Shown here: positions 1 through 64,000 of the stretch, piece by piece
Layout of the letters: every line of letters begins with the position of its first letter
Numbering within the stretch: the first letter of the stretch is position 1
Assembly: GCA_964583685.1 (NCBI GenBank)
Contig: CAZOVJ010000002.1
Location: 45,055-109,054, forward strand
Source: an uncultured Gammaproteobacteria bacterium
Lineage (GTDB): Bacteria > Patescibacteriota > Microgenomatia > UBA8517
Direction of reading: 5' to 3'
Length of the DNA: 64,000 nt
Notes under the pieces: generated by a model
Told to the model about the DNA's origin: nothing
What the model saw: only the letters and a program-made list of their open reading frames with translations
Databases searched by the model: none
Position numbers and translations under genes: made by a program

Positions 1-643
1 TGGCCGAAATCACCTTTTCCAGGCCTAAAATATTTATTTCATGGCTTAAAAATTCAACAACTTTCTCAAGCCGCTTTTTGACAGAAAAAGTCTCGAGTAA
101 TTTTTGTTTTTCTGTAGCTCTTACATCAAGAAGCAGGGCAATCGTATCAACTAGTTCAATCGGGCTAATTTGTCCAGAAATGATTTTCATAACCGTGCTA
201 ATCTCTACCCCTTTACCCAAATTTATTGCCTTTTTAAACAATTCTGAAAGCTGGCGAGAAAGAGCCTCAACCTTATCCCCTGAATATTCCTTTTCAGGAA
301 TTTCTGAAACCCTCCCCAGCAAATAAGGCCGTTGAACAAGCATCTTTTCTAACTTTATCCTTGCTTGTCCCTTAATCACCGCGTGCAGTCCATTCTCTAC
401 TGAAATAACTTGGCTTATGGTGGCAATAACTCCCACCTTATAAAGATCCTCAGGTTTTGGGTTTACTACTCTCGCATCTTTCTGACTAAAGACAGCAATT
501 ATCCGTCCTTCTTGAAAAGCAGAGTTCACGGCGGCAATAGACTTTGGCCGACCAAAAGTAAGTATTGAATCGGTATGGGGAAAAATTACCGAGCCACGGA
601 TAGCAACTACTGGTACTGTTCTCATCTCCGACTTTTTATCCAT
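1..643 (-). CDS. lon: Lon protease, N-terminal substrate-binding domain (partial, continues beyond window start)
   Basis: Own reverse-strand translation from the ATG at 643 gives MDKKSEMRTVPVVAIRGSVIFPHTDSILTFGRPKSIAA..., which is typical of the Lon N-domain. The frame stays open to position 1. It is absent from the ORF track because it runs off the edge. Confidence 0.55.
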   Translation of the reverse strand, partial: MDKKSEMRTVPVVAIRGSVIFPHTDSILTFGRPKSIAAVNSAFQEGRIIAVFSQKDARVVNPKPEDLYKVGVIATISQVISVENGLHAVIKGQARIKLEKMLVQRPYLLGRVSEIPEKEYSGDKVEALSRQLSELFKKAINLGKGVEISTVMKIISGQISPIELVDTIALLLDVRATEKQKLLETFSVKKRLEKVVEFLSHEINILGLEKVISA

Positions 644-686
644 AGATTAATAATGTTTAGCAGTCTAGCATATAGAGTGCTAGTAG

Positions 687-1139
687 TCAACTTTTGAGTG
701 TTCGAAATTTATCTATAAATAAGGCAATTAAAATGCCAATCAGCGCCCCAGAAGCAACATCAATGAGGTAATGGACGTTGGCTAACATCCGACCAATACC
801 AATCAATAAGGCTACTAGGAAAAGCAGTAGACCCATTTTCTTTTGATGCAGGGCGATTGTTGTTGCCAAGGCAAAAGCCAAAGCGGTATGCAAGGAGGGA
901 AAACTGGAAGTGGTAAAATGACCGGCCAAAGGTTGATTCCCGTTTATCAGATATGGCCTGGGGAGAGCAAAGAGCTCTTTGGCAATCAAGGCAACTGTTC
1001 CCGCTAAAATCGAAGCAAAGATAATTCTGAGAACCTCTTTCTTTTTCTTTTCAACAAACCAAAGATAAGTTAAAACAACGACAAACAATAATAAAACACC
1101 ATAGGTATTTAAAAAGATAACAATGGGAGTATCAATCAT
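687..1139 (-). CDS. PAP2-family phosphatase (BcrC/undecaprenyl-diphosphatase-like)
   Basis: PAP2 signature SFPSLH...; multi-TM membrane protein. Confidence 0.65.
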   Translation of the reverse strand: MIDTPIVIFLNTYGVLLLFVVVLTYLWFVEKKKKEVLRIIFASILAGTVALIAKELFALPRPYLINGNQPLAGHFTTSSFPSLHTALAFALATTIALHQKKMGLLLFLVALLIGIGRMLANVHYLIDVASGALIGILIALFIDKFRTLKS

Positions 1140-1794
1140 GAATAACTATCCGAGTACCCGGGTTCTTTGGACTGGAGTAGACGGAATTCCTTCCTTCAGC
1201 TAAAATCGGAGCTGTCCAATAATACAATCTTCCAGCCACAGGCGTTGGCAGATTGACACAACCATGACTGTGAGGCCGGCCAAAATCATTGTGCCAATAA
1301 GTTCCGTGTAAACCATAGCCTTTCCAACTAGGAACCTGATCATTTTCAAAATACATAATATAGGGAACACCGGGAAGATAGTAATAATACTTACCCTGGC
1401 CTCCTTCCATCTTGGCATAACGGAGCTTAATCCAAATCTGGAACTCCCCCCGGGGCGTCGGTGTCCAGGGAAGCCCGGTTGAAATCGCTGTTTGCAAAAA
1501 AAGATTATCCCCTTCCCAAGCTTTCAATTCCTGGTCCGAGAGATCAACCTCAACCCAGCGATTAGAGGGCACAGCCACTCCTAAAACAGGCATTTTCTTT
1601 TCTTCTGCTACCAATTCCGGTACAGGGATTTCTTTGCCTTCAAAAAAAGCTTTTTCCTCCCCTTCAAACAAGCCCGAATAACTCTCTGTTAAACAACCGC
1701 TACAAAAACTTACCCTTCTGTAAGTGGCGACAAAAACTCCGGCCGCCAAAAGTAGAAATATAGGTGTTAAAAGCAAAAAACTTCGTTTGGGCAT
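1132..1794 (-). CDS. L,D-transpeptidase (YkuD-fold), N-terminal signal/TM
   Basis: Catalytic motif GRPHSHGCVNLP; N-terminal hydrophobic segment. Confidence 0.7.
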   Translation of the reverse strand: MPKRSFLLLTPIFLLLAAGVFVATYRRVSFCSGCLTESYSGLFEGEEKAFFEGKEIPVPELVAEEKKMPVLGVAVPSNRWVEVDLSDQELKAWEGDNLFLQTAISTGLPWTPTPRGEFQIWIKLRYAKMEGGQGKYYYYLPGVPYIMYFENDQVPSWKGYGLHGTYWHNDFGRPHSHGCVNLPTPVAGRLYYWTAPILAEGRNSVYSSPKNPGTRIVIHD

Positions 1795-1841
1795 TTGATT
1801 TATCCTATCATAGATTCTAATGCCTGTGCTAGAATTAATTT

Positions 1842-2228
1842 ATGAGTAAAAAGTACAACCTTGGCAACAGTTTCAAATTTGCCTTCTCGGGCATTAAAGA
1901 AGCCTTAATCAAGGAGCCAAATTTTAGAATTCATATTGTGTTGGCTTTATCAATTATGATTTTGGCAATAATATTAGGCTTGTCAACAATAGAGTGGCTC
2001 ATTCTCTTATTTACCATCAGCTTTGTCCTCATTCTGGAACTAATCAACACTGGGCTTGAGGCCCTTGTTGACCTGGTCAGCCCGGAGATATCTGAAAAGG
2101 CCAGAATAGCCAAAAATGTTTCAGCCGCAGCCGTTCTTTTGGCAGCCATTCTTTCAATTATAGTAGGGGTTATTCTTTTTTTACCGAAGATAATCAATAG
2201 CAAAATCTTTCCAATTAGCTTTATTTAA
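1842..2228 (+). CDS. dgkA: Diacylglycerol/undecaprenol kinase family membrane protein
   Basis: DgkA-like 3-TM protein with the ELINTGLEALVD motif. Confidence 0.7.
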   Translation: MSKKYNLGNSFKFAFSGIKEALIKEPNFRIHIVLALSIMILAIILGLSTIEWLILLFTISFVLILELINTGLEALVDLVSPEISEKARIAKNVSAAAVLLAAILSIIVGVILFLPKIINSKIFPISFI

Positions 2229-2861
2229 AACATCAAGCTTAACCGCCTTGGTCAGCCAATATCCATCAATTTTGGTTCTTCTCAGCTCTTTTAAATATGC
2301 ACCGCATCCTATTTTTCTACCAATATCTCGGGCTAGAGCTCGGATATAGGTCCCACTGGAAACCCAACACTCAATAGCCAAAATCGGATAGTTATAGTCA
2401 AGCACTTTAATTGAATGAATCGTTATTTTCCTGGATGGCAAATGAACCTCTTTTCCCTTCCGAGCCAGTTGATAAGCCTTTTTGCCTTTTAATTTTATGG
2501 CTGAAAAAGCGGGCGGAATCTGCCTGATCTCGCCCCTAAAAGAATCTACAATTTTCTTTATTTCTTTTTCAGCCGGAACTAGAAATCCCCTAACCCTTGA
2601 GGTAACCTTTCCCTCGCTATCATCAGTTTCTCGCTCTTCACCCAAGAAAATCTCTGCTCTATATGTTTTCCGACCTTTCCTGGTAATTTTTCCCAGTTGC
2701 TTTGTTGAATCCCGACCAATACCCAGAATGAGTAAACCTGTTGCATTGGGGTCAAGGGTGCCAGCATGACCAACACGTCGCTCACCAGTAATCCCCCGCA
2801 CCCTATCCACTACATCATGCGAAGTCATTCCCTTGGGTTTATCTATCAGAAGAAACATCAC
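2181..2861 (-). CDS. truB: tRNA pseudouridine(55) synthase TruB
   Basis: Conserved [19 protein letters not shown] catalytic region. Confidence 0.9.
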
Positions 2862-3274
2862 TCTCCAATAACCTTGACCAGAACCCGCTTTTGTCTTTGA
2901 CCGTCAAATTCTCCATAAAAAATCTGTTCCCAAGGGCCAAAATCTAGCTTTCCGTTTGTAACCGCGACCACAACTTCTCTTCCCATAATTTGCCTTTTAA
3001 TATGAGCATGAGCATTATCCTCACCAGTTAAGTTGTGTTTATAGCCTTTTGGATCATAAGGGATGTACTTTCCTAACCACTCTTTAAAATCTTCTTTGAG
3101 TCCACTCTCTTCATCATTAATAAAAACGCTTGCCGTAATATGCATTGCATTCACAAGACAAAGGCCTTCTTTTATTCCAGATTCTGCCACGACACGTTCA
3201 ACCTCACTGGTAATATTGACAAACTCAATTTTATCTTTTGTATTAAAGGTCAGATATTCAGTTTTCGATTTCAT
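2858..3274 (-). CDS. YjbQ/UPF0047 family protein (secondary thiamine-phosphate synthase enzyme)
   Basis: Family motifs HITASV...HAHIKR. Confidence 0.75.
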
Positions 3275-3372
3275 AAACTATTTTAAAACCATAGGTGCAG
3301 TATTTCAATTTAGCCTGAAAAATGGTAAAATTCAAGCGCTATTGCGGGGCGGTGTAATGGTAGCACACTGCT
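3273..3372 (+). repeat. Partial duplicate of the tRNA-Gln promoter region and tRNA 5' half (tRNA positions 1-30); direct repeat of 6751-6850
   Basis: About 90 % identity to 6751-6850, including ttcaatttagcctgaaaaatggtaaaat and attgcggggYggtgtaatggtagcacactgct. Identity is lost exactly after the 5' anticodon-stem strand. Confidence 0.8.
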
Positions 3373-3479
3373 TAACCCGCCTCCGTTTCTGCCAGTTATC
3401 TAGTGACGGATCAAGATCTCCCTGGAACCTTCAACAAAAGTAACAATAACTACTAACTGGGGGCTTTATCTTTAGGACG

Positions 3480-4310
3480 TCATGTCAATTTTAATTTTAT
3501 GGCTGAAGCAAATCTCCCTTCAAGCTTTTGGTGCTCGCTCCCTTTTGCACCCGCTCCATAATGGGAAAAGAAATGGCTACCATCACGTATGGTACATAGG
3601 CCAGAAGTCTCAATATTTTCCGGAGCTACTCCAGCCCCAATCAAATCCATCTTAATACAAAGAGGTAAGTCGAAAAAAAGTTTACTCCCTTGTTTATTAA
3701 ATAAAGATTCCGGCAAGAATTTTCTCGCATCAAACTTAACCAACACATTATTCCACATATTAGATCTGGTTATATCAAAACTCTGTTTGCCTATGCAAGG
3801 ACCTATGGTTACCCTTACATTAGCACTGTTTACACCAAAGACTCGTTGCATTACTTCAACAGTATGCCTAGCGACTCCGGCAACTGCTCCCAAAAGACCT
3901 GCATGGACTATCGCAATAACTTTTTGAACTGAATCATAAAATAATACCGGCGCACAATCTGCCACACATAAAAATAAAGTAACATTTTTGTTATCGGTGA
4001 TAATGCCATCGTAACCTTTTCCTATAATTTCCAGCGGAAACTTCGAGTGTGAATCAGTATGTCTCTTCTTAGTATTATCATCCATTAAAGTTAGTAAGTT
4101 GGTTCCTTGGGTAATCTCCGGTTCTAAAAGAATTGAACTTACATCAAGATTAATCTTTTCCATAAAATTATTTCGATTATTCAGAGAAACTTGCCTGCTG
4201 CCTCTACTCAATGCCATGTTCCCTAGAGATTTATCTGAAAACCCATGTATTATACCCAATTCTTGAGACATTAAAGGTGAATACCAAACTTTACTTCGAA
4301 ACTCGTACAT
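3480..4310 (-). CDS. pgeF: Peptidoglycan editing factor PgeF / YfiH (DUF152 laccase-domain) family
   Basis: Motifs VADCAPVLFYD...HAGLLG. Confidence 0.7.
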   Translation of the reverse strand: MYEFRSKVWYSPLMSQELGIIHGFSDKSLGNMALSRGSRQVSLNNRNNFMEKINLDVSSILLEPEITQGTNLLTLMDDNTKKRHTDSHSKFPLEIIGKGYDGIITDNKNVTLFLCVADCAPVLFYDSVQKVIAIVHAGLLGAVAGVARHTVEVMQRVFGVNSANVRVTIGPCIGKQSFDITRSNMWNNVLVKFDARKFLPESLFNKQGSKLFFDLPLCIKMDLIGAGVAPENIETSGLCTIRDGSHFFSHYGAGAKGSEHQKLEGRFASAIKLKLT

Positions 4311-4370
4311 ATGATTTTTTAACTTTATTAAACCCGTCGGTTAGATCAAGACCTCCTTCTGAATACGCTT

Positions 4371-4928
4371 TTATTTTCTGCTCTTAAGCTTTTTTTCAAG
4401 ATCAAATTCTCGGATAACATTGGCTGCGGCCTTTGGTACAAGATGATCCCATTTTTGGCCACAGGCAATGAGATTTCTTATTTTGTCACCAATGGTAAAT
4501 CGATCCGACATATCTTTCTCCCACAAAATTTCGACTTTTAAGCCAAGCGATTTTAAAATTTCCACTTTTACTCGATTCCATCTTTCATAAATGGTAGTAA
4601 AAAAAATTGCGTCTGAGGGCACGTAATTAAGGATCAGTTGTGGGAAATTTATAGGAAAGGAAACGATATCAAAATCTTCCCTGCGAACACCCGCCTCTAA
4701 TAAAGCACCTTTTATCATTAAAAATCTCTCGTAATAAGTAAATGGGTTAGATTTAGTAGAAGAGCGTGCTAAATTACTCTGATGGTCCGCTGTAAGCGTC
4801 GGATCTGGGTTTGTAATGCCGACTATTAGATAGTCACAACGAGCTTTAGCGGCTAAAATATATTCCATATGCCCCAAGTGAATCGGCTGGAAACGACCAT
4901 GAACTACGCCAACTTTTTTTGTTTTCAT
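4371..4928 (-). CDS. Nicotinamide-nucleotide adenylyltransferase-like cytidylyltransferase (NadM-type)
   Basis: GRFQPIHLGHMEY contains the (H/T)xGH nucleotidyltransferase motif. Confidence 0.65.
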   Translation of the reverse strand: MKTKKVGVVHGRFQPIHLGHMEYILAAKARCDYLIVGITNPDPTLTADHQSNLARSSTKSNPFTYYERFLMIKGALLEAGVRREDFDIVSFPINFPQLILNYVPSDAIFFTTIYERWNRVKVEILKSLGLKVEILWEKDMSDRFTIGDKIRNLIACGQKWDHLVPKAAANVIREFDLEKKLKSRK

Positions 4929-4951
4929 TATAAATTTTATTGAGAAATAAA

Positions 4952-6199
4952 TTATTGATGCGCAATAAGGACAGAAGGAATGTTTCTGCCATTAATCCCA
5001 TTCCACTTAGGCTTAGCACCTGTGAAGTCAATATAGTGTAAATTGCCAAAAACACTGAAACCATTATTTTTATCTTTAACACAAAGTTTGCTGCTTTGCC
5101 CTGCATCACAAACCGCAGCCTGAACAAAATCAAATTTTTGAGTAAGTAGGTCATGAAGCTCATAGATGTTTAAACCTGATTGGTTTTCAATAAAAGGAAA
5201 AGAATCTGCCAGGAAAAAGATAACCTTACTTTTCGTGAAAAATATAATACTCCACGCTTTAAAAAAACCTTTCTCTAGAGGCTTGATCTTGCCGTCATAA
5301 CTAGGAATAACTTCTCTAGTTATTATCTTTCTAAGGGATTTAGCTTTTTTAGGCAAAGTAAAGCTTAATGTAACAGCATTATCGTGTCTTCTTACTGTGT
5401 AATTATCAATTACCACCTTATGGATCAAATCTCCAACCGTTATATCATTTTGCAATCTTTTATCTGTTTCGATTACATAGAGATAGTCAAATAAGCTCAA
5501 AGGCTTGGTGCTTTTCTTCGCAACAGAAACTTGTCCTTTTTTATTAAGATCAACACCTAAGAGTATTCTATCCTTAAAGCAATTCAACATCGTTGTCTTT
5601 CTAATCGCAATTCTTGCCTTGCGAATACTATTTTCGTATTTAAATCGAATATCCGAAACCCCATAAATAATGGCATCACAACCATTGTTTGGCCCTAAAT
5701 TCTTATAATTTTTGGCGCCAATCCATTTCAGTTCTATATTCCCTATAGCCATTTCGCCTTCTGCTTTCAAAAACCTAATTGAAAGTTTGCCCTGGCGTTC
5801 AATTAAACTAACTCTGCTATTGCTGGGGAACTGCAACACTTTTCCTTGGCTAACATACAAGTTAAGGGCTTGAACTTTTGGAACCCTACCCTTATCCGTC
5901 AGATATAAATTACAGGTATTTATACTGCCTAATAAATTGGGAGAAATCTCCTTATAAAATTTTTCAGTGAATTTCAATAATGAATTTGGCATAAAATCAT
6001 TTATAAGAGAAAATTTATATGTACTTTTTGGTATTTCGAGCCAATATAAATTAACAAATCTGTCACTAGTGGGCCAGTAAGTCTCCTGATTTAAAAAAGC
6101 ACATTTACCCATCCTTGTTCTTTTTCTATTAATTGGGCTAATTCCTTTTTGTTCGAGTAGTTTGTCTTCGTTATTAGCAAGCATCGGTTGTACATTCAA
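4952..6199 (-). CDS. Hypothetical protein (415 aa)
   Basis: Long ORF with no recognisable motif. Confidence 0.45.
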   Translation of the reverse strand: MNVQPMLANNEDKLLEQKGISPINRKRTRMGKCAFLNQETYWPTSDRFVNLYWLEIPKSTYKFSLINDFMPNSLLKFTEKFYKEISPNLLGSINTCNLYLTDKGRVPKVQALNLYVSQGKVLQFPSNSRVSLIERQGKLSIRFLKAEGEMAIGNIELKWIGAKNYKNLGPNNGCDAIIYGVSDIRFKYENSIRKARIAIRKTTMLNCFKDRILLGVDLNKKGQVSVAKKSTKPLSLFDYLYVIETDKRLQNDITVGDLIHKVVIDNYTVRRHDNAVTLSFTLPKKAKSLRKIITREVIPSYDGKIKPLEKGFFKAWSIIFFTKSKVIFFLADSFPFIENQSGLNIYELHDLLTQKFDFVQAAVCDAGQSSKLCVKDKNNGFSVFGNLHYIDFTGAKPKWNGINGRNIPSVLIAHQ

Positions 6200-6257
6200 A
6201 AATGAATTAATAAAGACTCTACCAACGCGGTCGTATACACCAAAATCCGTAATAGTT

Positions 6258-6581
6258 TTATTTTAACATATTACCTTTTCTGATAATTACATGCTTGAAC
6301 CATTTTTCTTGAAATCTGGTTTGTTTTTCAATTTCTTCATCTGATAATTTGATTCCTTTTGAAACAACAATTAGTTTGTCGCTATTGTCATTGATTCTGT
6401 GAATCACAGCAATACAAATCCCTTTGGCTTTTTTAAGAGGTTTACCGACTCCCAAATAATAAGCATCTAATTCTTCGCCATCTGGAGAATATGTATTGGG
6501 AATAAGCCCATAATTTGCTTCATAGAGAAAACAATGTTTGGGATGTTTACTCCCCAAAGGTCGGTCAATAATAACCTCCAA
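6258..6581 (-). CDS. Short inorganic-pyrophosphatase-like protein (possibly truncated)
   Basis: IPNTYSPDGEELDAYYLG resembles the family I PPase DGDPLDVLV region, but the protein is only 107 aa. Confidence 0.4.
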   Translation of the reverse strand: MEVIIDRPLGSKHPKHCFLYEANYGLIPNTYSPDGEELDAYYLGVGKPLKKAKGICIAVIHRINDNSDKLIVVSKGIKLSDEEIEKQTRFQEKWFKHVIIRKGNMLK

Positions 6582-6586
6582 AAATA

Positions 6587-6778
6587 TTACTCTGGTCGTA
6601 TGTTGTTGGTTGACCTATCCAGCTCGTTATCTGGAATTTCCAAATTTGATATAAGTTTTCTTGCTTCTTTGCGAGTTTTGTAAGACCCACCCAGATTCCT
6701 CCTTGTTTTCTCACTTAAAACATAATAACCATTTTTTCTTTTAATTATCATTAAAAAACCATAGATACAGTATTTCAA
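6587..6778 (-). CDS. Small hypothetical protein (63 aa)
   Basis: ORF only. Confidence 0.25.
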   Translation of the reverse strand: MKYCIYGFLMIIKRKNGYYVLSEKTRRNLGGSYKTRKEARKLISNLEIPDNELDRSTNNIRPE

Positions 6779-6812
6779 TTTAGCCTGAAAAATGGTAAAA
6801 TTTAAGTGTTAT

Positions 6813-6883
6813 TGCGGGGTGGTGTAATGGTAGCACACTGCTCTCTGGAAGCAGGAATCGGGGTTCGAATCCCTGCCCCGCAG
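6813..6883 (+). tRNA. tRNA-Gln (anticodon CUG); CCA not encoded
   Basis: Hand-folded cloverleaf: acceptor TGCGGGG/CCCCGCA with a U1-A72 pair, U8, D-stem GTGT/GCAC, anticodon stem CTGCT/AGCAG around loop CTCTGGA, T-loop TTCGAAT. A promoter-like TGGTAAAAT element lies upstream. Confidence 0.8.
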
Positions 6884-6989
6884 CACAGATTCAAGCGGCA
6901 CTATGTGGTCTCAAAAAAAGTCCTTATTTTTATTCTTGAAAAAAATTGATAATAAGCTATAATTCCAGGAAACGAATCAAAAGGCAGAA

Positions 6990-7466
6990 ATGAGAATAAA
7001 AGAATTATTTACTGGGCCTATAAAAACAGAGCACCCGCAAGGTGGCGAATTAAGGATGAATGCGGAGACGCTGGATCAAATGAAGGAGCAAATTGTATCA
7101 TTGTTTGAAGAAAAATTTGGCAGATATCGTCTGGCTCTGATTTTAAGGTATTGGGGTAAGAAACCAATTCGACATGCTGTCGAGGAAGATAGGCCTAGAA
7201 CTTTGCCTTTTGATATTATCGCTGATGTTAGACATAACATTGATACCTCAAAACAAGCACTTGCCCAAGCCCCCTTAACAAAAGGTGAGAAAAGGACAAC
7301 TTTTATTGCTCTTTTTAGCCGATTAGACGAACTGCTCCATGATCACCTGATCGAACAGGGTGAATCAGATGATATCTTCTATGATCTAAGTGAAGTTCAC
7401 GCAGTAATCGAGGATTGTTTGCAAGATTACCAACAAAGACTACATCTCCTTCCAGAGGTTGAGTAA
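6990..7466 (+). CDS. Hypothetical protein (158 aa), higher GC than neighbours
   Basis: ORF; compositionally closer to the 7.9-11.6 kb block. Confidence 0.45.
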   Translation: MRIKELFTGPIKTEHPQGGELRMNAETLDQMKEQIVSLFEEKFGRYRLALILRYWGKKPIRHAVEEDRPRTLPFDIIADVRHNIDTSKQALAQAPLTKGEKRTTFIALFSRLDELLHDHLIEQGESDDIFYDLSEVHAVIEDCLQDYQQRLHLLPEVE

Positions 7467-7512
7467 AATCAGGAAACAACTTCTCTAGCTTGAGATAAAA
7501 CATTAGTCATAA

Positions 7513-7650
7513 GGTTATGGGTTCGGAAGGTTCTAGCCCGGTATGCTCAGCCGAATTGGATACCTTTTTCATACTGTCTCACTTGTACTTTTATGGTAAA
7601 TTAGGAGTTATGGAGTTGTAAGGATAAAACAGGTCTAGGCCAGCTTACTC
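7513..7650 (+). repeat. Island repeat family, first copy: R-module (7513-7552), L-module (7565-7590), degenerate R-module (7626-7650)
   Basis: ggttatgggttcggaaggttctagcccggtatgctcagcc, then tttttcatactgtctcacttg, then caggtctaggccagcttactc. Confidence 0.7.
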
Positions 7651-7881
7651 TTTAATTACTTCGCAGTTATAGTGAATGAAGCTTAGTCTCATCAAACTCA
7701 TTATTTGAATGTTAATTCCAGAATTGGAAGCCTCGGGAGGGAAAATTTAAAGTAATATAAGCTTTTGTGCTTACATTGTCCTTCATTTTCTAAATCCCTC
7801 CCGAGGAGACCCGTGTAAAAGATTATTGATTCGAGTTGCTTATAACTCTTATCAACTTTTAACCTCCTACCCGAGTCTCCC

Positions 7882-9864
7882 CTACTGTTTCTCTTCAACA
7901 ACCTTACCGTCCTTTATTACAATCACCCTGTTAGCCATCTTTGCAAACTGCTCGTCGTGAGTGATAACCACCAAGGCTTTACCTTGCTGTCTGAGATCTT
8001 GAATCAACTTAGCCACCTTCAACATAGCAGCTGAGTCAAGACCAATTGTGGGTTCATCCAACACCAAAGTTGTAACAGCTGTGTTGCAGGACGCTATGGC
8101 CAACATTCTTACATCTGAAGGGTGCAGGTCCAGCGGACAAGTCAAAGGATTCAAACCTGTCCATTCAAGACCCCCCCTAACAAAGGCATCTGTATCCGAT
8201 TCAGACCACCCCAAGATCTTTGGACCAAAGCTAAGTTCTTCTTCAACAATCATGGCAGTTATCTGCAAAGCCGCATGTTGGAAAACGTAGCCCACCTGAC
8301 CCACCGTTTCTACCGTACCTTTAGCTGGTTTTATGGCACCAGCCAGGGTAAGCATGGCAGTTGTTTTGCCTGAGCCGTTGGGTCCCATAATGGCAACAAC
8401 CTCTCCCTCTTTCAAGGTAAGATCAATGCCTTTAAGGATTTCGTTTCCCTCGAGGGCTACATATACACCGTTCATTCGGGCAACAACATCGCCCAAGTCA
8501 CTTTTGGGATACTTCTCCGGCTGGTCTACAAGGTTGCAACGAGATAGCCACTCGTCGCTATTGAAGAAATTGTTTGGACTAAGGTCTGCCGTAAGTTTCC
8601 CCTCCTCTAGAACATAGACTCTATCAGTAAATCTAGCCAACTCTTGCCAAAATGGGTCGGCTATCACTACAGTGCAAGCTTGTTTGGACCGCAAGATACT
8701 GAGCGCTTCCATAAAGTCAACTCTACCCTGAGGATCAAGCTCCTGCATGGGCGAGTCCAGTAAAAGTGTCTTTGCCCCAGAGACCAAAGCTCCAGCCAAC
8801 ACCAGTCGTACTTGTTCACCGCCGGATAGCTTCGTTGTCTCACGATCCCACAACTCACCAATCCCCATAGTATCTAGAGCTTCTTTGGCTTCTTTCTCAT
8901 CTTTAGCTAAAAAAGAAATCTCTTGTCCCACTGTAAGACCGTATATTGAAGCAAAAGGATCTGGTGCAACATAGCGGGCAAAGCTGCATAAGGCAGACAA
9001 CGGTATCTCGTGGGCAAGCTTACCCGAAACCAATACCCCGCCTTTAAGCCCTCCCATAATCCAGGGAACGACCCCACCCATCACTCTTAAAAGAGTCGTC
9101 TTTCCCGCCGCATTCTTACCAGCGAGATAGACAAATTCGCCTGACCTAATGGTTAGACTTATGTCTTCAAGAACATCCGGAAGTCCAGGAGAATAACGAG
9201 CAAAGACATTCTTAAGTTTAATGTCTCCTTCCATCTGGCTTTCTTCTGTGTGGTGAGATTGAAAAGCAAGTGTTGCTTGCTGGGAATTTACTATAATCCG
9301 AGGGATGATGGCTACTGCCAAGGGCACAAGATTTTTAATATTGGCCCTAATTGAATCCCATCGTAAACCTCGGATAATTAGTGATTGAGTAAGGGCAACA
9401 AATTCCCGTCTGAGTATTTGTATGCCCCGCAAAATCCCTAAAGCCCATGTTCTTATGGGTTTAATCCAAGCAATCCCCCGATACATCTCTGGCGCCGGTG
9501 TTGAAAACAACCAGGCGAACGAGATCAACATCACCCCAGCAAGTCTTGAGCCGGTAACCAAACCGCGTTCTATTCCCACTGAATTGATTGTAAAGACAAA
9601 CCAGTGAATCCCACCGTACTCAGGGGGTGAAAGTATGGCGTTGTAAAGAAACACCATCCCGCCTGAGACTGGCGCAGCCAGAGCCAATTTCCAGTTCCTG
9701 TTGCTATTAGCAAGAAACAAAAGCAACCCTACTACTAGAAGGGAAATGGCTCCTGTTACGTTATTTATAAAGATAAACAACAGGCTCACTGTGAACACTA
9801 TGGCGAATCTCAATTCTGGTGGGAGAACACCTAAACCGAAACCTCTCTTTCTATTTGAGAACAT
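7882..9864 (-). CDS. ECF transporter, fused T component (EcfT/CbiQ-like) plus duplicated ATPase domains (EcfA-EcfA')
   Basis: N-terminal multi-TM region followed by two Walker A motifs (GKNAAGKTT and GPNGSGKTT) with LSGG signatures. GC is about 50 % or higher. Confidence 0.75.
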   Translation of the reverse strand: MFSNRKRGFGLGVLPPELRFAIVFTVSLLFIFINNVTGAISLLVVGLLLFLANSNRNWKLALAAPVSGGMVFLYNAILSPPEYGGIHWFVFTINSVGIERGLVTGSRLAGVMLISFAWLFSTPAPEMYRGIAWIKPIRTWALGILRGIQILRREFVALTQSLIIRGLRWDSIRANIKNLVPLAVAIIPRIIVNSQQATLAFQSHHTEESQMEGDIKLKNVFARYSPGLPDVLEDISLTIRSGEFVYLAGKNAAGKTTLLRVMGGVVPWIMGGLKGGVLVSGKLAHEIPLSALCSFARYVAPDPFASIYGLTVGQEISFLAKDEKEAKEALDTMGIGELWDRETTKLSGGEQVRLVLAGALVSGAKTLLLDSPMQELDPQGRVDFMEALSILRSKQACTVVIADPFWQELARFTDRVYVLEEGKLTADLSPNNFFNSDEWLSRCNLVDQPEKYPKSDLGDVVARMNGVYVALEGNEILKGIDLTLKEGEVVAIMGPNGSGKTTAMLTLAGAIKPAKGTVETVGQVGYVFQHAALQITAMIVEEELSFGPKILGWSESDTDAFVRGGLEWTGLNPLTCPLDLHPSDVRMLAIASCNTAVTTLVLDEPTIGLDSAAMLKVAKLIQDLRQQGKALVVITHDEQFAKMANRVIVIKDGKVVEEKQ

Positions 9865-9936
9865 TTTCCTCTCCCTTCCCTAAGGGAAATAGAGGAGACG
9901 GGTAGTGGTACTATCCGTCTCCCAGATCCGCATATC

Positions 9937-10698
9937 TCACTTGGCTATTCCGGCATCTCGTAATCGTTGGGTGTACATTGGTAGTAGGAATAGACCCAAG
10001 ATGGCAGAGACACTGTCTCCCATAAACCACCCTATTCCTGGATCAACCAGTGCCGCTGCAAACGGTTTCCCACCAACGGTTGCACCGATCGCGCCAATCA
10101 ATGCGCTTACCAGGCATATCAAGACGACGATAAGCAGAGCAGGTAGGAAATGTCGCGGGTTAAGCTCTAACCCCCCAAGCAGCAAACGTGCCCCAACTAC
10201 AAGCACTGCCAAGGGAATTAGAAATCCCCAGGGCATTACTAAGTTGAGGGATATGTTCAACAAACCTGCTGCTAAAACCAGGAGGGTCAAAATCATGACC
10301 CGAACGGCTCCGGTCAACACGTCAGATGGTTTCTTTGCCCCCAAAGTTGGATCGATTTTGAAGGCGGTGAACAGGAGAGCGGGCAACGCTGCGTTTGCGA
10401 GGCCGCCGGCAATTGGGTTCATGATAATATCCACGATACCCCAACCGCCGTACGCCAAAATTCCTGCCGCATAGGCTCCCAACCCCGCGGCTAGACAACC
10501 ATACCAAGGCCCCAGCCAGATGCCGGCAACAAGCTGCAAGGCCGCCGGAAGCCAGATAAAACTGGCTCCTTTGACAGTTGGCGATGATCCTACTGTCATC
10601 ATCACCCAGCCGATGGCGGCAATAGCCACGGCCATGCCGATAGTAAACATAAGTCGCAGTGCCGGGTCGCGCCTAACGACATATTCCGAAGTAGTCAT
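9937..10698 (-). CDS. ECF transporter substrate-specific (S) component, Gly/Ala-rich 6-TM protein (substrate unknown; folate-family is a guess from context)
   Basis: Hydrophobic small-residue-rich integral membrane protein directly upstream of the EcfT/A/A' gene; high GC. Confidence 0.5.
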   Translation of the reverse strand: MTTSEYVVRRDPALRLMFTIGMAVAIAAIGWVMMTVGSSPTVKGASFIWLPAALQLVAGIWLGPWYGCLAAGLGAYAAGILAYGGWGIVDIIMNPIAGGLANAALPALLFTAFKIDPTLGAKKPSDVLTGAVRVMILTLLVLAAGLLNISLNLVMPWGFLIPLAVLVVGARLLLGGLELNPRHFLPALLIVVLICLVSALIGAIGATVGGKPFAAALVDPGIGWFMGDSVSAILGLFLLPMYTQRLRDAGIAK

Positions 10699-10869
10699 TG
10701 GATCTTCTCCTTATTTGAACTTAGATCTATCGGACGGTTGGACACAAGTTTGCATAGAGCCTCCTTATTTGAAACAGCAGAGGAAGAAAACAGCCACATA
10801 GAAGTGACTATCTTTTCCCTCCACTGCTTCCAGTTCTGAAATCACTATTTAAATTTAATTGTTAATGTG

Positions 10870-11610
10870 CTAATTACCTTTTTGCATATTTCTTAATTCA
10901 GGAAGCAAAGAAATACTTTCAAATAGACGTGGATCCAGACGTTCCCAGTAAATCCCCTTCGGCTTTTGCTGGGTTTCTGAAACACGAATGAGGCGGCTAG
11001 GGGTAATAATAATGTCACAGAGAGTATCAAAAGGTTCTACTTGAAGTTCGTTCTCTGTCACTTGACAATCATGAACAAAAGCCACCACGGGTGTTTCCTC
11101 GCCAACCATACCTATTTCCCTCATCATTGCCCACTCAATATCGAAAAAGCCATGGCCCTTGCCATACCTCACTCCATTGATGCTTATAACAGATGCGCCA
11201 GTTATCAAAAAGTCAATTTCCCCTAACTTCTGAATGTCGGCAAGGGTTAATCTCTCCCCGAAACGCTCCATGCCATCCAATGAAGAAGCGTAGTTTTCTT
11301 GCCCTTGAGGCACCATTCCTCTCTCAAGCAAAATCATTCCACGACGAATACCATAAGTCGGCACAATCGCTTGTTTTGAATCTCGAATACTCTGGCTTCG
11401 TATCCCTTCTAAACAATTATCGGGTGTTATCAGTATCCGCTTTGATTCTCTATAAAGATCGAGATCCAATAAATGAGTCAGTGCCTGGTCACTCCCTTCA
11501 AAATCCGGGATAAATTCGGCAAAATTAAGATGATACCTACTGTCTGGCCTGGCAACCAGCGATAGCTGCTCCCAGACCCGCTCTCTTATCGTATCCCTTT
11601 CAGTTCTCAT
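10870..11610 (-). CDS. 5-formyltetrahydrofolate cyclo-ligase family protein
   Basis: GVRYGKGHGFFD matches the MTHFS G-G-G-YD motif. Confidence 0.6.
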   Translation of the reverse strand: MRTERDTIRERVWEQLSLVARPDSRYHLNFAEFIPDFEGSDQALTHLLDLDLYRESKRILITPDNCLEGIRSQSIRDSKQAIVPTYGIRRGMILLERGMVPQGQENYASSLDGMERFGERLTLADIQKLGEIDFLITGASVISINGVRYGKGHGFFDIEWAMMREIGMVGEETPVVAFVHDCQVTENELQVEPFDTLCDIIITPSRLIRVSETQQKPKGIYWERLDPRLFESISLLPELRNMQKGN

Positions 11611-11644
11611 TTTTAATCTCTTTCAGATATTCTTTATAAAACAA

Positions 11645-11680
11645 AAATCCTGCTTAAAGCAGGACAAACTAGTGTCTTTA
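11645..11680 (-). terminator. Rho-independent terminator downstream of the PRTase gene
   Basis: Perfect hairpin tcctgctt-taa-agcagga, followed on the minus strand by a T-run. Confidence 0.55.
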
Positions 11681-11789
11681 TAAAACAAAAAAAATGTTTC
11701 TTGTTGACTGCCATTCTATTAACAAAACTTTCCTGCGGCAAACAGGTTATTATTCTGTAATTTCAGACTATAAGGTTTTAATTTTTATG

Positions 11790-12320
11790 TCAAGAGCTGA
11801 AAACAGGAAGGGTATCTAAGTAGACCAAGTCTTGAAGGTCTTCATCCGTCCGGTCTCCTTGCTTAAAAACTGCCATATACATCACCGCTTTTGCCCCAAT
11901 GCCTTTCATCAATCCCTTTATCACCCGCATTGTGTATCCGGAAAAAATAACGTCATCAACTATAACTACTTTCTTGTTTTTGAGAAGTCTCGCATCCCTT
12001 CCATCCAGAACAAGCCCCTGTCTTCCTTTTGACTTTACTGGAGAAACCATATATCCATGGATCTTCTTTCTACAAACAACGTATTTAGGTTTACCGAGAA
12101 TCCTGGAGAGTTCATGAAGCAGAGGAACAACCTTAACTTCAGGCCCAACCAAATAGTCAAACTCTACACCCTTTAACTTCCTGAGTAACTTCTGGGCTAT
12201 AATTTCAACAAGTTCTTCATCCCCAAGTAAGTTAAAAGAGGCAACTTTTATTTTGGGACCCAGTGCCACAACTGGCAGCTTTCTCGCAACTTTCCCAACC
12301 CTTAAGGTATAAAAATCCAT
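11790..12320 (-). CDS. Type I phosphoribosyltransferase (purine PRTase-like)
   Basis: PRPP-binding motif VVIVDDVIFSGYTM. Confidence 0.7.
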   Translation of the reverse strand: MDFYTLRVGKVARKLPVVALGPKIKVASFNLLGDEELVEIIAQKLLRKLKGVEFDYLVGPEVKVVPLLHELSRILGKPKYVVCRKKIHGYMVSPVKSKGRQGLVLDGRDARLLKNKKVVIVDDVIFSGYTMRVIKGLMKGIGAKAVMYMAVFKQGDRTDEDLQDLVYLDTLPVFSS

Positions 12321-12559
12321 ATTATTACACTTTAACCAGATATCAGGGTTTTGTAAACGCTACGCAATGTTTTACTGGATCAATGAGTGAGTGAAAAGGG
12401 TGTATATTACGAGGTAAACATTAACACAGACAATATTTTCCAAAATTTTCTAACTACAAGATTATAAACAACACCGGTCTCCTAACTTTTTTACCAGATA
12501 CCCCTCGTCCTTATTAGGCATGCTTTGTTTATCGCTCGCAAACTTGATAAAATTCGATT

Positions 12560-13036
12560 ATGAGAAGAACAGGAGTCAGAGCAGTAGCGGTATTAACAAA
12601 AGGTGACAGAATACTTTTAATTCATAGAACTCGAGATAGTAAGGAATTTTGGGTTTTGCCAGGAGGCGGAGTAGAAAAGGATGAGAAAATTGAAGAAGCA
12701 GTTAGCCGTGAAGTTGAAGAAGAGACAAGCATCAAGTGTAAAATTGTTAAATTGCTTTATACACACGTTTATTCTGACCTTGGTCACAAACAATATTATT
12801 ACCTGTGTAAATACGTTTCAGGAACCCCCAACCTGGGGAAATTCAATGAATTCTATACAATGAAGGAAGAAAATCAGACTTACGCACCAGTTTGGGTAAA
12901 CATTGGAAACTTGCCAAAAATATTACTTTATCCTCTGGAAATTCGGGACTGGATTATTCAAGATTACAGAACAAACTTCGAGCACCCGCCTAAATCCGCG
13001 ACGTTAAAATCCACAAATCTCCGTCAAGAAACATGA
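12560..13036 (+). CDS. NUDIX hydrolase (paralog A)
   Basis: Nudix box GGGVEKDEKIEEAVSREVEEETSI; about 70 % identical to the 26461-26937 product. Confidence 0.8.
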   Translation: MRRTGVRAVAVLTKGDRILLIHRTRDSKEFWVLPGGGVEKDEKIEEAVSREVEEETSIKCKIVKLLYTHVYSDLGHKQYYYLCKYVSGTPNLGKFNEFYTMKEENQTYAPVWVNIGNLPKILLYPLEIRDWIIQDYRTNFEHPPKSATLKSTNLRQET

Positions 13037-13040
13037 GGCC

Positions 13041-13303
13041 TTTTTTTTATACTGTCTCATTCGTCTCACTTCAACTTTGCTAAGTGTTATAACATTCAGC
13101 CTCGAGCGTGACTTGGGAGTAAAGAAAAAATGGCTAGAGAAAGCAATTATTTTTAGAAGGTATGTAGATGATAAAAATGCAATCCCAAAAAACTTAAACT
13201 GGGGAAAGTGTGAAAAAGGTACAAAAATAGGAAGTATTGTGTAATTAGTACAATATGCCGTTAGTTATAATGATAGAAAGGTTCTAGACCGACCTGCTCA
13301 GCC
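13041..13303 (+). repeat. Island repeat: L-module (13041-13124) and R-module (13264-13303) separated by a 140-bp AT-rich insert
   Basis: ttttttttatactgtctcattcgtctcac...agcctcgagcgtga...ggagtaa // gttataatgatagaaaggttctagaccgacctgctcagcc. Confidence 0.75.
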
Positions 13304-13472
13304 AAATTGAGCACCCATATGTAGCCCATGTCTCTAGAAAATCCCATGTTTTCTATCAAAACGGCTATTTTTCTTTCAAACATTCGTACCACACGCTCAA
13401 TGTCCGTATAAATCCCCTAGTATTGACTGAGATAACCTTGAATGTTATATTGACGCACTGCCAATAACAAAC

Positions 13473-14402
13473 ATGGCAGCAAGAAAACAAAGAAAAACTA
13501 GCAGAAACAAGACGCCAAAACAATACACCGCTTCAGTATATACAGATCTGAAAGATGGCCATTTACCTTTAAAGTTGGCCAAGGCCATTCAAGCACTTGA
13601 AAAATCTCTCAAGAAGAAGGTCTTTATGGTAATTCAAAATGGAGAAGGGCCATATGGACAACTCGATGAAGCCCTGATTAAGAGGTTGAGAAAAGAAGTC
13701 GACAATATTCCTCGAGAGCTGGCTTTGCTGATTGATTCTCCAGGTGGTTACGCAATAGATGCATATAGGCTGTCTGTGTTGCTTAGAAAGGTTAGTCCAA
13801 AATATCTGGCCTTGGTTCCCCGATACGCTAAAAGTGCAGCAACCCTAGCCGTATTGGGAGCAGGCCAGATAATGCTAGGCAGTTTTGGTGAATTAGGACC
13901 ATTGGATGCTTGGTATTATGATCCAGAGAAGGAAGAGAGGATCTCGGCTCTAGACGAAGTTCAAGCATTAGAGCGCTTACACGCCTTCTCTCTTGAGGCC
14001 ATAGACTCTACAATGATTCTGTTAGGAAAAAGGGCTAATAAAAAAATTAGCACACTCTTGCCACTTAGCTTAAATTATATCTGTGGTTTATTAAAACCAA
14101 TTTTCGAGAAAATTGACGTTGTTCATTATACCCGATCTTCAAGGGTGCTCTTGGCGGCGGAAGAATATGCGGCTAGGTTGCTCTCTGGAAAATATTCTAA
14201 AAAAAGAGCAGAAGAAATTGCGAGGCACTTAACAGAGATGTATCCTGAACATGGTTTTTCCATAAACATTGAAGAAGCGGAACGAATAGATGCTGACTTA
14301 GTTGTTGTACCATCAGAGGAACAAGATGCTATAATGAAAAAGATAGTGGAATATTTAGAAAGTGATATTAACATAATTGGTACAATTGAAGAAGCAAAAT
14401 AA
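13473..14402 (+). CDS. ClpP/crotonase-fold serine peptidase (S49/SDH-like)
   Basis: LIDSPGGYAIDAYRL...AKSAATLAVLGAGQIMLG resembles the S49/SDH active-site region. Confidence 0.5.
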   Translation: MAARKQRKTSRNKTPKQYTASVYTDLKDGHLPLKLAKAIQALEKSLKKKVFMVIQNGEGPYGQLDEALIKRLRKEVDNIPRELALLIDSPGGYAIDAYRLSVLLRKVSPKYLALVPRYAKSAATLAVLGAGQIMLGSFGELGPLDAWYYDPEKEERISALDEVQALERLHAFSLEAIDSTMILLGKRANKKISTLLPLSLNYICGLLKPIFEKIDVVHYTRSSRVLLAAEEYAARLLSGKYSKKRAEEIARHLTEMYPEHGFSINIEEAERIDADLVVVPSEEQDAIMKKIVEYLESDINIIGTIEEAK

Positions 14403-14651
14403 TGTTTTCTAAACGAAAAAAGATTGAAAAGCCAAAGGCGAGTGTGGGTGAAACAACCCACGCTGTAGTTGAAACTTCAATAAAACTAGCTAAAAAGTCG
14501 AAAAAGAAATGGGAATTTTTTCGAAGCAAACCTTCAGGAAATAAACTTTCATTGTGGTTTAAGTACTAGTAATAGGCGTTATTATTGTACCCCCCAACCG
14601 CACGTAAGTTACGACGAGAACACTCAGTGTAAACGTTTCTGGTAAAATTAG

Positions 14652-15293
14652 ATGAGTTATAAGGATATAAAGGTCCTAGCCCGGCCTGCTCAGCACCACT
14701 TTTTAACCTCAAAAAACTTTATTAAACCGAACAACCCCATCTGGGATTCGAAACCTCTCCCTGCTGTGCAATGTTTAGATACAAACCGGGTATGGTATAC
14801 TCACACTCAAACAATGACAGAACGACCATTTGAATCTCCTGAATTTGAGAAAAGAGCAGAGGCTTTTATTGAAGAAGTTCGAACTGAAACTCAGTCAAAC
14901 GATGATTCTCGGTATCGTCAGGTAAGTAGTGTTAGGGTGGGCAAGTATCTTCCAGGGGCAATTAGAGGTCTGGATAAGTTACAATCTTTAGTTGATTATG
15001 CCAAAACAGAGTTTACCCTTAGACCTCGCTACCTGTCGGATGTGTATGATATAAAATCTGCAAACTCGTGTGTTGTTGAGTTTAGTGCAACATTTAACTC
15101 AAGACGCGCTCTTGGTAGGTTTGTAGAAAGAATACTGCAAATAGCCGAGGCCCACGGGGGACAAATAGATGAAACAATACTCCCTTTACTGACTACTGTT
15201 AGAGAAGATGATTATATTAGAGCACAGCGAGGTAACTATGGTTACCATTTTCGTACTTTGCTCTTTTTCGAGTTTTCCAGCTCTGCCGAGTGA
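14652..15293 (+). CDS. Hypothetical protein; the true start is probably the in-frame ATG at 14814, because the first 40 codons overlap the repeat R-module
   Basis: ORF; the in-frame Met at 14814 (MTERPFESPEFEKRAEAF...) lies downstream of the repeat. Confidence 0.45.
   Translation: MSYKDIKVLARPAQHHFLTSKNFIKPNNPIWDSKPLPAVQCLDTNRVWYTHTQTMTERPFESPEFEKRAEAFIEEVRTETQSNDDSRYRQVSSVRVGKYLPGAIRGLDKLQSLVDYAKTEFTLRPRYLSDVYDIKSANSCVVEFSATFNSRRALGRFVERILQIAEAHGGQIDETILPLLTTVREDDYIRAQRGNYGYHFRTLLFFEFSSSAE
14656..14694 (+). repeat. Island repeat R-module
   Basis: gttataaggatataaaggtcctagcccggcctgctcagc; it overlaps the annotated 5' end of ORF 14652. Confidence 0.7.
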
Positions 15294-15425
15294 ATAACTT
15301 ATATCATTCCTCATTAGTTTGCATAAGAATGGAGAAACTGTTGTGATTACTGGTAAACTAATTCAGGATAAGGAATAATTTCTGTCCAGTTTGCAGTTCG
15401 GAAATCGTCAGGTAGTGCCAGCACT

Positions 15426-15465
15426 TTTTTTATACTGTCTCATCTCTTCAACTTTTACGTCCACA
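15426..15465 (+). repeat. Island repeat L-module (solo), preceded by the small hairpin agtgc-ca-gcact
   Basis: tttttttatactgtctcatctcttcaacttt. Confidence 0.65.
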
Positions 15466-15501
15466 TTGATAAATAAACCTTAGTTTATGTAGAATGAATG
15501 T

Positions 15502-15960
15502 ATGATTAAACTTATTGCCTCAATCGTCATTTGTCAGCTGGCTGGAATTATTGGAGCTTTTTTTACTACTCCCTCGATTTCTGGTTGGTATGCTAGCCTT
15601 AACAAACCTTTTTTCAATCCACCCAGCTGGTTATTTGGTCCCGTCTGGATCTTGCTATATTTACTAATGGGAGTTTCTCTGTATTTAGTTTGGAGTCAAA
15701 AAAATCAAGCAGGAAAAAAACTTGCCCTAACCATTTTTGCAATTCAACTGGGGCTTAACAGTTTTTGGTCAATTGTCTTCTTTGGCCTACAGTTGCCCTG
15801 GGTAGCATTTTTGGAAATCCTGGTGCTTTTGTTTTTTATTGTTTTAACGATTGTTAAGTTCTTTCCAATATCAAAAATATCAGCTTACCTTTTAATTCCC
15901 TATCTTTTGTGGGTGAGTTTTGCCAGCCTTCTTAATCTTTACATTGTTAAACTGAATTAG
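15502..15960 (+). CDS. tspO: TspO/MBR family tryptophan-rich sensory protein
   Basis: GWYASLNKPFFNPPSWLFGPVWILLY is a hallmark of TspO. Confidence 0.8.
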   Translation: MIKLIASIVICQLAGIIGAFFTTPSISGWYASLNKPFFNPPSWLFGPVWILLYLLMGVSLYLVWSQKNQAGKKLALTIFAIQLGLNSFWSIVFFGLQLPWVAFLEILVLLFFIVLTIVKFFPISKISAYLLIPYLLWVSFASLLNLYIVKLN

Positions 15961-15967
15961 AAATCTC

Positions 15968-16062
15968 TTTTTTATACTGTTTCATTTGTCTCAATTAGCT
16001 TCGATTATGATACACTTGGAGTAATTGATTATGGGCTCGAAAGGGTCCAGACCTACCTGCTT
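15968..16062 (+). repeat. Island repeat: compact L+R element
   Basis: ttttttatactgtttcatttgtctcaattagcttcgattatgatacacttggagtaattgattatgggctcgaaagggtccagacctacctgcttgc. Confidence 0.75.
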
Positions 16063-16093
16063 GCTAACTTAAACATTTAATCTGTTTAAAAAA

Positions 16094-16657
16094 ATGGTAG
16101 AAGATATTGTTAGTAAAATATCGGGTGAGCTTAGTAGAGGCATAGACTCTGAGCCTCAGGTACTTTATTTGCTTGTTGAAATTAGAAAAATAAGACAAGC
16201 GAATGTCGATCAAGCAAATTTAGGAAGTAGTAAAACATTCTTAGACTTTTACCGTGACTGGGCTTGTCATGTAGAGTTGACTCACAATGATGCCGTCGAA
16301 ACATTCCTTAACAGATTCGAGGTTCTAGTAAATCCAAGCTTAACAGCCCATGAAATAGCTAGAAGTTTTATTAGTCATTTCCCATCCTTTTTCAAGCTCG
16401 ACGAGTTGAGAAATGAACTAAGAGGTTTCTTTAAAGATAAGGAGTTAACAACTGAACTAACTGATGACCGGGGAAAATGGTATACGTTCGTCAAACATCT
16501 ATTAGGCATTCTAAAGAACTGCAGTATAAAGCGATTGCGTTCCAATGGAAAAATTGAGGAACTTACTTTAGAAGTCGATGGTCAAGGGAATGCAAAATTT
16601 AAATTTCGCCTTAGAGGAAGAAAAGATTGCCCCGTTTGTAAATTGAAATGGAAATAG
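16094..16657 (+). CDS. Hypothetical protein; distant paralog of the 28090-28560 product
   Basis: Shared blocks SEPQVLYLLVEIRKI / SEIQVVFILSKIRKL and FYRDWACHVELTH / FYCNWVLHNKIDR. Confidence 0.5.
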   Translation: MVEDIVSKISGELSRGIDSEPQVLYLLVEIRKIRQANVDQANLGSSKTFLDFYRDWACHVELTHNDAVETFLNRFEVLVNPSLTAHEIARSFISHFPSFFKLDELRNELRGFFKDKELTTELTDDRGKWYTFVKHLLGILKNCSIKRLRSNGKIEELTLEVDGQGNAKFKFRLRGRKDCPVCKLKWK

Positions 16658-16672
16658 TTCTAATGAGTCCCA

Positions 16673-16860
16673 AGAGTGTTACACTTGGAGTAATCGATTA
16701 TAGGCTCAAAAGGTTCTAGACCGGCCTGCTCAATTATCTGGGATTAAGAACCTCAGGCACGACGTCCAGTTATGAGGACAAGTTGGGTCTAGACCGACCT
16801 GCTTCAATTATTTCGGAATCAGAACCCTAAGCACAGTGTCCAATTATCAGGATTAGAAAA
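16673..16860 (+). repeat. Island repeat: truncated L-module plus two tandem R subunits (about 60-70 bp each)
   Basis: gtgttacacttggagtaatcgattataggctcaaaaggttctagaccggcctgctcaattatctgggattaagaacc...gggtctagaccgacctgcttcaattatttcggaatcagaaccc... Confidence 0.75.
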
Positions 16861-16949
16861 CTTTAGAACAAGGAGCTTCAGTTAAAAATTTAGCTAAAAT
16901 ATACCAAATTCGAAAATAAGATCCGAACTCTAGATTCAGGAATTTATAT

Positions 16950-18173
16950 TTATAGTAACTCTAGGGCTGCTCTCACGTAAATTTCTAAAACCCTAGTTAG
17001 TGAAGAAAGTTCTAGATACTCGTCAGCAGAATGTACTCCATCTCCTTCGGCTCCAAAACCACAAACCATTGGAATACCTGCTTTAACAAACATATATCCT
17101 TCATTCCAAGGACCACAACCTCGAACTTCTGGGGTGATATTCATAACTTCCTTGTCTAACTTCTTAAGAATTTTAACCAAAGGTTCTTTTGGGGATATTA
17201 CTACCCCTGGAACATTATTTTTAATTGTCAATTGAAATTTAATCTTTTCTTGCTCACATTCTTGAGCTAGTTTTCTAATCTTTTCTATATACTCTTTGTT
17301 GCTGTGATTAGGTAATAATCGAGCATCAAGTAAAACTTTAGCTCTATCAGGAACAATTGATTCTCCACTTCCACCTTGTAATAATGTTGGAGTTAAAACA
17401 AAACCGTAACCAGGAAAGGCAGGATGAACATTGGGTATTGTTATTTCCGATAGACGATCTATAAAACGAACCACTGCTTTAATTGCATTAGCTCCTTTTT
17501 TCTTATTTTGCCAACTACTCGAACCTGTATGAACTGCTTCACCTGTAAACTCAACCCAAATGCGGACACCACCACGATGACCAATGGTTATCGTTTCAAC
17601 CCCAGGATAAGTATAAATAGCGGCTTTGGCTTGAAGACCTTTTTCTAACAAATATTTTGCTCCTAGTTTTGAGTCGGCTCCACTTTCTTCATCAACAACA
17701 CCAACAAATTTGGCAAGTTCTGGCTTACCTAAATCCTTAAGTATCCTTAAGGCATAAAGAGATAAAGCAACTCCAGCTTTACAATCAATTGCCCCCCTAC
17801 CATAAAGTCTTTCGTCTTTAACTTCAGCTCCAAATGGCTTATATTTCCACTTTTTTTCATCACCTACTGGAACAGTATCAAGATGAGCTACAAATAAAAG
17901 TCCTAACCTAGATTTAAAGTTTGTCCCAACAAAAACATTCGGTCTGTCCCCCTCCAACGCTACTAGTTTATGTGCTAGTCCTAACTTTTCGGCTTGAGAA
18001 GCAACTAACTTAGCTATTTTTCTTTCAGTGTTTTGCCCATTTACTGAAGGTGTTTTTACTAAATCTTTACAGAAACTAACCAAATCATGCTCATAATCCT
18101 GAGTCAAATTTTGAATTTTTGAAATTTCTAATCGTTTAACCATCAAAATATTATACCAAATTACATTCTTCAT
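16950..18173 (-). CDS. M20 family metallopeptidase (ArgE/DapE-like)
   Basis: HLDTVPVGDEKKW...GRGAIDCKAG metal-binding motifs. Confidence 0.75.
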   Translation of the reverse strand: MKNVIWYNILMVKRLEISKIQNLTQDYEHDLVSFCKDLVKTPSVNGQNTERKIAKLVASQAEKLGLAHKLVALEGDRPNVFVGTNFKSRLGLLFVAHLDTVPVGDEKKWKYKPFGAEVKDERLYGRGAIDCKAGVALSLYALRILKDLGKPELAKFVGVVDEESGADSKLGAKYLLEKGLQAKAAIYTYPGVETITIGHRGGVRIWVEFTGEAVHTGSSSWQNKKKGANAIKAVVRFIDRLSEITIPNVHPAFPGYGFVLTPTLLQGGSGESIVPDRAKVLLDARLLPNHSNKEYIEKIRKLAQECEQEKIKFQLTIKNNVPGVVISPKEPLVKILKKLDKEVMNITPEVRGCGPWNEGYMFVKAGIPMVCGFGAEGDGVHSADEYLELSSLTRVLEIYVRAALELL

Positions 18174-18202
18174 TTATAATAGAAGCGATTGTGATTAATA
18201 AG

Positions 18203-18282
18203 CTCAATTTTCTCGGAATCAGAACCCTAGGCATACGGTCCAGTTATAAGGACTAAATTGATCTAGACCGAGGAGCTGCTAG
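18203..18282 (+). repeat. Island repeat R subunit
   Basis: gctcaattttctcggaatcagaaccctaggcatacggtccagttataaggactaaattgatctagaccgaggagctgc. Confidence 0.7.
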
Positions 18283-18360
18283 TAAAAAGTGATAATCCTG
18301 GGGCGTGAAGCTAATCCACACTTGGTGTGGGAAAGTGCCACATTTTTAACTTGCGATATT

Positions 18361-19986
18361 TTACGTTTTTTCCTTAATCATGCGTCTGAGTGCTTCTTCT
18401 GAAAACCCAAGTTCGTCAGCTAAAAGAACGCCATGGCTTGCCTGGGCCATACCCGGCACAATTTTATATGAAGGGATTATTTTGCCTTTATCGATTTGAA
18501 ATTCTGTTTGCATATTTTGAATGCCTTCCCATTCGTCAACTGCACTTACAACTTCATGAAGGTGTGTGGCGATATAGGTAGGAGCACCAAGCCTTCTTAA
18601 GGCAGAGATAAGCCGTAGCGATATCTCTATAGCATCCTGGGGCGAGGTGCCTTTTATTGGTTCATCTATAAGGAAAAATGTCCTTTTGCTGGCAAACATA
18701 AGGGCTTCCTTTAAACGTCGTAACTCATCGGCAAATCCACCTTCACCACGCTCAATATCTTCAGGGTGGGTAAAATGTGTGCCAATACCGTCAAACTGGC
18801 GGATATCTGCGGTTGTTGCAGGAATAGGAAAACCACTATGTGCAAGAACGAGTGCAAGTCCAACCGCCTTTATATATACAGATTTCCCCGTATTGTTTGG
18901 ACCTGTAATAATAGTAACATTACTATCTGGAAGAGATACTGCGTCGTTTGGCACCATGCCACGGCGTGAGAGAATTACATCTTCTTGCGTAAGCAGACAG
19001 GGGTTATAAAGACCTTTAATATCAAAGTGTACATCAAGGTTCTCTTGTATTGTTGGGAATAGTACAGGTAAGTTATGTGACCTGAGTACGTCAACATAGC
19101 GGGTAGCCCCCAAGAAAAAATCCGCCTTCCTGCGAAAAGTAAGGAACTCTCCGACAATAGACAAATTGCGCTTAGTGAGAAGATCAAATGCTTCAGCGAA
19201 TTTCTTTTCTCCTTCTTCAGGGTATTCGGAAGTAAACCCAGATAACATCAGGAACTTACACTTTACATCCAATGTTCGAAGGGCCCACCGGACAAGTTCT
19301 TTCCACTGTTCACTCTTAGAGTATTGAATATTTTCAACGCCATAAACTGTATCGAAGTAGTCATATTTCACTCGTAATGTTCCTTGACCAAAATTATCCA
19401 TCGAATCAAGAAGACCCAAAGCGGTTTGGTAGTCTTTATTGTTGACTATAATATTTTGACGCTCGCAAAGCTTATCAAATACAGGTGATTGGCATGGTAT
19501 AGAGTCAACCGCTTTTACGCTACCCGCAAGAGTAGCAAGAATAAGGTAGTCAACGGCGATGAGCTTCTTAACTTCTCTTCTGGATGAAAGATTGATATAT
19601 TGTTTCGGTTCCAGATTTCCAAGAAGCTCAAGGCGTTTTTTAGAAGCATCAACACATGCGTATGAACAAACGATAAAGGCGTCAACGGCCTCTCGGGCAG
19701 ATGGATTTTCCAAAAGCTCACTAATTGCCTTACGGTACGCTTCGCACTCTTTTGAGGGCTTAAAGTTTATAAGTTCGTGAGTCATAAATTCGACAGAATC
19801 CTCAGGTCTATACGGTCGAATGAATGAATTTACGAAAAGCGGCAAATCAATATCCTCTATAGCCCGTTCGACTGTAGGATAGTTTTCTTTTCTGGAAAGA
19901 CCTAAGGGTTCAACCTCTGGTTTTGGCATATCAAAGCTAAGGGGCAAGGCGTAGCAAAAGCAGAAATTATGATGTGAGCATAACAC
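18361..19986 (-). CDS. MutS-domain-V ATPase lacking the mismatch-recognition domain (MutS-related); the true start may be the Met at 19929
   Basis: Walker A ITGPNNTGKSVYIKAVG, plus FLIDEPIKGTSPQD...ATHLHEV, which matches the MutS ABC ATPase core. Confidence 0.65.
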   Translation of the reverse strand: MLCSHHNFCFCYALPLSFDMPKPEVEPLGLSRKENYPTVERAIEDIDLPLFVNSFIRPYRPEDSVEFMTHELINFKPSKECEAYRKAISELLENPSAREAVDAFIVCSYACVDASKKRLELLGNLEPKQYINLSSRREVKKLIAVDYLILATLAGSVKAVDSIPCQSPVFDKLCERQNIIVNNKDYQTALGLLDSMDNFGQGTLRVKYDYFDTVYGVENIQYSKSEQWKELVRWALRTLDVKCKFLMLSGFTSEYPEEGEKKFAEAFDLLTKRNLSIVGEFLTFRRKADFFLGATRYVDVLRSHNLPVLFPTIQENLDVHFDIKGLYNPCLLTQEDVILSRRGMVPNDAVSLPDSNVTIITGPNNTGKSVYIKAVGLALVLAHSGFPIPATTADIRQFDGIGTHFTHPEDIERGEGGFADELRRLKEALMFASKRTFFLIDEPIKGTSPQDAIEISLRLISALRRLGAPTYIATHLHEVVSAVDEWEGIQNMQTEFQIDKGKIIPSYKIVPGMAQASHGVLLADELGFSEEALRRMIKEKT

Positions 19987-20010
19987 AGAATGACTTTTGT
20001 GACAATAATA

Positions 20011-20125
20011 TTTGTTTCATTTGTCTCACTTCGCTTTGCTCAGTGTTATAACATTCAGCCTCGAACGTGATACAATCGGAGTAATCGGTTATGGGCTCGA
20101 AAGGTTCTAGACCGACCTGCTCAGC
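20011..20125 (+). repeat. Island repeat: compact L+R element
   Basis: tttgtttcatttgtctcacttcgctttgctcagtgttataacattcagcctcgaacgtgatacaatcggagtaatcggttatgggctcgaaaggttctagaccgacctgctcagc. Confidence 0.8.
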
Positions 20126-20155
20126 AATATAATCTTTTTGTTATAATACAAATAT

Positions 20156-20659
20156 ATGACACAAACAGATTTACTAAAAAAGATTCAAGATAAACTTAAA
20201 TCCGAAGGGTACGAAGTAAAATCTGATGTTAAATATGGAGATTACACATTTCCCGTAGTTGGTAGGTTGAGTAAGTTTGAGCTTAGCAAGTTTGGTAAAG
20301 CTGATTATTTTGTAGTTGTTGGTGTTGCGCAAGAAGCAAAGCTGTCCGATTTAAGAAGTTTTTCAAGTCAAGCCTATGAGTATGCTGGGAGCAACAGGTC
20401 AACTTCTATGCCCCCAGGCCTAGGCGCGAGCTTTTTTACATTTCCAGTGCTAATTGTAAACAAAGCAGAAGAAAGTGTTGTTGAAGGAGTGAAAAATGGA
20501 ACACCACCCAAACACTGGTCATCTACAGAATTTCCAACAATAGTGGATTTAACTACAGGAAAGATGCACTATTTCACTGGTACTCCAGCTTGGGGTGCAG
20601 CCTATTGGGAAAGTTTCAGAAGGTTAGTAAATAAAGTCATCCCCGTTACAGTTGGTTAA
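20156..20659 (+). CDS. Hypothetical protein (167 aa)
   Basis: ORF. Confidence 0.45.
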   Translation: MTQTDLLKKIQDKLKSEGYEVKSDVKYGDYTFPVVGRLSKFELSKFGKADYFVVVGVAQEAKLSDLRSFSSQAYEYAGSNRSTSMPPGLGASFFTFPVLIVNKAEESVVEGVKNGTPPKHWSSTEFPTIVDLTTGKMHYFTGTPAWGAAYWESFRRLVNKVIPVTVG

Positions 20660-21055
20660 GCCATTCCTTTATTGCTTCTTATGTTGATTCAAGTGTGTTG
20701 TGCAATTTCGTAGTTAATGATATTTGAAATTATAATTTGGTATAACTGCGGGCTGTTGTTGATATAATAAATAAGTTCGAATAGCGTCTATGCTCGCCAG
20801 CAAACTGAGATTTGAACTCCAAAGCTACCCTCCAGCATGATCGGAGAATAATAAATACAGAAAATAATGTAGGAATTTCTTTGTAATAATCGCGAAAAAC
20901 CTTAATTTTATGCAGTTATAATGATATTTTGGTTCGGGACCTATTTCTATCGCACAACATTCGATGGATTAGATATCTACTTAACTCATCTACAATAGAG
21001 AAAATTTTAGAAAAAATGAAATAAGAGCCTATAGCATGGTAAAATCCTCATTACT

Positions 21056-21976
21056 ATGGTTGAAAGAAAGCGTTTCGGTACGATAGAATCTTCCCCAAAA
21101 AGCAGAGGTTCAATCGATCTCGAACTTGGTGAAAGAATTAAGATCCCGTTTACTGGGGCAGAAATCATTTATGCAACTACTATCTCCGGAGATAAGGTGG
21201 TAGTTAAAAAACCACTAAACAACGATCGGGCTAGACATGAATGGGAAGGTCTTAATACAGTAGAATCGACAGGTATTTCTATCCCAAAACCTGTTGCGCT
21301 AATAAGCTATTCAGAGGACCAACTGGCTATTGTATCTAGTTATGTTGAAGGCGATAAATTGTATGATAAACCAAACCCTGATGTAAAAGCAGAAGTTGGA
21401 AGGCAAATTAAAAAAATGCACCAAAGTGCACAGATTGTCGGTGAAGATTGGCTATCTAGTGGTCGAAGCTCATTTCTTTACTATGATAGATATATTTATA
21501 GGTGGTCTAGGGGAAATATCGAAGAGCTGAAAGCAGACGGTAGGACTGCTTCAATATTAGGAGAACTTACCGATGCTGCGGATCAATTCTGTACGCACTC
21601 AGAACCAACATTCAACCACAACGATTTACATGATGGGCAAGTTATCGTAGATGGAAAAGGAAAACCAACAATCATAGATTTTGGAAATTGGACAGAAGAA
21701 ACTTGGATGAACGATATCGGTTATCACTTGTTTCACCTTGTCAGAACTGACAGAGTAGGTGCTGATGACTTTACAAACTTTTTAAACGGATACATGGAAG
21801 GCAAAAAAATGACTGATAAAGAAAAATCAAATTTGGCTTTTTACTTGCTTTTTATATCATCAAGAGCACTAAATTATTTTTACAGAAGACATAGCTCATA
21901 CTTGCCTGTTGCACAAGAGACTCACGAAAAAGTGTTGGCTCATCTTGAAAATGAATCAATCTGGAAAGATTATTAG
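21056..21976 (+). CDS. APH/ChoK-family small-molecule kinase (aminoglycoside-phosphotransferase-like)
   Basis: Catalytic loop HNDLHDGQVIVD and IDFGNW, the Brenner and DFG-like motifs of the APH family. Confidence 0.65.
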   Translation: MVERKRFGTIESSPKSRGSIDLELGERIKIPFTGAEIIYATTISGDKVVVKKPLNNDRARHEWEGLNTVESTGISIPKPVALISYSEDQLAIVSSYVEGDKLYDKPNPDVKAEVGRQIKKMHQSAQIVGEDWLSSGRSSFLYYDRYIYRWSRGNIEELKADGRTASILGELTDAADQFCTHSEPTFNHNDLHDGQVIVDGKGKPTIIDFGNWTEETWMNDIGYHLFHLVRTDRVGADDFTNFLNGYMEGKKMTDKEKSNLAFYLLFISSRALNYFYRRHSSYLPVAQETHEKVLAHLENESIWKDY

Positions 21977-22620
21977 CCCTTTTTTTCTAGAAGCTTAAAA
22001 TGAGAGTAATCGTTGATGTAATTTACTTTCCAGGATTTCCTTTGACTGCTGTAAATCAGGAGAGAGATACCTGTGTAGTTTATTGTTAGTGTTCTAATAA
22101 CTCTTGCCATCATCTCATCCGAATAATTATTCCCTAATATAACCATACTTATAAAACATCTGATAAACACGTCATGCGATACGACCAAAATTCGTTTTCC
22201 TTTATATTTTTTCCTTAAGAAACTTGAGAGTTTATCCGCTCTGCCTAGGACTTCTCTCACTGATTCCTCCTTATTTTTAAACTTCCAATCAAGATTTCTG
22301 TAGTTTGCGTAATATTCTTTAACATATTCTCTTGAAATCTTACTGTTTCTATCTGCTCCATACATTTGAGGTAATTGCATTCTTTCGTGTATGTAATCTA
22401 GAGTCTCTGTTTTAATTTTCAGATTACCAGAGAGAATTTCTGTAGTTTTTCTTGACCTTTCCCATTTACTTGAAAAGATTTTGTCTAATCGGGAGAATCT
22501 GGATCTTTGACTTAAAACCTCTGCTTGTTTTTCACCAAACTTGCCCAGTTTGGAGTCAGGAGTCTGCCACTGGTTTCTGGGGGTTTCGCTACTTGCGTGT
22601 CTAACTAAGAACAATAACAT
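21973..22620 (-). CDS. Histidine phosphatase superfamily protein (PGAM-like), last gene of the RiPP operon
   Basis: LFLVRHASSE (RHG-type) and ILVVSHDVFIR (SHG-type) motifs. Confidence 0.55.
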   Translation of the reverse strand: MLLFLVRHASSETPRNQWQTPDSKLGKFGEKQAEVLSQRSRFSRLDKIFSSKWERSRKTTEILSGNLKIKTETLDYIHERMQLPQMYGADRNSKISREYVKEYYANYRNLDWKFKNKEESVREVLGRADKLSSFLRKKYKGKRILVVSHDVFIRCFISMVILGNNYSDEMMARVIRTLTINYTGISLLIYSSQRKSWKVNYINDYSHFKLLEKKG

Positions 22621-22627
22621 CTTATCC

Positions 22628-23398
22628 TTATTGTACTGTTCCTAGTGCTATAACTCCAATGACGCTTTCATCAATCTTGTCAAAATCGAGAAGTCTGTTT
22701 AAGCCATCGTCAATAAAACCACCTATTGAACAAGCGCCCAACCCCAGCTCGGCAGCTAGTAAGCTAACATTTTGTGCATAGTGACCGTACTCTGTATAAA
22801 TATGCCTCAAACCTCTATCACCATACTTCTCCTCAGTTCTGTCAAATATCGACGATATTACTAGTAAAACAGAAGATTTTCGAATCCAAGGTTGGTTAAA
22901 CTGTTTCATTGTTTCTTTGAAAAAGGGTTTATCATATATCTTTTCCAAAGAATGGCTTTTAACATGATAGTGGTATATTGCTGGCAGCAAATCCTCAACT
23001 TTGAATACAAAAGGATAAATTTCTAATGGGTATCTTGCTCCAGCAGAAGGGTAAAATCGTTTGTCTTTTGTCTTTTTAAACGATAACCTCTTTAACCCGC
23101 ATGAGTAAAACATTAGATTGGAAAAAACAGCGGATTTAATGTTCTTTTTTGTAAATTCTCTTATTGACTCTCTTTTTGTTAATGCATTACTCAAGCTCCA
23201 TTTCGGTTTGGTGGGTGTAGGTAGTAAAACCTGCTCCATCCTGGGATAAGCTTTATAATAAACTTTCTTCCAATGCTCCGGCCAAGTGGAATAAGGTGTT
23301 GTCTTGTATTTACTGAAATCGTCAATCTTTATATTATTATTGAACTCCCTTGATTTAGAGATTTTCAGCGTTTTAATTATTTTTCCTAACTTGTTCAT
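22628..23398 (-). CDS. SagB-type FMN-dependent dehydrogenase (azoline oxidase; nitroreductase fold)
   Basis: RESIREF and PSAGARYPLEIY match the SagB-type dehydrogenase signature. Confidence 0.8.
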   Translation of the reverse strand: MNKLGKIIKTLKISKSREFNNNIKIDDFSKYKTTPYSTWPEHWKKVYYKAYPRMEQVLLPTPTKPKWSLSNALTKRESIREFTKKNIKSAVFSNLMFYSCGLKRLSFKKTKDKRFYPSAGARYPLEIYPFVFKVEDLLPAIYHYHVKSHSLEKIYDKPFFKETMKQFNQPWIRKSSVLLVISSIFDRTEEKYGDRGLRHIYTEYGHYAQNVSLLAAELGLGACSIGGFIDDGLNRLLDFDKIDESVIGVIALGTVQ

Positions 23399-23399
23399 G

Positions 23400-24710
23400 T
23401 TATAAAAATGGGTGAGGATAAGTGTTTAATTTTCCGGTATTTTTGTAGCCCAAACTACTCGGAACGTTGTGTAAACGCTCACCTCCCCGTAGTGGGTATT
23501 TTTCATTAAGATACACAGGTTGCATTCTCGGTATCACAACCTTCACTACTTTAAAAGGAATATCCATAAAGTATTTTGAGGTAATATCTTTGTAATATAT
23601 TTTATAACCCCTATCTTCTAGAGATTTTCTTAATATACGCAGCTGGTTTCGTGCAGAAAGATCCTTGTTTGCGGACTCTATTTTTACAAGATCTAAGTTG
23701 TTAATAAAAAAGTCTAACTTTGAGATCGATTTAGATGGGTACCAAAAAAGCCCTCGATTTTTAATTGTAGAATTTTTAATCAACTCTGTTTTTGAAATAT
23801 CTGATGGATTTTGTATATATGATTCGCGTATCCATGTTCTTGTATGAAATGCTTCATTGATCGAACCGATAATTGCACTTTCTATATCTAAGTGAGATTT
23901 TAAACCTACAGAAACAGCTTTACTAAATCCGGTTTCATCGACCACCACAGATGCAACAGCTGGAATGGGCAAATCTGTTCTTATATCTAAAGAAAATATT
24001 TTCAATCTATATCTCTGAGATATTTCTAATAGTTTCTTAACTTTTTCATTATTAGAAGACAAAAGATCATATCTTTTTGGTTTTAGTTTATTCAGATAAT
24101 AAATCATGAATGCATCTCTCTCAATAACTTCATAAATTCCACCCAATATTGCAGAATCTAGTTTAAAATGACCGGCAGCCCCAGTACTAATTGATGGATA
24201 GATGGCTGGCTCTTTTTTGACGGGACGGTAGGATAGGTAAATTACCTGGCAAGGGACGAGACAGCTCTCGTTAGTGTTCAAAGATTTCATTTCTGTCCAC
24301 CTAAACAATGAATTGTCGTCAATTCGAAAATTCTTATATTCATTTTGATGAAGTTGTTTGTCTGAAAAAAATATGAACTTCTCTGGATTAATGGCATTTT
24401 TATTGATTTTCGAATAGCTACCTACATAACTAACCTCTTTATTAAAAAAGGCGAAATTATCATATCTCTCTATCGCTTCAGCTAAAGCTTTTAGTACTGC
24501 CTCATATTGGGAGAAAAATGACACTCCTGAAGCCTTTGAGTGAAAGTGTGCTCCATCTTGCTTTAAATGTTTATCATTGATTGACGCTGAATAATACCAG
24601 AACTTAGGCTCATCATAATGTTGTCGAACTCTTTCAAAAGATTCGACTAATTTAATTTCTTGCAAGATGGGGCTGAGGTTTTTGATCAAACTGATAAAAT
24701 CTTCATTCAT
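23400..24710 (-). CDS. YcaO-domain cyclodehydratase
   Basis: GVSFFSQYEAVLKALAEAIERY fits the canonical YcaO ATP-binding motif. Confidence 0.85.
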   Translation of the reverse strand: MNEDFISLIKNLSPILQEIKLVESFERVRQHYDEPKFWYYSASINDKHLKQDGAHFHSKASGVSFFSQYEAVLKALAEAIERYDNFAFFNKEVSYVGSYSKINKNAINPEKFIFFSDKQLHQNEYKNFRIDDNSLFRWTEMKSLNTNESCLVPCQVIYLSYRPVKKEPAIYPSISTGAAGHFKLDSAILGGIYEVIERDAFMIYYLNKLKPKRYDLLSSNNEKVKKLLEISQRYRLKIFSLDIRTDLPIPAVASVVVDETGFSKAVSVGLKSHLDIESAIIGSINEAFHTRTWIRESYIQNPSDISKTELIKNSTIKNRGLFWYPSKSISKLDFFINNLDLVKIESANKDLSARNQLRILRKSLEDRGYKIYYKDITSKYFMDIPFKVVKVVIPRMQPVYLNEKYPLRGGERLHNVPSSLGYKNTGKLNTYPHPFL

Positions 24711-24772
24711 AAAAAATACACCTAACCATAGCAGGTTTTGTTAGTCAAGACTATTAATAAATAACTGATTAG

Positions 24773-25009
24773 TTATTTACCTAGTCTATTTTCGGCACAA
24801 TCACAGCCACAGCTCGCACAGCTTGAACAGCTGCCACAACTACCACCACCACAAGCACAGCTTGAACAGTCTCCGCAACTCTGATCACAATCAGAGGCAC
24901 GTACTACACCTTTGGTAGCTTCTGCTTTAATATTTGTGTCGTTTTGCTGGGGCATGGCATCAGCTAAATCTCTCGTTTCTCTTATAACTTCACTCGTCAT
25001 TTTTCTCAC
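24773..25009 (-). CDS. TOMM/LAP-type RiPP precursor peptide (78 aa) with a Cys/Ser/Gly-rich core
   Basis: Core SCGDCSSCACGGGSCGSCSSCASCGCDCAENRLGK; a strong RBS GGAGGGGGTGAG lies 7 nt upstream; it sits immediately upstream of YcaO. Confidence 0.7.
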   Translation of the reverse strand: MRKMTSEVIRETRDLADAMPQQNDTNIKAEATKGVVRASDCDQSCGDCSSCACGGGSCGSCSSCASCGCDCAENRLGK

Positions 25010-25122
25010 CCCCTCCCATAGTTTGATGCGATATTATAACAGCAGTCAAAATATGTCAATTATACTTGAATGTAATATATTCAGCTCACCCATGACTTTT
25101 AAAGACGTTTTTTGAGTACTGT

Positions 25123-25905
25123 TCATTTTTTTACAGTTATCATAAATCTTTTAGAATTAGTTTTTATTCCCTTTCTGGTTTTGTTTTTTTCGATAAATCG
25201 TTCTAGAATCCCAAAATCTTTCTTGCTTTTTCCAAAACCTGGGATTATTGGAGTGTGTTTAAGCAGAAAAATTAAATCTTCTGAAGTTTTGTAATAGACA
25301 GTCGAATTGTATTCTTTCGCTTTGATATTTTTGAACCCAGCTTTTTTCAGACCTTTTATATATTTATTCTTAAGTGTTCCGTCTTTTAATCCATACGCCT
25401 GACCTCTTTTAAAAGCCCGCTTAATGTTAATTTTGTCACCTTCGCTAACTTGTTGTGTGAAAAAGTGACCACCTTTCACTAAGACTCGATAAACCTCTAG
25501 TGGATAAAAGTCACAATGTCTGCTGGTTACAATATCAAAGGAGTTATCAGGGAATTTAAGCTTTACTGAACTCATTCGAAGAAAGCGTACATTTTTATAC
25601 CCTGCTTTGTTAAGGTTTCTTTTTGCAGTGTTAACCATACTGACTGAATGATCTATGCCAGTTATAAACTTCACTTTTTCAGCTAACCTAAGAATTTGTT
25701 CTCCTCCTCCAGTTCCTATATCTAAAAGTTTGTCTGTTGGTTTTGCGATTTTCGCTACTTCCTCAATAAAATTCCATTTTTTACCTTCCTCGATCTTTTT
25801 CAATCGACTGAAGTCCCAACCAATTCGTTTACCAACTCTATTGTAAAATTTCTTGTAATTAACCTGACTCATGTTTTGATTATATCGCAAAGTGGTATCA
25901 TACAT
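25123..25905 (-). CDS. Class I SAM-dependent methyltransferase, first gene of the RiPP operon; the start may be the Met at 25872
   Basis: SAM motif LLDIGTGGGEQ. Confidence 0.75.
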   Translation of the reverse strand: MYDTTLRYNQNMSQVNYKKFYNRVGKRIGWDFSRLKKIEEGKKWNFIEEVAKIAKPTDKLLDIGTGGGEQILRLAEKVKFITGIDHSVSMVNTAKRNLNKAGYKNVRFLRMSSVKLKFPDNSFDIVTSRHCDFYPLEVYRVLVKGGHFFTQQVSEGDKINIKRAFKRGQAYGLKDGTLKNKYIKGLKKAGFKNIKAKEYNSTVYYKTSEDLIFLLKHTPIIPGFGKSKKDFGILERFIEKNKTRKGIKTNSKRFMITVKK

Positions 25906-25907
25906 TT

Positions 25908-26459
25908 ATGAAAGTCTATCTAATCAGGCATGCTATGAGTGTGGATGCAAAAAGAGGAATATCACAAAGAGATAACTCGCCATTGGCTAAAGATGCAATT
26001 AAAGATAAATCTATTAGTTATTATAAAGAATTAGAATTTGATAAAGTATTATGTTCTCCACTGCTTCGAGCGACACAAACAGCAGAAAAACTTTTTGGGA
26101 ATTTTGAAATTGTAGATTACATATATGAATATAAAAGACCTACAGAACTTGATGGAGTTCCAAGAAAAGAAGCTAGAAAATTCTGGGAAAAACATTGGCC
26201 GAAATCGAGTACGGATCCCAACTGGAGCCATGACGGCAGCGAAAGCTTCAATACAATGGTCACAAGGGCTGATAAGTTTTATAAGTTCTTAAAGGGCTTG
26301 AAGTACAAAAGAGTTGCCGTAGTTGGCCATTCTATATTTTTTAGACATTTATTGTCTATACATGCACTTGGTAAGAAAAATTACACAATTGACAAGTATT
26401 ACAAACTTTCCATGTTTATTAAACCCTATCCTCTGCACTACTTAAAGATGGAGCTATAA
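25908..26459 (+). CDS. Histidine phosphatase superfamily protein (PGAM-like), divergent from the RiPP operon
   Basis: YLIRHAMS, SPLLRATQTA and VAVVGHS motifs. Confidence 0.7.
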   Translation: MKVYLIRHAMSVDAKRGISQRDNSPLAKDAIKDKSISYYKELEFDKVLCSPLLRATQTAEKLFGNFEIVDYIYEYKRPTELDGVPRKEARKFWEKHWPKSSTDPNWSHDGSESFNTMVTRADKFYKFLKGLKYKRVAVVGHSIFFRHLLSIHALGKKNYTIDKYYKLSMFIKPYPLHYLKMEL

Positions 26460-26460
26460 G

Positions 26461-26937
26461 ATGACAAGAGTAGCAATAAGAGCTGTCGCAGTTTTAGTAA
26501 AAGACGATAAAGTATTGCTTGTACACAGAACTCGTAATGGAAAAGAATTTTGGGTTTTTCCGGGTGGAGGAGTTGAGGAAGGCGAAAATGTAGAAGAAGC
26601 GGTCGTCCGTGAAGTGGAAGAAGAGGCAAGTACTAAATGTAAAATAGTTAAACTTCTTTATACCCATATCTACTCGAATTTAGGACATAAACAATTCTAT
26701 TACCTATGCGATTACATATCAGGAAACCCAAAATTAGGTGATTTTAATGAATTAGAGACAATGAAAAATGAAGATCAAACTTATGAACCGGGTTGGATAA
26801 AAATTGAAAGTCTATCCAAGAAATTAGTCTATCCTTTGGAAATTCGAGACTGGCTGATTGAAGATTATAGGACGGATTTCAAAAACACACCGAGAGCTGC
26901 AACCTTAAAATCCACCGAGCTTCGTCAAGAGTTATAA
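26461..26937 (+). CDS. NUDIX hydrolase (paralog B of 12560-13036)
   Basis: Nudix box GGGVEEGENVEEAVVREVEEEAST; 158 aa, the same length as paralog A. Confidence 0.8.
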   Translation: MTRVAIRAVAVLVKDDKVLLVHRTRNGKEFWVFPGGGVEEGENVEEAVVREVEEEASTKCKIVKLLYTHIYSNLGHKQFYYLCDYISGNPKLGDFNELETMKNEDQTYEPGWIKIESLSKKLVYPLEIRDWLIEDYRTDFKNTPRAATLKSTELRQEL

Positions 26938-26942
26938 ATTCC

Positions 26943-27229
26943 TTTTTTATACTGTCTCATTTGTCTCATTTAGCCTCAAGTGTGATACACTTTTGACAAG
27001 CGGTTACGGGTCGGGAAGGTTCGAAACCCACCTGCTCAATTATCCCAGAATAGTACGGTAAGTATGGGATCAAGTGGGTCCAGACCCGCATGCTCAATTC
27101 GCTGGGAATAGTACCGTAAGTATGGGATCAAGTGGTGGCAGACCGACCTGCTCAATTAGCTCGGATTAGGAACCCCAGGTTCGATGTCCAGATATGGGAC
27201 TGGAAGGGCCCAGACCGACCTGCTCAGCC
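26943..27229 (+). repeat. Island repeat: L-module followed by four tandem R subunits (59, 59, 71 and 22 bp)
   Basis: ttttttatactgtctcatttgtctcat...ggttcgaaacccacctgctcaatt.../ggtccagacccgcatgctcaatt.../ggcagaccgacctgctcaattagctcggattaggaaccccaggttcgatgtccagatatgggactggaag/ggcccagaccgacctgctcagcc. Confidence 0.85.
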
Positions 27230-27252
27230 AAGACGGGCAGGTGTGTGACCAC

Positions 27253-28074
27253 ATGCTCGTGGTTCACGTTCCGATTGACATGGATAGCACAAAAGATTTC
27301 ATCTCAAAATACATCAAAAATTCTCTAATGATGCTTAGTGACGTGAACTCGTTTATTTTTTTAAGATCAAAAACCGGGCTACCAATCTTAAAAGAATATA
27401 AATTGGGCGGTGGGAATCACCTTTCTCTAATAGGACAATTTGCAATATTGAATTTTATTTCAAAGATTCACTTAGTGCTTAACATAGGTAGAGAGGCTTA
27501 TGTTGGATCCGAGAAAGTTATTAAAATTAAAGGGATCAAGAAAAGCGCTCCATCAGAAATAAAGAAATATGTGCGAGTGCCCAAAATAGGCGAAATAAAC
27601 GAAAAGCAAGCATTTGTGCTTCTTGTTATAAAATATCCGAAAGACATTGGCATACCCAAAATAAAAGATAAAATTGAAAAGATATGGGATGATATCCGAA
27701 ATAAAATCAGCCACCTTGCCACCATAGAAGTAGACAATATTGCAGTGACCTTGCACTATCCCACAATAGAATATCGCCAAATTTTCGAGGAAGCCAAAGA
27801 ATGGACCTTAGCTAAGCCTTTTGTTGTTATCAGTCCGGCTAATAGAGAAAAACACAAAGCTAAAATAAAAAGAGAGGATCCAGATTTGGAAAAGCCACTA
27901 TCAAAAATTATGTGGAATGCAGCCAGTGATATTGTGATTGTAGATTTTTTAAATATCGCCATACAAGAAATTTCCGATTGGATAATTGAAAATATAAATA
28001 AAGGTGTTTATCGCGAAGATAATATATCTGAAACAAAAGAATGGATAAAAATTAACTTTAGGTCAAAGGGTTAA
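27253..28074 (+). CDS. Hypothetical protein. The ORF track starts at 27184 inside the repeat; the first ATG after the repeat is 27253.
   Basis: ORF; Lys/Ile-rich. Confidence 0.45.
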   Translation: MLVVHVPIDMDSTKDFISKYIKNSLMMLSDVNSFIFLRSKTGLPILKEYKLGGGNHLSLIGQFAILNFISKIHLVLNIGREAYVGSEKVIKIKGIKKSAPSEIKKYVRVPKIGEINEKQAFVLLVIKYPKDIGIPKIKDKIEKIWDDIRNKISHLATIEVDNIAVTLHYPTIEYRQIFEEAKEWTLAKPFVVISPANREKHKAKIKREDPDLEKPLSKIMWNAASDIVIVDFLNIAIQEISDWIIENINKGVYREDNISETKEWIKINFRSKG

Positions 28075-28089
28075 TAAAATATATCAGTT

Positions 28090-28560
28090 ATGAGATTGCA
28101 AATATTAGATAAATTAACAGTTGAGTTGAAAAAAGAAATTAAAAGTGAAATTCAAGTTGTTTTTATCTTGTCGAAAATTAGAAAATTATTGGAGTGGGAG
28201 AATGCAAAGGGCAGATATAAGATCCTAAACTTTTATTGCAATTGGGTACTTCACAATAAAATCGACAGGACAGAGCCAGTTGGAAAAATCTTAAGAGATT
28301 TTATTGTTAATAAAGCAGATCGGTATAAACTAGTTTTTCATGAAGAATTTAAAAAAGAATTTAGAAGATTTCTGAAAGATTACAATCTTCCCGTTTTGAG
28401 CCCGATTTCGATGGAAAAATTTAAAAACGAACTAAATAAGGCACTATCAGAGACTCCAGTCGAAATAGTTATAGGAACTCGTTACAGAATCAAACTTGGC
28501 GACCCTGAAGCTGCGAATTTGAATTATGTAATTGTTCCATTGAAGGAACCCAAGACCTAA
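28090..28560 (+). CDS. Hypothetical protein; distant paralog of the 16094-16657 product
   Basis: See the paralog blocks listed for 16094-16657. Confidence 0.5.
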   Translation: MRLQILDKLTVELKKEIKSEIQVVFILSKIRKLLEWENAKGRYKILNFYCNWVLHNKIDRTEPVGKILRDFIVNKADRYKLVFHEEFKKEFRRFLKDYNLPVLSPISMEKFKNELNKALSETPVEIVIGTRYRIKLGDPEAANLNYVIVPLKEPKT

Positions 28561-28573
28561 AGATCCTTTTAGC

Positions 28574-28619
28574 GGGTTCGGGTTATGGGCTCATAAGGGT
28601 CCTGACCTGTAAGCTCAGC
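28574..28619 (+). repeat. Island repeat R-module
   Basis: cgggttatgggctcataagggtcctgacctgtaagctcagc. Confidence 0.65.
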
Positions 28620-28669
28620 AAATATTTCAACTTGGATTCGAACTCTTACTCCATTAAAATATAATAAAT

Positions 28670-29239
28670 ATGAGAAACTCTCCTCCAATAGTTATTCTGT
28701 TTAATGGTCCTCCTGGAGTTGGCAAATCCACTATAGCGAAAGAATTAGCAAAAAAGTCAAGATACGGTGCTTTCACTGATGTTGATAGTTTGAGACACCA
28801 TATATTTGGTGGAGTCGTTAGTGCAAGAAACCAGAAAAAAGACACTAATGAGTTTGAAAGACAAAGACTACTTGCAGCCGATAATGTATCGTGCATGGCA
28901 AATAACTATGTTAGATATGGATTTAACTATTTTATTTCTGACTTGGTTAAGATACCTTCAGTCATTAAGAGGTATAGAAATCATTTTAAAGATATTAATT
29001 TCTATCATGTAATTTTGAGGGCCGACATAGAAGAATTAGAAAAACGTGATGCTTCAAGAACTGGTCTGAAATTGCACGGAAAAGAAGTGATAGAAAAAAT
29101 AAATAAAGAAATGCGTGAGCTCGACTATAGTGACTGTGTAACCATCGACACAACAAACAAAAGTGTTCAAGCAACGGTCAACCTCGTTCTCGAAAAGTTA
29201 GGACTTAATTTTAAAGACGGACAGTTTTACTCTAAGTAA
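28670..29239 (+). CDS. P-loop NTPase / small-molecule kinase-like protein
   Basis: Walker A GPPGVGKSTIAKELAKKS; size and layout similar to CPT/adenylate-kinase-like kinases. Confidence 0.55.
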   Translation: MRNSPPIVILFNGPPGVGKSTIAKELAKKSRYGAFTDVDSLRHHIFGGVVSARNQKKDTNEFERQRLLAADNVSCMANNYVRYGFNYFISDLVKIPSVIKRYRNHFKDINFYHVILRADIEELEKRDASRTGLKLHGKEVIEKINKEMRELDYSDCVTIDTTNKSVQATVNLVLEKLGLNFKDGQFYSK

Positions 29240-29358
29240 TAAAACTACGATATTAGGTCAAATTGAGGATTAACACAGGTTTGCTTGTTGTAAAATAGGT
29301 TCGAAGTCTGCCCCCTCCTTAGGCGGGCAGACATGGTTCGCAGCCTAAACTAAAATAA

Positions 29359-29766
29359 ATGAAGAGAATTTTACATAAACTTGGCTTGAGTCCGGATAAC
29401 TCTATCGTTATCGGCTCGGGTATTCTTGAAGCGCTTGGGATACGGAAAAGTAAAGATATAGATATCGTCGTGAATCAAGAGGCTTATGACTCTTTGAGAA
29501 AATCTGGACAGTTTAATGTCACAGAAAACCACGGCCGCGAAATCCTCCATGATGATAAATTTGAGATTGGAACAAGTTGGACTGTATTGGGCAAAACTTA
29601 CAGATTTAAGGATTTTATTGACGAATCAATAATTGTCGATGGTGTCAGATACATAACAATCAACTTTCTATACAGAGCAAAGAAGAGCTGGATTCGTAGA
29701 AAAAACGCTCGTCAGAAAGATATAGAAGACGTAAAGTTAATTGAGGCGTACCTGAGCAAATTATGA
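29359..29766 (+). CDS. Minimal nucleotidyltransferase (Pol-beta superfamily) domain protein
   Basis: GSGILEALG...SKDIDIVV resembles GSxxxG...SDxDL. Confidence 0.5.
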   Translation: MKRILHKLGLSPDNSIVIGSGILEALGIRKSKDIDIVVNQEAYDSLRKSGQFNVTENHGREILHDDKFEIGTSWTVLGKTYRFKDFIDESIIVDGVRYITINFLYRAKKSWIRRKNARQKDIEDVKLIEAYLSKL

Positions 29767-29775
29767 GAACCAGAA

Positions 29776-29873
29776 GGGTCTAGACCGTCCTGCTCAATTA
29801 GCTCGGATTAGGAACCCCAGGTTCGATGTCCAGATATGGGACTGGAAGGGCCCAGACCGACAAGCTCAGCCAG
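29776..29873 (+). repeat. Island repeat: two R subunits
   Basis: gggtctagaccgtcctgctcaattagctcggattaggaaccccaggttcgatgtccagatatgggactggaagggcccagaccgacaagctcagcc. Confidence 0.8.
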
Positions 29874-29884
29874 CATAAACATAA

Positions 29885-30616
29885 ATGAATATCTCACAGC
29901 AAGTCAATACCATTGGTAACGCGTTTATGGACAGCCTCAAAAAAATCTTGGGTAAAAAACTGTATGGAGTATATATTTACGGAGCCGCAGCTTTCCCAGA
30001 TAAATTACCTACGGGAGATATCGACTTCCATGTCATTTTAACAAGAAGTCTTACAGAAAACGAAAAACTGCAGCTGGAAAAGCTTCACGAGTCTATTGCC
30101 CAAAGATTTCCGCCGCTTGGAGGAGAGCTCGATGGTTATTACATCCTCTTAAAAGATACTGTTAAGAAGGTCCCACCCAAAAGTCAAATGTGGAAACGAG
30201 CAACTGATACTTCATGGGCCCTACATCGTGAGCATATTTTAGCGGGCAGGTGTATTGTTTTTTACGGACCTGATCCAAAAGAGATATACCAGCCTGCCGA
30301 GTGGTCAGAGATTGAAACTGCACTATATGGCGAGTTGGACTTTGTTGAAAAAAATCTTCAAAATTACCCGGATTATTGCATTCTTAACCTCTGTCGCTTG
30401 ATTTATAGCTTTGAGACAAAAGACGTTGTTATTTCAAAAGACAAAGCATCTGAGTGGGCCATTAAAGCCCTACCTCAATGGAAAGAACTTATTAAACTCG
30501 CAAGAAAGTCATACGAACACCGGGCATCGCAGAAAGACAAAGAGTTCATGAGTTCTGAGGTTGGAAAATTTCTTGAATTTGCGAAAAAGCGCGTTCAATC
30601 TCAAACGAAAGAATAA
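29885..30616 (+). CDS. ANT/AadA-like nucleotidyltransferase (nucleotidyltransferase plus DUF4111-like C-terminal domain)
   Basis: GVYIYGAAAFPDKLPTGDIDFHVIL parallels AadA LYGSAVDGGLKPHSDIDLLV; length 243 aa. Confidence 0.55.
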   Translation: MNISQQVNTIGNAFMDSLKKILGKKLYGVYIYGAAAFPDKLPTGDIDFHVILTRSLTENEKLQLEKLHESIAQRFPPLGGELDGYYILLKDTVKKVPPKSQMWKRATDTSWALHREHILAGRCIVFYGPDPKEIYQPAEWSEIETALYGELDFVEKNLQNYPDYCILNLCRLIYSFETKDVVISKDKASEWAIKALPQWKELIKLARKSYEHRASQKDKEFMSSEVGKFLEFAKKRVQSQTKE

Positions 30617-30632
30617 AATTGTATATAGGCCT

Positions 30633-30658
30633 AAAAGTTCTAGACCGATCTGGTCAGC
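30633..30658 (+). repeat. Island repeat R-module (short)
   Basis: aagttctagaccgatctggtcagc. Confidence 0.6.
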
Positions 30659-30678
30659 AAAACAAAGTCTTTTTAAAT

Positions 30679-31428
30679 TTAGGCCTCAATTCTAGAAAAA
30701 AGATAGCTTCCAATTAATAACAAAATAATCCCAACAATACTTAACACCGAGACATCTGTTGTTAACCCAAAATGAGTGGTGCCTACCAAAACCTGCCTAA
30801 GGCCATCGACTCCGTAAGTTAATGGGTTGATATAGGAAACAACTTGGATTAGTCTGGGAACATTATTTAGCGGGAAAATGGCTCCCGATAAGAAAAAGGT
30901 AGGCATAACCAAAAAATTCATAATTAGCTGGAAGCCATGAAAATCTTTCATTAAGGAAGCAATTGCTGTTCCTAAAGCGCTGAATAGAAGGGCAACTAAA
31001 AACATCAAGCAAACTGCGAGAGGAATTATGGTAAGACTTTTAGGCTTAAATCCCACTAATAAAGTCAAGAGGAGGACTATAAGGCCCTGAAAAGTGGCAA
31101 CTGTTGCCCCGCCGAGTACTCTACCTAGAACAACCTCCAATCTTGAGACAGGGGCGACTAAGGTTGCTTTTAGAAAACCAAATTGTCTGTCCCAAATAAG
31201 TTCTATTCCCGAAAAGACAGCCATAAATAAGATTGCCTGACTTATAACACCAGGGGTTAGGAAGTTAATATAATTGCCACCACCGGCTTTTTCAAACACT
31301 GGCCCCAAACCAAAACCCAAAGCCACCAAAAACAAAAGCGGTTGGCCGATAGAGCCGATAATTCGAGATTTTGACCGCCAATATCTCTTAATCTGCCTCA
31401 ACCACATAATGTAAATAATATTAATCAT
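30679..31428 (-). CDS. ABC-2 type transporter permease
   Basis: 6-TM ABC-2 architecture; translationally coupled to the upstream ATPase. Confidence 0.7.
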   Translation of the reverse strand: MINIIYIMWLRQIKRYWRSKSRIIGSIGQPLLFLVALGFGLGPVFEKAGGGNYINFLTPGVISQAILFMAVFSGIELIWDRQFGFLKATLVAPVSRLEVVLGRVLGGATVATFQGLIVLLLTLLVGFKPKSLTIIPLAVCLMFLVALLFSALGTAIASLMKDFHGFQLIMNFLVMPTFFLSGAIFPLNNVPRLIQVVSYINPLTYGVDGLRQVLVGTTHFGLTTDVSVLSIVGIILLLIGSYLFSRIEA

Positions 31429-32243
31429 CTTTGTCTTCTCCTAAATCTATTCATTCTTAGTCTCGCTCTATCTTGTATACCAGCATTCTCTTCTCTAATA
31501 GTTTTACCGGTTAAAGCCAAGTAGGCGGATTCTAAAGTTTTAGTTTTGGTTTCTTTTTTGAGAGATTCCGTTCTTCCTTGGGCAATAATCTTGCCGTGAT
31601 CGATAATAGCGATAGTTTTGGCCATTTTTTCTGCCTCTTCCATATAATGGGTAGTAAAGAAAATAGTTGTTTGATATTTTTTGTTCAACTGTTTTATATG
31701 GTCCCAAATTTTATGTCTGGTTTGGGGGTCAAGTCCCAAAGTTGGCTCGTCTAGAAAAAGTAGTTTTGGATGATGGAGTAAGCCTCTGGCAATCTCGAGC
31801 CTTCTTCTCATCCCCCCAGAATAAGTTTTAACTAAATTATTCTTCCGGTTCCACAAATCAACAATTTCCAAGAGATCCTGGATTCTTTTTTTTCTTGTTT
31901 TTTTAGGAATTTTATACAGGACGCCATGGAATTCCATATTTTCATAAGCAGTCAACTCATCGTCTAAACTAGAATCTTGGAAAACAATTCCGAAGGACTT
32001 TCTCACCTCGTCTTGCTGGCTTAACGGGTCAAAACCGTTGACTAGCATCTGTCCTTCTGTTGACCTCAAAAGGGTAGTCAACATTCTGATAGTAGTTGTT
32101 TTACCAGCGCCATTGGGTCCAAGAAAGGCAAATATATCTCCTTTTTTTACTTCAAAAGAAATATTGTCAACGGCAACAAGACTATTGAACCTCCTGGTTA
32201 AGCTGTTAACCTTAATGATTGGCTGTTGTTTTTTATCAGACAT
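31425..32243 (-). CDS. ABC transporter ATP-binding protein. The start is taken at MSDKKQQPII (32243); the ORF track extends it to 32333.
   Basis: Walker A GPNGAGKTT and LSGG-type signature YSGGMRRR. Confidence 0.75.
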   Translation of the reverse strand: MSDKKQQPIIKVNSLTRRFNSLVAVDNISFEVKKGDIFAFLGPNGAGKTTTIRMLTTLLRSTEGQMLVNGFDPLSQQDEVRKSFGIVFQDSSLDDELTAYENMEFHGVLYKIPKKTRKKRIQDLLEIVDLWNRKNNLVKTYSGGMRRRLEIARGLLHHPKLLFLDEPTLGLDPQTRHKIWDHIKQLNKKYQTTIFFTTHYMEEAEKMAKTIAIIDHGKIIAQGRTESLKKETKTKTLESAYLALTGKTIREENAGIQDRARLRMNRFRRRQR

Positions 32244-32364
32244 ATTTTCTATAGAGAACGTTATAATTATAGAAGCAGGTTCTAGCTTTGTCCACAGTTC
32301 GCAGCAAAGAAATTTGGCCTTGAAAATTATCATCTAACTAGGCTGTTCGAACCCTCAGGATGTT

Positions 32365-33147
32365 ATGAAAAATTTAAGAAAATATGGAAAAGCCCCTTAC
32401 AACATTGTTGTTGTTCATGGAGGTCCTGGTGCACTTGGAGAAATGGCCCCTGTAGCTAGACATCTATCAAAGAAACAAGGAGTATTGGAACCGCTTCAAA
32501 CAAGGAATTCTATTAAAGAACAAGTTCTAGAACTCAAAACCATCATTGAAAAAAATGCCCAATTGCCAGTTACGCTTATTGGTTGGTCATGGGGTGCTTG
32601 GTTAAGTCTTATACTAACAGCAAAATATCCAAAATTAGTAAAGAAATTAATTCTCGTTAGCAGTGGTCCATTTGAGGTCAAATATGCAAAGCGGATAATG
32701 AATACTAGAATGAGCAGGCTTACAGAAGAAAAAAGAAAAAAGCTAAATTCTTTATTCGCCAATTTAGAAGATTTAAAAAAGAATGAGCAAAAATCTGCAT
32801 TTGATGAAATTGGAAGACTAATAAACAAAGCTGACTCTTTTAGTCTTATTCCCTATAAGAATGAAGTAATAAAAACACAGCCAGAAATTTATGAAAGAGT
32901 ATGGAGTGAGGCAAGTAAATTACGAAAAAATGGTAGTTTACTTGGGCTGGGAAAAAATATTCGCTGTTCAGTAGTAGCCATTCACGGAGATTTTGACCCG
33001 CATCCTGCAGAAGGGGTTGAGCTACCCTTGAAAAAAGTAATAAAAAACTTCCGATTTATTTTGCTGAATAAATGCGGACACCATCCTTGGTATGAAAGGT
33101 ATACGAAAGACGAATTTTATAGCCTTTTAATAAAAGAGGTGTCCTGA
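32365..33147 (+). CDS. Alpha/beta hydrolase (prolyl-aminopeptidase-like)
   Basis: HGGPG oxyanion motif and nucleophile elbow GWSWG. Confidence 0.65.
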   Translation: MKNLRKYGKAPYNIVVVHGGPGALGEMAPVARHLSKKQGVLEPLQTRNSIKEQVLELKTIIEKNAQLPVTLIGWSWGAWLSLILTAKYPKLVKKLILVSSGPFEVKYAKRIMNTRMSRLTEEKRKKLNSLFANLEDLKKNEQKSAFDEIGRLINKADSFSLIPYKNEVIKTQPEIYERVWSEASKLRKNGSLLGLGKNIRCSVVAIHGDFDPHPAEGVELPLKKVIKNFRFILLNKCGHHPWYERYTKDEFYSLLIKEVS

Positions 33148-33353
33148 ATTAAAAACTATAATTAAAGGCAGGAATTTCAATAAAATTTGAAATAAAATAG
33201 GTTCGATCAAAAAATAGCCCAAGTCAAGAAAAAAAGGGGCAGGCCGTGTGTGTAGTTATTGGTAGCGCTAGTGGATATAAAGAAGCGGTCGGTCAATGGT
33301 TTCCGCCCGAGCCTGATACGAAGGATGTTGAAGTAAAATGCGGTGTTCTAGAG

Positions 33354-33467
33354 TAATTTTATAAGGATAGAAAGGGACTAGACCGGGAAGCTCAATTAGC
33401 TCGGATTAGGAACCCCAGGTTCGATGTCCAGATATGGGACTGGAAGGGCCCAGACCGACAAGCTCAG
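33354..33467 (+). repeat. Island repeat: R-module with two subunits
   Basis: ttataaggatagaaagggactagaccgggaagctcaattagctcggattaggaaccccaggttcgatgtccagatatgggactggaagggcccagaccgacaagctcag. Confidence 0.8.
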
Positions 33468-33494
33468 TCAGTTACAAAACAGATTCCATAAATA

Positions 33495-33932
33495 ATGAAT
33501 AAAAAAATTGCTGTTTTAATATTTATTGACCATGAAGGAAACTTACTCCTTCAGGAAAGGGGTAATTATTCAAAGGCGGGAGAAAAGCATGGCTATTTTG
33601 GGGGAAACATTGAAAATGGAGAAAAACCCAAAGACGCATTAATAAGGGAGTTGAAAGAAGAATTGGGCTATATTCCTGATAATATTAAGTTCTGGAAAAA
33701 AGTTGATTTTTTGTGCACAGCAGAAGGAAAGTATAATAATTTCGGAGTTACTATTTATATATTTATTAGCCCTTTAACCAAAAAATTGGAGGATATTAAA
33801 GTATATGAGGGTGAAGACAAGATAATGACTACTCTTGACGAAGAGTTAAAAAGTCATAATATCATTGGTGGATACGAAATTGTTCTCAAGGAAATAAAAA
33901 ACCATTTTGCTGAGGTGTTGAAGTTGCTTTAA
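33495..33932 (+). CDS. NUDIX hydrolase (third copy, divergent)
   Basis: Nudix box GGNIENGEKPKDALIRELKEELG. Confidence 0.75.
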   Translation: MNKKIAVLIFIDHEGNLLLQERGNYSKAGEKHGYFGGNIENGEKPKDALIRELKEELGYIPDNIKFWKKVDFLCTAEGKYNNFGVTIYIFISPLTKKLEDIKVYEGEDKIMTTLDEELKSHNIIGGYEIVLKEIKNHFAEVLKLL

Positions 33933-33942
33933 AGTTATAGGC

Positions 33943-33980
33943 AATACAGATAACGAGGTTCTAGACTAACCTGCTACCAA
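33943..33980 (+). repeat. Island repeat R-module (degenerate)
   Basis: gttataggcaatacagataacgaggttctagactaacctgctacc. Confidence 0.6.
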
Positions 33981-34019
33981 TCGTTGTGTCTCCATCAGAT
34001 ATAATTAATTTTTCCTTTC

Positions 34020-34298
34020 TTATTTCCTTATTCTTTTTATCTCTTTACTGCTGTATCCTGGACCCATCCACGTCATTATATCGATAGGAACACCATTTGT
34101 AACTACTTTGTCAGCGCAATGATCGCAAAATGGCAATCTATCTCCACAACAAACTACCGTACAACCCTGCCTTACTTCGTTTAAAGGCAATCCGTTCCTC
34201 GAACACCTCCACTGATTATCTAAAATTATGGGGTGATTTACATCAATGGCACCTGGAATCTCTCCCTCTCCACCAAGATTTATAACTATCTCTTTCAT
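34020..34298 (-). CDS. Hypothetical Cys-rich small protein (92 aa)
   Basis: ORF; CCGDRLPFCDHC cysteine cluster. Confidence 0.35.
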   Translation of the reverse strand: MKEIVINLGGEGEIPGAIDVNHPIILDNQWRCSRNGLPLNEVRQGCTVVCCGDRLPFCDHCADKVVTNGVPIDIMTWMGPGYSSKEIKRIRK

Positions 34299-34409
34299 TG
34301 CGGCAATTATATCCTATAGATTTAATGATAACAAGCACTTTATTCTAGAATCTTGTTTAATTTGCCGTTTTTACCTTATAGTAGTTTTAAAGAGGAAGGA
34401 TTCCTTTTA

Positions 34410-34448
34410 AGTTAAAATGACAGAAGGGTTCCAGACCGACATGCTCAG
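34410..34448 (+). repeat. Island repeat R-module
   Basis: gttaaaatgacagaagggttccagaccgacatgctcagc. Confidence 0.65.
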
Positions 34449-34620
34449 CTGAAATTCTAGCAATCGTTGACTGAGAGTGATATAATTTAGTTGTATGGAA
34501 GCAATCGCCAATCAATAAAGCGATTGCCTGGTAAGAGAATCTTGTTTCTTCGGAGCAGTAAAGATCTACAGACAGTCGCTTCATTTAGGCAGAGATGCTC
34601 CCTTAGAAGGGGTGAAAATA

Positions 34621-34860
34621 ATGTCAAATTATCACGTTACAAAAAACGACGATGGAAGTTGGAATGCCAAAAAGGCAGGTGCAGACAGGGTGTCTGGAAT
34701 TTACTCCACCCAAAGAAAGGCTGAGAAAGAGGCAAAGAGGTTTTCTGCAAGCTCTGGGGGCGGGGAGGTGAGAATTCATGGATTGGATGGGAAAATCAGA
34801 GATAGTGACACGGTAACACCAGGAAGAAACCCATTTCCACCAAGAGACAGGAAACATTAA
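34621..34860 (+). CDS. DUF2188 family protein. The ATG at 34621 has an RBS aggggtg; the ORF track uses a GTG at 34612.
   Basis: MSNYHVTKNDDGSWNAKKAGADRVSGIYSTQRKAEKEAKR fits the DUF2188 consensus. Confidence 0.6.
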   Translation: MSNYHVTKNDDGSWNAKKAGADRVSGIYSTQRKAEKEAKRFSASSGGGEVRIHGLDGKIRDSDTVTPGRNPFPPRDRKH

Positions 34861-34865
34861 CTACA

Positions 34866-35126
34866 ATGTTAACAAAAGAAAAAAGACAAAGTTTGTCTGA
34901 GGCAGAAAAACATGCTTCGACTGGTACTGCTCACAACAAACAACTTATTTCTATTCAGGCAGATACTATTCTGTCTGTTGATGATCTTGAGAGAGAAGTG
35001 ATTAAATTGAGAAAAACAATCGTTTTTCTCAATAGTGAAAACAACAATCTTCAGAAAAGATTGGCTTTGCTTACAATAGTGACGGTTTTTTTAACAATAG
35101 TGCAAGTAATCAAAATATTCGTTTAG
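34866..35126 (+). CDS. Hypothetical coiled-coil protein with a C-terminal TM helix
   Basis: ORF. Confidence 0.35.
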   Translation: MLTKEKRQSLSEAEKHASTGTAHNKQLISIQADTILSVDDLEREVIKLRKTIVFLNSENNNLQKRLALLTIVTVFLTIVQVIKIFV

Positions 35127-35165
35127 TCTGGATAAACTCTTGTGATTACTGTCCAGGTTTGACTA

Positions 35166-35204
35166 GATATGGGATTGAACGGGTCTAGACCGGGGAGTTC
35201 AGCC
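35166..35204 (+). repeat. Island repeat R-module
   Basis: atatgggattgaacgggtctagaccggggagttcagcc. Confidence 0.6.
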
Positions 35205-35216
35205 CAGCAGCTCACT

Positions 35217-35890
35217 TCATCTTAGTTTGTCGGGTAAGGCTATTCGAAACGAAGAGACTTCCCAAGGTCTGTCTTTAAATGTTCCTGCCTTCTTGAACTC
35301 TTCAATGAAATCGAAATATTCGAAAAAACCCCAAGGGGCCTCGTGAAGTTGATTATCTGTCGTCAATACATAAGCTTTAATCAAATACTGGATTGGCAAC
35401 CATCCCCGTTGAAGTAGGGCAAGGGAAGTTTCCTCGTCAAAAGGCTCATTCCACATCTGGCGAAAAAATTTGAGGGGGGGTCTTTCACTTGAGCAACATA
35501 ACCTGTTAACGGTCTGAATGTTTCGGCGTCTTCAAGAAATCGTTCTTCAAAATCAGGGATAACTTCTTTTACTTGGTTCTTGAGAGCATTCCAGCCTTCT
35601 TGTGGGTTCTGAACAGAGAATAATCTTCCTTCACCAACAATAAACAAAGCGGCTCCAAATTTTGTTATTGTGAAGAGTTCTGGGCGTTCTTGATAGTCGT
35701 CTGCAGAATACGTACGTTCGTTGTCAATATATGATACTTGTCCTCCATGGAGAACTTCTTCCATAACCTCCATTTCTCTAAGAGCTTTATTCCCTTTTGG
35801 GCTAGAAAGGAAAGTATTGGCTTTTTCGTAGAGATGAAGAATTTCATGATTACTTAGCAGTTGTTCGCTGCCCGTCAGTAATTCCCTCAT
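35217..35890 (-). pseudogene. Hypothetical gene split into two overlapping ORFs (35381-35890 and 35217-35456); the frameshift is at or near a G7/C7 homopolymer (35474-35480)
   Basis: Two same-strand ORFs overlap by 76 bp; the 7-nt homopolymer gaggggggg sits just upstream of the junction. Confidence 0.5.
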
Positions 35891-36087
35891 TTAGCCTCGC
35901 ATTCTACGCCTTAAACAATAATTAGTAAAGAGTATCATTCCCCTATATAGATACCTCTAGGAGTTATAAAAGTTATTTAAAATTGCAGAAAGGTTGGAAC
36001 AACGCAGGGCTCAGTATTTGTGATAAAAAAAGTTCGAAGTCTGTCCCCTCCATAGACGGGCAGGCACTGTTCGCAGCAAGCTAAAAA

Positions 36088-36366
36088 ATGGGCGTTAAAA
36101 AGAACTGGTCTGGTTACGTTACAAAGAATAGTATTGCCCTTGATTTAGAGGAAGGTGTTTTCACTTGGGATGATCCAGGGCAGATTGCTGCTTCTCTTAA
36201 ACAATCAGCGGAAAACAGCTCAAGACGCAGGGCCTCTCCTTTTCAATCAGCCATGTCAATGTTGAATTTTTATATCAACCGGGCAGGAAAAAGACTGCCG
36301 CCGGAGAGAAGAAAAACTTTGGAACAGGCAAAAGTCGAATTACGAAAACTTTTTCAAAAATATTGA
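36088..36366 (+). CDS. DUF3175 family protein
   Basis: WSGYVTKNS...LDLEEGVF...SAENSSRRRASPFQSAMSMLNFYINRAG fits DUF3175. Confidence 0.55.
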   Translation: MGVKKNWSGYVTKNSIALDLEEGVFTWDDPGQIAASLKQSAENSSRRRASPFQSAMSMLNFYINRAGKRLPPERRKTLEQAKVELRKLFQKY

Positions 36367-36391
36367 ACGGGTCTAAACCGACCTGCTCAGC
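36366..36391 (+). repeat. Island repeat R-module (short)
   Basis: gaacgggtctaaaccgacctgctcagc. Confidence 0.6.
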
Positions 36392-36553
36392 TAGATTGGA
36401 AATCTTGGAACTCCTCCAGCCTAAAATCCCGTGAGTTCGCATATTTCTTTCATTAAAGCCCAATAAGATGTATAATATTGCTTGTTGCCTGCTTTAGGAT
36501 TCTTCTTTTCTCCCTAAAGGAAATATTATTGTTTTATCTGTGAAAGTTATTTT

Positions 36554-37726
36554 ATGAATCAAGTTACCAATTTTGACGTATTAATTGTTTACTCTGAAAA
36601 ACTCGCTAACAGTGCGAGTTCTGTGTCTGGAGACATCACCGCGCCTTTTCCTAAAGAGTCTAATAACGAAAGTTACAATTTAGTTTATGGTTACTTTCTA
36701 AAAACCTGTCGAAAAAATAAATTAAAAGCAGCCTTCACTACATCTGCTGATATTATTGGTGCTGGTTTAGTCAGAAGTTATTGGCTTTTCGAAAATAAAA
36801 CTTGGATAAAGATCCGAAAAACAGGCTTTTCTAAAATGATTTTTGACAAATTCTCCCCAACGAGTAAAAGCAGAAAAATGAAGCGTAATTTGCTTTTTTC
36901 TTCAAAACGAATCAGGCCGTTTAACGATCCATACCTTTTTGACCTTTGTTTTGATAAACAGAAAACCTATAAAATGCTAAATAATTTTTCTATACCCACA
37001 GTAACAATAGAAGATAGTACGAGACAAGGTGTTATAAAGGCGCAAAAGCTCCTAAAGGAAAAAATAGCCAAACATAAAAACAGAAGCGACTTCTCAGAAG
37101 AGGTGGTAATGAAGGATAGATTTGGAGCTGGCGGGTTAAATGTTTACAAATTCGGTAACGACCAGACTGAAATGATGATTGCCTCAGTAAAAAAGTATAA
37201 AAGTGTATCTTTTATCATCCAACCCTTTGTGAAATTTGATAAAGGTTTCAGCATTCAAAACTCTTCCAGATCAACCGACATAAGGCTGATATATTTAGGA
37301 CAAAAAATTGTTCAAACATACATAAGAATTGCCAAAAAAGGAGATTTTAGATGCAATGAGCACGCAGGTGGATTGCTAAAATATATATCCAAAAGCGAAG
37401 TTCCCTTGGAAATAACAGCGGTTTCTAAAAGTATAGCCAATACCTTGAATAAAAAGTCTTCGTTGTTTGCTCTTGATTTCATCGCGAGCAATGACGGTAA
37501 TATTTATCTTCTGGAAGCAAATACTGGACCGGGGTTGGATTGGAATTTATCAATCAAGGAAAACGAAATCGAAGCTAAGAAACTAATGAGAATAATTATA
37601 AAAGAAATAGTTAGACGGATTAGCTCGTCAAACAATACTTCTGAAAGAAAAGCTGTAGTAGCTACAGTAAATACTCCTATGATCAGCGAGTACCCAGTAT
37701 CACCAAATATATTAACAACGACATAA
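36554..37726 (+). CDS. ATP-grasp fold ligase (390 aa)
   Basis: VMKDRFGAGGLNVYKF (Gly-rich loop) and LLEANTGPGLDW (E-x-N catalytic region). Confidence 0.5.
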   Translation: MNQVTNFDVLIVYSEKLANSASSVSGDITAPFPKESNNESYNLVYGYFLKTCRKNKLKAAFTTSADIIGAGLVRSYWLFENKTWIKIRKTGFSKMIFDKFSPTSKSRKMKRNLLFSSKRIRPFNDPYLFDLCFDKQKTYKMLNNFSIPTVTIEDSTRQGVIKAQKLLKEKIAKHKNRSDFSEEVVMKDRFGAGGLNVYKFGNDQTEMMIASVKKYKSVSFIIQPFVKFDKGFSIQNSSRSTDIRLIYLGQKIVQTYIRIAKKGDFRCNEHAGGLLKYISKSEVPLEITAVSKSIANTLNKKSSLFALDFIASNDGNIYLLEANTGPGLDWNLSIKENEIEAKKLMRIIIKEIVRRISSSNNTSERKAVVATVNTPMISEYPVSPNILTTT

Positions 37727-37761
37727 ACTACTTAATTTTTATTAGTAGCTTGACACGTCTC

Positions 37762-37860
37762 CTTTTGTATACTGTCTTATTTATCTTATTCAGCCTCAGT
37801 TGTGATACACTCGGAGTAAGCAACTGTGGGCTCGAAGGGTTCTAGACCGATCTAGTCAGC
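37762..37860 (+). repeat. Island repeat: compact L+R element
   Basis: cttttgtatactgtcttatttatcttattcagcctcagttgtgatacactcggagtaagcaactgtgggctcgaagggttctagaccgatctagtcagc. Confidence 0.75.
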
Positions 37861-37931
37861 ACCAACTTCTCCTCAAGATAACTCTCATCCACCCTGGACG
37901 GTTAGAACCTAAAGATTATATCATGTAAGTA

Positions 37932-38760
37932 ATGAAATTAACTGTTTTAGTTGACAACAATACGTTTACAGATGAACATTTTTTAGGAGAACCTGGGTTG
38001 TGTTATTGGATAGAAACAGATGGCAAGAAGATTTTGTTTGATACGGGTTTTTCAGATGTTTATCTTAAAAATGCCAAAAAACTAAATATTGATTTATCTA
38101 ACACAGATTGCATTGTTCTAAGTCATGGCCACAATGACCATACAACCGGTCTGAAGAGCTTCCCCCATTCTTCTAAGAAAATTGATTTAATTTCTCATCC
38201 AGATTGTCTTTTTGCCTAAATATCTATCAGACGATTACTATATCGGTTCACCAGTTTCTAAAAAAGAAGCCGGTAAAAACTTCAACTATATTCAATCAAA
38301 AACACCCTATTTCATAACCCAAAATATTGCTTTTCTGGGAGAGATAAAAGAAAATTATGGTTTTGAGAAAAGAAAACCGATTGGTTTTATTATTAGAAAT
38401 AATGAGAAAGAAGACGACCTGTTATTTGATGATTCTGCATTAGCGGTTAGAACAAAAAGGGGTGTAGTAGTTGTGACAGGCTGTTCTCACTCTGGAATCT
38501 GCAATATTGTGGCAACAGCAAAAACGGTCTTTAATGTCAAAAATGTATACTCTGTTATTGGAGGATTCCATCTTAGAGGAAAATATAAAAAAAGACTAAC
38601 AAAGACAGTAGAAGTATTAAAGAAAGAAGTAAATGGACCTATTTACCCTGCTCATTGTTCAGATTTTAAAGCTAAATGTTTTCTCGCAAAACATTTAAGA
38701 ACAGAAGAAGTTTTTGTGAGTAAAATTATCAAGGCCGATGTGATCGAGCTAAGGAGATGA
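37932..38760 (+). pseudogene. MBL-fold metallo-hydrolase split by a frameshift near 38212-38219 (ORFs 37932-38219 and 38212-38760)
   Basis: HGHNDH motif in the first ORF, and the MBL C-terminal half (VVVTGCSHSG...GGFHL) in the second. They are adjacent, on the same strand, and 8 bp of reading frame overlaps. Confidence 0.55.
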
Positions 38761-39577
38761 TTTTCCTGGCCACGTTTACACCTGTCACCTTTGCAAACCC
38801 AGCAAACTGGGGAGAGAGGTTTGCCTCTAGAAAATAGTACTTATCATCCTCTGCCTGAATTACGTCTACTCCAACAAAATCAGCTTTTGGTCCCCTAGTG
38901 ATTCTTATAGCGTCTTGTTTTATTTTCTTGGGAAGATCGTTAACAGCTTTGTTGATTTTTACCCAGATTCTTCCTTCATTCTTTAGATAGATGTTCTTGC
39001 CAACGATGCCAAGAATTCTGTGTTTTAAAAGTAGGATCCTGTATTCGTTTTTTGCTTTGTGGTATTTTTGAATGATGTACTTAAGAGGGTCTTTTCCCAC
39101 GAAGAAACTCTCCATTTCTTTAGGCTTGTTAAAAATACGTACTCCCCGACCCCGTGAGCCAATTCTAGGTTTTACTATCACCGGGAACCTCAAGAGTCTG
39201 TTTATGTTTCTAGCCAGGAAAGTTTCAGGAGTTGTAATTCCAAGCTTAATAAAGAGGTCAACCTGAAATAATTTATCTTCGTAGAAAGGAAATTTGGAGT
39301 AGCGCTCTCTATCGAGTAAGACGTTCTCGTAATATTTCTTCAGTATCTTCTTGGTAAAGAAACTATAGTCACTTTTGCTATTGTATGGGTCTCTTAGGAT
39401 TATTTTGTCGTGTCGATTTATAGAAAGTGGATTGAGACTTGAATCGAAGATCTTACCATTTTTATAGACAAGCTCCTCACAAAAGTAGGTTTGGCAAGGT
39501 AATGACATTTTCTCTGCCTCCTTTTCTATTGCTTTTCCTCCTCTGTCAACTTTGGTGGTGAATAATACAAGCTTCAT
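38729..39577 (-). CDS. RimK-like ATP-grasp ligase
   Basis: FPVIVKPRIGSRGRGVRIF; ATP-grasp core. Confidence 0.6.
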   Translation of the reverse strand: MKLVLFTTKVDRGGKAIEKEAEKMSLPCQTYFCEELVYKNGKIFDSSLNPLSINRHDKIILRDPYNSKSDYSFFTKKILKKYYENVLLDRERYSKFPFYEDKLFQVDLFIKLGITTPETFLARNINRLLRFPVIVKPRIGSRGRGVRIFNKPKEMESFFVGKDPLKYIIQKYHKAKNEYRILLLKHRILGIVGKNIYLKNEGRIWVKINKAVNDLPKKIKQDAIRITRGPKADFVGVDVIQAEDDKYYFLEANLSPQFAGFAKVTGVNVARKIISLARSHRP

Positions 39578-39650
39578 GTCGGTCCAATTATATAATTTCT
39601 GCCTATTTAATTCATTGCTAAAGAGAAAAACTTTGCTTACACTTTAGCTA

Positions 39651-40325
39651 GTGGTTTATAGCCTGATTTTTTTCTTACAACTTTTAATTCTTTTCTTGCT
39701 CTCTCGTATTCTCATCCGCGAGCTTTCTGGGCTTTTTTACCGAGTGACTAAAAGTCGCAAGTGGACTGTTTATCTTTTGGCAATAATATTTTTACCGGGA
39801 ACATTCATTCACGAGGTCGCCCATTTTTTGGTGGCCCTGGGCCTCTTGGTTCCGGTAGGGCAAATTGAACTTTTACCAAAGATTGACAAAAATGACCAAG
39901 TCAAACTTGGAAGCCTCTCTGTTGGTAAAACCGACCCAATCAGAAAAACCCTTATCGGTATCGCGCCATTTATCTTGGGAACAACAATAATTCTTACAAG
40001 CCTTTACTGGACGACAACAAATAACCTGACCGAAAACCCCCTGGTCCTAGTTTTGATCGGCTATCTTGTTTTTCAAATCGCAAACACGATGTTTGCCAGT
40101 AAAAAAGATTTAGAAGATGCATGGAAGCTTATTGTTATTTTTATGGCCCTTTACGCAATTTTATATTTCCTGGGCCTTCGCCTCCCATCCATCAACCCAA
40201 ATACACTTTTTTCAAATGAACTCATCGAGCTTGTTAAAAAAGCAAACATATTCTTACTGGTCCCCCTCGCCCTCGATTTTGTCATCATCATTTTTCTCAA
40301 ATCCCTCCAGTACTTAACACTTTGA
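39651..40325 (+). CDS. Polytopic membrane protein with an HEXXH motif (putative membrane metalloprotease-like)
   Basis: HEVAHFLVA sits in a TM context; 5-6 predicted TM helices. Confidence 0.4.
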   Translation: MVYSLIFFLQLLILFLLSRILIRELSGLFYRVTKSRKWTVYLLAIIFLPGTFIHEVAHFLVALGLLVPVGQIELLPKIDKNDQVKLGSLSVGKTDPIRKTLIGIAPFILGTTIILTSLYWTTTNNLTENPLVLVLIGYLVFQIANTMFASKKDLEDAWKLIVIFMALYAILYFLGLRLPSINPNTLFSNELIELVKKANIFLLVPLALDFVIIIFLKSLQYLTL

Positions 40326-40408
40326 AAGAATATCTTCTTTTAAGAAGAACAGGAGGTAAAAGAGCTAATTCTAATAAGAGTATTGTTTTGTTAAAATTAG
40401 ATTTATAT

Positions 40409-40426
40409 CAGTCGCCTGCTCAGCCA
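40409..40426 (+). repeat. Last degenerate copy of the island repeat R-end
   Basis: cagtcgcctgctcagcc. Confidence 0.4.
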
Positions 40427-40466
40427 GTTGGAAATTTTTGGGCAAGGCGATTAAGATTGAAGGGGG

Positions 40467-40733
40467 GTGATGAGGATGGTTTATAACTTGACCTCTGATG
40501 CAGAAAAACAGAATGAAAAAGGGAAAAATTTAGCTCGAGCCAGGCAATCCTTGATTGAAGAGCTTGATGCCATCAATGTTTATGAGGAAAGAATTCAAGC
40601 AAGCAAAGACAAGAACTTGAAAAAAATTCTTTCCCACAACCGCGATGAAGAAAAAGAACATGCTGTTATGCTCATTGAGTATTTAAGAAAAAATGATTTA
40701 ACCTTTAATAAGATGTTTGATGAGCATGACTAA
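40467..40733 (+). CDS. Small ferritin-like superfamily protein (EncFtn/rubrerythrin-like four-helix fragment)
   Basis: EELDAINVYEERIQ...EEKEHAVMLIEYL shows the E-x-x-H/E di-iron style spacing. Confidence 0.4.
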   Translation: MMRMVYNLTSDAEKQNEKGKNLARARQSLIEELDAINVYEERIQASKDKNLKKILSHNRDEEKEHAVMLIEYLRKNDLTFNKMFDEHD

Positions 40734-40853
40734 ATTAAAACACCTCTTAAAAACCTAATGTTTTGTGAGCGGCCGTCCATCCAAAAGTGTAGGTATCATT
40801 CTTGGTTGGAATGAAATGCGAAAGATAAATTTTATGATATCCTTAAAAGTGAA

Positions 40854-41222
40854 ATGAAAATATATATTGCTCACTCAACAAAATTTAACTTCAAAGACGG
40901 GTTATACACGCCGATTAAAAACTCGCGTCTATATCGCGAGCACGAAGTAATGTTACCTCATGACAACCATAGTTTTTTTAACTCAAGAGAATATATCACA
41001 AACTGCGATGTAGTTATTACAGAAGTTTCGTATCCCTCAACGGGCATGGGCATTGAATTAGGATTGGCAAGTTATACCTCAACTCCAATAATCTGTATCT
41101 ACAAAAAGAAAACAAAGCCCTCAAGATCATTAAAAGAAATATCAAAGACATTCATTGAATACCAAGATTCTGACGATTTGATTACTAGACTAGAGGTAGC
41201 CCTAGACAAATTCAATCGCTAA
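40854..41222 (+). CDS. Nucleoside 2-deoxyribosyltransferase-like protein
   Basis: MKIYIAHS...VVITEVSYPSTGMGIELGLA fits the NDT family fold. Confidence 0.55.
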   Translation: MKIYIAHSTKFNFKDGLYTPIKNSRLYREHEVMLPHDNHSFFNSREYITNCDVVITEVSYPSTGMGIELGLASYTSTPIICIYKKKTKPSRSLKEISKTFIEYQDSDDLITRLEVALDKFNR

Positions 41223-41283
41223 AATTTTGACTTTGTTGGTATTAAATGTTTACATTAATAAATCTAAAAAGGAGGTGAGATGA

Positions 41284-41679
41284 ATGAGCATCGTTGACAT
41301 AATTATCAATTCTCTTCAAGAACTAGCGAATCAGTTGGTTACTTTTGTTCCCAAGGTTGTCATTGCCATCTTTATCTGGTTTATTGGTAAATCAATAATT
41401 AAATTACTTATCAGACTGGTCAAGAAAATTGATATCAAAGGAACGGAAATAGACAATAGAATTATTGATTGGCTAGCAAGAATAGTCTTAGTTTTGGGCA
41501 AATTTTTCCTGATTCTTATCATTCTCGACTATTTCGGAGTCGGCAGAACAATAATCAATGCGATTGTCAGTGGTTTGACTTTTGCCGTCGCCATTACCAT
41601 CGGTATTGCATTTGGTTATGCCCTAAAGCCAGAGGCCAGAGATCTTATTGACTTACTGAAAAAACAAATCAGGAAATAA
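41284..41679 (+). CDS. Small membrane protein (3 TM), MscS-N-terminal-like
   Basis: Hydropathy; resembles the 57397-58089 product. Confidence 0.4.
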   Translation: MSIVDIIINSLQELANQLVTFVPKVVIAIFIWFIGKSIIKLLIRLVKKIDIKGTEIDNRIIDWLARIVLVLGKFFLILIILDYFGVGRTIINAIVSGLTFAVAITIGIAFGYALKPEARDLIDLLKKQIRK

Positions 41680-41963
41680 AGACGAACTCTGTTACACTTA
41701 GGCAATGTCAGAAACTGGAGAGAGTAAGCTGAAATTACCCAGGCGCCGGAGAATTGAGCCTGGAGAAGCTGAACAAATTGCTAAGGCGGGCGGGGCAGCC
41801 GCTCAAGAGATAGAGCCAGCCAAACTTCCTGAGGATAAACCAGAAGCGGAAAAAATCTCCAAGAACTAACTCTTAATCTCTAATTTTATCCGCGGAACAG
41901 AGAATCCCAACCTTAGAAGAAATCCAGATACGTCACATACATCTCTCTTTCTCTCAAGCAACA

Positions 41964-42581
41964 GTGGAGGCCGACTTTTTTCTTTCTCAATTAGGGATTG
42001 GCAAAAAAAGATTTTCTAAGCCTTTCTTTGATTCTTTATATAGCAATTGTGTGGTGTTAATAAGAAGTTCTGAGAGATATGAGAACGAAATGGAAGAGTT
42101 AAGGAAATCACTTGGAATAGAAATGAACACCTTATCTGCCAATATGCAGTTGTTTCTTTCTCCAAGTTTGCTTTACGATCCGCCTAGCCCCCTAGAAGAA
42201 GCCGCCAGAAAGCGCGGAGTAACAATAAGGACAAAGGGCCCTCAGGCAATATTATTTCTTCTTGATGGTATTCCTCAAGAGGCTGAGAACAAAGGAAATT
42301 TTACTGCCAATCTTTTATTTATTAACCATCTAACAGGAGCCTTACTTGAGAAAAGATATCCTTTTGAAAAAGGAGAAAGGCCGATTGAATTTCAACAAAT
42401 AGCAAGAGAGGGGCTTGAGATAGTAAAAGATTATTTAAGAAAATTAGAAGCTCATCCTGATCTGGGGAAAGGATTGAATTTGGCACCGCGGATTGCCCGG
42501 ATTGCCTCCCTTGATGAGAATGGTCTTGACCAGGAAGCACAAAAGATAACTTTATGTCAGACTCTGGCCGAAGATGAGTGA
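41964..42581 (+). CDS. Hypothetical protein (205 aa)
   Basis: ORF. Confidence 0.4.
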   Translation: MEADFFLSQLGIGKKRFSKPFFDSLYSNCVVLIRSSERYENEMEELRKSLGIEMNTLSANMQLFLSPSLLYDPPSPLEEAARKRGVTIRTKGPQAILFLLDGIPQEAENKGNFTANLLFINHLTGALLEKRYPFEKGERPIEFQQIAREGLEIVKDYLRKLEAHPDLGKGLNLAPRIARIASLDENGLDQEAQKITLCQTLAEDE

Positions 42582-42614
42582 GCATTTTTTATTTTTTTGT
42601 GCTAGAATCATTAG

Positions 42615-43241
42615 GTGTCGGAAAACACGGAAGAGAAACCAGCTAGAATTATCAGTAAGCGAAAGTTCTTAATCATCCTTGGACTCATCCTTTTACTTGG
42701 AGCTGGAGCCCTTTATTACTTCAGAAGTCTATTTATTGTTGCCTTGATCAATGGCCAACCAATCACCAGGCTGCATTTAATTCAAGAGTTGGAAAAACAA
42801 GGCGGTAAGCAAATCCTTGATGGTATTGTGACCAAAACCCTGGTTTTACAAAAGGCTAAAAAACAAAATATCAGCATCAGCGAGCAGGAAATAAATGGGG
42901 AAATTCAAAAAATAGAAGAAAATCTCAAGGCGCAAAACCAAAAACTTGAGGATATCTTGGCCTATCAGAATACAACTAGGGAAGAGCTTGTCGAGCAGAT
43001 TAGGATGCAGATGATTCTTGAAAAACTAGTGGAAACAAATATTGAGGTAAGCGATGAGGAAGTGGAAGAATATCTGGAAACAAATAAAGATATTTTCCCT
43101 GAAGAGATGGAGCCTGAGGAAATGAAACAAACGGCCAGAGAACAGCTTGGCCAGCAAAAATTAAATCAAGAAATCCAATCTCTCCTAGAATTATTAAGGC
43201 AAGAAGCTCAAATTAATTATTTTGTGGAGTTTAATTTCTGA
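42615..43241 (+). CDS. SurA-N-like periplasmic chaperone domain protein with an N-terminal TM anchor
   Basis: N-terminal TM, then GQPITRLHLIQELE...ILDGIVTKTLVLQKAKKQ, which is SurA/PrsA N-domain-like. Confidence 0.45.
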   Translation: MSENTEEKPARIISKRKFLIILGLILLLGAGALYYFRSLFIVALINGQPITRLHLIQELEKQGGKQILDGIVTKTLVLQKAKKQNISISEQEINGEIQKIEENLKAQNQKLEDILAYQNTTREELVEQIRMQMILEKLVETNIEVSDEEVEEYLETNKDIFPEEMEPEEMKQTAREQLGQQKLNQEIQSLLELLRQEAQINYFVEFNF

Positions 43242-43525
43242 AGCAATAACTTCCAAAAAGAGGCTCTTTTTCTTTTCTTTTCAAATACCAGCCTTGACCA
43301 AACAGAAACAATAACCCACTTCCCTCTCTCATTTTTCCTGGCCACCACCTCAATCTTTTGGTTACCGTAAGTTTTATAATAAACCCAGGCCCCGCGGCTT
43401 TGGGCATATCTTGACTGATCTGGTCGGCGCCAGGTTGCCCAGGCATCACCCTGCTTTATCCCTCGCTCTTTAAGTCTTTGAAGAGCATGGTTTGTCCAGA
43501 TTACACCACCAAAATTTCTATCCAT
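43217..43525 (-). CDS. DUF4258 domain protein
   Basis: HALQRLKERGI motif. Confidence 0.45.
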   Translation of the reverse strand: MDRNFGGVIWTNHALQRLKERGIKQGDAWATWRRPDQSRYAQSRGAWVYYKTYGNQKIEVVARKNERGKWVIVSVWSRLVFEKKRKRASFWKLLLQKLNSTK

Positions 43526-43530
43526 TGCTT

Positions 43531-43851
43531 TTATCTGAGAATGTCGTCAAGAATCTCCGAGGCTAAATCCTCTATTTCTTGCTTGAGCAATTTTTCAATA
43601 TCAGCCTCAATCTTTTCTTTTAAATAATTAAACAAGCCCTCATCATAAGGTGTCTCAATAAATTTTCCCAAAAAATCTTCATGATGTTCACGAGGGAGCT
43701 TAGCCAGTAACCAATCTAAAACCCGTTGATGAATCAACTCATCCACTATCTGCCAAAGTTCTTCTCTCTCTTCCGTTGTTTGAGCAAGACTTTTTATATG
43801 GATCTCAATCCTCTCAAAGCTAATCAGTTTGTCATAAAAAACAAGGCTCAT
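43531..43851 (-). CDS. Hypothetical acidic protein (106 aa)
   Basis: ORF. Confidence 0.35.
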   Translation of the reverse strand: MSLVFYDKLISFERIEIHIKSLAQTTEEREELWQIVDELIHQRVLDWLLAKLPREHHEDFLGKFIETPYDEGLFNYLKEKIEADIEKLLKQEIEDLASEILDDILR

Positions 43852-43853
43852 AT

Positions 43854-44819
43854 CTATATCCTGTCTAAGGCAACTTCCGGTAGACTGATTTTATTATAAT
43901 CCACCGGCCCTAAAGGAACTTTGTTTTCCGGGTCATCAACAAAAAACAAAATCACAGCCCCTTTTTTATAGCGGGATCCTCCCAAATAGTGCATTGTCTC
44001 CGGGCTAGCACCAAAGCTCTTGCCTGTCCAGGCCGCTGGCCCGGCATCAGCAATTGCGGCCACTACAGCATTGCCATTCTTGACATTGACAATCAAAACC
44101 TTCCGATATTTATACCAATCTCGCAAATAAGGTTGCCGCCTATTCCAATCTGGAAGATAGAGTGTCTGAACAACAGCATACCATTTTTCTATTTCTGCCA
44201 ACTCCGGAGTTAACTTGTTTTTAGAAGAAGCAAAGTAACCCCAGGCACCAAGCCCAGGAGCCATCCCTTCCCGTAAAATAACACTTTCGCCGTGTTGTCT
44301 CAAAGAATCACCGGGGTAACGTCTAAGATGTTGTTCAGCACCAACATAGCCATATGTTGTATTTAAATGTTCTCCCTCAAGGGTAGCCTTAGTTTTAATA
44401 CCAATTATTTCCTTAAAGAGTTTTTCAAGATATTTCTCCTCAGTCCGCGTCAGAGGACTTACTCTTTTGGGTAGAATCTTGGGTAAGGCATCAAGTAAAA
44501 GTTTCTGTTGTATTGGTACGGTTATTGCCTGCTGGTTTAATTTCTCGACTATCTTGCTCGGAAGAGAAAGGGCTTTTTTGCCAACTGGAGGCGCTAAAAG
44601 AAGAGCACCACTTAAAGCTCCTGCTCCTAAAAGTCGGGCCGAATGTTCCCTTATTTTATCTATCTCAAAATTTTTGTCTTTTAGAAATTTCTCAAACTGA
44701 GGGTAATTTTTAGAGAACTTAGTCTTTGCCTTCAAATGTCTTAATTTGAGTTTTTGTCTTAACTGTTCAGCAGTTATTTTACTTTTAATTCTTTTTTTTC
44801 TTTGAGCAGGTTTGGTCAT
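43854..44819 (-). CDS. Hypothetical basic N-terminus / membrane-anchored protein with a possible RlpA-like double-psi beta-barrel C-terminal domain
   Basis: NAVVAAIADAGPAAWTGKSFGASPETMHYLG weakly recalls the RlpA/DPBB core. Confidence 0.4.
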   Translation of the reverse strand: MTKPAQRKKRIKSKITAEQLRQKLKLRHLKAKTKFSKNYPQFEKFLKDKNFEIDKIREHSARLLGAGALSGALLLAPPVGKKALSLPSKIVEKLNQQAITVPIQQKLLLDALPKILPKRVSPLTRTEEKYLEKLFKEIIGIKTKATLEGEHLNTTYGYVGAEQHLRRYPGDSLRQHGESVILREGMAPGLGAWGYFASSKNKLTPELAEIEKWYAVVQTLYLPDWNRRQPYLRDWYKYRKVLIVNVKNGNAVVAAIADAGPAAWTGKSFGASPETMHYLGGSRYKKGAVILFFVDDPENKVPLGPVDYNKISLPEVALDRI

Positions 44820-44820
44820 T

Positions 44821-46101
44821 TTATAAAGCTTGTTTAAGTCTCTTCAGGGCTTCTTCTTTGCCGAGAATAACTATTGATTCATTAATCGGCGGGGTAACCT
44901 TTTTCCCGGTAACGGCAATCCGTAGGTCCATAAAGAAACCAGCGGTCTGGAAATGATTATCTTTTATGAGCCGCAAAAGAGATTTGTTTATTGCCTGAAT
45001 ATCCCATGGTTGCACATTTTCTAAAGATAGAATAGCCGTCCTCAAGTGATTTTGATAATTCTTGCCCAAAAGTTTTTTGTCAACTTTAGGCTTGACAAAG
45101 AAAAACCCGGCCAAACTTTCAAACTCAGATAACTTCCTAATTCTATTTTTAATAAGGGGAATTATTTGCTCAATCATTTTCTGAGGATATTTTCTTTTGA
45201 AAAAATTCCAGATTTGATCCGCCAGCTGGCGGATTGAAGTCTTTCTAATGTAAACACCATTCATCCAATCAAGTTTTTCCAAATTAAAAATTGGTCCGGC
45301 TTTGCGTACTCTTTTCAAATTGAAAACCTCAATAAATTCACTGAGGCTGAAAATTTCCTTGTTTTCAGGATGAGACCAACCGAGAAGACATAAAAAATTT
45401 AGCAAAGCCTGGGGGAAATATCCCTGTTCTTGATACCAAGATAGAGCAACTGGGTTTTTTCTTTTGGAGATTTTACTTCTATCCGGATTTCTCAACAAGG
45501 GAAAATGGGCAAATTTCGGCAACTCAAATCCCAAAGCCTGATATAAAACAATCTGTTTTGGCGTATTGGAAATGTGCTCCTCGGCTCTAATCACATGGCT
45601 AATCTTCATCAGGCTGTCGTCAACAACAACAGCAAAGTTATAGGTTGGATATCCATCTGATTTGAGAATGACAAAATCCTGAATCTGTTCTGCTGGAAAT
45701 CTAATCTCGCCCCGGACTAAATCCTGCCAAGCAACAGCCGATTTCCCTTGAAATTTAAATCTTACTGCGCCCTCGTCTTGATAGGCCTTTTTTTCTTTGA
45801 TAAGTTTTTGGATATATTTTTGATAAATTTCAAGCCGTTCAGATTGTCTATAAGGCCCCTCATCCCACTTAATTCCCAACCAGGCAAGCCCCTGGAGAAT
45901 TACTTTTTCTGCCTTAGGCACACCTCTTTTGATATCCGTATCTTCAATACGCAAAATAAAATCTCCCCCATGTTTTTTAGCAAAGGCGTAATTGAAAAGA
46001 GAAGCATAGGCAGTACCAACATGGACAAAGCCTGTTGGCGATGGAGCAATTCTTGTCCTAATTCTTCGGCTGCGATCAAGAGAACCCTTCTTCATCCTCA
46101 T
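44821..46101 (-). CDS. gltX: Glutamyl-tRNA synthetase
   Basis: IRTRIAPSPTGFVHVGTAYASLFNYAFAKKHGGDFILRIEDTD, including the HVGT (HIGH-class) region. Confidence 0.9.
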   Translation of the reverse strand: MRMKKGSLDRSRRIRTRIAPSPTGFVHVGTAYASLFNYAFAKKHGGDFILRIEDTDIKRGVPKAEKVILQGLAWLGIKWDEGPYRQSERLEIYQKYIQKLIKEKKAYQDEGAVRFKFQGKSAVAWQDLVRGEIRFPAEQIQDFVILKSDGYPTYNFAVVVDDSLMKISHVIRAEEHISNTPKQIVLYQALGFELPKFAHFPLLRNPDRSKISKRKNPVALSWYQEQGYFPQALLNFLCLLGWSHPENKEIFSLSEFIEVFNLKRVRKAGPIFNLEKLDWMNGVYIRKTSIRQLADQIWNFFKRKYPQKMIEQIIPLIKNRIRKLSEFESLAGFFFVKPKVDKKLLGKNYQNHLRTAILSLENVQPWDIQAINKSLLRLIKDNHFQTAGFFMDLRIAVTGKKVTPPINESIVILGKEEALKRLKQAL

Positions 46102-46165
46102 TGAATTCTATCATCCTTTAGCCTTATACTCAAAAGGCAGGGCACAGTCCTGCCTTATACATAAA

Positions 46166-47212
46166 ATGGCCAATTTAACTCGGGTAGCAACGACCACCAG
46201 AAAAATAATTCGTTATTCTATTTACGCCGTTATCTTCTTAATCGTCTTGAGAATGCTCTGGGGCATCGGAAAAAATATTTATAGAACCCTCTTTCCAGCA
46301 CCACCTCCTCCACCAACAGTTGCTTTTGACAAGTTACCCAAACTTCCCTTTCCCGAAAAAAAGAATTTACCCAAACTTGAGTATAAAGTTGAGACCCCAG
46401 AAGGAGAGCTTCCTGTTCTTCCCTCCCAAATAATTGTTTACTTTATGCCCAAACTCTCGGTTCATTTACTTTCTCTGGATATCGCCCGTGAGAAAGCAGT
46501 CAAACTCGGTTTCTCTCCAGAAAGTCAAGAAATCTCAGCCACCGTTTATCGGTTTTTCCACAGCAAAACTTCGGCCATTCTTGAAATGAACATTGTCAGT
46601 GGCATTTTTTCAATAAGCTATAATCTGCCAACTGATTTCGCTCTCTCGCAGGGGCAGCCCCCATCTCCGGAAATTGCTGCCTCGCGAGTAAGATCTTTTC
46701 TTTCTTCAGCCAATCTCTTACCAGAAGACTTAACTGGCATAACTACTCACCAGTTCTTAAAAGTAGAAAGTCAAAACCTAGTTGACGCTATTTCTCTGTC
46801 TGAAGCAGACCTAATCAAAATTAATCTCTTTAGAAAATCTTATAATCAACTCCCCAGCTTAACGCCTAAGCCTAATGAGGCAAATATCTGGTTTATCGCC
46901 AGTGGTGTCAGGCAAAGAGAAAAACAGATAATCGCTGCTCAATTCCATTATTTCCCGGTTGATGAAAGTCAATCGGCAACATATCCGATTAAAACCAGCC
47001 AAGAAGCCCTGGATAAATTAGTTGCCGACAAAGGTTATATTGCCAATTTGGGCTTAAACGAGGATGGAAAAATTACAATACGTAAAATCTATCTCGCTTA
47101 TTATGATTCTGGAGTCCGGACAGAGTTTTACCAGCCGATAATTGTCTTTGAAGGAGACCATGGCTTTACCGCCTATGTTCCAGCCGTCACGGATGATTAT
47201 TATGGAGAATAA
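46166..47212 (+). CDS. Hypothetical membrane-anchored protein (Pro-rich linker)
   Basis: ORF with N-terminal TM and a PPPPPT segment. Confidence 0.45.
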   Translation: MANLTRVATTTRKIIRYSIYAVIFLIVLRMLWGIGKNIYRTLFPAPPPPPTVAFDKLPKLPFPEKKNLPKLEYKVETPEGELPVLPSQIIVYFMPKLSVHLLSLDIAREKAVKLGFSPESQEISATVYRFFHSKTSAILEMNIVSGIFSISYNLPTDFALSQGQPPSPEIAASRVRSFLSSANLLPEDLTGITTHQFLKVESQNLVDAISLSEADLIKINLFRKSYNQLPSLTPKPNEANIWFIASGVRQREKQIIAAQFHYFPVDESQSATYPIKTSQEALDKLVADKGYIANLGLNEDGKITIRKIYLAYYDSGVRTEFYQPIIVFEGDHGFTAYVPAVTDDYYGE

Positions 47213-48102
47213 AATTCTATTTCCTGCCATTGATAGTTGTCAAAAATCCATTCAATAAGTTCTTTTGTTTCGCCAAATCTATCTTGACTACCAAGAAGAG
47301 CAATCAAAATCTTTCTATTATCACGCTCAATGTAGGTAATTAAATTTTCTCGAGCACTTTCTGTCCAGCCGGTCTTAACTCCCAAAACTCCCTCAACACT
47401 CCTTAATAACTCATTAATATTGGATAAATGGTGAACAATTTTACCTCCAGAACTTTTAACCAGCCTCTCTTTTGTGGCCACAATTTTGGCAAAAATTGGG
47501 TCCTGCATGGCGACAGTAGCCAAGCGTAACATGTCTCTGGCGGTTGAAACATGGCCTTCACTTCCCAGTCCTGTCGGGTCCGTAAAATGGGTATCATTAA
47601 GTTTGATCTGTTTTGCCTTGAGATTCATCTCGGCAATAAAATTATCCCTTCCTCCCTGATAATTTTGGGCTAAAACCTCAGCCGCATCATTGGCAGAAAA
47701 AATCAAAAGCCCGTATAAAAGATTTTCAACTGAGATTTTCTCTCCAGATACAAGGTACATTTTTTGGCCTTTAACCTTGATTCTCTTTACTTCTAAAATT
47801 TGCTCGGGAGAATAAAAATCCATGGCTACCAAGGCGGTGGCAATTTTGGTAGTTGAGGCTGGAAAAAAAGGTGAATCTGCGTTCTTTTCATAAAGAAAGA
47901 CTCCAGAGTCCAAATCAACGGCTATCACTCCTTGCCCAGAAAAAAGAGGAAAGGTGGTATCTTTGGAAAGCATTGGCAGTGGAGCCAAGGATTCTTGAAC
48001 AATCGGTTTTTTCTCTTCCGGGAGAGTATTTTCCTTTGAAAGTGCCAGACTGCAACTGCTAATAAACACAAAGGAAAGAAGAGAAAGATAAAGTAACTTC
48101 AT
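47200..48102 (-). CDS. D-alanyl-D-alanine carboxypeptidase (S11, PBP5-like)
   Basis: SxxK motif ASTTK; signal peptide. Confidence 0.8.
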   Translation of the reverse strand: MKLLYLSLLSFVFISSCSLALSKENTLPEEKKPIVQESLAPLPMLSKDTTFPLFSGQGVIAVDLDSGVFLYEKNADSPFFPASTTKIATALVAMDFYSPEQILEVKRIKVKGQKMYLVSGEKISVENLLYGLLIFSANDAAEVLAQNYQGGRDNFIAEMNLKAKQIKLNDTHFTDPTGLGSEGHVSTARDMLRLATVAMQDPIFAKIVATKERLVKSSGGKIVHHLSNINELLRSVEGVLGVKTGWTESARENLITYIERDNRKILIALLGSQDRFGETKELIEWIFDNYQWQEIEFYSP

Positions 48103-48123
48103 AGATAATTCAAAATTAAAAAT

Positions 48124-48591
48124 TCAAAATGCAAAATTTCCCAATTTCGGTTTTACAAGTTTGCAATAATCCTGATACTCCATCTTGATAGACTTATCAT
48201 GCAATCCGGCATTGAAAACAATCTTTTTATTTCTATTCAAAGATTCATCCACATAAACAGGCAGATTGTGTAAATTACCTAGAGGGTGAATAGCTCCCAC
48301 CTTAATATCCATTAGTCGTTCGACCTCACCCGGAGTTGCCATGACCAGATTTTTAATCTTAAACATATTTTTAAACTTCCGGGTATCAACCTTTTTATCA
48401 CCAGAAATAACTATCATAATCGGCCTCTTATCAGCCAAAAAAATAAGAGCCTTGGCCCCAATTCTTAAACTTGTACCTCGAAGTTTTGCTGCCTGCTCAC
48501 TGGTAAAAACCGGCTTATGCTCTAAAAGCTGATACTTAATATTCTTATTTGATAAAAGTTTGATAATCCTCTGAAAAACTAGCTCGCTCAC
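48124..48591 (-). CDS. YbaK/ProX-type aminoacyl-tRNA deacylase
   Basis: Size and motifs of the YbaK family. Confidence 0.65.
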   Translation of the reverse strand: MSELVFQRIIKLLSNKNIKYQLLEHKPVFTSEQAAKLRGTSLRIGAKALIFLADKRPIMIVISGDKKVDTRKFKNMFKIKNLVMATPGEVERLMDIKVGAIHPLGNLHNLPVYVDESLNRNKKIVFNAGLHDKSIKMEYQDYCKLVKPKLGNFAF

Positions 48592-49982
48592 CTTTTCTTT
48601 TTTATAACCCTTATCTTGAGTTCTTTAAGCTGCTCTTCAGTCGCCTCACTGGGAGCATCCATTACTGCAGTCGTTCCGCTTGCAGTCGTGGGAAAAGCGA
48701 TTACTTCACGAAGGCTTGGCTCCCCAAGAACAACCATTAAAAATCTATCAATTCCCAATGCAATCCCACCGTGAGGCGGCACACCATAGGTAAAGGCAGT
48801 TAACATGTGTTCAAACTGCCTCTTCTGTCTCTCAGTAAATCCAATCAACTCAAAAACTTTCTCTTGAATCTCTGTTTGGTGAATTCTAATACTTCCACCA
48901 CCTACTTCGTGGCCATTTAAAACCATATCATGTTGAAGCCCTCGTACCTTCATAGGATCTTTATCAAGTAAAGGAATGTCATCAGGTCGTGGTGCTGTAA
49001 ACATATGATGAGACGGAGCGAATTTGGCACCTGCACCATGAAAGAAATCTTCTTTTGTTTGTTTTACAAAAAGTGGAAAGTCAACAATCCAGACAAAGGC
49101 CAGCTCATCGGGATTATCCTTGTCTTTTCTGAGATCCGGCTTGTCGCTACCATATTTTTTCAAGGCTTCCTTATGGGAAATTCTAGGCCAAGGCAATTTT
49201 CTAATCTTTTTATCTGGAAAAACTTCTTTAATTAATTTTGTAAAAAGTCTCTCTGTAATACTCAAAATATCTTCCTGCTTAACAAAGCTCATCTCCAAAT
49301 CAAGTTGGGTAAACTCACCATAGGCCCTGTCAGCTCGCGGGTCTTCATCCCTGAAGCACCTAGCTATCTGAAAATATCTTTCAAACCCGGCAACCATCAA
49401 AAGTTGCTTGTACTGTTGAGGAGATTGGGGAAGAGCATAGAACTTCCCCGGCTGAAGCCTTGAAGGAACAATAAAATCTCTTGCTCCCTCAGGAGTGGTT
49501 TTGGTCAAAATCGGAGTTTCTATTTCAATAAAATCTCGGTTTATCAAAAATTCTCTTATAAATTGGCTTGTTTGTGAACGAAGCTCCATGTTTCTAACCA
49601 TTCTTCTACATCTCAAGTCAAGATATCGGTATTTGAGTCTCTTTGACTCCTCTATGTCCCGGCCATCTACACTAATGGGGATGGGTAGTTCTTTGGCAAG
49701 AGACAAAATCTTAAATTCCTCAACCTTTACTTCAAGTCTACCTGTTATCAGTTTGGAGTTAATAAGTTCTTCCGGTCGTTTATTGACCTTTCCCACAATC
49801 TCAACAACACTTTCCATTGTTAATTTCGGTAGCTTGTCCACGACACACTGAACTATTCCAGTCCTGTCGCGAAGGTCAATGAAAATTATTTGGCCATGGT
49901 CACGAATACTGTTTACCCAACCCTGTAGTTTTATTCTCTGACCAATTTTATTGACAGTATCCTTACTTAAAGTCCGCTCCAT
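48588..49982 (-). CDS. aspS: Aspartyl-tRNA synthetase (short archaeal/non-discriminating type)
   Basis: N-terminal OB fold (GWVNSIRDHGQIIFIDLRDRTG) plus class II motifs. Confidence 0.9.
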   Translation of the reverse strand: MERTLSKDTVNKIGQRIKLQGWVNSIRDHGQIIFIDLRDRTGIVQCVVDKLPKLTMESVVEIVGKVNKRPEELINSKLITGRLEVKVEEFKILSLAKELPIPISVDGRDIEESKRLKYRYLDLRCRRMVRNMELRSQTSQFIREFLINRDFIEIETPILTKTTPEGARDFIVPSRLQPGKFYALPQSPQQYKQLLMVAGFERYFQIARCFRDEDPRADRAYGEFTQLDLEMSFVKQEDILSITERLFTKLIKEVFPDKKIRKLPWPRISHKEALKKYGSDKPDLRKDKDNPDELAFVWIVDFPLFVKQTKEDFFHGAGAKFAPSHHMFTAPRPDDIPLLDKDPMKVRGLQHDMVLNGHEVGGGSIRIHQTEIQEKVFELIGFTERQKRQFEHMLTAFTYGVPPHGGIALGIDRFLMVVLGEPSLREVIAFPTTASGTTAVMDAPSEATEEQLKELKIRVIKKKR

Positions 49983-49992
49983 CTTCCCAATT

Positions 49993-51501
49993 TTACCCTT
50001 TTCCTTCCTCTTTTCTCAAATACTTATTTATCTCTTGTCTGGCTGTTGTAGTTACGACAAACTTTAACCAATCGGAATTTGCTTTTCTTGGATTTTTAGT
50101 TTTAATTATCTCCACCACCTGACCACTTTCCAATTGAAAGTCCAAGGGAACCATCTTGCCATCAACCTTTGCTCCCTTGACCCACTTTCCCAAATCAGTG
50201 TGGACGGCAAAGGCAAAATCCACAGGAGTTGCTCCAAAGGGCAAATCAAAAACATCTCCCTTGGGTGAAAAAATAAAATTCCTATGACGCAAAGCATCGA
50301 ACTTAACTGCTCTTAAAAACTCTTTTGGGTCAGTCATTTCCTCCTGCCATCTGACCAATTCCTTAACCCAAGAAAGTTTTTCTTTATCCATTTTTATTCT
50401 CCCTTTCTCTAATTGCTCATCCTTCGCCCCCTTTAACTTGACAGCCGCATAAACCCAGTGGCTAGCAACACCAAATTCTGCCTGTTTATGCATCTTATGA
50501 GTTCTAATCTGAATCTCAACAATTCTCCCCCTTGGCCCGAAAACCTTTGTATGAATAGAGCGGTAGCCATTAGGTTTTGGCTGAGCAATAAAATCAGAAA
50601 TTCCTATGTGGGGAACTGGCTTGTAAGCACCATGGACAATTCCCAGAGTTGTATAACATTGACTAATCTTATTAACTAAAATCCTTAAGGCAACAATATC
50701 ATTTATTTTATTAAAATCCTGGTTTATCTCTTTGCGTTCCAGTTTCCCCCATAAAGAATACAATCCCTTTTTACGGCCAGAAATCTTCGCTTTTATTTTT
50801 TCCTCTATCAGTTTTTGTAATAAAACCCTTTTCATCTTTTTCATATCTTCTGCTGCCTTTTTATAATGGGGCTTGGCTATAAATTGAAGTCTTCGGTAAT
50901 GCTCAGGGTAAACATAGGGAAAAGCTAAATCTTCAAGTTGGGTTTTAGCTTCACCAATACCCAAACGCTCAGCCAGGGGGGCATAGATATCTAAAGTCTC
51001 CTGGCCATTTTCTTTTTGTTTCTCCAGGGGAAGAGCTGAAAGGGTCTCCAAATTGTGAAGCCTGTCAGCGAGTTTGACCAAGATAACCCTTAAATCTTTA
51101 GCCATAACCAAGAGCATTTTCCTTAAATTTTCTATAAACTCTTCTTCTCTGCTGCCTTTAAGCCGGATGTTGGTAACCTTGGTCACTCCATCAACAAGCT
51201 GGGCCACCTCCTCCCCAAAACCCTTAACAATGTCTTTACGGGTCGCCCCGCCGTCTTCAACTGTATCGTGTAATAAACCAGCAATAATTGAGGTTGTATC
51301 TAATTCCCAACCTGCCAATTTTTGGCTAACCCTAAGTGGATGAAAAACAAAATCCTCACCAGAAAGTCTTTTTTGCCCTACATGAGCAATTTTGCTGAAT
51401 TTCCAAGCCTGCTTAATCTGGCTAATATTGGCTTGAGGATTATAAGATTCAACCAAAGCCAATAGTCCCTTAAACTCCTTTTCCAGGCTCCCTTTCTCCA
51501 T
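49993..51501 (-). CDS. Short Rel/SpoT-homolog (p)ppGpp synthetase/hydrolase
   Basis: HD motif HDTVED and the synthetase domain (YRSIHT). Confidence 0.85.
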   Translation of the reverse strand: MEKGSLEKEFKGLLALVESYNPQANISQIKQAWKFSKIAHVGQKRLSGEDFVFHPLRVSQKLAGWELDTTSIIAGLLHDTVEDGGATRKDIVKGFGEEVAQLVDGVTKVTNIRLKGSREEEFIENLRKMLLVMAKDLRVILVKLADRLHNLETLSALPLEKQKENGQETLDIYAPLAERLGIGEAKTQLEDLAFPYVYPEHYRRLQFIAKPHYKKAAEDMKKMKRVLLQKLIEEKIKAKISGRKKGLYSLWGKLERKEINQDFNKINDIVALRILVNKISQCYTTLGIVHGAYKPVPHIGISDFIAQPKPNGYRSIHTKVFGPRGRIVEIQIRTHKMHKQAEFGVASHWVYAAVKLKGAKDEQLEKGRIKMDKEKLSWVKELVRWQEEMTDPKEFLRAVKFDALRHRNFIFSPKGDVFDLPFGATPVDFAFAVHTDLGKWVKGAKVDGKMVPLDFQLESGQVVEIIKTKNPRKANSDWLKFVVTTTARQEINKYLRKEEGKG

Positions 51502-51504
51502 GCT

Positions 51505-53178
51505 CTATTTTAACCTTAAATCTTTTATTTTCAATTGTAATTTCCTATTTCCATTCCAAACATTCTCTTCCAAACTATAGACGACATCAATAGTCATGGC
51601 TGGTGAAAGATTGGGAGAATAATTTCCAAAATTGAAAGCAATGGCTTCAAAAATTCTTTCCTTGTTTTCAAGTTTTAATTGCAAATGTTTTCCTCCGTTG
51701 CCGACGTTTCTCAATCCAACAATTTTTACATTCTTGGTCAGGAATATGGGCCTGGGGTTAGCAAGACCTGTTGGCTCAAAAGAGGAAATGATATCCTCCA
51801 GCTCCCAGTTTAAATGACTAAAGTCCAATTCCAAATCGATTTTGAATCTTCTGGTCAAAATATCAGTTGTGAGTTGGGGAACTGAAGCATCATTAAATCT
51901 TTGTCTAAATTCTTCAATCTTCTCTGTGGAAATACTGAATCCAGCGGCCATGGGATGACCTCCTCCCTCGATTAATAATTCATCTAGTTCTCTTATTGCC
52001 TCAATGATATTAAAGCCAGGAATTGACCGAGCCGAGGCCTTGGCAACTTCTCCCTTCTTGGCCAGTATAATTGTCGGACGATAAAACTCCGCAACCAGGC
52101 GACTGGCTACCAAACCAATAACTCCCTCGTGATAAGATTCACTGGCAAGAACTATCACACTTTGCTGTTCCTGTTTTCTCACTGTTTCCCTAGCTTGCGT
52201 CACTACTTTTTTAACCACCTGCTGGCGCTGGATATTTGTTTTATTTAAATTCAGAGCCAATTCTTTCGCTTTTCTCTCATCTCTAGTGCAAAGAAGTTCC
52301 AGTGACTTAATCGCTTTTCCCATTCTTCCCATAGCATTAATTCGCGGAGCAATAACAAAACCAAGATGATAAGTAGTCACATTCTTAGGATTTAAACCGC
52401 TAATTTCAAAAAGAGAAAGAAGTCCTAGTCTTTCAGTATTTTTTAATTCTTCCAGGCCGTATTTAAGCAAACTCCGATTGGCGCCGATAAGGGGTAGTTG
52501 GTCAGCAACCGTGCCAATAGCCACAAGCTCTAAGTCCCTTTGTGGGAGATTTTTGAATTTTTTTACAATTTCCTTAGCCACTATCCAAGCAACTGCCGAG
52601 CCACTAATCTTTTGACTGTGAATAATGGCCTGAGCTCTGGGTTTGGTCTTCCCCGGTTGATGATGGTCTGTAATCACCACATCTATCCCCAAATCTCGGG
52701 CAAAATCTACTTGCTTATTGGCAACAATTCCCTGGTCAACTGTAAAAATAAGACCTAACCCAGGATTTTCTTCCTTAAGCCTCTTTAAGGTTTCATTCTT
52801 GAGACCATAACCTTCTGAAAATCTTTCCGGTATATAGGGAAAGGTATCTGCCCCCAATTTCTCCAAACATTCCCATAAAATCGCAGTGGCGCAAACACCA
52901 TCAGCGTCATAATCTCCATAGACAACTATTTTTTCATTGTCGTTTATGGCCTGTTTTAAGCGATTTGCCGCTTTGCCAATCTCTTTTTGAGAAATCCCCA
53001 GCTCTTTTAAGCTCAACTTTTCTGCTGGAGTGGGGTTAAAAAATTCTTTTTTTTCTTTCTCGGTCTTTATTCCCCGATTTTTAAGAAGAATATCAACAAT
53101 TGGCCTGTGAACGGTGGTTGGTGTACGGTGGTCGGTGTACGGTGACTGGTGGAGAATTTCCCATTTTTTACTATTCAT
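51505..53178 (-). CDS. recJ: Single-stranded-DNA exonuclease RecJ
   Basis: DHH motifs (DYDADGVCA, DHH) and the DHHA1 domain. Confidence 0.85.
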   Translation of the reverse strand: MNSKKWEILHQSPYTDHRTPTTVHRPIVDILLKNRGIKTEKEKKEFFNPTPAEKLSLKELGISQKEIGKAANRLKQAINDNEKIVVYGDYDADGVCATAILWECLEKLGADTFPYIPERFSEGYGLKNETLKRLKEENPGLGLIFTVDQGIVANKQVDFARDLGIDVVITDHHQPGKTKPRAQAIIHSQKISGSAVAWIVAKEIVKKFKNLPQRDLELVAIGTVADQLPLIGANRSLLKYGLEELKNTERLGLLSLFEISGLNPKNVTTYHLGFVIAPRINAMGRMGKAIKSLELLCTRDERKAKELALNLNKTNIQRQQVVKKVVTQARETVRKQEQQSVIVLASESYHEGVIGLVASRLVAEFYRPTIILAKKGEVAKASARSIPGFNIIEAIRELDELLIEGGGHPMAAGFSISTEKIEEFRQRFNDASVPQLTTDILTRRFKIDLELDFSHLNWELEDIISSFEPTGLANPRPIFLTKNVKIVGLRNVGNGGKHLQLKLENKERIFEAIAFNFGNYSPNLSPAMTIDVVYSLEENVWNGNRKLQLKIKDLRLK

Positions 53179-53209
53179 AAAATTCCTCTTGAAGTATAAT
53201 GTTATCGTA

Positions 53210-54598
53210 ATGCAATTTAAGTTACCAGCAGAAATTATAAAAATTTTAAGAAAATTTGAGAATGCCGGATTTGAAATTTATATTGTCGGCGGTGCAGTGC
53301 GTGATCTCCTCATGGCCAGGCTGGTTAATGATTGGGATTTTACAACCAATGCCACTCCGGAAGAAATCTTAAAGCTCCTTCCTAAGGGATTTTACGATAA
53401 CAGATTTGGAACTGTTGGCCTAGTCAGTAAATTGGGCCCCAAACCCCATGAAATAACAACCTTTAGAACCGAGGTTGGTTACTCAGACAAAAGACACCCT
53501 GACAAAGTAGTTTGGGATAAAACTCTTAACCAAGACCTAGCCAGACGAGATTTCACCATTGATGCTATGGCCTTGCAGTTAAAAGCCAGGGGCAGCCTAC
53601 GCCTGTTTGACCCTTTTAATGGCCAAGAGGATTTAAAAAAGAAGCTTATTCGGGCCGTTGGCCATCCTCAAGATAGATTTTCTGAAGATGCCCTGCGTAT
53701 GCTACGGGCAATAAGAATTGCCACAGAATTAGGATTTACTATTGAAGAAAAAACCTTTGCTGCAATAAAGATGAACGCCACTTTAATCAATAAAATCGCC
53801 AAAGAGAGAATCCGCGATGAGTTTCTGAAAACACTTGCCTCGCCTCATCCTTACGAAGGCCTAATAATGTTAAAAAGTTCTGCTTTGATGCAGGAAATTC
53901 TCCCAGAATTTGAAAAAACATTTGGAGTAGAGCAAAAATGTCCTGGGAGGCACCATATTTATGATGTCGGGACCCATAGCCTTTTATCACTCAAAAATTG
54001 CAAGTCATTAGACCACATTGTCCGCCTGGCAACACTAATTCACGACATCGGTAAACCAAAAACCTATAAAAAGATGGCTAATGGGACAATAACTTTTTAC
54101 AATCACGAGGTTGTCGGAGCAAAAATTGCCAAAAGAATAGCTAAAAGACTGAGGTTTTCAAAAAAACAAAGAGAGAGATTAATAAAATTAGTGCGCTGGC
54201 ATCAGTTTACTGTTGATGAAAGGCAAACCGACTCGGCTATCAGACGCTTTATCAAACGAGTTGGTAAAGAGAACATTCTTGATATCCTCGATTTGCGAGT
54301 GGCTGATAGACTTGGTGGAGGAGCAAGAGAAACCTCTTGGAGACTTGAAGAATTCAAAAAACGCTTAATCGCCGTCCAAAAACAACCCTTTACTATCCAG
54401 GATATAAAAATCAGCGGCCATGATGTTATGAAAGAACTCGGCTTAAAACCTGGGCCAAAGGTTGGAGAAATTCTTGAACAGCTTTACCAAGAAGTTGTTG
54501 CCAAAAAACTGGGAAATGACAAAAAAGCCTTATTAAATCGCCTGAAGGAAATTAGACCTCCCCACATCAAGAAACCAGGTCAACTTCGTCGCCGATAA
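53210..54598 (+). CDS. cca: CCA-adding enzyme / tRNA nucleotidyltransferase with HD domain. The start is taken at 53210 (MQFKLPAEII); the ORF track extends to 53114.
   Basis: IYIVGGAVRDLL...DWDF head motif and an HD domain. Confidence 0.85.
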   Translation: MQFKLPAEIIKILRKFENAGFEIYIVGGAVRDLLMARLVNDWDFTTNATPEEILKLLPKGFYDNRFGTVGLVSKLGPKPHEITTFRTEVGYSDKRHPDKVVWDKTLNQDLARRDFTIDAMALQLKARGSLRLFDPFNGQEDLKKKLIRAVGHPQDRFSEDALRMLRAIRIATELGFTIEEKTFAAIKMNATLINKIAKERIRDEFLKTLASPHPYEGLIMLKSSALMQEILPEFEKTFGVEQKCPGRHHIYDVGTHSLLSLKNCKSLDHIVRLATLIHDIGKPKTYKKMANGTITFYNHEVVGAKIAKRIAKRLRFSKKQRERLIKLVRWHQFTVDERQTDSAIRRFIKRVGKENILDILDLRVADRLGGGARETSWRLEEFKKRLIAVQKQPFTIQDIKISGHDVMKELGLKPGPKVGEILEQLYQEVVAKKLGNDKKALLNRLKEIRPPHIKKPGQLRRR

Positions 54599-55151
54599 TC
54601 ATCACTCGGCTACCAGCAAGAATTCCCTGTAAAAAGGGGTCCCTACGCTTTTTTCTAAATTCAAATTCATCCCTGCTCATTACCGTGTAATTTATCTCTT
54701 TGCCTCTCCTTGATTCTTCAGCCCGTATAAGAGCAGCCAGTTCGGGTAGTACAATCTCTCCCGCTACAAGAATATCTACTTCATCTTCTTTTTTATGTTT
54801 TTTATGACGAACAAATCTACCAGAAAACATGACAAAAGAAGGCTTACCAATTTTATTCTTATTGGCAATAATTTGCGCCCCCAGACCGACTGATTTTGCC
54901 ACCATTGAAATTAAATCTCCAGAGAATAAATAATCATTCCTCAGCCAATAATAAATTCTATTGCCACGAGGTTCTTTTTTTAATATTCCGGCTGATTCCA
55001 TACGAGTAAGTTCTCGTCTGACTGCATTTATCTCCTCTTTTACTTCTCGGACAACGCCTCGCACATGATACATCTCAGTCGGATTGGCAAAATAAAGCTC
55101 TAATAGCTTTATCCTGACCCTTGAGGTAATAATGTCATTAAGCTCAGCCAT
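54567..55151 (-). CDS. Winged-helix DNA-binding protein (putative regulator)
   Basis: N-terminal wHTH-like region; C-terminal basic domain. Confidence 0.35.
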   Translation of the reverse strand: MAELNDIITSRVRIKLLELYFANPTEMYHVRGVVREVKEEINAVRRELTRMESAGILKKEPRGNRIYYWLRNDYLFSGDLISMVAKSVGLGAQIIANKNKIGKPSFVMFSGRFVRHKKHKKEDEVDILVAGEIVLPELAALIRAEESRRGKEINYTVMSRDEFEFRKKRRDPFLQGILAGSRVMIIGDEVDLVS

Positions 55152-55175
55152 TCTTCTGAAGGGCAGGGGTTCTAT

Positions 55176-56390
55176 CTAATAATCAATCTCGTTTCCAGCA
55201 GGCACTGCTTCTATCCAAATCGGTCCTCTAACAAAAGCAATCTCGCTACCTTTATCATCGAAAAATCTTGTCCTACTTTCTCTGGACTGTTTTTTCCAAG
55301 TACCTTCAATAACCTCCCCGTTTTGGAAAAGCAACATCTTACCATTACCGATTGTCTTATAACTCATATGTTTATTTCTGTCAATGGGTCCACGTTCAAC
55401 CACAAACATAATAACAACATTCTTAGCTGAAATTTGTTGATTGTCATAGGCTAAATCTGTAAGTGACTCCCCTCCGTTAAATCTTAAATAACTATTTGTT
55501 GATGAATCGTATTTCCATTCAACATTATACTCCAGTTGACTACTCCAAAATTCAAATGAAATGTTAGTAGCCTGAGAAGAATCTACTGGCCCATCGTCTA
55601 TAAATCTCCAAGAAACAAATTTCTCATCCCATGAATTTCCAGCTTCATCTTTGGCAACAAAACCTCGTTTGCTTGCTTCGTCATAGGCAGCATCTGTAGA
55701 GACCATCATTGTATGCTCAGAAGCTACTGTCCTGCCCAATCTTTCAAGATTGCGCCAAAAGACAGGTAAACCTGAATCATAGGTTGTATCCAGATCATTT
55801 CCCTTGGGAACTCTCCAGCCAAGGGTTGAGAGGGCCTCCAAAGCTCTTACCTCCCGAGCCGTATCCCCATAACCAGCATAATCATTAGCACCACCAACAT
55901 GGACAAAGATAGGATTCTCTCCATACTCGGCCGCCCAGTCAATATAATAAATTCTTGCACTTCTTACAGGAGCCAGGTTTATGTTTTCTGCTGCCGCTCC
56001 GCAATAAAAAATAGCCAAAAAACGAGTTATTCCACCTTCGGCTACAGCTTCGTAAACAACATCTGCCTTAGACAGACCAGAAGGTGGCCGCGAATCCAGA
56101 TGATTCTCAATCATCACCGCCAAAGGGCGTCTTTCTTCCCATATATCCTTTTCAATCCTGGTAAACATTCCACCATTAAGAGGACAGGCTTCAGTCTTTG
56201 GCAAATCAATGTTTATCTTTGAACGAACTGACTGAAGCTCATCAGAAACAACTTCCAAACTAGGCTCGGTTGCCAAGTAGGAAAATAGTGCCCAAGAAGT
56301 ACCAGTTGAAATCAAATATAGGCCGATAAAACCCAAAAAGGCCATAAATTTTTTGCTTGTCAGAAATACTAATATTTTGTTATTTTTCAT
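55176..56390 (-). CDS. DUF3048 domain lipoprotein/secreted protein
   Basis: N-terminal signal/TM; PLAVMIENHLDSRPPSGLSKADVVYEAVAEGGITRFLAIF fits DUF3048. Confidence 0.55.
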   Translation of the reverse strand: MKNNKILVFLTSKKFMAFLGFIGLYLISTGTSWALFSYLATEPSLEVVSDELQSVRSKINIDLPKTEACPLNGGMFTRIEKDIWEERRPLAVMIENHLDSRPPSGLSKADVVYEAVAEGGITRFLAIFYCGAAAENINLAPVRSARIYYIDWAAEYGENPIFVHVGGANDYAGYGDTAREVRALEALSTLGWRVPKGNDLDTTYDSGLPVFWRNLERLGRTVASEHTMMVSTDAAYDEASKRGFVAKDEAGNSWDEKFVSWRFIDDGPVDSSQATNISFEFWSSQLEYNVEWKYDSSTNSYLRFNGGESLTDLAYDNQQISAKNVVIMFVVERGPIDRNKHMSYKTIGNGKMLLFQNGEVIEGTWKKQSRESRTRFFDDKGSEIAFVRGPIWIEAVPAGNEIDY

Positions 56391-56851
56391 TTTTTCGCTT
56401 GCTCAATAGCCCTTTCTTCCTCTCTGGATAATTCATAAGAGCTTTCACCTTTTTTAACTGGTTTCACATAAATTCGTGTCCTCTCGCGAGCATGCAATCC
56501 AGTAATAACAACCCCCGAACTCTCTCCGTCTAAAATAGCCAAAGAAAAACTGTGTTCTCCTCCTGTTTCATTAAAAGGATTAAAGCGCATAAAACCTATT
56601 TTTTGGATATGAAAAAGGCTCTTTTTTTTAATCCCCTTGATATCTATTTTTAAAGATGCCAATTCTTTCCTGTTTCTTGTCTCTGCTTTTAATATTTTAT
56701 CTAAAATCTTTTGTAAATTTTCTTTTTTTGCACCCTTACTTAGCCTTTGATAATGGCTGAGTAATAAATAAAAAACCAGGCTCAAGACTACTAGCCAGGC
56801 TCCGAAAACAACTAATATTACAGGTAAAAAATTTCCTAAATTAAAAATCAC
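56387..56851 (-). CDS. DUF4446-like membrane-anchored protein
   Basis: N-terminal TM helix; coupled to the DUF3048 gene. Confidence 0.35.
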   Translation of the reverse strand: MIFNLGNFLPVILVVFGAWLVVLSLVFYLLLSHYQRLSKGAKKENLQKILDKILKAETRNRKELASLKIDIKGIKKKSLFHIQKIGFMRFNPFNETGGEHSFSLAILDGESSGVVITGLHARERTRIYVKPVKKGESSYELSREEERAIEQAKK

Positions 56852-57189
56852 ACCACCCTAGCTCTTTGATCTGGAATGAGTAACATTTTGACTCAATCAT
56901 TTTATGCATTTGTCATTCTCCCTGTCAAGGAGAAAATCCTGTCTGCACCCAGGCCTGCCTCGCCGAATCAAGGCGGGCAAGCCTGCTGTCAAGAGGCAAA
57001 TCAAAATCAGGCTCAGAATAAATTAGCAACCGCCCATTCTTTAAAAAATACCGATTCTTCGGAAAATATCTCCTCTACAGGGAAGAACAAGAGGAAACAA
57101 CAAGCTACCTTTCTCAATCTTCTTCATTTTCAGCCTGAGAAAGAATGTTATACTTAGGCACATAACCGAGAGGAGGTGAATAATAAAAA

Positions 57190-57324
57190 ATGTTTTATTG
57201 CGTTAAGTGTCGTGCCAAGAGAAAAGGTAAAGACCCTAAGCCCTACACAATGAAAAATGGGAAAAAAGCAACAACTGCTACCTGTGAAGTCTGTGGCACC
57301 AAAATGTTCCGAATCGGAGGATAA
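57190..57324 (+). CDS. Small zinc-ribbon protein (44 aa, 2 x CxxC), missed by the ORF track
   Basis: MFYCVKCRAKRKG...ATCEVCGTKMFRIGG; a strong RBS gagaggaggtga lies 8 nt upstream. Confidence 0.5.
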   Translation: MFYCVKCRAKRKGKDPKPYTMKNGKKATTATCEVCGTKMFRIGG

Positions 57325-57342
57325 TCTCCTACGAAGATAATA

Positions 57343-57378
57343 TAAATAAAGAGGAATCCCGGTTAAATACCGGATTCC
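57343..57378. terminator. Bidirectional rho-independent terminator between the zinc-ribbon gene and the convergent membrane-protein gene
   Basis: ggaatcccgg-ttaaata-ccggattcc followed by TTTTT. Confidence 0.6.
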
Positions 57379-57396
57379 TTTTTGTCAGCTTACTAC

Positions 57397-58089
57397 TCAC
57401 TTACGAATCTTCTCGTACCACTCGTCAAGAATTTTGGCAACAACGTCCTTGGCCCCAAGTCCAACAGAAAGACCAACCACTAAAACAATGGTATAGGTTA
57501 ACCCCTGGAAAAAAGTGGCAGTCAACCCTTGGGCAATCTGCAATTGGTCTATGGCGGCAAAAAAGACAATTATCAAAATTAACCAACGAGCAAGTTTACC
57601 AATCGGCTTAGCTATAGCATGATCAAAAGATGCCAGGAATCCCCTAACCAGGCCGTCTGCCACTCCAGCCACTATATAACCAGCAGCCAGAATCAGAGCA
57701 GCAGCAATCACATTTGGCAGATAACCAATAACCCTCAAAAGAGCCTGAGAAACAATACTCAAGCCCAAAATTTCAACAAAGGCAAGAAAGAAAATTAAAA
57801 TAATCAGCCACTCGACTAGGGTTCCTAAAAGTTCAATAAAGGTAAAACGAACCTCTGCCTTGGCCAAATACTGGTCAATTTTGGCCATTTTGGTTAATTT
57901 TTCTAAACGCACCAGCTTTAAAAGTTTAACAATCAAATATTTCGCCCAATAAGCTAATATCAAACCAACAACAAGAACCAAAATCCCTCCCAGTATGTTT
58001 GGCAATACACTGGTAAAGGCAAGCCAGACTTCCCACCAAGAAGCAATTAAGGCGCTTTGCCAAGAAGAAAAAGTCTCCAAATTTGTCAC
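57397..58089 (-). CDS. Polytopic membrane protein, MscS-related/mechanosensitive-channel-like
   Basis: Five or more TM helices; resembles the 41284-41679 product. Confidence 0.45.
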   Translation of the reverse strand: MTNLETFSSWQSALIASWWEVWLAFTSVLPNILGGILVLVVGLILAYWAKYLIVKLLKLVRLEKLTKMAKIDQYLAKAEVRFTFIELLGTLVEWLIILIFFLAFVEILGLSIVSQALLRVIGYLPNVIAAALILAAGYIVAGVADGLVRGFLASFDHAIAKPIGKLARWLILIIVFFAAIDQLQIAQGLTATFFQGLTYTIVLVVGLSVGLGAKDVVAKILDEWYEKIRK

Positions 58090-58160
58090 CCCCCTTCTCC
58101 TTTCTTAAATATCTGTCTTTTCCATTTTCACAAATTTTTAACACAAATGTCAAGAAAGAA

Positions 58161-58190
58161 AAAAGCTCGCGGAAAAGCGAGCTTTTTTCT
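58161..58190. terminator. Hairpin plus U-run terminator just 3' of rnpB (functional on the minus strand)
   Basis: aagctcgc-ggaaaa-gcgagctt, with T/A runs on both sides. Confidence 0.6.
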
Positions 58191-58576
58191 GGCTCTGGAG
58201 GATAGTAAGCCAGATTCTGTTTTAGTCCCGCCTGACGGCAGGTAGGTAATCATCTGTCTATGCCCTCACCTTGGGACGTTCCCCTCGCTGAGCGAGGAGA
58301 GTCGGGAAGGCATCCTAATGACGTCCCGGTCGGAGGTTGCAGCAGGGAGGATTGCCTCTTTTCACCCTCTTCCCTAATACCGTTAGGTATTAGGATGAGT
58401 CGTAGTCTCTGTGGCTCTAACTAGCGGTTACCCGTGTCCGATGTAAATCGGACCACCCTGCCTTCTGCTGTCTGGACTTTCCTCCCCGCCTAATTTTTGC
58501 CTTTCGCCTTTAAGTACTATTCGTACACGGCTCTAGGCGCAAATTTTGGCGGAGCGATTACCCCTCCTCCAGAGTA
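58191..58576 (-). ncRNA. rnpB: RNase P RNA (bacterial type A)
   Basis: The reverse complement contains GGGGAGGAAAGTCCAGAC (P4 5' strand), CAGGGTGG, GGTAACCGC, AGGGTGAAAAG and ACAGAATCTGGCTTAC (P4 3' strand). P1 pairs CTCTGGAGG with CCTCCAGAG. The region is GC-rich and the ORF track covers it only with short overlapping ORFs on both strands. Confidence 0.8.
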
Positions 58577-58581
58577 AGCGT

Positions 58582-58587
58582 ATTATA
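58582..58587 (-). promoter_or_regulatory. Candidate -10 box (TATAAT) of rnpB
   Basis: TATAAT on the minus strand, 6-7 nt upstream of the inferred P1 5' end. Confidence 0.4.
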
Positions 58588-58619
58588 GCAAAAAGAAGCA
58601 AATTTTTCCAGTCAGTGAA

Positions 58620-59600
58620 CTATCTGGGAGAAACTAGCTCTTTCGAGGCCACCTGAAGGCTAATCAATATGGGCACAGAGAGAATTGCACCAATAATACC
58701 GGCAATTTTAAAACCAATAATCAAGGATAAAAGGGTAATTAAAGGACTAATGCCAGCAGACTTTTGCATCACCTTTGGAACGAGAAAATAATTTTCTAAT
58801 TGTTGAATTAAAAATGCCCAAGCTGTAACTGCCAAGCCCATTACTGGTGAAATTCCAAAACCAACAATTACCGCCGGTATGGCAGCAAGAGTTGGACCAA
58901 GCAGGGGAACAATTTCCAATATTCCTGCCAAAAGGGCCAGGGCCAAAGCATAAGGTATCCCAAGAATGATAAAACCCACATAGCTTGTCATCCCAACCGT
59001 AAGCATCAATATCAACTGACCCCGTACCCAACCGCCCAATTTTATCTCTAATTGGTCTATGAATCGGCCAATCCTCTTGCTTATATTTTGCCTATTGCCA
59101 AAAAGGACACTCAATTGATCGTCCAATTTGTCTCTGACCAAGAGAAGATAAAAAGCAAAAACAAAAATCGTAAAAAGACTGAAGATATTGGAAAATATCG
59201 ACATACCTACCCTCAATATTTGACTAGGAAGATTAGCAAGCTGTGAAGTAAGTTCTCTGGTAATCTCTTGGCTTACAAAAAAGGGGAGGTCTATTTGATT
59301 CAAATAATTGGTCAAATTGAGAATAAAATTACTTGTCTGCTCTATAAAAGTAGGAATTATCCCGGCTATAACAGAAGTCAAAAAAACAAAAATCAACAAA
59401 TAAATAAGTAAAATTGATACAGCCCTGGGAATCTTAACTTTAGAGAGTTTAGAAACTAGAGGATTAAAAATTGACATGATTAAGAGGGCAAGAAAAAGTT
59501 GGAAGAGAACATCTCGTATAAAATAGATGAACCAAACGGCAATCAAAAAGAAGACACTAAAAATAATTGTTTTATGAGAAATCTCAATTTTTCTAGGCAT
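58620..59600 (-). CDS. AI-2E family transporter (UPF0118/PerM-like)
   Basis: 8-TM architecture and family-typical C-terminal region. Confidence 0.75.
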   Translation of the reverse strand: MPRKIEISHKTIIFSVFFLIAVWFIYFIRDVLFQLFLALLIMSIFNPLVSKLSKVKIPRAVSILLIYLLIFVFLTSVIAGIIPTFIEQTSNFILNLTNYLNQIDLPFFVSQEITRELTSQLANLPSQILRVGMSIFSNIFSLFTIFVFAFYLLLVRDKLDDQLSVLFGNRQNISKRIGRFIDQLEIKLGGWVRGQLILMLTVGMTSYVGFIILGIPYALALALLAGILEIVPLLGPTLAAIPAVIVGFGISPVMGLAVTAWAFLIQQLENYFLVPKVMQKSAGISPLITLLSLIIGFKIAGIIGAILSVPILISLQVASKELVSPR

Positions 59601-59606
59601 AATTAT

Positions 59607-60566
59607 CTAAGAATACCATTTTTTTAGTAATTTATCTAAGTTTTTCTGCCAGCCAATCCTGGTGATATCAAACCAATTGATTCTTTTATCACTCTTGAAC
59701 CAGGTAATCTGGCGTCGAGCATATCTCTGTTCTTCTTTTTTCCACTCACTGATAACCTGCTTCTTTGTTTTGTTGCCTTTAAAAAAACCCTTCCATTGTC
59801 GATAGCCTAAAGAGGACATTGCCTGAGAATGCCAAGAAATACCCTTCTTAAGCAATTCTTTAATCTCCCCTTCTATTCCTGCTTTGACTCTTTTCTTAAT
59901 TCTTTGGTCAATTTTTTTAAAAAGAGCCTCTTTTGAAGCAATCAGGCCAATAAACAGGGTTTCACATTTTGAAAATCCCCGAGCTTTGTCAGCTTTTACT
60001 CCTGCTTTAGCCACTTCTATTGCCCTGACTAGTCTGTGGGGGTTTTTCTTGTCTGACCGATTCATAGACCGGGCTCGAAGAGGATCTAGCTCAATCAGAA
60101 TCTCAAAAAGCTCTGAAACCTCTTTGTATTTCAGTGACTTTCTTAAGAATTCGTCTTTGACTATAGAAAGGGTTTCCAGACCATCAACCAGGGCCTTGAT
60201 ATAAAACCCTGTTCCTCCAACTAATATCGGTAATTTCCCCTGTTGCCAAACATGCTTTATAATCCGATCGGCAATTTCAACATAATGGGCAACACTAAAC
60301 TCTTCTGTCGGCCCTACCAAATCATACCCCCAAATCCTCACCCCATTTATCTTATAAAACCCTAGCTTTTTTCTCTTCCATTTGATATCTGATATTTGAT
60401 ATTTGGGATTTAGCGGTAAATCCTTACCTGTCCCTATATTCATGTCCCGATAGACCTGCCTTGAGTCAGCAGAAACAAGCTCGCCATCAAATACTTTAGC
60501 CAAATGAAGCGCCAAACTCGTCTTCCCTGTCGCCGTCGGCCCGCAAATTATAAGAAGTTTTTTCAT
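59607..60566 (-). CDS. miaA: tRNA dimethylallyltransferase
   Basis: P-loop GPTATGKTS and SADSRQVY motifs. Confidence 0.9.
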   Translation of the reverse strand: MKKLLIICGPTATGKTSLALHLAKVFDGELVSADSRQVYRDMNIGTGKDLPLNPKYQISDIKWKRKKLGFYKINGVRIWGYDLVGPTEEFSVAHYVEIADRIIKHVWQQGKLPILVGGTGFYIKALVDGLETLSIVKDEFLRKSLKYKEVSELFEILIELDPLRARSMNRSDKKNPHRLVRAIEVAKAGVKADKARGFSKCETLFIGLIASKEALFKKIDQRIKKRVKAGIEGEIKELLKKGISWHSQAMSSLGYRQWKGFFKGNKTKKQVISEWKKEEQRYARRQITWFKSDKRINWFDITRIGWQKNLDKLLKKWYS

Positions 60567-60568
60567 CT

Positions 60569-61357
60569 TTAACTCGAGGCACTGGTATAGAACCTGAGAG
60601 CAAAATTCCAGAATCTCATGGCCAGGAAAATAAGGCCCAATCCCAAGGCAAAGGACATTAAAACTCCTCCTGCTGTCACCAATCCCATTAAAGCCTTTGC
60701 CGGCAGGGTAATCATTATGGCCACCGGAATAAGATAAGTTAAGATTCCTTGTAATGGCTCTCTGTAAATATCCACCGGAAATTTGCCCAAATTAACAAAA
60801 TCCCGATAAATCAAAATGGTATTATCAATCTCCAAGGTAATTATCCCCAAGGCTAAAACCGCAATATGGAACGCGGCGGCAATCAAAAGGCCATTAATCA
60901 TCAAAAATAAGTAGAGCAAAATCTGGCCAAGATTGGGGTTCAAACTTTGGCCGAGCAGAAAAATGGCTACGATTAGAGGGGGTACAGTTATTAAATCAAT
61001 TACATCCGCTCCACCCATCAAAGACCTAAAAAGTGCACTTATCGGTTTTGTCAGAACTAGGTCAAAGTTTCCGGAAACCACGAGAGGACGAAATCGGTAT
61101 ACTTCCCGAAACAAAAATTGAGCAACAATATCAACTAAATTAAAAGTTAAAAAGAAAAACATTGTCTGATTTAAACTGTATCCGGCTAAAGCACCTGTTC
61201 CCTGGAAAAGGAAGTAGATAAAGGCCACAAAAAAAGCAAATCTTAAAATTTTCCCAAATAAAAAGATGAGCAAACTCAATCTTTGAGCAAAAACAGCCAA
61301 AAAGGCATTTTTACTCATCAGCCACCAAATTTTTAGATAATGTGAAAGTTTCTTCAT
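60569..61357 (-). CDS. ABC-2 family transporter permease
   Basis: Multi-TM protein in an operon with an ABC ATPase. Confidence 0.55.
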   Translation of the reverse strand: MKKLSHYLKIWWLMSKNAFLAVFAQRLSLLIFLFGKILRFAFFVAFIYFLFQGTGALAGYSLNQTMFFFLTFNLVDIVAQFLFREVYRFRPLVVSGNFDLVLTKPISALFRSLMGGADVIDLITVPPLIVAIFLLGQSLNPNLGQILLYLFLMINGLLIAAAFHIAVLALGIITLEIDNTILIYRDFVNLGKFPVDIYREPLQGILTYLIPVAIMITLPAKALMGLVTAGGVLMSFALGLGLIFLAMRFWNFALRFYTSASS

Positions 61358-62211
61358 CTTCCCTCAGCTCGATAAGCTTTCAGTCCTAGCCTCCATATTT
61401 GATTCATGAGAAACCAAAGAACAACTAACCAAAAAAAAGAAATTGCCAGTCCCTTTACCAGCCCTAAACCAGAAATTTTCCCTAAATAAACCTGCAAAGG
61501 GAAAAATATCAAATATGGAAATGGAGTGGCTAACAAAATGCCTTGAATTGAACTCGGTAGAATGTCAATTGGGAATAAAGCTCCTGACAAAAACTGAGCA
61601 ATAATCGCTATTACCAAAAACTGCGCTCCCCAGGCCAACTCAGGCACCCAAAAGGGTATAAAGCTAGTGATAAAAAGGATGAGAAAAAATAAAAATATAG
61701 CCAAAATTAAAGAAACCAGAAATCCGAGCAAAAAGACCAGGTTTGTTTGAAAGAAAAAGGTTGGTTTCAAAAGTAGGTAGAGAACAATAAATTCCAGAAT
61801 AGCAAAAACTAAATTAAGAGCCTTACTTGAAAGGTCTCGGGTCAGCCAGTACTTAAAATAATTTATTGGTTTTAAAAGATAATTTGTTAAATCACCACGC
61901 GAGATCTCACCGGCAACGTCTAAAGTCTTGGCCGAAAAGACAAAGGCCTTGATAATAATAATTCCGAAAACATAGGTCAAAATTCGGGCTCGGTTATAGC
62001 CAAAGGCCACTTTTGAGGGGTCTGAAAAAACCGTATCCCAAAGGAAAAAAATAAGGAAAATCTGGGTAATATTTCTTATCCGCCAGACTATGAAATTAGT
62101 TCGGTAAACCAGTTCTTCTTGCCAAGAAATCTTAAAGACGGTCAGATATTTTTTCATTAGCAGATCCCTTAAAGACTCTACGAATAATGCTCTCAATTGC
62201 TTCTTCTTCAA
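61354..62211 (-). CDS. ABC-2 family transporter permease
   Basis: Multi-TM protein; overlaps the neighbours (translational coupling). Confidence 0.55.
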   Translation of the reverse strand: MKKKQLRALFVESLRDLLMKKYLTVFKISWQEELVYRTNFIVWRIRNITQIFLIFFLWDTVFSDPSKVAFGYNRARILTYVFGIIIIKAFVFSAKTLDVAGEISRGDLTNYLLKPINYFKYWLTRDLSSKALNLVFAILEFIVLYLLLKPTFFFQTNLVFLLGFLVSLILAIFLFFLILFITSFIPFWVPELAWGAQFLVIAIIAQFLSGALFPIDILPSSIQGILLATPFPYLIFFPLQVYLGKISGLGLVKGLAISFFWLVVLWFLMNQIWRLGLKAYRAEGR

Positions 62212-63136
62212 TTGTTAAATCTACAATGGGAAAGTTTTGTAAAAGTTCTGCGGCCGCAACAGCGGCTGTTAATCGAGGAACAGAAATAATTATCTGAGGA
62301 AGCTCAATTTTCTTAATCTTTCCTATTTTTTCAATCTTCTTGTAGTCAATTCTTTTCTCAAGATATATCTTAATTATCTTCTTTCTTGCATGGCGGGCAA
62401 CAAGCTCATCTAGGAGGCCGTCAAAGAGAATTTCACCCTTATTGATAACAATCACTCTCTTTGCTAAACCAACCAGGTCATCCATATTATGAGAAGTTAA
62501 AAGAATACTCGCCTTATGACGCCTATTATAATCAAGAATAAAATCGCGCATTTTCTGCTGGCCAACCAAGTCCAAACCTATTGTCGGTTCGTCCAAGAAA
62601 AGAATTTTGGGTCGATGCAAAAGTGCGGCCACCAATTCCAATCGCATTCTTTGACCCAAAGAAAGTCTACGGACTTGAGTAGAAAGAAGCTTCTTTACCT
62701 CCAAAAGACTAACCAATTCTTCCAGGCTTTCCCTGTAAGTCTTATCCGGAATTTCATATATTGTCCGGTTCAATTCAAAGGTCTCTAGGGCAGGCAAATC
62801 CCACCAGAGCTGGTTCTTCTGTCCCATCACCAGGGCTATTTGTTTCAAAAAGCTAGACCTTCTATTCCAAGGTGTAAAACCGGCAACCTGGACAAAGCCT
62901 GAAGTTGGATAGAGAATACCGGAGAGAATCTTAAGAGTCGTTGTCTTCCCTGCACCATTCGGTCCAATAAAACCAACCAGTTCTCCTTTTTTAATCGTAA
63001 AAGAAATCTCTTTTAAAGCAGAGATTGTTTTTTTCTTGGGAAGCAAGAATGAAGAAAAAGCTCCTATTAATCCTGGTTTTTTCTCAGTAAGCTTAAAATT
63101 CTTGATCAAATGATCAACAATAATAGCCTTCTCCAT
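62132..63136 (-). CDS. ABC transporter ATP-binding protein
   Basis: Walker A GPNGAGKTT; LSGG-type signature LSLGQRMR; Walker B LFLDEP. Confidence 0.8.
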   Translation of the reverse strand: MEKAIIVDHLIKNFKLTEKKPGLIGAFSSFLLPKKKTISALKEISFTIKKGELVGFIGPNGAGKTTTLKILSGILYPTSGFVQVAGFTPWNRRSSFLKQIALVMGQKNQLWWDLPALETFELNRTIYEIPDKTYRESLEELVSLLEVKKLLSTQVRRLSLGQRMRLELVAALLHRPKILFLDEPTIGLDLVGQQKMRDFILDYNRRHKASILLTSHNMDDLVGLAKRVIVINKGEILFDGLLDELVARHARKKIIKIYLEKRIDYKKIEKIGKIKKIELPQIIISVPRLTAAVAAAELLQNFPIVDLTIEEEAIESIIRRVFKGSANEKISDRL

Positions 63137-63151
63137 ATGCCAAGTATACCA

Positions 63152-63427
63152 TCAACGGCTTACTTGTCTTTTGAGTCTTTTTCCAGAAGTAAAACGGGGT
63201 AAACGATGGGGTTTAATGGTTACAAATTTTTCACTTTTGGGAATTTTCACAGTTTTACCCTTCATGGAAATTACCCGAAATGTACCAAAACCAGAAAGTA
63301 CTACCTTTTCTCCTTTAGCCAGCACTCTGCCAATCTCATTCAAAAAAACTTCAACAGATTCCTTTGCTCCTTTTTTAGTCAGGTGCGCCTTTCGGGCTAC
63401 AAGCTCTATTAATTGCTTTTTAGTCAT
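63152..63427 (-). CDS. DNA-binding protein HU. The start is taken at MTKKQLIE (63427); the ORF track extends to 63460.
   Basis: HU/IHF fold: MTKKQLIELVA...GFGTF...KPHRLPRF. Confidence 0.8.
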   Translation of the reverse strand: MTKKQLIELVARKAHLTKKGAKESVEVFLNEIGRVLAKGEKVVLSGFGTFRVISMKGKTVKIPKSEKFVTIKPHRLPRFTSGKRLKRQVSR

Positions 63428-63475
63428 TCTAGCCTCAGAGATTAGAGGAAAATTAGCCAAAAGTCAAGTTCTTCC

Positions 63476-64000
63476 TTATTTTGCCTTGGTCGTCTCAGTC
63501 ACTCTGGTTTCTCTAATTACTGTCACCTTAATCTGTCCAGCATATTCTACCTCTTTTTCCAGCTGCTTAGCTATATCATGAGCTAAAATTGTCAATTTAT
63601 CATCGTCTATTTCATCTGGCTCAACAATCGCCCTAACATCCCGGCCTGCTTGGAAGGCCATCACCTGCTCAACACCGGGAAAGTCAGCAGCAATCTTTTC
63701 TATTCTATCCATTCGCTTAACGTACTCTTCATGAGGTTCATAGCGTGCTCCGGGCCTTGAACCGGATATGGCATCAGCTGTCCAAACAATAATCGACTCG
63801 ACTGAAGAGAAAGGTTCATCTTCATGGTGCTCGGCAACCGTAGCAATAACCTCTTTTGAAAAGCCAAAACGCTTTAAAAGAGCAACTCCCACCTCAACAT
63901 GAGTACCTTCCTCTTCGCTAATCACTTTTCCAATATCATGGAGCAGGCACCCTAAACGGACCACTTCAACTTTTGCCTTAATTTCGTTGGCAATAGCCAC
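63476..64000 (-). CDS. rny: Ribonuclease Y (C-terminal KH/HD part; the gene continues past the window end)
   Basis: HD domain LLHDIGK...HHEDEP; the ORF reaches the window edge. Confidence 0.8.
   Translation of the reverse strand: MAIANEIKAKVEVVRLGCLLHDIGKVISEEEGTHVEVGVALLKRFGFSKEVIATVAEHHEDEPFSSVESIIVWTADAISGSRPGARYEPHEEYVKRMDRIEKIAADFPGVEQVMAFQAGRDVRAIVEPDEIDDDKLTILAHDIAKQLEKEVEYAGQIKVTVIRETRVTETTKAK

Follow-up and report, generated by a model that had tools for sequence, protein, structure and literature searches.

The tRNA-Gln(CUG) gene of an uncultured Microgenomates (CPR) bacterium is preceded by a second copy of its promoter region and of its first 30 nucleotides, and five genes lie between the two copies. 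The best explanation, held tentatively and with a little less than even confidence, is that this arrangement is the old and now immobile footprint of a single-crossover insertion of the five-gene block. Positions are those of the window, the 64 kb stretch of DNA that was analysed.

The direct repeat

A preliminary description had reported that the tRNA promoter and 5' half were repeated, and this proved to be real. The repeat search found a direct repeat of 93 nt, 3280-3372 versus 6750-6842 (offset 3470), with 85 of 93 positions identical (91%), and BLAST aligned a core, 3285-3372 versus 6755-6842, with 82 of 88 identical (E 4e-32), a similarity far above chance for 64 kb. The duplication therefore stood but its limits were corrected, the tRNA copy being 6750-6842 and not 6751-6850, while the left copy starts at about 3280-3285 and not at 3273. 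There was no third copy in the window. The features of the locus were:

2181-3274, minus strand: yjbQ (2858-3274) and truB (2181-2858), overlapping by 1 nt (Pfam UPF0047 and TruB_N; gene calls)
3280-3308, minus strand: predicted sigma-70 promoter TTGAAA-17-TAAAAT toward yjbQ-truB (consensus scan, 10 of 12 matches)
3280-3372, plus strand: displaced repeat copy, the same promoter region and a 30-nt tRNA 5' stump with U8 changed to C; not a tRNA
3373-3479, no strand: unique spacer from the tRNA stump to the pgeF-like stop codon, beginning at the novel junction 3372/3373
3480-4310, minus strand: divergent PgeF/YfiH-like gene of the Cu-oxidase_4 fold family (Pfam PF02578, E 7e-44)
4371-4928, minus strand: archaeal-type (NadM-like) nicotinamide-nucleotide adenylyltransferase-like gene (Pfam CTP_transf_like)
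4952-6184, minus strand: 410-aa protein of unknown function, no family match (a 415-aa ORF if TTG 6199 is the start)
6258-6581, minus strand: short (107-aa) inorganic-pyrophosphatase-like gene (Pfam PF00719, E 4e-7, profile positions 32-112 of 153)
6587-6751, minus strand: ORF54 (63 aa from TTG 6778), of doubtful coding status, called in JGI contigs
6750-6842, plus strand: tRNA-proximal copy of the repeat, made up of the intergenic region with its bidirectional promoter (63 nt) and tRNA nt 1-30 (repeat search, BLAST)
6793-6801, plus strand: extended -10 (TGgTAAAAT) of the tRNA-Gln promoter, read from the sequence, 11 nt upstream of tRNA +1
6813-6884, plus strand: intact tRNA-Gln(CUG) gene (ARAGORN; Rfam RF00005, 62.9 bits; orthologue in the relative L183)

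The copies shared an exact core of 35 nt (3298-3332) and differed at eight positions (fragment base/tRNA-copy base): 3283 T/A, 3284 T/A, 3295 G/A, 3297 G/A, 3333 C/T, 3337 C/T, 3339 C/T and 3350 C/T. The tRNA fragment (nt 1-30, 3343-3372) lay 3.47 kb upstream of the intact gene on the same strand. Homology stopped, as had been described, at the 5' strand of the anticodon stem, whose last base, the final base of CTGCT, was the last shared base, at the anticodon stem/loop junction. The next 12 columns were without any match; the 7 nt that follow are TAACCCG in the fragment versus CTCTGGA in the tRNA, with 0 of 7 matching. The left edge was 6-14 nt from a minus-strand start codon (yjbQ ATG 3274; ORF54 ATG 6751, which sits at the left edge of the tRNA-proximal copy), and the repeat took in the entire intergenic region through to tRNA nt 30. 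The flanks outside both ends were no more similar than shuffled sequence.

The intact gene, tRNA-Gln(CTG), was the sole tRNA found in the window by ARAGORN. The displaced copy received no ARAGORN call and no Rfam match even at E<=1, and its fold (z = -1.7, with 12 of 200 shuffles equally good) was not better than that of shuffled sequence. The spacer resembled neither the tRNA 3' half, nor the region downstream of the tRNA, nor the dispersed repeat family, and no terminator was predicted in it before the pgeF-like gene. No 3' tRNA-Gln fragment occurred anywhere in the window. Split tRNAs have no intact gene, a 5' half that ends after position 37 and a separate 3' half with a complementary leader. 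A split or permuted tRNA gene was rejected, as the intact gene was present, the fragment ended at nt 30 (canonical position 31) and there was no 3' fragment.

The promoters

Judged from its motifs, the repeat is a compact bidirectional promoter, and both of its promoters are probably active. In the displaced copy, the predicted minus-strand -10 ended 5 nt before the yjbQ ATG, so that the mRNA is predicted to be leaderless or nearly so, and this copy probably serves the yjbQ-truB operon. The equivalent -10 in the tRNA-proximal copy was TTTAAT and was not reported by the consensus scan. Toward the tRNA, the extended -10 had an identical counterpart in the fragment (3323-3331), and the -35, TTTCAA (6773-6778 and 3303-3308), was the reverse complement of the minus-strand -35. 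The orthologous tRNA of L183 keeps its promoter upstream (TGaTAAAAT with TGTCAA).

The five genes between the copies

The genes between the copies were the five previously described, all on the minus strand, and they are sparsely distributed accessory genes. The PgeF-like protein scored 116 bits against TIGR00726, under the 141-bit cut-off, and its best non-self relative among 1.84 billion representatives was 43% identical. The NMNAT-like protein matched NCBIfam PRK01153/TIGR01527 at 74-77 bits, below cut-off, with its closest relatives, on two short contigs, 47-51% identical. The 410-aa protein had no match in Pfam, PHROG, NCBIfam or the PDB, and its five homologues (30-50% identity) were each in an unrelated context; its AlphaFold model was poor (pLDDT 51) and mostly beta. 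ORF54 had no family match in Pfam, PHROGs or NCBIfam. Among the flanking genes, truB was up to 68% and ykuD up to 72% identical to relatives.

The block (3373-6749) had an ordinary tetranucleotide signature, its distance ranking 71 of 122 windows, so that it was not a horizontally acquired island by compositional definition. Its GC content was 0.356 versus 0.388 for the window, and its GC3 (0.25-0.33) was among the lower values in the window. The clear compositional outlier was 7.9-10.7 kb, just downstream of the tRNA.

The preliminary description had suggested searching for an integrase. The five block products (Pfam, PHROGs, NCBIfam) yielded no match to an integrase, a transposase or any phage or conjugation gene, and no recombinase or mobility gene was found among the proteins screened elsewhere in the 64 kb (other ORFs of at least 150 aa against Pfam; pre-computed annotations for 9.9-13.0 kb). 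A prophage, ICE or IME was rejected, since PHROGs gave only generic enzyme matches and there were no viral-contig, phage or plasmid relatives.

Population contigs and relatives

The locus was compared across eight contigs from six samples. The independent contigs were 100% identical, several spanned one or both junctions, and the arrangement was the same and fixed in all. Were the element still excising, the anticodon loop CTCTGGAAG would occur next to the fragment-type SNPs (C3333, C3337, C3339, C3350), or TAACCCGCC next to the tRNA-type SNPs. Neither an empty-site junction nor the circular excised form that had been proposed as a check was seen in the eight contigs.

Two relatives, L183 (TruB 65% identical) and L094, were also compared. 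Both keep the truB-dagK-ykuD-pap2-lon synteny. In L183, an orthologous tRNA-Gln, with compensatory anticodon-stem changes and the same promoter, is head-to-head with truB at 5.9 kb, versus 3.95 kb here, and eight unrelated genes fill the interval; yet other genes are upstream of truB in L094. None of the six genes found here was in the tRNA-truB interval of L183 or L094, and L183 has no counterpart of the displaced copy. The different filling in L183 indicates an old neighbourhood in which the genes of the interval have turned over. The databases hold no genus-level relative that could show a single-copy empty site, the nearest other lineage having a TruB only 68% identical. Two of the differences between the copies, at 3333 and U8, could be confidently polarised with L183, and both were derived in the fragment.

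The suggestion that tRNA-Gln is an insertion hot spot gained support, as a variable spot, from the fillings in L183 and L094 and from the outlier at 7.9-10.7 kb. The region downstream of the tRNA has no 3' tRNA-Gln fragment at its border.

Origin of the arrangement

Classic integration scars duplicate the 3' part of the tRNA, downstream of the tRNA gene. The locus had been taken for such a scar, but it is the promoter and 5' part that are duplicated here. In the class I sites described by Williams in 2002, the 7-nt anticodon loop serves as the crossover segment and, with a stem arm on either side, reportedly lies within the identity block of both att sites; the loop is absent from the fragment, and the assignment to an anticodon-loop class of site is not supported.

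Campbell-type single crossover of circular DNA duplicates the homologous segment in direct orientation around the inserted DNA. The product would be exactly as here. The donor circle is hypothetical, and for recombination that depends on RecA a homologous segment of 93 bp is short. In the proposed sequence of events, tRNA-Gln(CUG) would originally have been head-to-head with yjbQ-truB, the compact bidirectional promoter being common to both. An incoming block, roughly 3.4 kb long, would have brought the five accessory genes together with its own copy of the promoter and tRNA nt 1-30. One Campbell-type crossover within the 93 bp common to block and chromosome would have joined the two, catalyzed by an integrase since lost or by host homologous recombination. 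The intact tRNA-Gln would have been rebuilt beside the incoming block, and the resident promoter with its 30-nt stump, dead as a tRNA (U8 to C, no 3' half), would have remained attached to yjbQ. Retention of the displaced copy in a streamlined genome would be explained if the predicted minus-strand promoter still drives yjbQ-truB.

Several observations lead us to infer that the block is inserted DNA rather than DNA that lies beside a locally copied promoter, and that a single crossover and an enzyme were involved, 1) one crossover explains the direct orientation, the intact tRNA, the upstream 5' fragment and a promoter kept for both leftward operons, 2) the repeat is the entire intergenic region, from the vicinity of the start codon to tRNA nt 30, 3) the tRNA and promoter are orthologous in L183 and head-to-head with truB, with unrelated genes between, and others in L094, 4) the block genes are sparse (PgeF at most 43%, NMNAT at most 51%, the 410-aa protein with five homologues elsewhere), 5) the block GC3 is low, 6) the right boundary is exactly at the anticodon stem/loop junction and 7) the fragment is neither a tRNA nor a known RNA. 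Against insertion are the lack of a recombinase or mobility gene in the block and among the screened proteins, the ordinary tetranucleotide signature and the lack of a genus-level relative that could show an empty site. Moreover, as the non-coding promoter copies are 91% identical, the donor must have been a very close relative with the block already beside its tRNA-Gln, which requires an earlier rearrangement and counts against insertion. Both polarisable differences are derived in the fragment, which copies identical at the event would explain at least as well as a diverged donor would.

That last observation is also what local duplication without gene transfer would predict, since the copies would have begun identical with only the fragment drifting. 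In this alternative, which we consider possible but unlikely, the five genes had always separated yjbQ from the tRNA, as part of one long leftward operon. A 93-bp copy of the promoter and tRNA nt 1-30 then arose immediately upstream of yjbQ, either through a tandem duplication of 3373-6842 and subsequent loss of the redundant gene copy or through replication template switching, giving yjbQ-truB its own promoter. The ordinary composition, the missing recombinase, the fixation in all six samples and the better minus-strand promoter of the upstream copy are all in its favor. A remnant of segmental (tandem) duplication would show a novel junction between the end and the start of the duplicated unit, and the junction 3372/3373 is compatible with this, but insertion, too, is compatible with the junction and the polarised differences. 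Local duplication would require either two events or a single one of an unusual kind, and its endpoints would coincide by chance with a gene start and with the anticodon stem/loop junction. Microhomology at the junctions is 2 nt at most and not useful, and a native long operon is unsupported by the L183 and L094 intervals. It is most improbable that the upstream copy encodes a functional RNA, in which case the intact tRNA promoter would drive a tRNA-half-like or antisense transcript that regulates the pgeF operon or tRNA-Gln. The plus-strand -35 and extended -10 are identical in both copies, and with no terminator before pgeF a transcript would run antisense into that gene, but the fold and Rfam results are negative, L183 has no counterpart, and U8 to C with three T to C changes clustered between the -10 and +1 resembles decay or silencing. 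The chance of a chimeric or collapsed repeat in the assembly is negligible: several short contigs do end at edges of the exact 35-nt core (3298, 3303, 6768, 6773, 6797), but this is the usual effect of repeats on de Bruijn assemblies, the copies are distinguishable at their eight differing positions, and the junctions are crossed at 100% identity by contigs L001, L002 and L180, which come from different samples and different assemblers.

An integrase-type island of the rare 5'-restoring kind, integrated by site-specific recombination at the tRNA-Gln anticodon stem/loop and now degenerate or mobilised in trans by an integrase whose gene lies elsewhere in the genome, is improbable. Islander (Hudson, Lau and Williams 2015) accepts a 5' fragment upstream or a 3' fragment downstream, and the locus has the correct configuration and orientation of fragment and tDNA, an intact tRNA gene and a same-orientation 5' fragment bracketing accessory genes on the same replicon (PMC4383910). 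The boundary is at the anticodon loop edge, the expected site of top-strand cleavage by a tyrosine recombinase, and reported repeat lengths of 15-221 bp include the 93 bp seen here. Integration upstream of a tRNA gene is on record for Klebsiella arg2A-VII and other islands with clade I.d integrases, at the D-loop sublocation (bioRxiv 10.1101/2020.11.02.365908); insertion on this side, there as here, means that the 5' part must be restored. However, an integrase gene is a required filter in Islander (PMC4383910) and none was found in the segment or the window, the segment is only 3.4 kb, and the loop, the expected 7-nt overlap, is not duplicated. On variable presence, the Islander criterion, all eight contigs were alike, with no strain without the block and no alternative junctions. 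The arg2A-VII-type islands carry an integrase gene of their own and use the D-loop for recombination, whereas here the boundary is the stem/loop junction and 63 nt of promoter are also duplicated. Integrated elements of Thermococcales, such as PYG1 at tRNA-Gln with its 44-bp repeats, likewise leave a partial and a complete tRNA copy at opposite ends of the inserted DNA, the fragments being non-functional relics (PMC9897764), but those are viral or plasmid elements of 9-23 kb with recombinases. The cargo here is five metabolic or unknown genes without mobility genes, compositional signal or phage, plasmid or viral relatives, and the repeat contains a promoter.

Implications

A far more speculative proposal, which we regard as very unlikely, is that CPR bacteria have a promoter-carrying, 5'-restoring insertion system that uses tRNA-Gln as its acquisition site. 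Such a system would act on a single phosphodiester where the anticodon stem meets the loop, through one strand exchange that replication resolves, as in integrons, and with a recombinase encoded elsewhere. The repeat-punctuated downstream array of accessory genes (7.5-38 kb) would then belong to the same gene-capture region.

For island finders the locus is a caution, in that a tRNA-fragment signature without integrase, strain variation or compositional signal is not an established mobile element. If the single-crossover insertion is correct, the locus would record a precisely bounded, dated-looking gene gain beside a tRNA gene in a streamlined CPR genome; to our knowledge, little is known of how accessory genes arrive in such genomes. 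Duplication of a bidirectional promoter would let an insertion part an essential operon (truB) from its promoter with neither neighbour silenced.

The tRNA-Gln gene and its displaced 5' part

The sole tRNA gene in the window, tRNA-Gln(CTG), was identified by ARAGORN and matched by Rfam at 62.9 bits. A repeat search found that its promoter region and 5' part are present twice, as a 93-nt direct repeat (91% identity, offset 3470), and BLAST, which returned an 88-nt core of the repeat (93.2% identity, E 4e-32), showed no further copy anywhere in the window. The fragment duplication reported in the preliminary description was borne out; the second copy, placed there at 6751-6850, was a few bases off, while the rest of that description was good.

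The repeat and adjacent features
2181-3274, minus strand: yjbQ-truB operon (yjbQ, 2858-3274)
3280-3372: displaced copy (fragment), comprising the 63 nt that precede the tRNA and tRNA nucleotides 1-30
3298-3332: mismatch-free core of the repeat
6750-6842: tRNA-proximal copy
6813-6884, plus strand: tRNA-Gln(CTG)

The two copies differ at eight positions (fragment/tRNA copy: 3283 T/A, 3284 T/A, 3295 G/A, 3297 G/A, 3333 C/T, 3337 C/T, 3339 C/T and 3350 C/T). These mismatches may cluster away from the promoter hexamers or within the discriminator, eight being, by a rough estimate, too few for significance. On the right, identity ends after CTGCT, at the final base of the 5' strand of the anticodon stem, and the next seven bases (TAACCCG in the fragment, CTCTGGA in the tRNA copy) have none in common. 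A decayed full tRNA copy, which should leave residual similarity past the repeat, was rejected because the flanks at both ends were no more similar than shuffled sequences.

The fragment, which carries U8->C, is not a tRNA: ARAGORN detected none there, and Rfam gave no match even at E<=1. The tRNA stump together with the adjoining spacer (3373-3479) folded no better than shuffles (z = -1.7) and gave no terminator call, so that a terminator or structured RNA was discarded; that the fragment is a functional RNA is very improbable. Nor is the spacer a copy of the dispersed repeat found farther right, since nhmmer detected none left of 7500.

The arrangement in the population

Eight contigs from six independent samples (JGI 3300008517, JGI 3300028837, ERZ25073496, SRR26215678, SRR3095933 and SRR3095939) had the same arrangement and were 100% identical to the window. 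The junctions were spanned by three of the eight, and the others broke off at the borders of the 35-nt exact core, the usual effect of a repeat on short-read graphs. An empty site would be recognized by the fragment-type bases C3333/C3337/C3339/C3350 followed by CACACTGCT joined to CTCTGGAAGCAG, and an excised circle by the tRNA-type bases T/T/T/T followed by CACACTGCT joined to TAACCCGCCTCC; neither junction occurred in the eight population contigs. The arrangement is fixed in the population, and the concordance of these contigs makes the chance of an assembly artefact negligible. The only structural variant among the six samples was the in-frame absence of 309 nt within the YkuD L,D-transpeptidase gene (window 1407-1715) in one contig from JGI 3300028837, otherwise 99.98-100% identical.

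The five-gene block

All five genes between the repeat copies are on the minus strand, and none of their products is a recombinase, phage or conjugation protein.

Genes of the block
Minus strand: PgeF/YfiH-like (Pfam E 7e-44; under the TIGR00726 cut-off)
Minus strand: archaeal-type NMN adenylyltransferase-like (scores under cut-offs)
Minus strand: 410-aa protein, no family
Minus strand: pyrophosphatase-like, 107 aa
Minus strand: ORF54

The five proteins are sparsely represented in databases. The closest non-self relative of PgeF among 1.84 billion representatives was 43% identical, with only 8 matches at E<=1e-30, and a metagenome search found relatives of the NMN adenylyltransferase-like protein (47-51% identity) on only two short contigs, where no synteny with the window was found. 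The five homologues of the 410-aa protein (30-50% identity) lie in unrelated contexts, adjoining FGE-sulfatase/LpxC-like or rRNA-methylase genes, with no tRNA or common block nearby; its predicted structure (pLDDT 51) was too poor for a fold search, and a PDB profile search gave no meaningful match. Relatives of the flanking truB, by contrast, number in the thousands, with identities of up to 68%, and those of ykuD reach 72%. The block is not marked as foreign by composition: in tetranucleotide distance it comes 71st among 122 windows, and its GC3 of 0.25-0.33 compares with 0.32-0.43 in core genes and 0.31 in yjbQ. A viral, phage or plasmid origin was rejected, as searches of viral contigs, phage records and plasmids turned up no relative of either the block or the tRNA 5' half.

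Relatives and age of the neighbourhood

The source organism is a Microgenomates-group CPR bacterium whose next TruB is only 68% identical, so a genus-level comparison was not possible. A search of genome contigs with YjbQ was uninformative about relatives because the family is too conserved: the best matches (68-76% identity) were proteins of unrelated phyla, Omnitrophota, Planctomycetota and Nitrososphaeria, and no synteny was found among the top matches. The 30-nt tRNA 5' half gave zero matches in a metagenome contig collection that is without this lineage. In no Microgenomates relative examined was yjbQ beside truB; it may be an acquired gene later translationally coupled to truB by a 1-nt overlap.

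The order truB-(bacA)-dagK-ykuD-pap2-lon is kept in two family-level relatives, L094 and L183. In L183, tRNA-Gln(CTG) is head-to-head with truB at a distance of 5.9 kb (3.95 kb in the window), its 5' half equals that of the window through the D-arm, and its promoter is recognisably orthologous (TGTCAA...TGATAAAAT). The eight genes between tRNA and truB in L183 have nothing in common with the window, and no tRNA fragments were found there; L094 has different genes again upstream of truB. The tRNA-Gln/truB neighbourhood is therefore old, while its filling turns over. Anticodon-stem pairs 27:43 and 28:42 differ between the L183 tRNA (1019-1090) and that of the window (6813-6884) by two-sided, compensatory changes (C-G to U-A, U-A to C-G), and because the fragment has the window-type stem, the duplication is younger than the split of the two lineages.

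The wider accessory region

The 40-kb interval that separates the truB and gltX cores (about 3-43 kb) is rich in accessory genes. On the right it is bounded by a housekeeping block with gltX, an asnS/aspS-type synthetase, relA/spoT, recJ, the CCA-adding enzyme, miaA and the RNase P RNA. The window's more unusual features are found outside the tRNA-fragment duplication.

Features of the accessory region and its right-hand bound
21056-21976: APH-family phosphotransferase
28670-29239: CPT-like P-loop kinase
29885-30616: AadA_C nucleotidyltransferase
30679-32333: ABC-2 exporter pair
7500-7556, 13260-13308, 16682-16738, 20074-20130, 26988-27231, 29758-29875, 33357-33473 and 37809-37863, plus strand: examples of the dispersed repeat (nhmmer)
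58190-58573, minus strand: RNase P RNA, bacterial class A (Rfam, 113.9 bits)

Roughly 1 kb downstream from the tRNA, a CbiQ-ABC-ABC fused transporter gene and the adjoining gene for a 253-aa membrane protein (7882-10698) are a strong compositional outlier (GC 0.47-0.54; GC3 0.45-0.54; tetranucleotide distance 0.27-0.32, the mean over the window being 0.18 with sd 0.03) and look like a recent transfer. A run of resistance- or detoxification-like genes, unusual cargo for CPR bacteria, occupies 21056-31428. A YcaO cyclodehydratase gene (23400-24710) adjoins one for a nitroreductase-family dehydrogenase (22628-23398), an enzyme pairing found in azole-forming peptide (RiPP) clusters. Of three NUDIX hydrolase genes (12560-13036, 26461-26937 and 33495-33932), the first two share 71% identity across 300 nt and are thus paralogues within the region.

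The dispersed repeat, about 55 nt long with the core ...TATGGGCTCGAAAGGTTCTAGACCGACCTGCTCAGC..., occurs in 21 plus-strand copies between 7500 and 37863. Most copies begin 3-50 nt past the stop codon of a plus-strand gene, and some are arrayed in tandem, two to four at a time. It had no Rfam match, no conserved structure by RNAalifold and no counterpart in the fetched relatives, and no integrase was detected in the region that contains it. It may be a recombination site, a site for protein binding or a miniature element that has decayed.

Origin of the arrangement

The repeats had been read as a classic scar of site-specific integration, but this did not hold. In classic tDNA islands the 3' part of the gene is duplicated, downstream of the gene (PMC4383910; bioRxiv 10.1101/2020.11.02.365908), whereas here the promoter and 5' part are duplicated upstream. 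The 7-nt anticodon loop, expected in both products of an anticodon-loop site, is not duplicated. Islander accepts a 5' fragment upstream, as here (PMC4383910), and Klebsiella islands at arg2 are a precedent for upstream integration (bioRxiv 10.1101/2020.11.02.365908); however, Islander demands an integrase, which the segment lacks. Among the further ORFs of the window that were screened (Pfam, ORFs of at least 150 aa from 13.5 kb on, CbiQ-ABC and the membrane protein; 9.9-13.0 kb by pre-computed annotations), neither an integrase nor a transposase was found, and no 3' tRNA-Gln fragment bounding the downstream accessory region was found. A still-mobile or trans-mobilised island is unlikely. The earlier interpretation is supported in part: the tRNA-fragment duplication is real, has clean boundaries and lies where genes turn over in a CPR genome, and nothing points to an active element.

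The arrangement is exactly the one that a single crossover would yield, and we tentatively regard this as its most likely origin. A circle carrying the 93-bp segment would have recombined with the chromosomal locus, by homologous recombination or through an integrase that is either no longer present or encoded at another place, giving direct repeats, with an intact tRNA rebuilt next to the incoming genes and the resident promoter and stump left on yjbQ. The main rival, a somewhat doubtful one, is a local event by which a copy of the promoter came to lie before yjbQ, through either template switching or a tandem duplication of 3373-6842 with a subsequent deletion. It would suit the ordinary composition of the block and the fact that both differences whose polarity can be set with confidence from L183 (position 3333 and position 8 of the tRNA) are derived in the fragment; moreover, an insertion would need a very closely related donor, its non-coding promoter being 91% identical. 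Against it, two events with well-placed endpoints are required, and a native long operon is unsupported by any relative. Nothing in the tRNA-fragment duplication is mechanistically unprecedented.

A possible role for the displaced copy

Each copy starts to the right of a minus-strand start codon, at a distance of 6-14 nt (yjbQ ATG 3274, ORF54 ATG 6751), so the repeated unit consists of the tRNA stump and the whole of a divergent intergenic region.

Promoter elements within the repeat
6793-6801 (tRNA copy) and 3323-3331 (fragment), plus strand: extended -10 TGgTAAAAT, 11 nt before tRNA +1
3308-3280 (upstream copy), minus strand: predicted promoter TTGAAA-17-TAAAAT towards yjbQ (consensus scan, 10/12 matches)

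The plus-strand -35 of the repeat is a weak TTTCAA, which reads TTGAAA on the opposite strand. In the upstream copy the minus-strand -10 ends 5 nt ahead of the yjbQ ATG, so that the predicted yjbQ-truB mRNA would be leaderless or nearly so; the equivalent -10 in the tRNA-proximal copy is TTTAAT and was not reported by the consensus scan. As judged from consensus matches only, the displaced copy has a plausible job as the yjbQ-truB promoter on either origin, which would account for its retention in so small a genome.

Follow-up and report, generated by a model that had tools for sequence, protein, structure and literature searches.

The question raised by this locus is what a compact cluster of unusually GC-rich genes on the minus strand (11610 to 7882) does for its host, and where it came from. 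The window analysed here is the whole stretch of 64,000 nucleotides. Its AspRS has its closest named relatives in Patescibacteria/Woesebacteria; this agrees with the CPR host proposed in the earlier note, and the sequence points to a Woesebacteria-like Patescibacterium. The cluster is probably a self-contained, mobile, dedicated ECF-type importer of a purine- or GTP-derived heterocycle, combined with an ATP-dependent trapping or converting enzyme and of old, Chloroflexota-type origin. The gene identities given earlier were borne out by the ORF calls and family models, and the features are as follows.

7882..9864, minus strand: TAA, a single 660-aa polypeptide with an EcfT/CbiQ-like domain, ATPase domain 1, and ATPase domain 2
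9250..9864, minus strand: T domain of TAA (aa 1-205), with two coupling-helix Arg motifs
8530..9222, minus strand: NBD1 of TAA (aa 215-445)
7885..8457, minus strand: NBD2 of TAA (aa 470-660)
9937..10698, minus strand: S-component-like membrane protein (S), 253 aa, seven predicted helices
10755..10847, minus strand: long, near-perfect RNA hairpin in the FCL-S intergenic spacer
10870..11610, minus strand: FCL-like protein, 246 aa, 5-formyltetrahydrofolate cyclo-ligase (5-FCL) fold
11647..11665, minus strand: terminator-like hairpin with T-run, between the PRTase and the cassette
11790..12320, minus strand: APRT-like phosphoribosyltransferase (PRTase), PRK07322 subfamily, NF005592 match
6813..6884, plus strand: tRNA-Gln(CTG), 1 kb past the cassette 3' end, a neighbour only

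The TAA protein contains PF02361 (CbiQ) at aa 13-203 (48 bits) and PF00005 twice; it scored 202 and 216 bits against the ECF ATPase models TIGR04520 and TIGR04521, under the equivalog cut-offs. The Arg motifs of the T domain (LRG at about aa 145-147, IRG at about aa 165-167) are kept in all the Chloroflexota, CPR, and ANGP1 homologues. The T-A-A' fusion was found in 18 of the 18 homologous loci examined. It had been called uncommon; this does not hold as a property of the locus, since the fusion occurs in every family member examined, from four phyla. The NBD1 has an intact Walker A (GKNAAGKTT) and signature motif (LSGGEQ), and lacks the Q-loop Gln, the Walker-B catalytic Glu (LLLDSP), and the H-loop His (ADP); these losses are identical in every one of the 19 aligned family members. 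The NBD2 has canonical Walker A, Q-loop, Walker B (LDEP), and H-loop (THD) motifs, and a degenerate signature, with LHPSD replacing LSGGQ. Taken together, these motifs predict one consensus and one degenerate composite ATP site, and such an asymmetric ATPase is a family-wide trait. The catalytic site would be formed by the NBD2 Walker motifs and the NBD1 signature, whereas the other site would at most bind ATP.

A single degenerate ATP site is also known from heterodimeric ABC exporters such as TM287/288, TmrAB, and CFTR. They share with TAA a complementary pattern: the catalytic base and the H-loop His are missing from one NBD and the signature motif from its partner, and both defects affect the same composite site. 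However, these exporters are type IV, whereas the TAA pattern sits in an ECF-type module (type III importer), for which no description of a degenerate-site pattern was found in the literature searched. The overall organization is that of the dedicated (group I) ECF transporters: a small membrane S protein, a CbiQ/EcfT-type T with two Arg coupling motifs, two CbiO/EcfA-type NBDs encoded alongside S and T, and no extracytoplasmic binding protein. YkoEDC, CbrTUV, and QrtTUVW are reportedly group I transporters with a duplicated ATPase. The present cassette differs from that group in the fusion of T to A-A' in one chain, the motif losses that leave one degenerate site, the seven predicted helices of an S protein without a Pfam model, and an obligatory partner gene, FCL-like (or Qng1 or RibA-like).

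The S protein matched no family in Pfam and NCBIfam, including the S-component families and those of FolT type. The best PDB fold matches of its AF2 model (pLDDT 85.4, pTM 0.84) were the ECF S components BioY (4dve), PanT (4rfs_S), and ThiT (4muu), all weak (E 0.06-0.7, TM 0.41-0.58); FolT structures ranked low (prob 0.2-0.25). Structure prediction and family classification, which the earlier note had proposed for this protein, gave a weak S-component fold match and no assignment to FolT or another family. The weak fold match (E 0.06) and the seven helices, instead of six, were counted against the predicted importer function. The S family is small, with only 31 clusters at 50 % identity among 1.84 billion proteins, and across the homologous loci the S gene always adjoins a TAA gene.

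The FCL-like protein passes the cut-off of PF01812 (43.8 bits; cut-off 27), but misses both 5-FCL equivalogs, TIGR02727 (29 bits; cut-off 84.9) and NF007661 (30 bits; cut-off 343). A Foldseek search with its AF2 model (pLDDT 90.9) gave the 5-FCLs 1ydm and 2jcb as the top folds (E 1e-10). The protein shares with 5-FCL (MTHFS/YgfA) and the COG0212 paralogue the same fold, and with 5-FCL the G-x-G-x-G-aromatic-aromatic-D phosphate loop and the preceding Arg; its own G-K-G-H-G-F-F-D loop and R148 are invariant. Identity to the solved 5-FCLs is 16-19 %, and the chain exceeds theirs by about 50 residues. Its YDR motif has another residue in place of the terminal Arg, and its gene accompanies importers instead of folate genes. 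The protein thus has a 5-FCL fold, yet is not an orthodox 5-FCL. It is likely orthologous to the "thiamin-associated" COG0212 paralogue (Pribat et al. 2011). The FCL-S spacer hairpin (spacer MFE -49.4 kcal/mol, z -3.35) was not conserved in the relatives compared, and is possibly an attenuator or stabiliser. A miRNA-type Rfam match at this hairpin occurred on both strands and was rejected as spurious.

The PRTase contains a Pribosyltran domain and has PDB relatives 5zgo, 6fsp, and 7f06. It aligns over its full length with the PRK07322-type adenine/purine PRTases (5zgo, 6fsp) and scores 173 bits to the subfamily model NF005592 (cut-off 143); 7f06, in the same set, uses a different sugar phosphate. 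It had been placed after the operon, but it lies upstream, with the hairpin at 11665-11647 in between, and is a separate transcription unit. This hairpin is bracketed by a 17-nt perfect direct repeat (11631-11647 and 11675-11691). L014, L016, and L039/L040 likewise have the PRTase ahead of the cassette, and in 14 non-CPR loci it was absent within about 5 kb of the cassette. The position of the PRTase is therefore conserved only in Patescibacteria.

The partner genes in related cassettes provide clues to the substrate. In sister S-TAA cassettes, the FCL gene is replaced by Qng1/Q_salvage (L021-23), or by a RibA-like (GTP-cyclohydrolase-II-like) gene (L024, L025, L035, and L037). The RibA-like genes keep the Zn cysteines, and the catalytic Tyr105 is changed to M, M, S, and L, respectively; L024 and L025 additionally carry a COG3236 N-glycosidase (TIGR02464). 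Genes next to the CPR cassettes include one for an APRT-like PRTase and one for a GMP synthase subunit. In Bathyarchaeota and other contigs, [small membrane protein][CbiQ][A-A'] genes are followed by FCL homologues of about 50 % identity, and the S-like proteins there share an N-terminal motif with the window S (hhalign E 0.001). A Roseinatronobacter plasmid carries one FCL-like gene at the head of an NMT1-SBP ABC operon and another next to a BMP/PnrA-type ABC importer. No riboswitch or other ligand-specific regulator was found upstream of any cassette. Because the partner enzymes across the family point there, the substrate might be a purine- or GTP-derived heterocycle, as base or nucleoside, resembling a pterin, a 7-deazaguanine, or a riboflavin precursor. 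These partners are heterogeneous, and a single "guanine-derived" theme read from them could be a coincidence. The published link of COG0212-type paralogues (PMC3223725, PMC4120688) is to thiamin and not to purines.

Three more specific substrates compete with this class. The folate substrate suggested in the earlier note would have the ECF system importing 5-formyl-THF (folinic acid) and a true 5-FCL converting it to 5,10-methenyl-THF. An importer of the stable folate form would be a sensible metabolic partner for 5-FCL, a pterin matches the 2-amino-4-oxopyrimidine theme of the sister cassettes, and the Pfam 5-FTHF_cyc-lig match, the fold, and the intact phosphate loop fit as well. However, this reading is unlikely, given the failed equivalogs, the low identity and extra length of the FCL-like protein, the replaced YDR Arg, close homologues that are common in archaea, an S protein with no FolT/ECF_trnsprt signal, and the Qng1 or RibA-like genes of the sister cassettes. 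Thiamin-related salvage is doubtful to the same degree. The cassette would import HMP, N-formyl-aminopyrimidine, or similar, to be processed by the COG0212 paralogue. PMC3223725, PMC4120688, and PMC5041015 describe, after Pribat 2011, a 5-FCL paralogue linked to thiamin metabolism or transport genes. The [S][CbiQ][A-A'] arrangement beside FCL homologues also resembles YkoEDC. A 48 % identical FCL homologue heads an ABC operon with an NMT1/THI5-type SBP, the family to which ThiY belongs. Against this, neither a TPP riboswitch nor a thiamin gene was found near any of about 30 loci, the S proteins match none of the YkoE, ThiW, ThiT, and HmpT models, the sister cassettes hold no thiamin genes in the partner position, and the sole NMT1-type ABC system that neighbours a cassette is controlled by an FMN riboswitch rather than a TPP one.

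Import of queuine, queuosine, or preQ by the FCL-type cassette, like the Qng1-linked Bacteroidota relatives, is less probable still. The S proteins that precede Q_salvage/Qng1 in L021-L023 are 45-51 % identical to the window S. Quaiyum et al. 2024 (PMC11130926) used Qng1 as a signature gene, and named ABC transporters clustered or fused with it, and adjoining ABC/ECF genes, as candidate Q-precursor transporters, not tested there. These candidates and the QueT/QrtT ECF S components are among the closest known systems, and the Bacteroidota S-TAA members lie directly upstream of Qng1. However, the window cassette has an FCL-like gene instead of Qng1, and its S protein has no QueT or ECF_trnsprt Pfam match. 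No Qng1, tgt, or que gene was found in the window or beside any FCL-type cassette, and no preQ1 riboswitch at the cassettes. Known Q salvage has no step for an ATP-dependent enzyme of the 5-FCL fold, and 45-50 % identity is insufficient to fix specificity.

The composition of the cassette bears on its origin. The cassette (7882-11610) has 47.1 % GC, compared with 38.3 % in the rest of the window; equal-sized windows elsewhere (n=528) have a mean of 38.3 % (sd 1.6, max 41.2), all below it. The earlier note had described a block of about 50-60 % GC over 6990-12320. The enrichment is real, and 10441-10500, said to be above 60 %, measures 63.3 %, but the figure is too high and the span too wide: that span measures 44.5 %, and only 27 % of the 200-nt windows in the cassette reach 50 % GC. 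The block is narrower because the PRTase (41.6 % GC, z 1.2) and the ORF at 6990-7466 (40 % GC, GC3 0.33) are host-like. The GC content is 53.5 % for S, 46.5 % for TAA, and 43.7 % for FCL. The expected GC3 was corrected for amino-acid composition using the window's own codon usage. For the S gene, a GC3 of 0.377 was expected and 0.544 observed (z 3.5; codon-fit z -4.6); this gene shows the highest GC3 and the worst codon fit of the window, and the largest GC3 excess among 67 ORFs. The corrected z values are 1.8 for TAA, 1.2 for the PRTase, and 0.9 for FCL, so S is the only clear codon-usage outlier. About half of the cassette GC excess is traceable to amino-acid composition, which alone would give 47 % for S and 43 % for TAA. 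The GC3-excess gradient (S > TAA > FCL) recurs in every CPR copy, which suggests a gene-specific constraint besides foreign origin.

The cassette is conserved and found mainly in Anaerolineae. Among the loci with the order FCL-S-TAA, 13 belong to Anaerolineae/Chloroflexota, 2 to ANGP1, and 3-4 to Patescibacteria; of the 22 species-representative loci, Chloroflexota contribute 13 and Patescibacteria 2. The GC content of the cassette exceeds that of its flanks in the window, L014, L016, and L039, and falls below it in the Anaerolineaceae locus L012 (GC3 0.46 vs 0.66-0.75), L034, and L023. In a tree (NJ only, 100 bootstraps) that included the CPR copies of the window, L014, and L016, these copies were monophyletic in 0/100 replicates; L014 grouped with L007/8/13 in 100/100, and the window joined that group in 92/100. 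The CPR loci other than the window are MAG-bin sequences. A cassette native to Patescibacteria, with GC excess due to an Ala/Gly/Leu-rich membrane protein and local selection, is very improbable. It would fit the compositional expectation for S and TAA, the values of TAA, FCL, and PRTase within about 2 sd, and the recurring gradient, but not the codon fit of S, the Anaerolineae-centred family, the interleaved CPR copies, or the opposite-sign islands in L012 and L023. A Chloroflexota (Anaerolineae)-type donor pool is the probable source of the window cassette. The nearest Anaerolineales cassettes are only 64-65 % identical (concatenated FCL+S+TAA alignment), which speaks against a recent transfer. 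The Patescibacteria relative L039 has the same PRTase-FCL-S-TAA unit (PRT 73, FCL 70, S 81, TAA 74 % identity) between different flanks. Of the "recently acquired" module suggested earlier, the horizontal origin stands; the acquisition was old, because this relative, 70-81 % identical, already has the same four genes. Neither an integrase nor a repeat of the tRNA-Gln end was found around the cassette; tRNA-Gln(CTG) is only a neighbour by position, not a demonstrated integration site.

The cassette probably entered the Woesebacteria-like Patescibacteria lineage from this donor pool long ago, before the split of the window and L039 lineages, and it has kept its GC-rich codon usage, most strongly in S. 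The seven-helix S-like protein would bind the substrate, and the single-chain T-A-A' protein would be the energising module. The FCL-like cytosolic protein, which keeps the 5-FCL phosphate-binding loop, would spend ATP to convert or trap the imported compound. In Patescibacteria, the cassette remains beside a native PRTase of APRT-like type, and this enzyme may add a phosphoribosyl group to the product.

The cassette under study comprises three minus-strand genes (11610 -> 7882), which encode a 5-FCL-fold protein (FCL), an S-component-like membrane protein (S), and a single chain fusing EcfT to two nucleotide-binding domains, NBD1 and NBD2 (TAA). The four minus-strand ORFs of the region, including a phosphoribosyltransferase (PRTase) gene, and their family assignments agree with the earlier note. 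That note had placed the PRTase after the operon; on the transcribed strand it is upstream.

Features of the region (window positions)
7882-9864, minus strand: TAA, 660 aa, a CbiQ/EcfT domain and two ABC_tran domains
9937-10698, minus strand: S membrane protein, 253 aa, without Pfam or NCBIfam match
10755-10847, minus strand: near-perfect 93-nt hairpin between FCL and S (MFE of the spacer -49.4 kcal/mol, z -3.35)
10870-11610, minus strand: FCL, 246 aa, PF01812 5-FTHF_cyc-lig
11665-11647, minus strand: hairpin and T-run, separating the PRTase from the operon
11631-11647 and 11675-11691: perfect 17-nt direct repeat TCTTTATAAAACAAAAA, bracketing the terminator hairpin between PRTase and FCL
11790-12320, minus strand: PRTase, 176 aa, Pribosyltran, PRK07322 APRT subfamily

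The PRTase scored 173 bits against NF005592 (cut-off 143) and 58.8 bits against PF00156, and matched PDB 5zgo (E 2e-34), which places it in the PRK07322 subfamily. An APRT-like PRTase precedes the cassette in all Patescibacteria loci. The hairpin in the FCL-S spacer is specific to the window's genome, and the spacer also contains TTCAAATAAGGAG twice. A conserved RNA motif in this spacer was rejected, as the shared AAGGAGGTG is partly FCL coding in some loci and the hairpin is not conserved; a candidate leader peptide was rejected because its reading frame is not conserved. Two ORFs beside the cassette, 4952-6199 (minus strand, 415 aa, TTG start) and 6990-7466 (plus strand, 158 aa), match neither Pfam nor NCBIfam.

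Homologues of the S protein were searched in a collection of 5.8 billion proteins, and 228 relatives were identified; just 31 clusters at 50 % identity were found among 1.84 billion representatives. A scan with one genome per GTDB species yielded 22 loci: 13 from Anaerolineae or other Chloroflexota, 2 from 'Bacillati bacterium ANGP1', 2 from Patescibacteria (L014, KR11; L016, Shapirobacteria), and 5 of Bacteroidota type. The order FCL-S-TAA is common to all Chloroflexota, ANGP1 and Patescibacteria loci holding the complete cassette, and some loci have a tandem pair of FCL paralogues. The T-A-A' fusion had been described as uncommon; it was seen in 18/18 TAA genes examined, and is thus a family-wide trait and no peculiarity of the window. 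As in other ECF systems, no gene for an extracytoplasmic substrate-binding protein was found in or beside the cassette, in the window or the homologous loci. The cassette is a real, conserved and uncharacterised ECF-type unit, predicted from its sequences to be an importer. A census of 60 flanking ORFs of the Anaerolineae loci found recurrent MetRS (local synteny) and a GntR/UTRA regulator, which are uninformative about the ligand. At three Anaerolineae loci, 12-13 nt separate the end of the GntR/UTRA (HutC-type) gene from the tandem FCL genes that follow; its product might be a dedicated regulator, the ligand of which would reveal the substrate.

GntR/UTRA regulator genes (locus positions)
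L018:3549-4307
L020:3515-4288
L011:143-469

Domain analysis of TAA showed that the CbiQ domain (PF02361, 48 bits) covers aa 13-203 and profile positions 7-205 of 216, as in a T component. The coupling-helix Arg motifs LRG and IRG of this domain are kept in 14/14 Chloroflexota, CPR (Patescibacteria) and ANGP1 homologues. PF00005 matches twice, consistent with two CbiO/EcfA-type NBDs; the best NCBIfam matches are the ECF ATPases TIGR04521 (216 bits) and TIGR04520 (202 bits), both short of their equivalog cut-offs (330 and 315, respectively). NBD1 retains Walker A and a perfect LSGGQ/E signature; three residues are missing, namely the Gln of the Q-loop (APDP), the catalytic Glu of Walker B (LLLD-S/A-P) and the His of the H-loop (ADP/TDY). 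In NBD2, the Walker A, Q-loop, LDEP and THD are canonical, and the signature reads LHP-x-x. These complementary defects were found in 19/19 sequences, those of the distant Bacteroidota branch among them. If the NBDs dimerise head to tail, all of the defects would fall in one composite site, and the other site would be fully consensus. The same arrangement, with one degenerate site, is familiar from heterodimeric exporters; no description of degenerate ATP sites in ECF transporters was found in the literature searched. Where FCL-linked relatives encode T apart from a fused A-A', erosion is confined to the NBD2 signature, and NBD1 is canonical. TAA thus seems to be a naturally occurring ECF motor with a single catalytic site, and this one-chain protein may be a convenient model for whether ECF transporters require both ATP sites.

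The S protein has no match in Pfam, NCBIfam or the PDB sequences. An AlphaFold2 model from a 40-sequence alignment gave a confident seven-helix bundle (pLDDT 85.4, pTM 0.84). The top PDB folds were the S components BioY (4dve, prob 1.0), PanT (4rfs_S) and ThiT (4muu); the fit to these is weak (E 0.06-0.7, TM 0.41-0.58), and six helices would be expected, against seven in the model. Helix 1 contains an A-x-x-x-A pattern (AVAIA), read from the sequence. Several Trp, Tyr, Asp, Asn and Gln residues are invariant, as might be expected for a heterocycle pocket. Fold membership is only suggestive, and an S-component role is the best reading because the S gene invariably adjoins TAA in the homologous loci. 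The S protein is predicted to define a new S-component family. A relation to MASE1, raised by one UniRef name and a sub-threshold match of a distant relative (E 2.5e-4), was rejected for the window's protein. Sequence searches of the PDB with S and FCL, single or profile, were useless beyond one local match to 1ydm. An S-like domain was also found at the N-terminus of multi-pass membrane proteins of 422-803 aa (P0259, P0261, P0263, P0264, P0266, P0268, P0270), in which Pfam identified no informative extra domain; the S-like fold may therefore be reused outside ECF cassettes.

The FCL protein passes PF01812 (43.8 bits, cut-off 27), and its AF2 model (pLDDT 90.9) matched the 5-FCL structures 1ydm, 2jcb, 1sou and 3hy6 in Foldseek (E 1e-10 to 1e-7, TM by target 0.62-0.72), at 16-19 % identity (E 1e-10). 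The phosphate loop G150-K-G-H-G-F-F-D157 and the preceding Arg are invariant, and the loop aligns with GFGGGYYDR of 1ydm, so that FCL has the 5-FCL fold with its nucleotide/phosphate loop; the canonical YDR motif has lost its Arg. About 1,760 homologues were found, many of them archaeal, and the archaeal and haloarchaeal ones share 47-53 % identity. In one Bathyarchaeota contig and two others, an FCL homologue directly follows a small membrane protein, CbiQ and a fused A-A'; the N-terminal motif of this membrane protein aligns with the S family (hhalign E 0.001, 31 % over 91 columns). A Roseinatronobacter plasmid carries a 48 % identical homologue as the first gene of an operon, along with genes for a binding protein of NMT1/THI5 type, an ATPase and a permease; a second FCL paralogue adjoins a BMP/PnrA-type ABC importer. 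MurR/RpiR and LysR regulators lie between the two sets.

Two FCL-like genes and ABC systems
L041, Roseinatronobacter sp. S2 plasmid NZ_CP121115, 3723-12075

By gene neighbourhood, the 5-FCL-fold paralogue is a recurrent companion of three importer classes: ECF, NMT1-SBP ABC, and BMP-SBP ABC. Pairing with three mechanistic classes suggests that the imported molecule is converted or metabolically trapped. The literature searched held nothing specific on 5-FCL paired with ECF transporters. Three signs would be consistent with orthology of FCL to the thiamin-associated COG0212 paralogue of Pribat 2011 (At1g76730 and the Haloferax protein): its size of ~245 aa, its archaeal homologues, and its clustering with transporters. 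Neither thiamin genes nor a TPP riboswitch turned up near the cassette loci. The importer pairing makes the function of this 5-FCL-fold orphan family, a question open since 2011, directly testable.

Several partners bear on the substrate. The folate salvage considered in the earlier note was unsupported: FCL missed both 5-FCL equivalogs (TIGR02727, 29 bits, cut-off 84.9; NF007661, 30 bits, cut-off 343), and S has no PF12822 (FolT/ECF_trnsprt) or any other Pfam match even at E 10. The FolT structures 9kym_D and 4huq_S ranked only 15th and 31st in the fold search (prob 0.25 and 0.21). PMC3223725 reports that the related COG0212 paralogue was negative for 5-FCL activity. In sister cassettes, an S protein 45-56 % identical is followed by a fused TAA, and the FCL gene is replaced by another partner: Q_salvage/Qng1 in the Bacteroidota loci L021-L023, and a RibA-like GTP cyclohydrolase II in L024, L025, L035 and L037. 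L024 and L025 also have a COG3236 'riboflavin biosynthesis intermediates N-glycosidase' (TIGR02464, 132 bits, cut-off 73.7). Aligned to what we take to be the E. coli RibA sequence, the four RibA-like proteins all retain the three zinc cysteines and all have Tyr105 replaced (Met, Met, Ser, Leu). A Tyr-to-Met RibA homologue, reportedly studied by Spoonamore and Bandarian in 2008, is said to stop at the formamidopyrimidine nucleotide. This nucleotide is an intermediate described in PMC9478397. For the Qng1 type, Quaiyum et al. 2024 listed Qng1-clustered or fused ABC transporters as untested queuosine-precursor transporter candidates, and their table includes an ECF-like cluster of two unannotated membrane proteins beside Qng1 (PMC11130926). 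The window S and its close homologues do not match the QueT/QrtT profiles PF06177/PF12822; the sole QueT contact was a distant S relative (L033, 189 aa, E 0.043). No tgt was found among about 30 scanned of roughly 70 window ORFs. A GMP synthase subunit is also present at L014.

A bolder reading, which we hold to be very improbable, is that FCL is a non-folate, ATP-dependent N-formyl-aminopyrimidine ring-closing ligase in the salvage of ring-opened purines by auxotrophs. It would convert, for example, a formamidopyrimidine (FAPy) base or nucleoside to a purine, in parallel with the conversion of 5-formyl-THF to 5,10-methenyl-THF. A new route would then be formed by FCL and the ECF importer with its single active site, joined in Patescibacteria by the neighbouring APRT-like PRTase. 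The sister cassettes might fit such chemistry, as their RibA-like proteins lack the deformylation Tyr and some have COG3236 N-glycosidases. If true, this would give the long-orphan COG0212-type paralogue a function.

The favoured reading is a broader theme that, as we infer, fits all partners: GTP/purine-derived 2-amino-4-oxopyrimidine heterocycles, namely pterins, 7-deazaguanines and early riboflavin intermediates. The cassettes add candidates to the list of missing transporters for queuosine precursors and other micronutrients.

No riboswitch was found upstream of any cassette, at the Rfam gathering threshold in the window and about 28 loci or in an E-value search of 6500-12700. These Rfam searches matched only tRNAs, RNase P RNA and, before a separate ABC operon of the Anaerolineaceae locus L012, a single FMN riboswitch. 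This operon encodes an NMT1-SBP ABC importer, 1.7 kb from the low-GC-island cassette. The Qng1-type and RibA-type cassettes are accompanied by extra conserved multi-pass membrane proteins without family assignment (192-212 aa in L021-L023 and L035; 136-139 aa in L025 and L037). Directly upstream of the S-TAA-RibA-like cassette of L024 is the gene of a SIR2_2 and STALD (SLOG) protein, an architecture typical of anti-phage systems, and this gene is in turn preceded by a NADAR/COG3236 gene.

Further features of homologous loci (locus positions)
L012:601-3421 and L012:5112-8974: FMN riboswitch/NMT1-SBP ABC importer and cassette region
L024:4527-6014: SIR2_2 and STALD (SLOG) protein

The compositional contrast of the cassette is real, yet weaker and narrower than first described. 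The block had been put at about 50-60 % GC; the GC content is 47.1 % in the cassette (7882-11610), versus 38.3 % in the remaining window, and 44.5 % over the whole span 6990-12320. Among 528 equal-sized windows outside the cassette, the mean was 38.3 % (sd 1.6) and the maximum 41.2. Positions 10441-10500 are above 60 % GC as noted (63.3 %), and only 27 % of the cassette's 200-nt windows reach at least 50 %. The GC/GC3 values are 0.465/0.446 for TAA, 0.535/0.543 for S, 0.437/0.401 for FCL and 0.416/0.401 for the PRTase, versus 0.380/0.342 for background ORFs. For each gene, an expected GC was computed by combining its amino-acid composition with the synonymous codon usage of the window itself. 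Amino-acid composition accounts for roughly half of the GC excess, and the S gene with host codons is still predicted at 47 % GC. S is the only strong outlier (GC3 0.544 versus 0.377 expected, z 3.5; codon-fit z -4.6); the same composition-corrected test gave z 1.8 for TAA, 0.9 for FCL and 1.2 for the PRTase. The PRTase and the ORF 6990-7466 are host-like in composition and so fall outside the block; the ORF 4952-6199 is also host-like.

The window carries an ordinary bacterial housekeeping set: GluRS, AspRS, RelA/SpoT, RecJ, the CCA-adding enzyme, MiaA and RNase P RNA. The nearest named relatives of the AspRS are Patescibacteria and Candidatus Woesebacteria, so the CPR host assumed in the earlier note holds. 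The RNase P RNA (58190-58573, minus strand, bacterial class A) scored barely 113.9 bits against a gathering score of 100, and is therefore divergent. At 21973-24710 on the minus strand, genes for a YcaO cyclodehydratase (23400-24710) and a nitroreductase/McbC-like protein (22628-23398) are grouped with a 215-aa ORF, possibly as an azoline-type RiPP cluster of this Patescibacteria host.

In the CPR loci (window, L014, L016 and the metagenomic L039), the cassette GC is above that of the flanks. The GC3 values are 0.47/0.59/0.47 versus 0.26-0.37 in L014, 0.51/0.64/0.43 versus 0.25-0.36 in L016, and 0.40 (S) and 0.35 (TAA) versus about 0.25 in L039. The sign is opposite in L012 (GC3 0.46 versus 0.66-0.75), L034 and L023, and the cassette composition equals that of the host in L008. 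An NJ tree was reconstructed using concatenated FCL, S and TAA (1161 columns, 100 bootstraps), with the window, L014 and L016 as CPR copies. These three were monophyletic in 0/100 replicates: L014 grouped with the Anaerolineales copies L007, L008 and L013 in 100/100, the window joined that group in 92/100, and L016 was placed elsewhere. A low-GC amino-acid bias would draw the CPR copies together, so the interleaving is unlikely to be a compositional artefact. The islands of varying sign, the Anaerolineae-centred diversity and the interleaved tree all point to a horizontal origin of the cassette, and in this respect the foreign origin proposed in the earlier note is borne out. The proposed recency is not, since the closest Anaerolineales copies are 64-65 % identical to the window in the concatenated alignment, and a metagenomic Patescibacteria relative (L039/L040) has all four genes in the same PRTase-FCL-S-TAA order (73, 70, 81 and 74 % identical, respectively), with entirely different flanks. 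On these sequence comparisons, the cassette was an ancient horizontal gain of a Patescibacteria lineage, drawn from the gene pool of the Chloroflexota. The GC3 excess ranks S > TAA > FCL in each CPR copy, and gene-specific constraint therefore probably adds to incomplete amelioration. A tRNA-Gln lies ~1 kb from the cassette; no integrase ORF or att-like direct repeats of the tRNA 3' end were found near it, as a tRNA-linked island would have. No plasmid matches of the S protein were found, and the literature search on a Patescibacteria-Anaerolineae host link returned nothing specific.

In summary, the cassette defines an uncharacterised, horizontally mobile ECF-type importer family, with a predicted new S family and a conserved T-A-A' fusion. 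Taken by themselves, neither the horizontal transfer nor the occurrence of an ECF transporter in a CPR genome is unusual. Most interesting, and beyond the earlier note, is the family-wide single-chain motor with one apparently degenerate ATP site, along with the new S family and the systematic pairing of a 5-FCL-fold paralogue with importers. The cassette is a record of gene flow that passed between Chloroflexota and Patescibacteria long ago and more than once, by which an auxotroph may have been supplied with a salvage function.

Follow-up and report, generated by a model that had tools for sequence, protein, structure and literature searches.

A polar array of putative mobile gene units at the 3′ end of a tRNA-Gln gene in the candidate phyla radiation

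In the stretch of DNA analysed here (64 kb, the window), the region 6885-40426 is probably a polar array of mobile gene units, or "cassettes", assembled at the 3′ end of a tRNA-Gln(CTG) gene that anchors it (6813..6884, + strand; found by ARAGORN, 62.9 bits with the Rfam tRNA model). As a rule a unit holds a single gene; a short leader, in many cases with a −10-like box of its own, comes before it, and a 3′ tag, whose invariant part is the core of a repeat, the R-module, comes after it. In its behaviour the array resembles an integron-style site of gene capture, one with no integrase in the vicinity. A first-pass annotation of this DNA had suggested a cassette array delimited by an attC-like repeat; the cassette reading is supported, and the attC analogy is not. 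That annotation was aware of no description of the element, and we find no published one either.

An nhmmer profile of R finds 21 copies in the window at E<1e-3, all on the + strand and spanning 7493-37863, with 19 of the 21 cores intergenic. These are the approximately 20 same-orientation, mostly intergenic copies first noticed between tRNA-Gln and gltX (44821-46101), the latter on the far flank of the array. Three weak copies (7615, 18236 and 33953) fall below threshold. All copies and remnants lie within 7493-40426, on the tRNA-Gln-distal side, and none is found by nhmmer in the ~31 kb outside the array (1-7400 and 40500-64000); they are not scattered between core genes. Exact or near-exact core and L-module patterns have no match in 100 dinucleotide shuffles. 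The array extends over ~33 kb downstream of tRNA-Gln in mostly single-gene units, with a median R-to-R spacing of 938 nt. Pfam agrees with the cassette-type cargo proposed earlier: three NUDIX genes, an APH, an AadA-like nucleotidyltransferase, an MBL-fold protein, hydrolases and many unknowns. The rule of one gene per unit holds for the modal content, which is one ORF, and fails for the R-to-R units 7556-13302, with four or five minus-strand genes, and 20126-27040, with a YcaO cluster. Some multi-gene units include opposite-strand genes, which counts against a simple cassette picture. The repeat keeps the orientation of the array beside genes on the other strand, both in the window (18204, 20013, 34396) and in the related loci L016, L036 and L053.

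The conserved part of R is a 23-nt core, GGTYCYAGACCGRCCTGCTCAGC, at its 3′ end. This core resembles the 3′ end of tRNA-Gln, a point absent from the first-pass annotation: the core and the last 23 nt of the gene (GGTTCGAATCCnnnnCCCGCAGC) have the same length and the same ends, and match at 14 of 23 positions. R is often followed by CCA. The perfect 10-bp palindrome described earlier (GGTCTAGACC) is present in some copies only, and the consensus is imperfect (GGTTCTAGACC / GGTCCTAGACC). The L-module is an optional 5′ extension, absent from three quarters of R copies, with sites at 13040, 15423, 15965, 26940 and 37760 (repeat family D8) and a variant at 20013. We recover all three forms that had been reported for L and R: contiguous, split and solo. 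Many copies start within 0-30 nt of an upstream stop codon on the same strand.

Reading from the tRNA gene, with all features on the + strand and E values from nhmmer, the first unit has its left junction at the 3′ end of tRNA-Gln (...GGTTCGAATCCCTGCCCCGCAGC), holds ORF 6990-7466 and is closed by R copy 1 (7493..7555, E=3.8e-13). Directly 3′ of a NUDIX gene (12560-13036), an L-module (13039..13122, full-length model) lies ~130 nt from its own R (13256..13307, E=1.5e-11), after which comes a degenerate copy (13305-13350) of a hairpin element found behind tRNA-Gln in other genomes. Beyond an R copy (14644..14697, E=5.2e-10) and a solo L-module (15423..15454, D8, 75% identity), a contiguous L+R (15962..16065, full-length model E=1.1e-28) follows a TspO gene (15502-15960). 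A degenerate L plus R (16623..16738, family D2, E=8.8e-15) overlaps the end of ORF 16094-16657, and beside it stand two tandem short R-type mini-units, the second degenerate (16745..16888, E=2.1e-5, family D7). Between two minus-strand genes there is a degenerate mini-unit or R in array orientation (18204..18288, family D7, 75%, only E=0.27 with nhmmer). An insertion variant of L plus R (20013..20127, full-length model E=3.1e-22) has 0 mismatches to the pattern made from the consensus R of the first-pass annotation. Another contiguous L+R (26936..27040, full-length model E=1.2e-27) follows the NUDIX gene 26461-26937, and is succeeded by three tandem mini-units of 58, 58 and 72 nt, every one of them closed by an R core (27038..27231; E=7e-12, 2e-9 and 5e-14). 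The R copy at 28558..28623 (E=1.2e-9) begins at the stop codon of ORF 28090-28560. At the position expected for R before the unit 29356-29796 we find an element like the tRNA-Gln 3′ end (GGTTCGAAGTCTGCCCC...hairpin...TTCGCAGC; 29285..29344, family D11; tRNA likeness judged by eye). An R copy and a single 72-nt mini-unit closed by R (29759..29874; E=1.6e-8 and 4.8e-13) precede the AadA-like gene (29885-30616), which has an R copy after it (30624..30661, E=1.8e-7). A second pair of R copy and 72-nt mini-unit ending in R (33359..33473; E=2.3e-6 and 3.4e-13) is followed by R copies at 34396..34452 (E=4.7e-10) and 35151..35206 (E=1.8e-9), and by a second D11 element (36018..36077, 83% identical to the first). 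The R copy over the stop codon of a DUF3175 gene (36362..36396, E=1.6e-8) is the left boundary of a complete unit (36394..37862) that comprises a leader with a TATAAT box, an ATP-grasp gene (36554-37726) and a contiguous L+R (37757-37862). A last, truncated R remnant (CAGTCGCCTGCTCAGCCA; 40403..40426; relaxed pattern search and sequence) forms the distal end of the array.

What is conserved in the repeat is its primary sequence and not a structure. RNAalifold finds essentially no covariation in R on either strand, mutual information gives no paired columns, and the consensus fold energy is −3.0 kcal/mol for the + strand and −0.1 for the − strand. The sole RNAalifold stem sits in the L-module, and it varies by one-sided transitions that keep G-U pairs. 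R has no inverted-repeat hairpin and no hairpin plus T-run, and the repeat has no match in Rfam even at E<=10. An attC-type bulged hairpin, as the first-pass annotation had suggested, is rejected for this linear conserved sequence, in which we agree that the canonical GTTRRRY/RYYYAAC integron cores are missing. We also reject the suggested MITE-saturated region: the repeat has no terminal inverted repeats, and its copies share one orientation and are confined, not dispersed.

The comparison set consists of 165 related loci retrieved with the exact consensus pattern, a retrieval biased towards young copies close to the consensus, which may make both the conservation and the association with GIY-YIG genes given below look stronger than they are. 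We find 271 further R copies in 155 loci from genomes of the candidate phyla radiation (CPR) and metagenomes. Every copy is on one strand in 66 of the 66 loci with at least two copies. The tRNA-bearing loci have tRNA-Gln in 30 of 34 cases, and in all 30 loci containing it the R copies lie downstream of the tRNA-Gln, in its orientation; six more loci, found independently by protein look-up, have the same layout. The R consensus is common to Saccharibacteria, Woesebacteria, Shapirobacteria and Paceibacterota, and is not copied from the tRNA-Gln end of each genome. Two observations go beyond the first-pass annotation: the element family is spread across the CPR, and tRNA-Gln is a conserved anchor, not a chance neighbour. 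The cargo of the related loci and the window consists of accessory genes such as NUDIX, methyltransferases, GNAT, HD, HEPN and hydrolases.

R marks the boundaries of units: the region is a row of gene units set apart by a single family of oriented repeats, and unit plus repeat recurs elsewhere with different neighbours. In an all-against-all blastn comparison, 51 of 382 downstream homology ends lie within −2 to +2 nt of the R 3′ end, with 0-5 in the neighbouring bins, and homology stops at the core 3′ end in 28 distinct locus pairs. Upstream ends are more diffuse, which counts against the cassette reading. The ATP-grasp unit recurs at 82-85% nucleotide identity in L041 and L063 among other neighbours, with homology ending directly after ...CTGCTCAGC. 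The unit 29356-29796 is common to the window, L075 and L105; R ends bound it in the latter two, and in the window it is preceded by the D11 element in place of R. A 374-nt CxxCxxCC unit has 91-97% identity in five contexts, with a constant left boundary between CTCAGC and AGAGTAGAAA and a right boundary directly after CTGCTCAGC. Among copies otherwise 96% identical, the last 12 nt of R vary more than the remainder, so that a crossover could lie inside R. The tRNA end and the R end are equivalent as unit junctions: one unit adjoins the 3′ end of tRNA-Gln in L088 and L036 and an R end in L071 and L152. The comparison across genomes for presence or absence of units gives one clean empty/occupied pair, with unit(s) present or absent beside the tRNA. 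In L165, tRNA...CGCAGCCA runs directly into AACAGGACACC; in L033, R...GCTCAGCCA runs into AATAGGACACC, and the two flanks are 98.7% identical over 2.2 kb. An apparent strain-level difference in L181-L186 is rejected as a gene-calling artefact.

Units would enter and leave exactly at the 3′ edge, either of the tRNA end or of R, by way of a free-unit intermediate and a cut within CAGC(CA). The tRNA end would be the primary chromosomal site, analogous to attI, and each R, carried along with its unit, a secondary site analogous to attC. Entry of new units beside the tRNA, pushing older ones distally, would keep every R in the orientation of the tRNA. Integrons and CALINs (arrays with no integrase) likewise are polar arrays of mostly single-gene accessory units with a fixed chromosomal entry point and one site per unit at its 3′ end, the unit boundary being the 3′ edge of the site. 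They differ in that attC is an imperfect hairpin of 57-141 bp that has R''/L''-L'/R' boxes and RYYYAAC/GTTRRRY cores, whereas the site here is 23 nt long and would be recognised as linear sequence. Integron entry is at attI beside intI; here it would be at a tRNA gene end, with no IntI found nearby. Also unlike integrons, at least some units have their own promoter-like box, by eye (TATAAT for the ATP-grasp unit and TATGAT for the CxxCxxCC one).

Tycheposons, the tRNA-anchored additive islands of Prochlorococcus (bioRxiv 10.1101/2020.12.28.424599), provide a published model for an alternative that we regard as improbable: the array would be debris of successive integrase-carrying elements (of tycheposon, genomic-island or prophage type) in tRNA-Gln, with R as relic att sites and the units as decay remains. 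Those islands also extend outwards from a particular tRNA gene, on its 3′ side, by tRNA-proximal entry, with direct repeats related to the tRNA end between successive insertions, and both the anchoring and such entry are compatible with debris here. So are the D11 elements, the true partial tRNA-Gln copies that adjoin the tRNA in L150 and L181, and L190, which repeats the tRNA end plus flank. Tycheposons, however, carry a tyrosine or serine recombinase, replication genes, several kb of cargo and true partial tRNA copies, whereas the units here are of ~1 kb (~0.9 kb with one gene), with no recombinase or replication module found and a repeat consensus common to CPR classes, not that of each genome's tRNA-Gln end. 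Neither the window, where Pfam searches bear out the lack of an integrase noted at first pass, nor the ~1,200 ORFs of the 165 loci contain any intact or recurrent tyrosine or serine recombinase motif or family. The constant boundaries of the CxxCxxCC unit argue against this alternative, as does the search for R in 2.9 million viral contigs, with 0 matches.

Slightly less probable again is a selfish-repeat origin, in which a RAYT-like Y1 transposase has spread R, and L above all, in the manner of REP/REPIN or MITE sequences until they saturated a hypervariable region, with homologous recombination between copies reshuffling the units. REP/BIME repeats and IS200/IS605 ends are likewise short, oriented and intergenic. 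A conserved Y1_Tnp gene (PF01797) stands next to R in L038 and 3.7 kb away from the array in L181-186, and also occurs in L004 and L155. Hairpins of its own flank the gene (TAGCCTCRCAAGG-N5-CCTTGYGAGGCTA), and their 5′ foot, CATTTAGCCTCAA, shares an identical 13-nt stretch with the L-module. HUH enzymes (IS200/IS605, RAYT) recognise one side and cut at a fixed distance, and the junctions fit this geometry, with one-sided recognition, no target duplication and strict orientation. But REPs typically spread genome-wide, whereas R keeps to one locus and one orientation, delimits genes, has no conserved hairpin and mostly stands without L, and the units have no left-end hairpin. Nor is Y1_Tnp consistently near arrays: there is none within 10 kb in L187 and L189, and three genes per ~1 Mb of R-bearing DNA is the chance expectation for a single-copy gene. 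Homologous recombination cannot account for insertion at the tRNA end, because the identity is only 14/23. Least probable is that R is an RNA-level signal (a 3′-UTR, processing or stability element, or tRNA-like 3′ end) marking the ends of transcripts from the tRNA-Gln side, with unit boundaries following transcript boundaries: the nearby stop codons, the tRNA-like end with CCA and the G-U-keeping stem in L fit it, and the lack of structure, terminator or Rfam match, the orientation kept beside other-strand genes and the movement of units between genomes, which it leaves unexplained, do not.

If the array is one of mobile units, the catalyst would act in trans and would not be a linked integrase. 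Xer-dependent modules (IMEX elements, pdif modules) also lack an integrase, rely on a recombinase encoded by the host and pile up in tandem at a single chromosomal site, but their sites are dif-like 11-6-11 sites, in alternating orientation for pdif, whereas R sits at a tRNA gene and has no 11-6-11 architecture. A RAYT-like HUH (Y1) enzyme, a weaker lead than the nuclease described next, or an unlinked tyrosine recombinase may be alternative catalysts. The leading candidate, ranked first by genomic association, is a 90-aa GIY-YIG nuclease, assigned to UPF0213 (with PDB 1zg2 and 1ywl by sequence). It is strongly associated with arrays, as the largest neighbour family and commonest unit (34 genes in 32 of 155 loci, 33 of them co-oriented with R), and has no gene in the window. 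This nuclease might cut at the conserved junction, with host repair or ligation then giving directional cut-and-paste or homing; against this, nucleases of the GIY-YIG type act as hydrolases and not as recombinases. Free-standing GIY-YIG homing endonuclease genes (phage T4 seg/mob, I-TevI family) similarly are small genes beside a conserved target, which here would be the tRNA-Gln end or R, and the 70-80% identity of the protein across distant hosts is as expected of a mobile selfish gene. Unlike them, it comprises the catalytic domain alone (residues 3-76 of 90 by Pfam), with no DNA-binding domain, which leaves unexplained how 23 bp would be read. We know of no homing endonuclease genes that form arrays of unrelated cargo units. 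The CNNNG motif at the junction (CTCAG / CGCAG) recalls the I-TevI cleavage motif, a weak resemblance. Independent look-ups of the GIY-YIG protein place it 55 nt to 4.6 kb from tRNA-Gln in four of the four informative cases.

A profile of the R-module, the repeat that closes each gene unit of the array, finds 21 copies at E<1e-3 on the + strand between 7493 and 37863, and the last copy, at 40403-40426, is truncated. The repeat family reported in the first-pass annotation is thus real and placed as described there. R is absent both from the 7 kb that precede tRNA-Gln (6813-6884) and from the 23 kb beyond 40.5 kb, whose core genes include gltX, asnS/aspS, relA, recJ, miaA and the RNase P RNA, and the repeat patterns have zero matches in shuffled sequence. 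The L-module, an optional 5' extension of R, is found at six sites, in the contiguous, split and solo forms already distinguished. When 255 distinct copies, from inside and outside the window, are aligned, the invariant part of R is the 23-nt core at its 3' end, GGKYCYAGACCGRCCTGCTCAGC, with more than 90% conservation at most positions; the three bases after the core are weakly constrained, and the approximately 10 nt before it moderately so (TTATRRGRnYnRAAA). About a quarter of the copies carry the L extension (TTTTTTATACTGTCTCATTTGTCTCATTTAGCCTCAAG...), and insertions between L and R result in elements of 81-157 nt. The repeat consensus has a T-rich/TATACTGTCTCA start and ends in CCTGCTCAGC. 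The perfect palindrome GGTCTAGACC assigned to the R-module is present, but in some copies only, and the single-gene units describe the commonest content of the array, yet several window units hold more than one gene.

The suggestion that L+R units fold into attC-like bulged hairpins fails on both strands. For 26 long L+R copies, RNAalifold reports -3.0 kcal/mol on the + strand and -0.1 kcal/mol on the - strand, with a compensatory change in 1 pair among 16, and mutual information over the 255 R copies identifies no complementary column pairs. Because neither strand keeps a fold and covariation is essentially absent, the conservation of the repeat is one of primary sequence, which favours direct protein recognition and disfavours an attC-like hairpin or a structured RNA.

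Related loci (designated by L numbers) were retrieved by an exact degenerate 21-mer of the consensus, and therefore conservation and associations are skewed towards consensus-like copies; most of these loci are short metagenome contigs. The 21-mer matches genomes of Woesebacteria, Shapirobacteria, Microgenomates, Saccharibacteria and Paceibacterota, as well as several low-GC MAGs labelled Gammaproteobacteria and syntenic with the window. Eight low-GC contigs with an array of the candidate-phyla-radiation (CPR) type, some of them syntenic with the window (L004, L005, L024, L025, L033, L041, L044 and L058), bear the record label 'uncultured Gammaproteobacteria', probably a wrong taxonomic assignment. 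At least 120 contigs match in a metagenome scan, all of them low-GC, and the R pattern has no match in 2.9 million viral contigs. Beyond the window, we count at least 271 further copies in at least 155 loci. Among the matches listed, all copies share a single strand in 66/66 loci with two or more copies. The cores are mostly intergenic (234/267), and the R-to-R spacing has a median of 938 nt, with one ORF as the commonest content.

ARAGORN finds tRNAs in 34 of all loci, and in 30 of these 34 there is a tRNA-Gln (CTG or TTG), always upstream of the R copies and on the same strand (30/30). The same layout is repeated in L180-L186, loci found independently via protein look-up. The upstream side of tRNA-Gln has a conserved core synteny (Lon, YkuD, sometimes PAP2/DAGK), also present in the window. 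Aligned with the R consensus, GGTTCTAGACCGACCTGCTCAGC, the last 23 nt of the window tRNA-Gln, GGTTCGAATCCCTGCCCCGCAGC, match it at 14/23 positions, both termini included, amongst them GGTTC, the CC of the T-arm and the terminal C.CAGC; a CA often follows both. From this agreement we infer that R is a mimic or a derivative of the tRNA-Gln end. R keeps its own consensus across lineages, and true partial copies of tRNA-Gln are limited to L150, L181 and the D11 elements, a family of repeats similar to the 3' end of tRNA-Gln.

The same unit recurs in different arrays, bounded at the 3' edge of the repeat, in 28 distinct locus pairs (counting those whose sequences are unrelated for 60 nt or more past the R 3' end), as expected for the cassettes proposed in the first-pass annotation. 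One unit, of 374 nt and encoding a CxxCxxCC protein, appears in five contexts with 91-97% identity and both junctions constant. In an all-against-all blastn comparison, 51/382 downstream alignment ends fall within -2..+2 nt of the R 3' end, versus 0-5 per adjacent bin. Upstream, the ends scatter more widely, in part since alignments extend into the preceding R. The ATP-grasp unit (window 36394-37862) has 82-85% DNA identity to parts of L041 and L063, where the neighbour genes differ; its homology ends on the right exactly after ...CTGCTCAGC, and its left limit is a few nt past the preceding R of the window. These shared boundaries show that units travel with their tag. They place the crossover at CAGC(CA) or a few bases off, and it may sit inside the last 12 nt of R, because near-identical copies vary most there.

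In L088 one unit directly adjoins the 3' end of tRNA-Gln, and in L071 that unit lies between two R copies; a unit encoding a GIY-YIG protein adjoins the tRNA in L036 and follows an R in L152. The only clean empty/occupied pair, which also bears on the comparison of unit presence or absence among relatives suggested in the first-pass annotation, is L165 and L033. These two loci have a common 2.2-kb flank (98.7% identity) that joins the tRNA in L165 (..CGCAGCCA, then AACAGG..) and an R in L033 (..GCTCAGCCA, then AATAGG..). On this alignment, the pair is a presence/absence polymorphism of at least one tRNA-proximal unit with its junction at the conserved end. Plain homologous recombination is disfavoured for this pair because the tRNA end and R have too little common sequence. 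As junctions, the tRNA end and the R end are interchangeable. Strain-level cassette differences in L181-L186 are seen in the gene tables, but the DNA is colinear and they are a gene-calling artefact.

We propose that tagged units would enter and leave site-specifically at the 3' edge of tRNA-Gln or of any R, with the tRNA-Gln end as the primary site, and that their insertion and removal would be catalysed in trans; the free unit would be an intermediate, and the enzyme and its chemistry are likewise putative. No recombinase is found by Pfam and NCBIfam amongst about 70 window ORFs (all the sizeable ones), which bears out the reported lack of an integrase; the 64-kb window has neither recombinase nor transposase, and an IntI / attI / Pc head is absent, the head of the array being tRNA-Gln. 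Regular expressions for tyrosine and serine recombinase motifs have 0 matches in 1,213 ORFs of related loci, and none of the 45 recurrent ORF clusters near arrays is a recombinase. A bulk Pfam search of 300 representative ORFs has no recombinase family with two or more members among the 25 largest families listed; a single recombinase could stay hidden, because those are the families with most members. We regard an unlinked tyrosine or serine recombinase as a possible catalyst, on the unlikely side.

By far the commonest neighbour is a 90-aa GIY-YIG protein (PF01541, UPF0213 family), with 34 genes in 32 loci. The gene shares the orientation of R and often begins 16-140 nt past an R or the tRNA end; in some cases an R of its own follows 32 or 174 nt further on. 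Clustering at 90% identity divides the family into more than 1,800 clusters, and its members are 70-80% identical between CPR classes. In 4/4 informative look-ups by protein, the gene is beside tRNA-Gln, including where the consensus R is absent, either as the first downstream unit or 3-17 nt upstream on the same strand. The upstream placement is seen in L019, L150/L153, L188 and L190, and a placement 55-200 nt downstream in L036, L174, L181 and L192; copies placed upstream seem to have diverged further than those of the cassette type. A GIY-YIG homing system would likewise have an ORF beside its candidate target, as in the related loci, but this protein has no DNA-binding domain and consists of the catalytic domain only. 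The window has no GIY-YIG gene. Cutting initiated by GIY-YIG and completed by host repair or ligation is a tentative candidate for the catalysis, about as likely as an unlinked recombinase.

An HUH enzyme would be a somewhat less likely catalyst. A gene for a RAYT-like HUH transposase (Y1_Tnp) lies 3.7 kb from the array in L181-L186 and beside R in L038, and also occurs in L004 and L155; its linkage to arrays is inconsistent across loci, the window has no such gene, and the 62 kb surrounding Y1_Tnp genes contain 0 R copies. Hairpins of its own bracket the gene, and 13 nt of their foot match the L-module, not R. These hairpins, TAGCCTCRCAAGG-N5-CCTTGYGAGGCTA, are at L181 5328-5360, L188 10697-10727 and the Y1_Tnp flanks in L187 and L189. 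The protein has more than 7,600 homologues, with 65-79% identity across Microgenomates, and together with the bracketing hairpins it is an apparent REP/RAYT pair in CPR bacteria. Mobility of the IS200/IS605 type fits the junction anatomy, but the left ends of units have no common motif and there is no transposase inside the units. A catalyst of some other kind we consider about as likely as an HUH enzyme. The full proposal, a CPR-wide platform in which an integrase-less, integron-like array at tRNA-Gln undergoes directional cut-and-paste by a candidate GIY-YIG (or a domesticated HUH) enzyme cutting the 23-nt tRNA-mimic sites, is possible but speculative.

The nearest published model is the tycheposon (bioRxiv 10.1101/2020.12.28.424599). 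Like such tRNA-anchored additive islands, the array lies 3' of one specific tRNA gene; unlike them, it has no element-borne integrase, and its repeats do not appear to be simple tRNA copies. Compared to an integron or a CALIN (an attC cluster lacking an integrase), the array functions likewise but without attC structure, cores or IntI. The hallmark of attC is an imperfect hairpin formed by a single strand through paired R''/R' and L''/L' boxes; RNAalifold and mutual information find no such paired-box hairpin here, and the consensus has no RYYYAAC/GTTRRRY motif, in agreement with the initial description. The alternative of a MITE-saturated region does not hold, as the two L+R ends are unrelated and there is no target duplication at the junctions. 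A REP/REPIN reading of R is set aside, with no conserved hairpin and with copies kept to the array in the window and to the downstream side of tRNA-Gln elsewhere. A known RNA or terminator is rejected for lack of a conserved hairpin and of any Rfam match to the repeat (at the gathering threshold and at E<=10, the window matches tRNA-Gln and RNase P alone), and an uptake-signal or Chi-type genome-wide motif because the copies are confined to the array. A full-text literature search returned no description of the array or the repeat, and there is a realistic chance that the array mechanism is new.

CPR bacteria have tiny genomes with few recognised mobile elements, and their exchange of accessory genes is poorly understood. 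If our reading is true, a single chromosomal site from Saccharibacteria to Microgenomates would serve the gain and loss of single genes and would be a searchable marker of flexible genes, and the 23-nt tag could serve to pull cassettes out of metagenomes, in the way attC does for integrons. It would also point to a role for the UPF0213 GIY-YIG proteins, which are widespread, or for enzymes of the RAYT type, and a catalyst other than an integrase would mean a new route to gene-cassette arrays.

The cargo in the window includes an ECF/ABC transporter, 5-FTHF cyclo-ligase, a PRTase, three NUDIX hydrolases, an SDH-type protease, TspO, an M20 peptidase, a MutS2-like protein, APH, two histidine phosphatases, a methyltransferase, a P-loop kinase, an AadA-like nucleotidyltransferase, an ABC-2 exporter, an alpha/beta hydrolase, DUF2188, DUF3175, two ATP-grasp enzymes, a split MBL-fold gene, a YcaO-nitroreductase cluster with a Cys-rich 78-aa ORF, and many unknowns. 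The cargo of related arrays ranges from methyltransferases, GNATs, HD and HEPN proteins and hydrolases to a heliorhodopsin. The YcaO cluster (22628-25009, - strand) is TOMM-like and lies inside one large R-to-R unit, with a nitroreductase-family protein, a YcaO cyclodehydratase and the 78-aa ORF, which could encode the precursor peptide. The overlapping features at 37932-38219 and 38212-38760 are probably a frameshift or a pseudogene.

Mini-units, gene-less units of 58-72 nt with an R-core end, occur in tandem at 27038-27231, 29801-29872, 33399-33470 and 16745-16888, and also in L011 and L058, and they recur, 83-89% identical, at three positions of the window and in further genomes. The inner copies of a tandem terminate in GCTCAATTA and the final one in GCTCAGCCA. 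For the tandem mini-units, a structured RNA, a ribozyme or type III antitoxin repeats are rejected (no Rfam match, no covariation), and folds of single sequences do not surpass those of shuffled ones (z from -2.4 to +1.8). A tRNA or tRNA-like gene is rejected for both R and the mini-units: ARAGORN and the Rfam tRNA model are negative, and acceptor and T stems cannot be drawn. A CRISPR-like mini-array at 27002-27230 is dismissed because entire units are repeated (family D12), not merely a repeat part.

The D11 elements at 29285-29344 and 36018-36077 occupy expected R positions. They resemble the T-arm and acceptor 3' end of tRNA-Gln with a hairpin between, and end in TTCGCAGC; their opposite strand has weak 20-aa tblastn matches to the GIY-YIG N-terminus (E about 0.2-0.9). 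A conserved hairpin element, GGGCACCCCAGTGACCGAGGTGCCTCGAAAAGCCC, comes right after tRNA-Gln-CCA in L019, L051, L099, L140, L148, L165 and L168 and after R in L023 and L031, and is also at window 13305-13350. Another motif that recurs after the junction is TTCGACTC...CGCTCACAGCYRTAGCC. Second copies of tRNA-Gln (partial or degenerate, or the 3' end plus flank) lie just downstream of the functional gene in L181 (9727-9890), L182-L186, L150 and L190 (3378-3424 / 6340-6386).

In the window, the promoter and 5' half of tRNA-Gln, to the anticodon stem, are duplicated with 91% identity (3280-3372 versus 6750-6842). The 3.4 kb between the half copies hold four - strand genes: PgeF-like, a cytidylyltransferase, a 415-aa ORF and a pyrophosphatase fragment. 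The arrangement looks like a second, different type of insertion into the same tRNA gene. L145 has a pyrophosphatase homologue on the array side of tRNA-Gln. The 415-aa ORF (4952-6199) has no match in Pfam, NCBIfam or PDB; it has five homologue clusters, one in a cell-envelope gene context, and its AlphaFold model (pLDDT 50) is too poor for a fold search. Finally, window 10755-10847, intergenic between two - strand genes, has a long hairpin score on both strands and a chance Rfam match to a miRNA family (E 0.08-0.5), and may be a bidirectional terminator.
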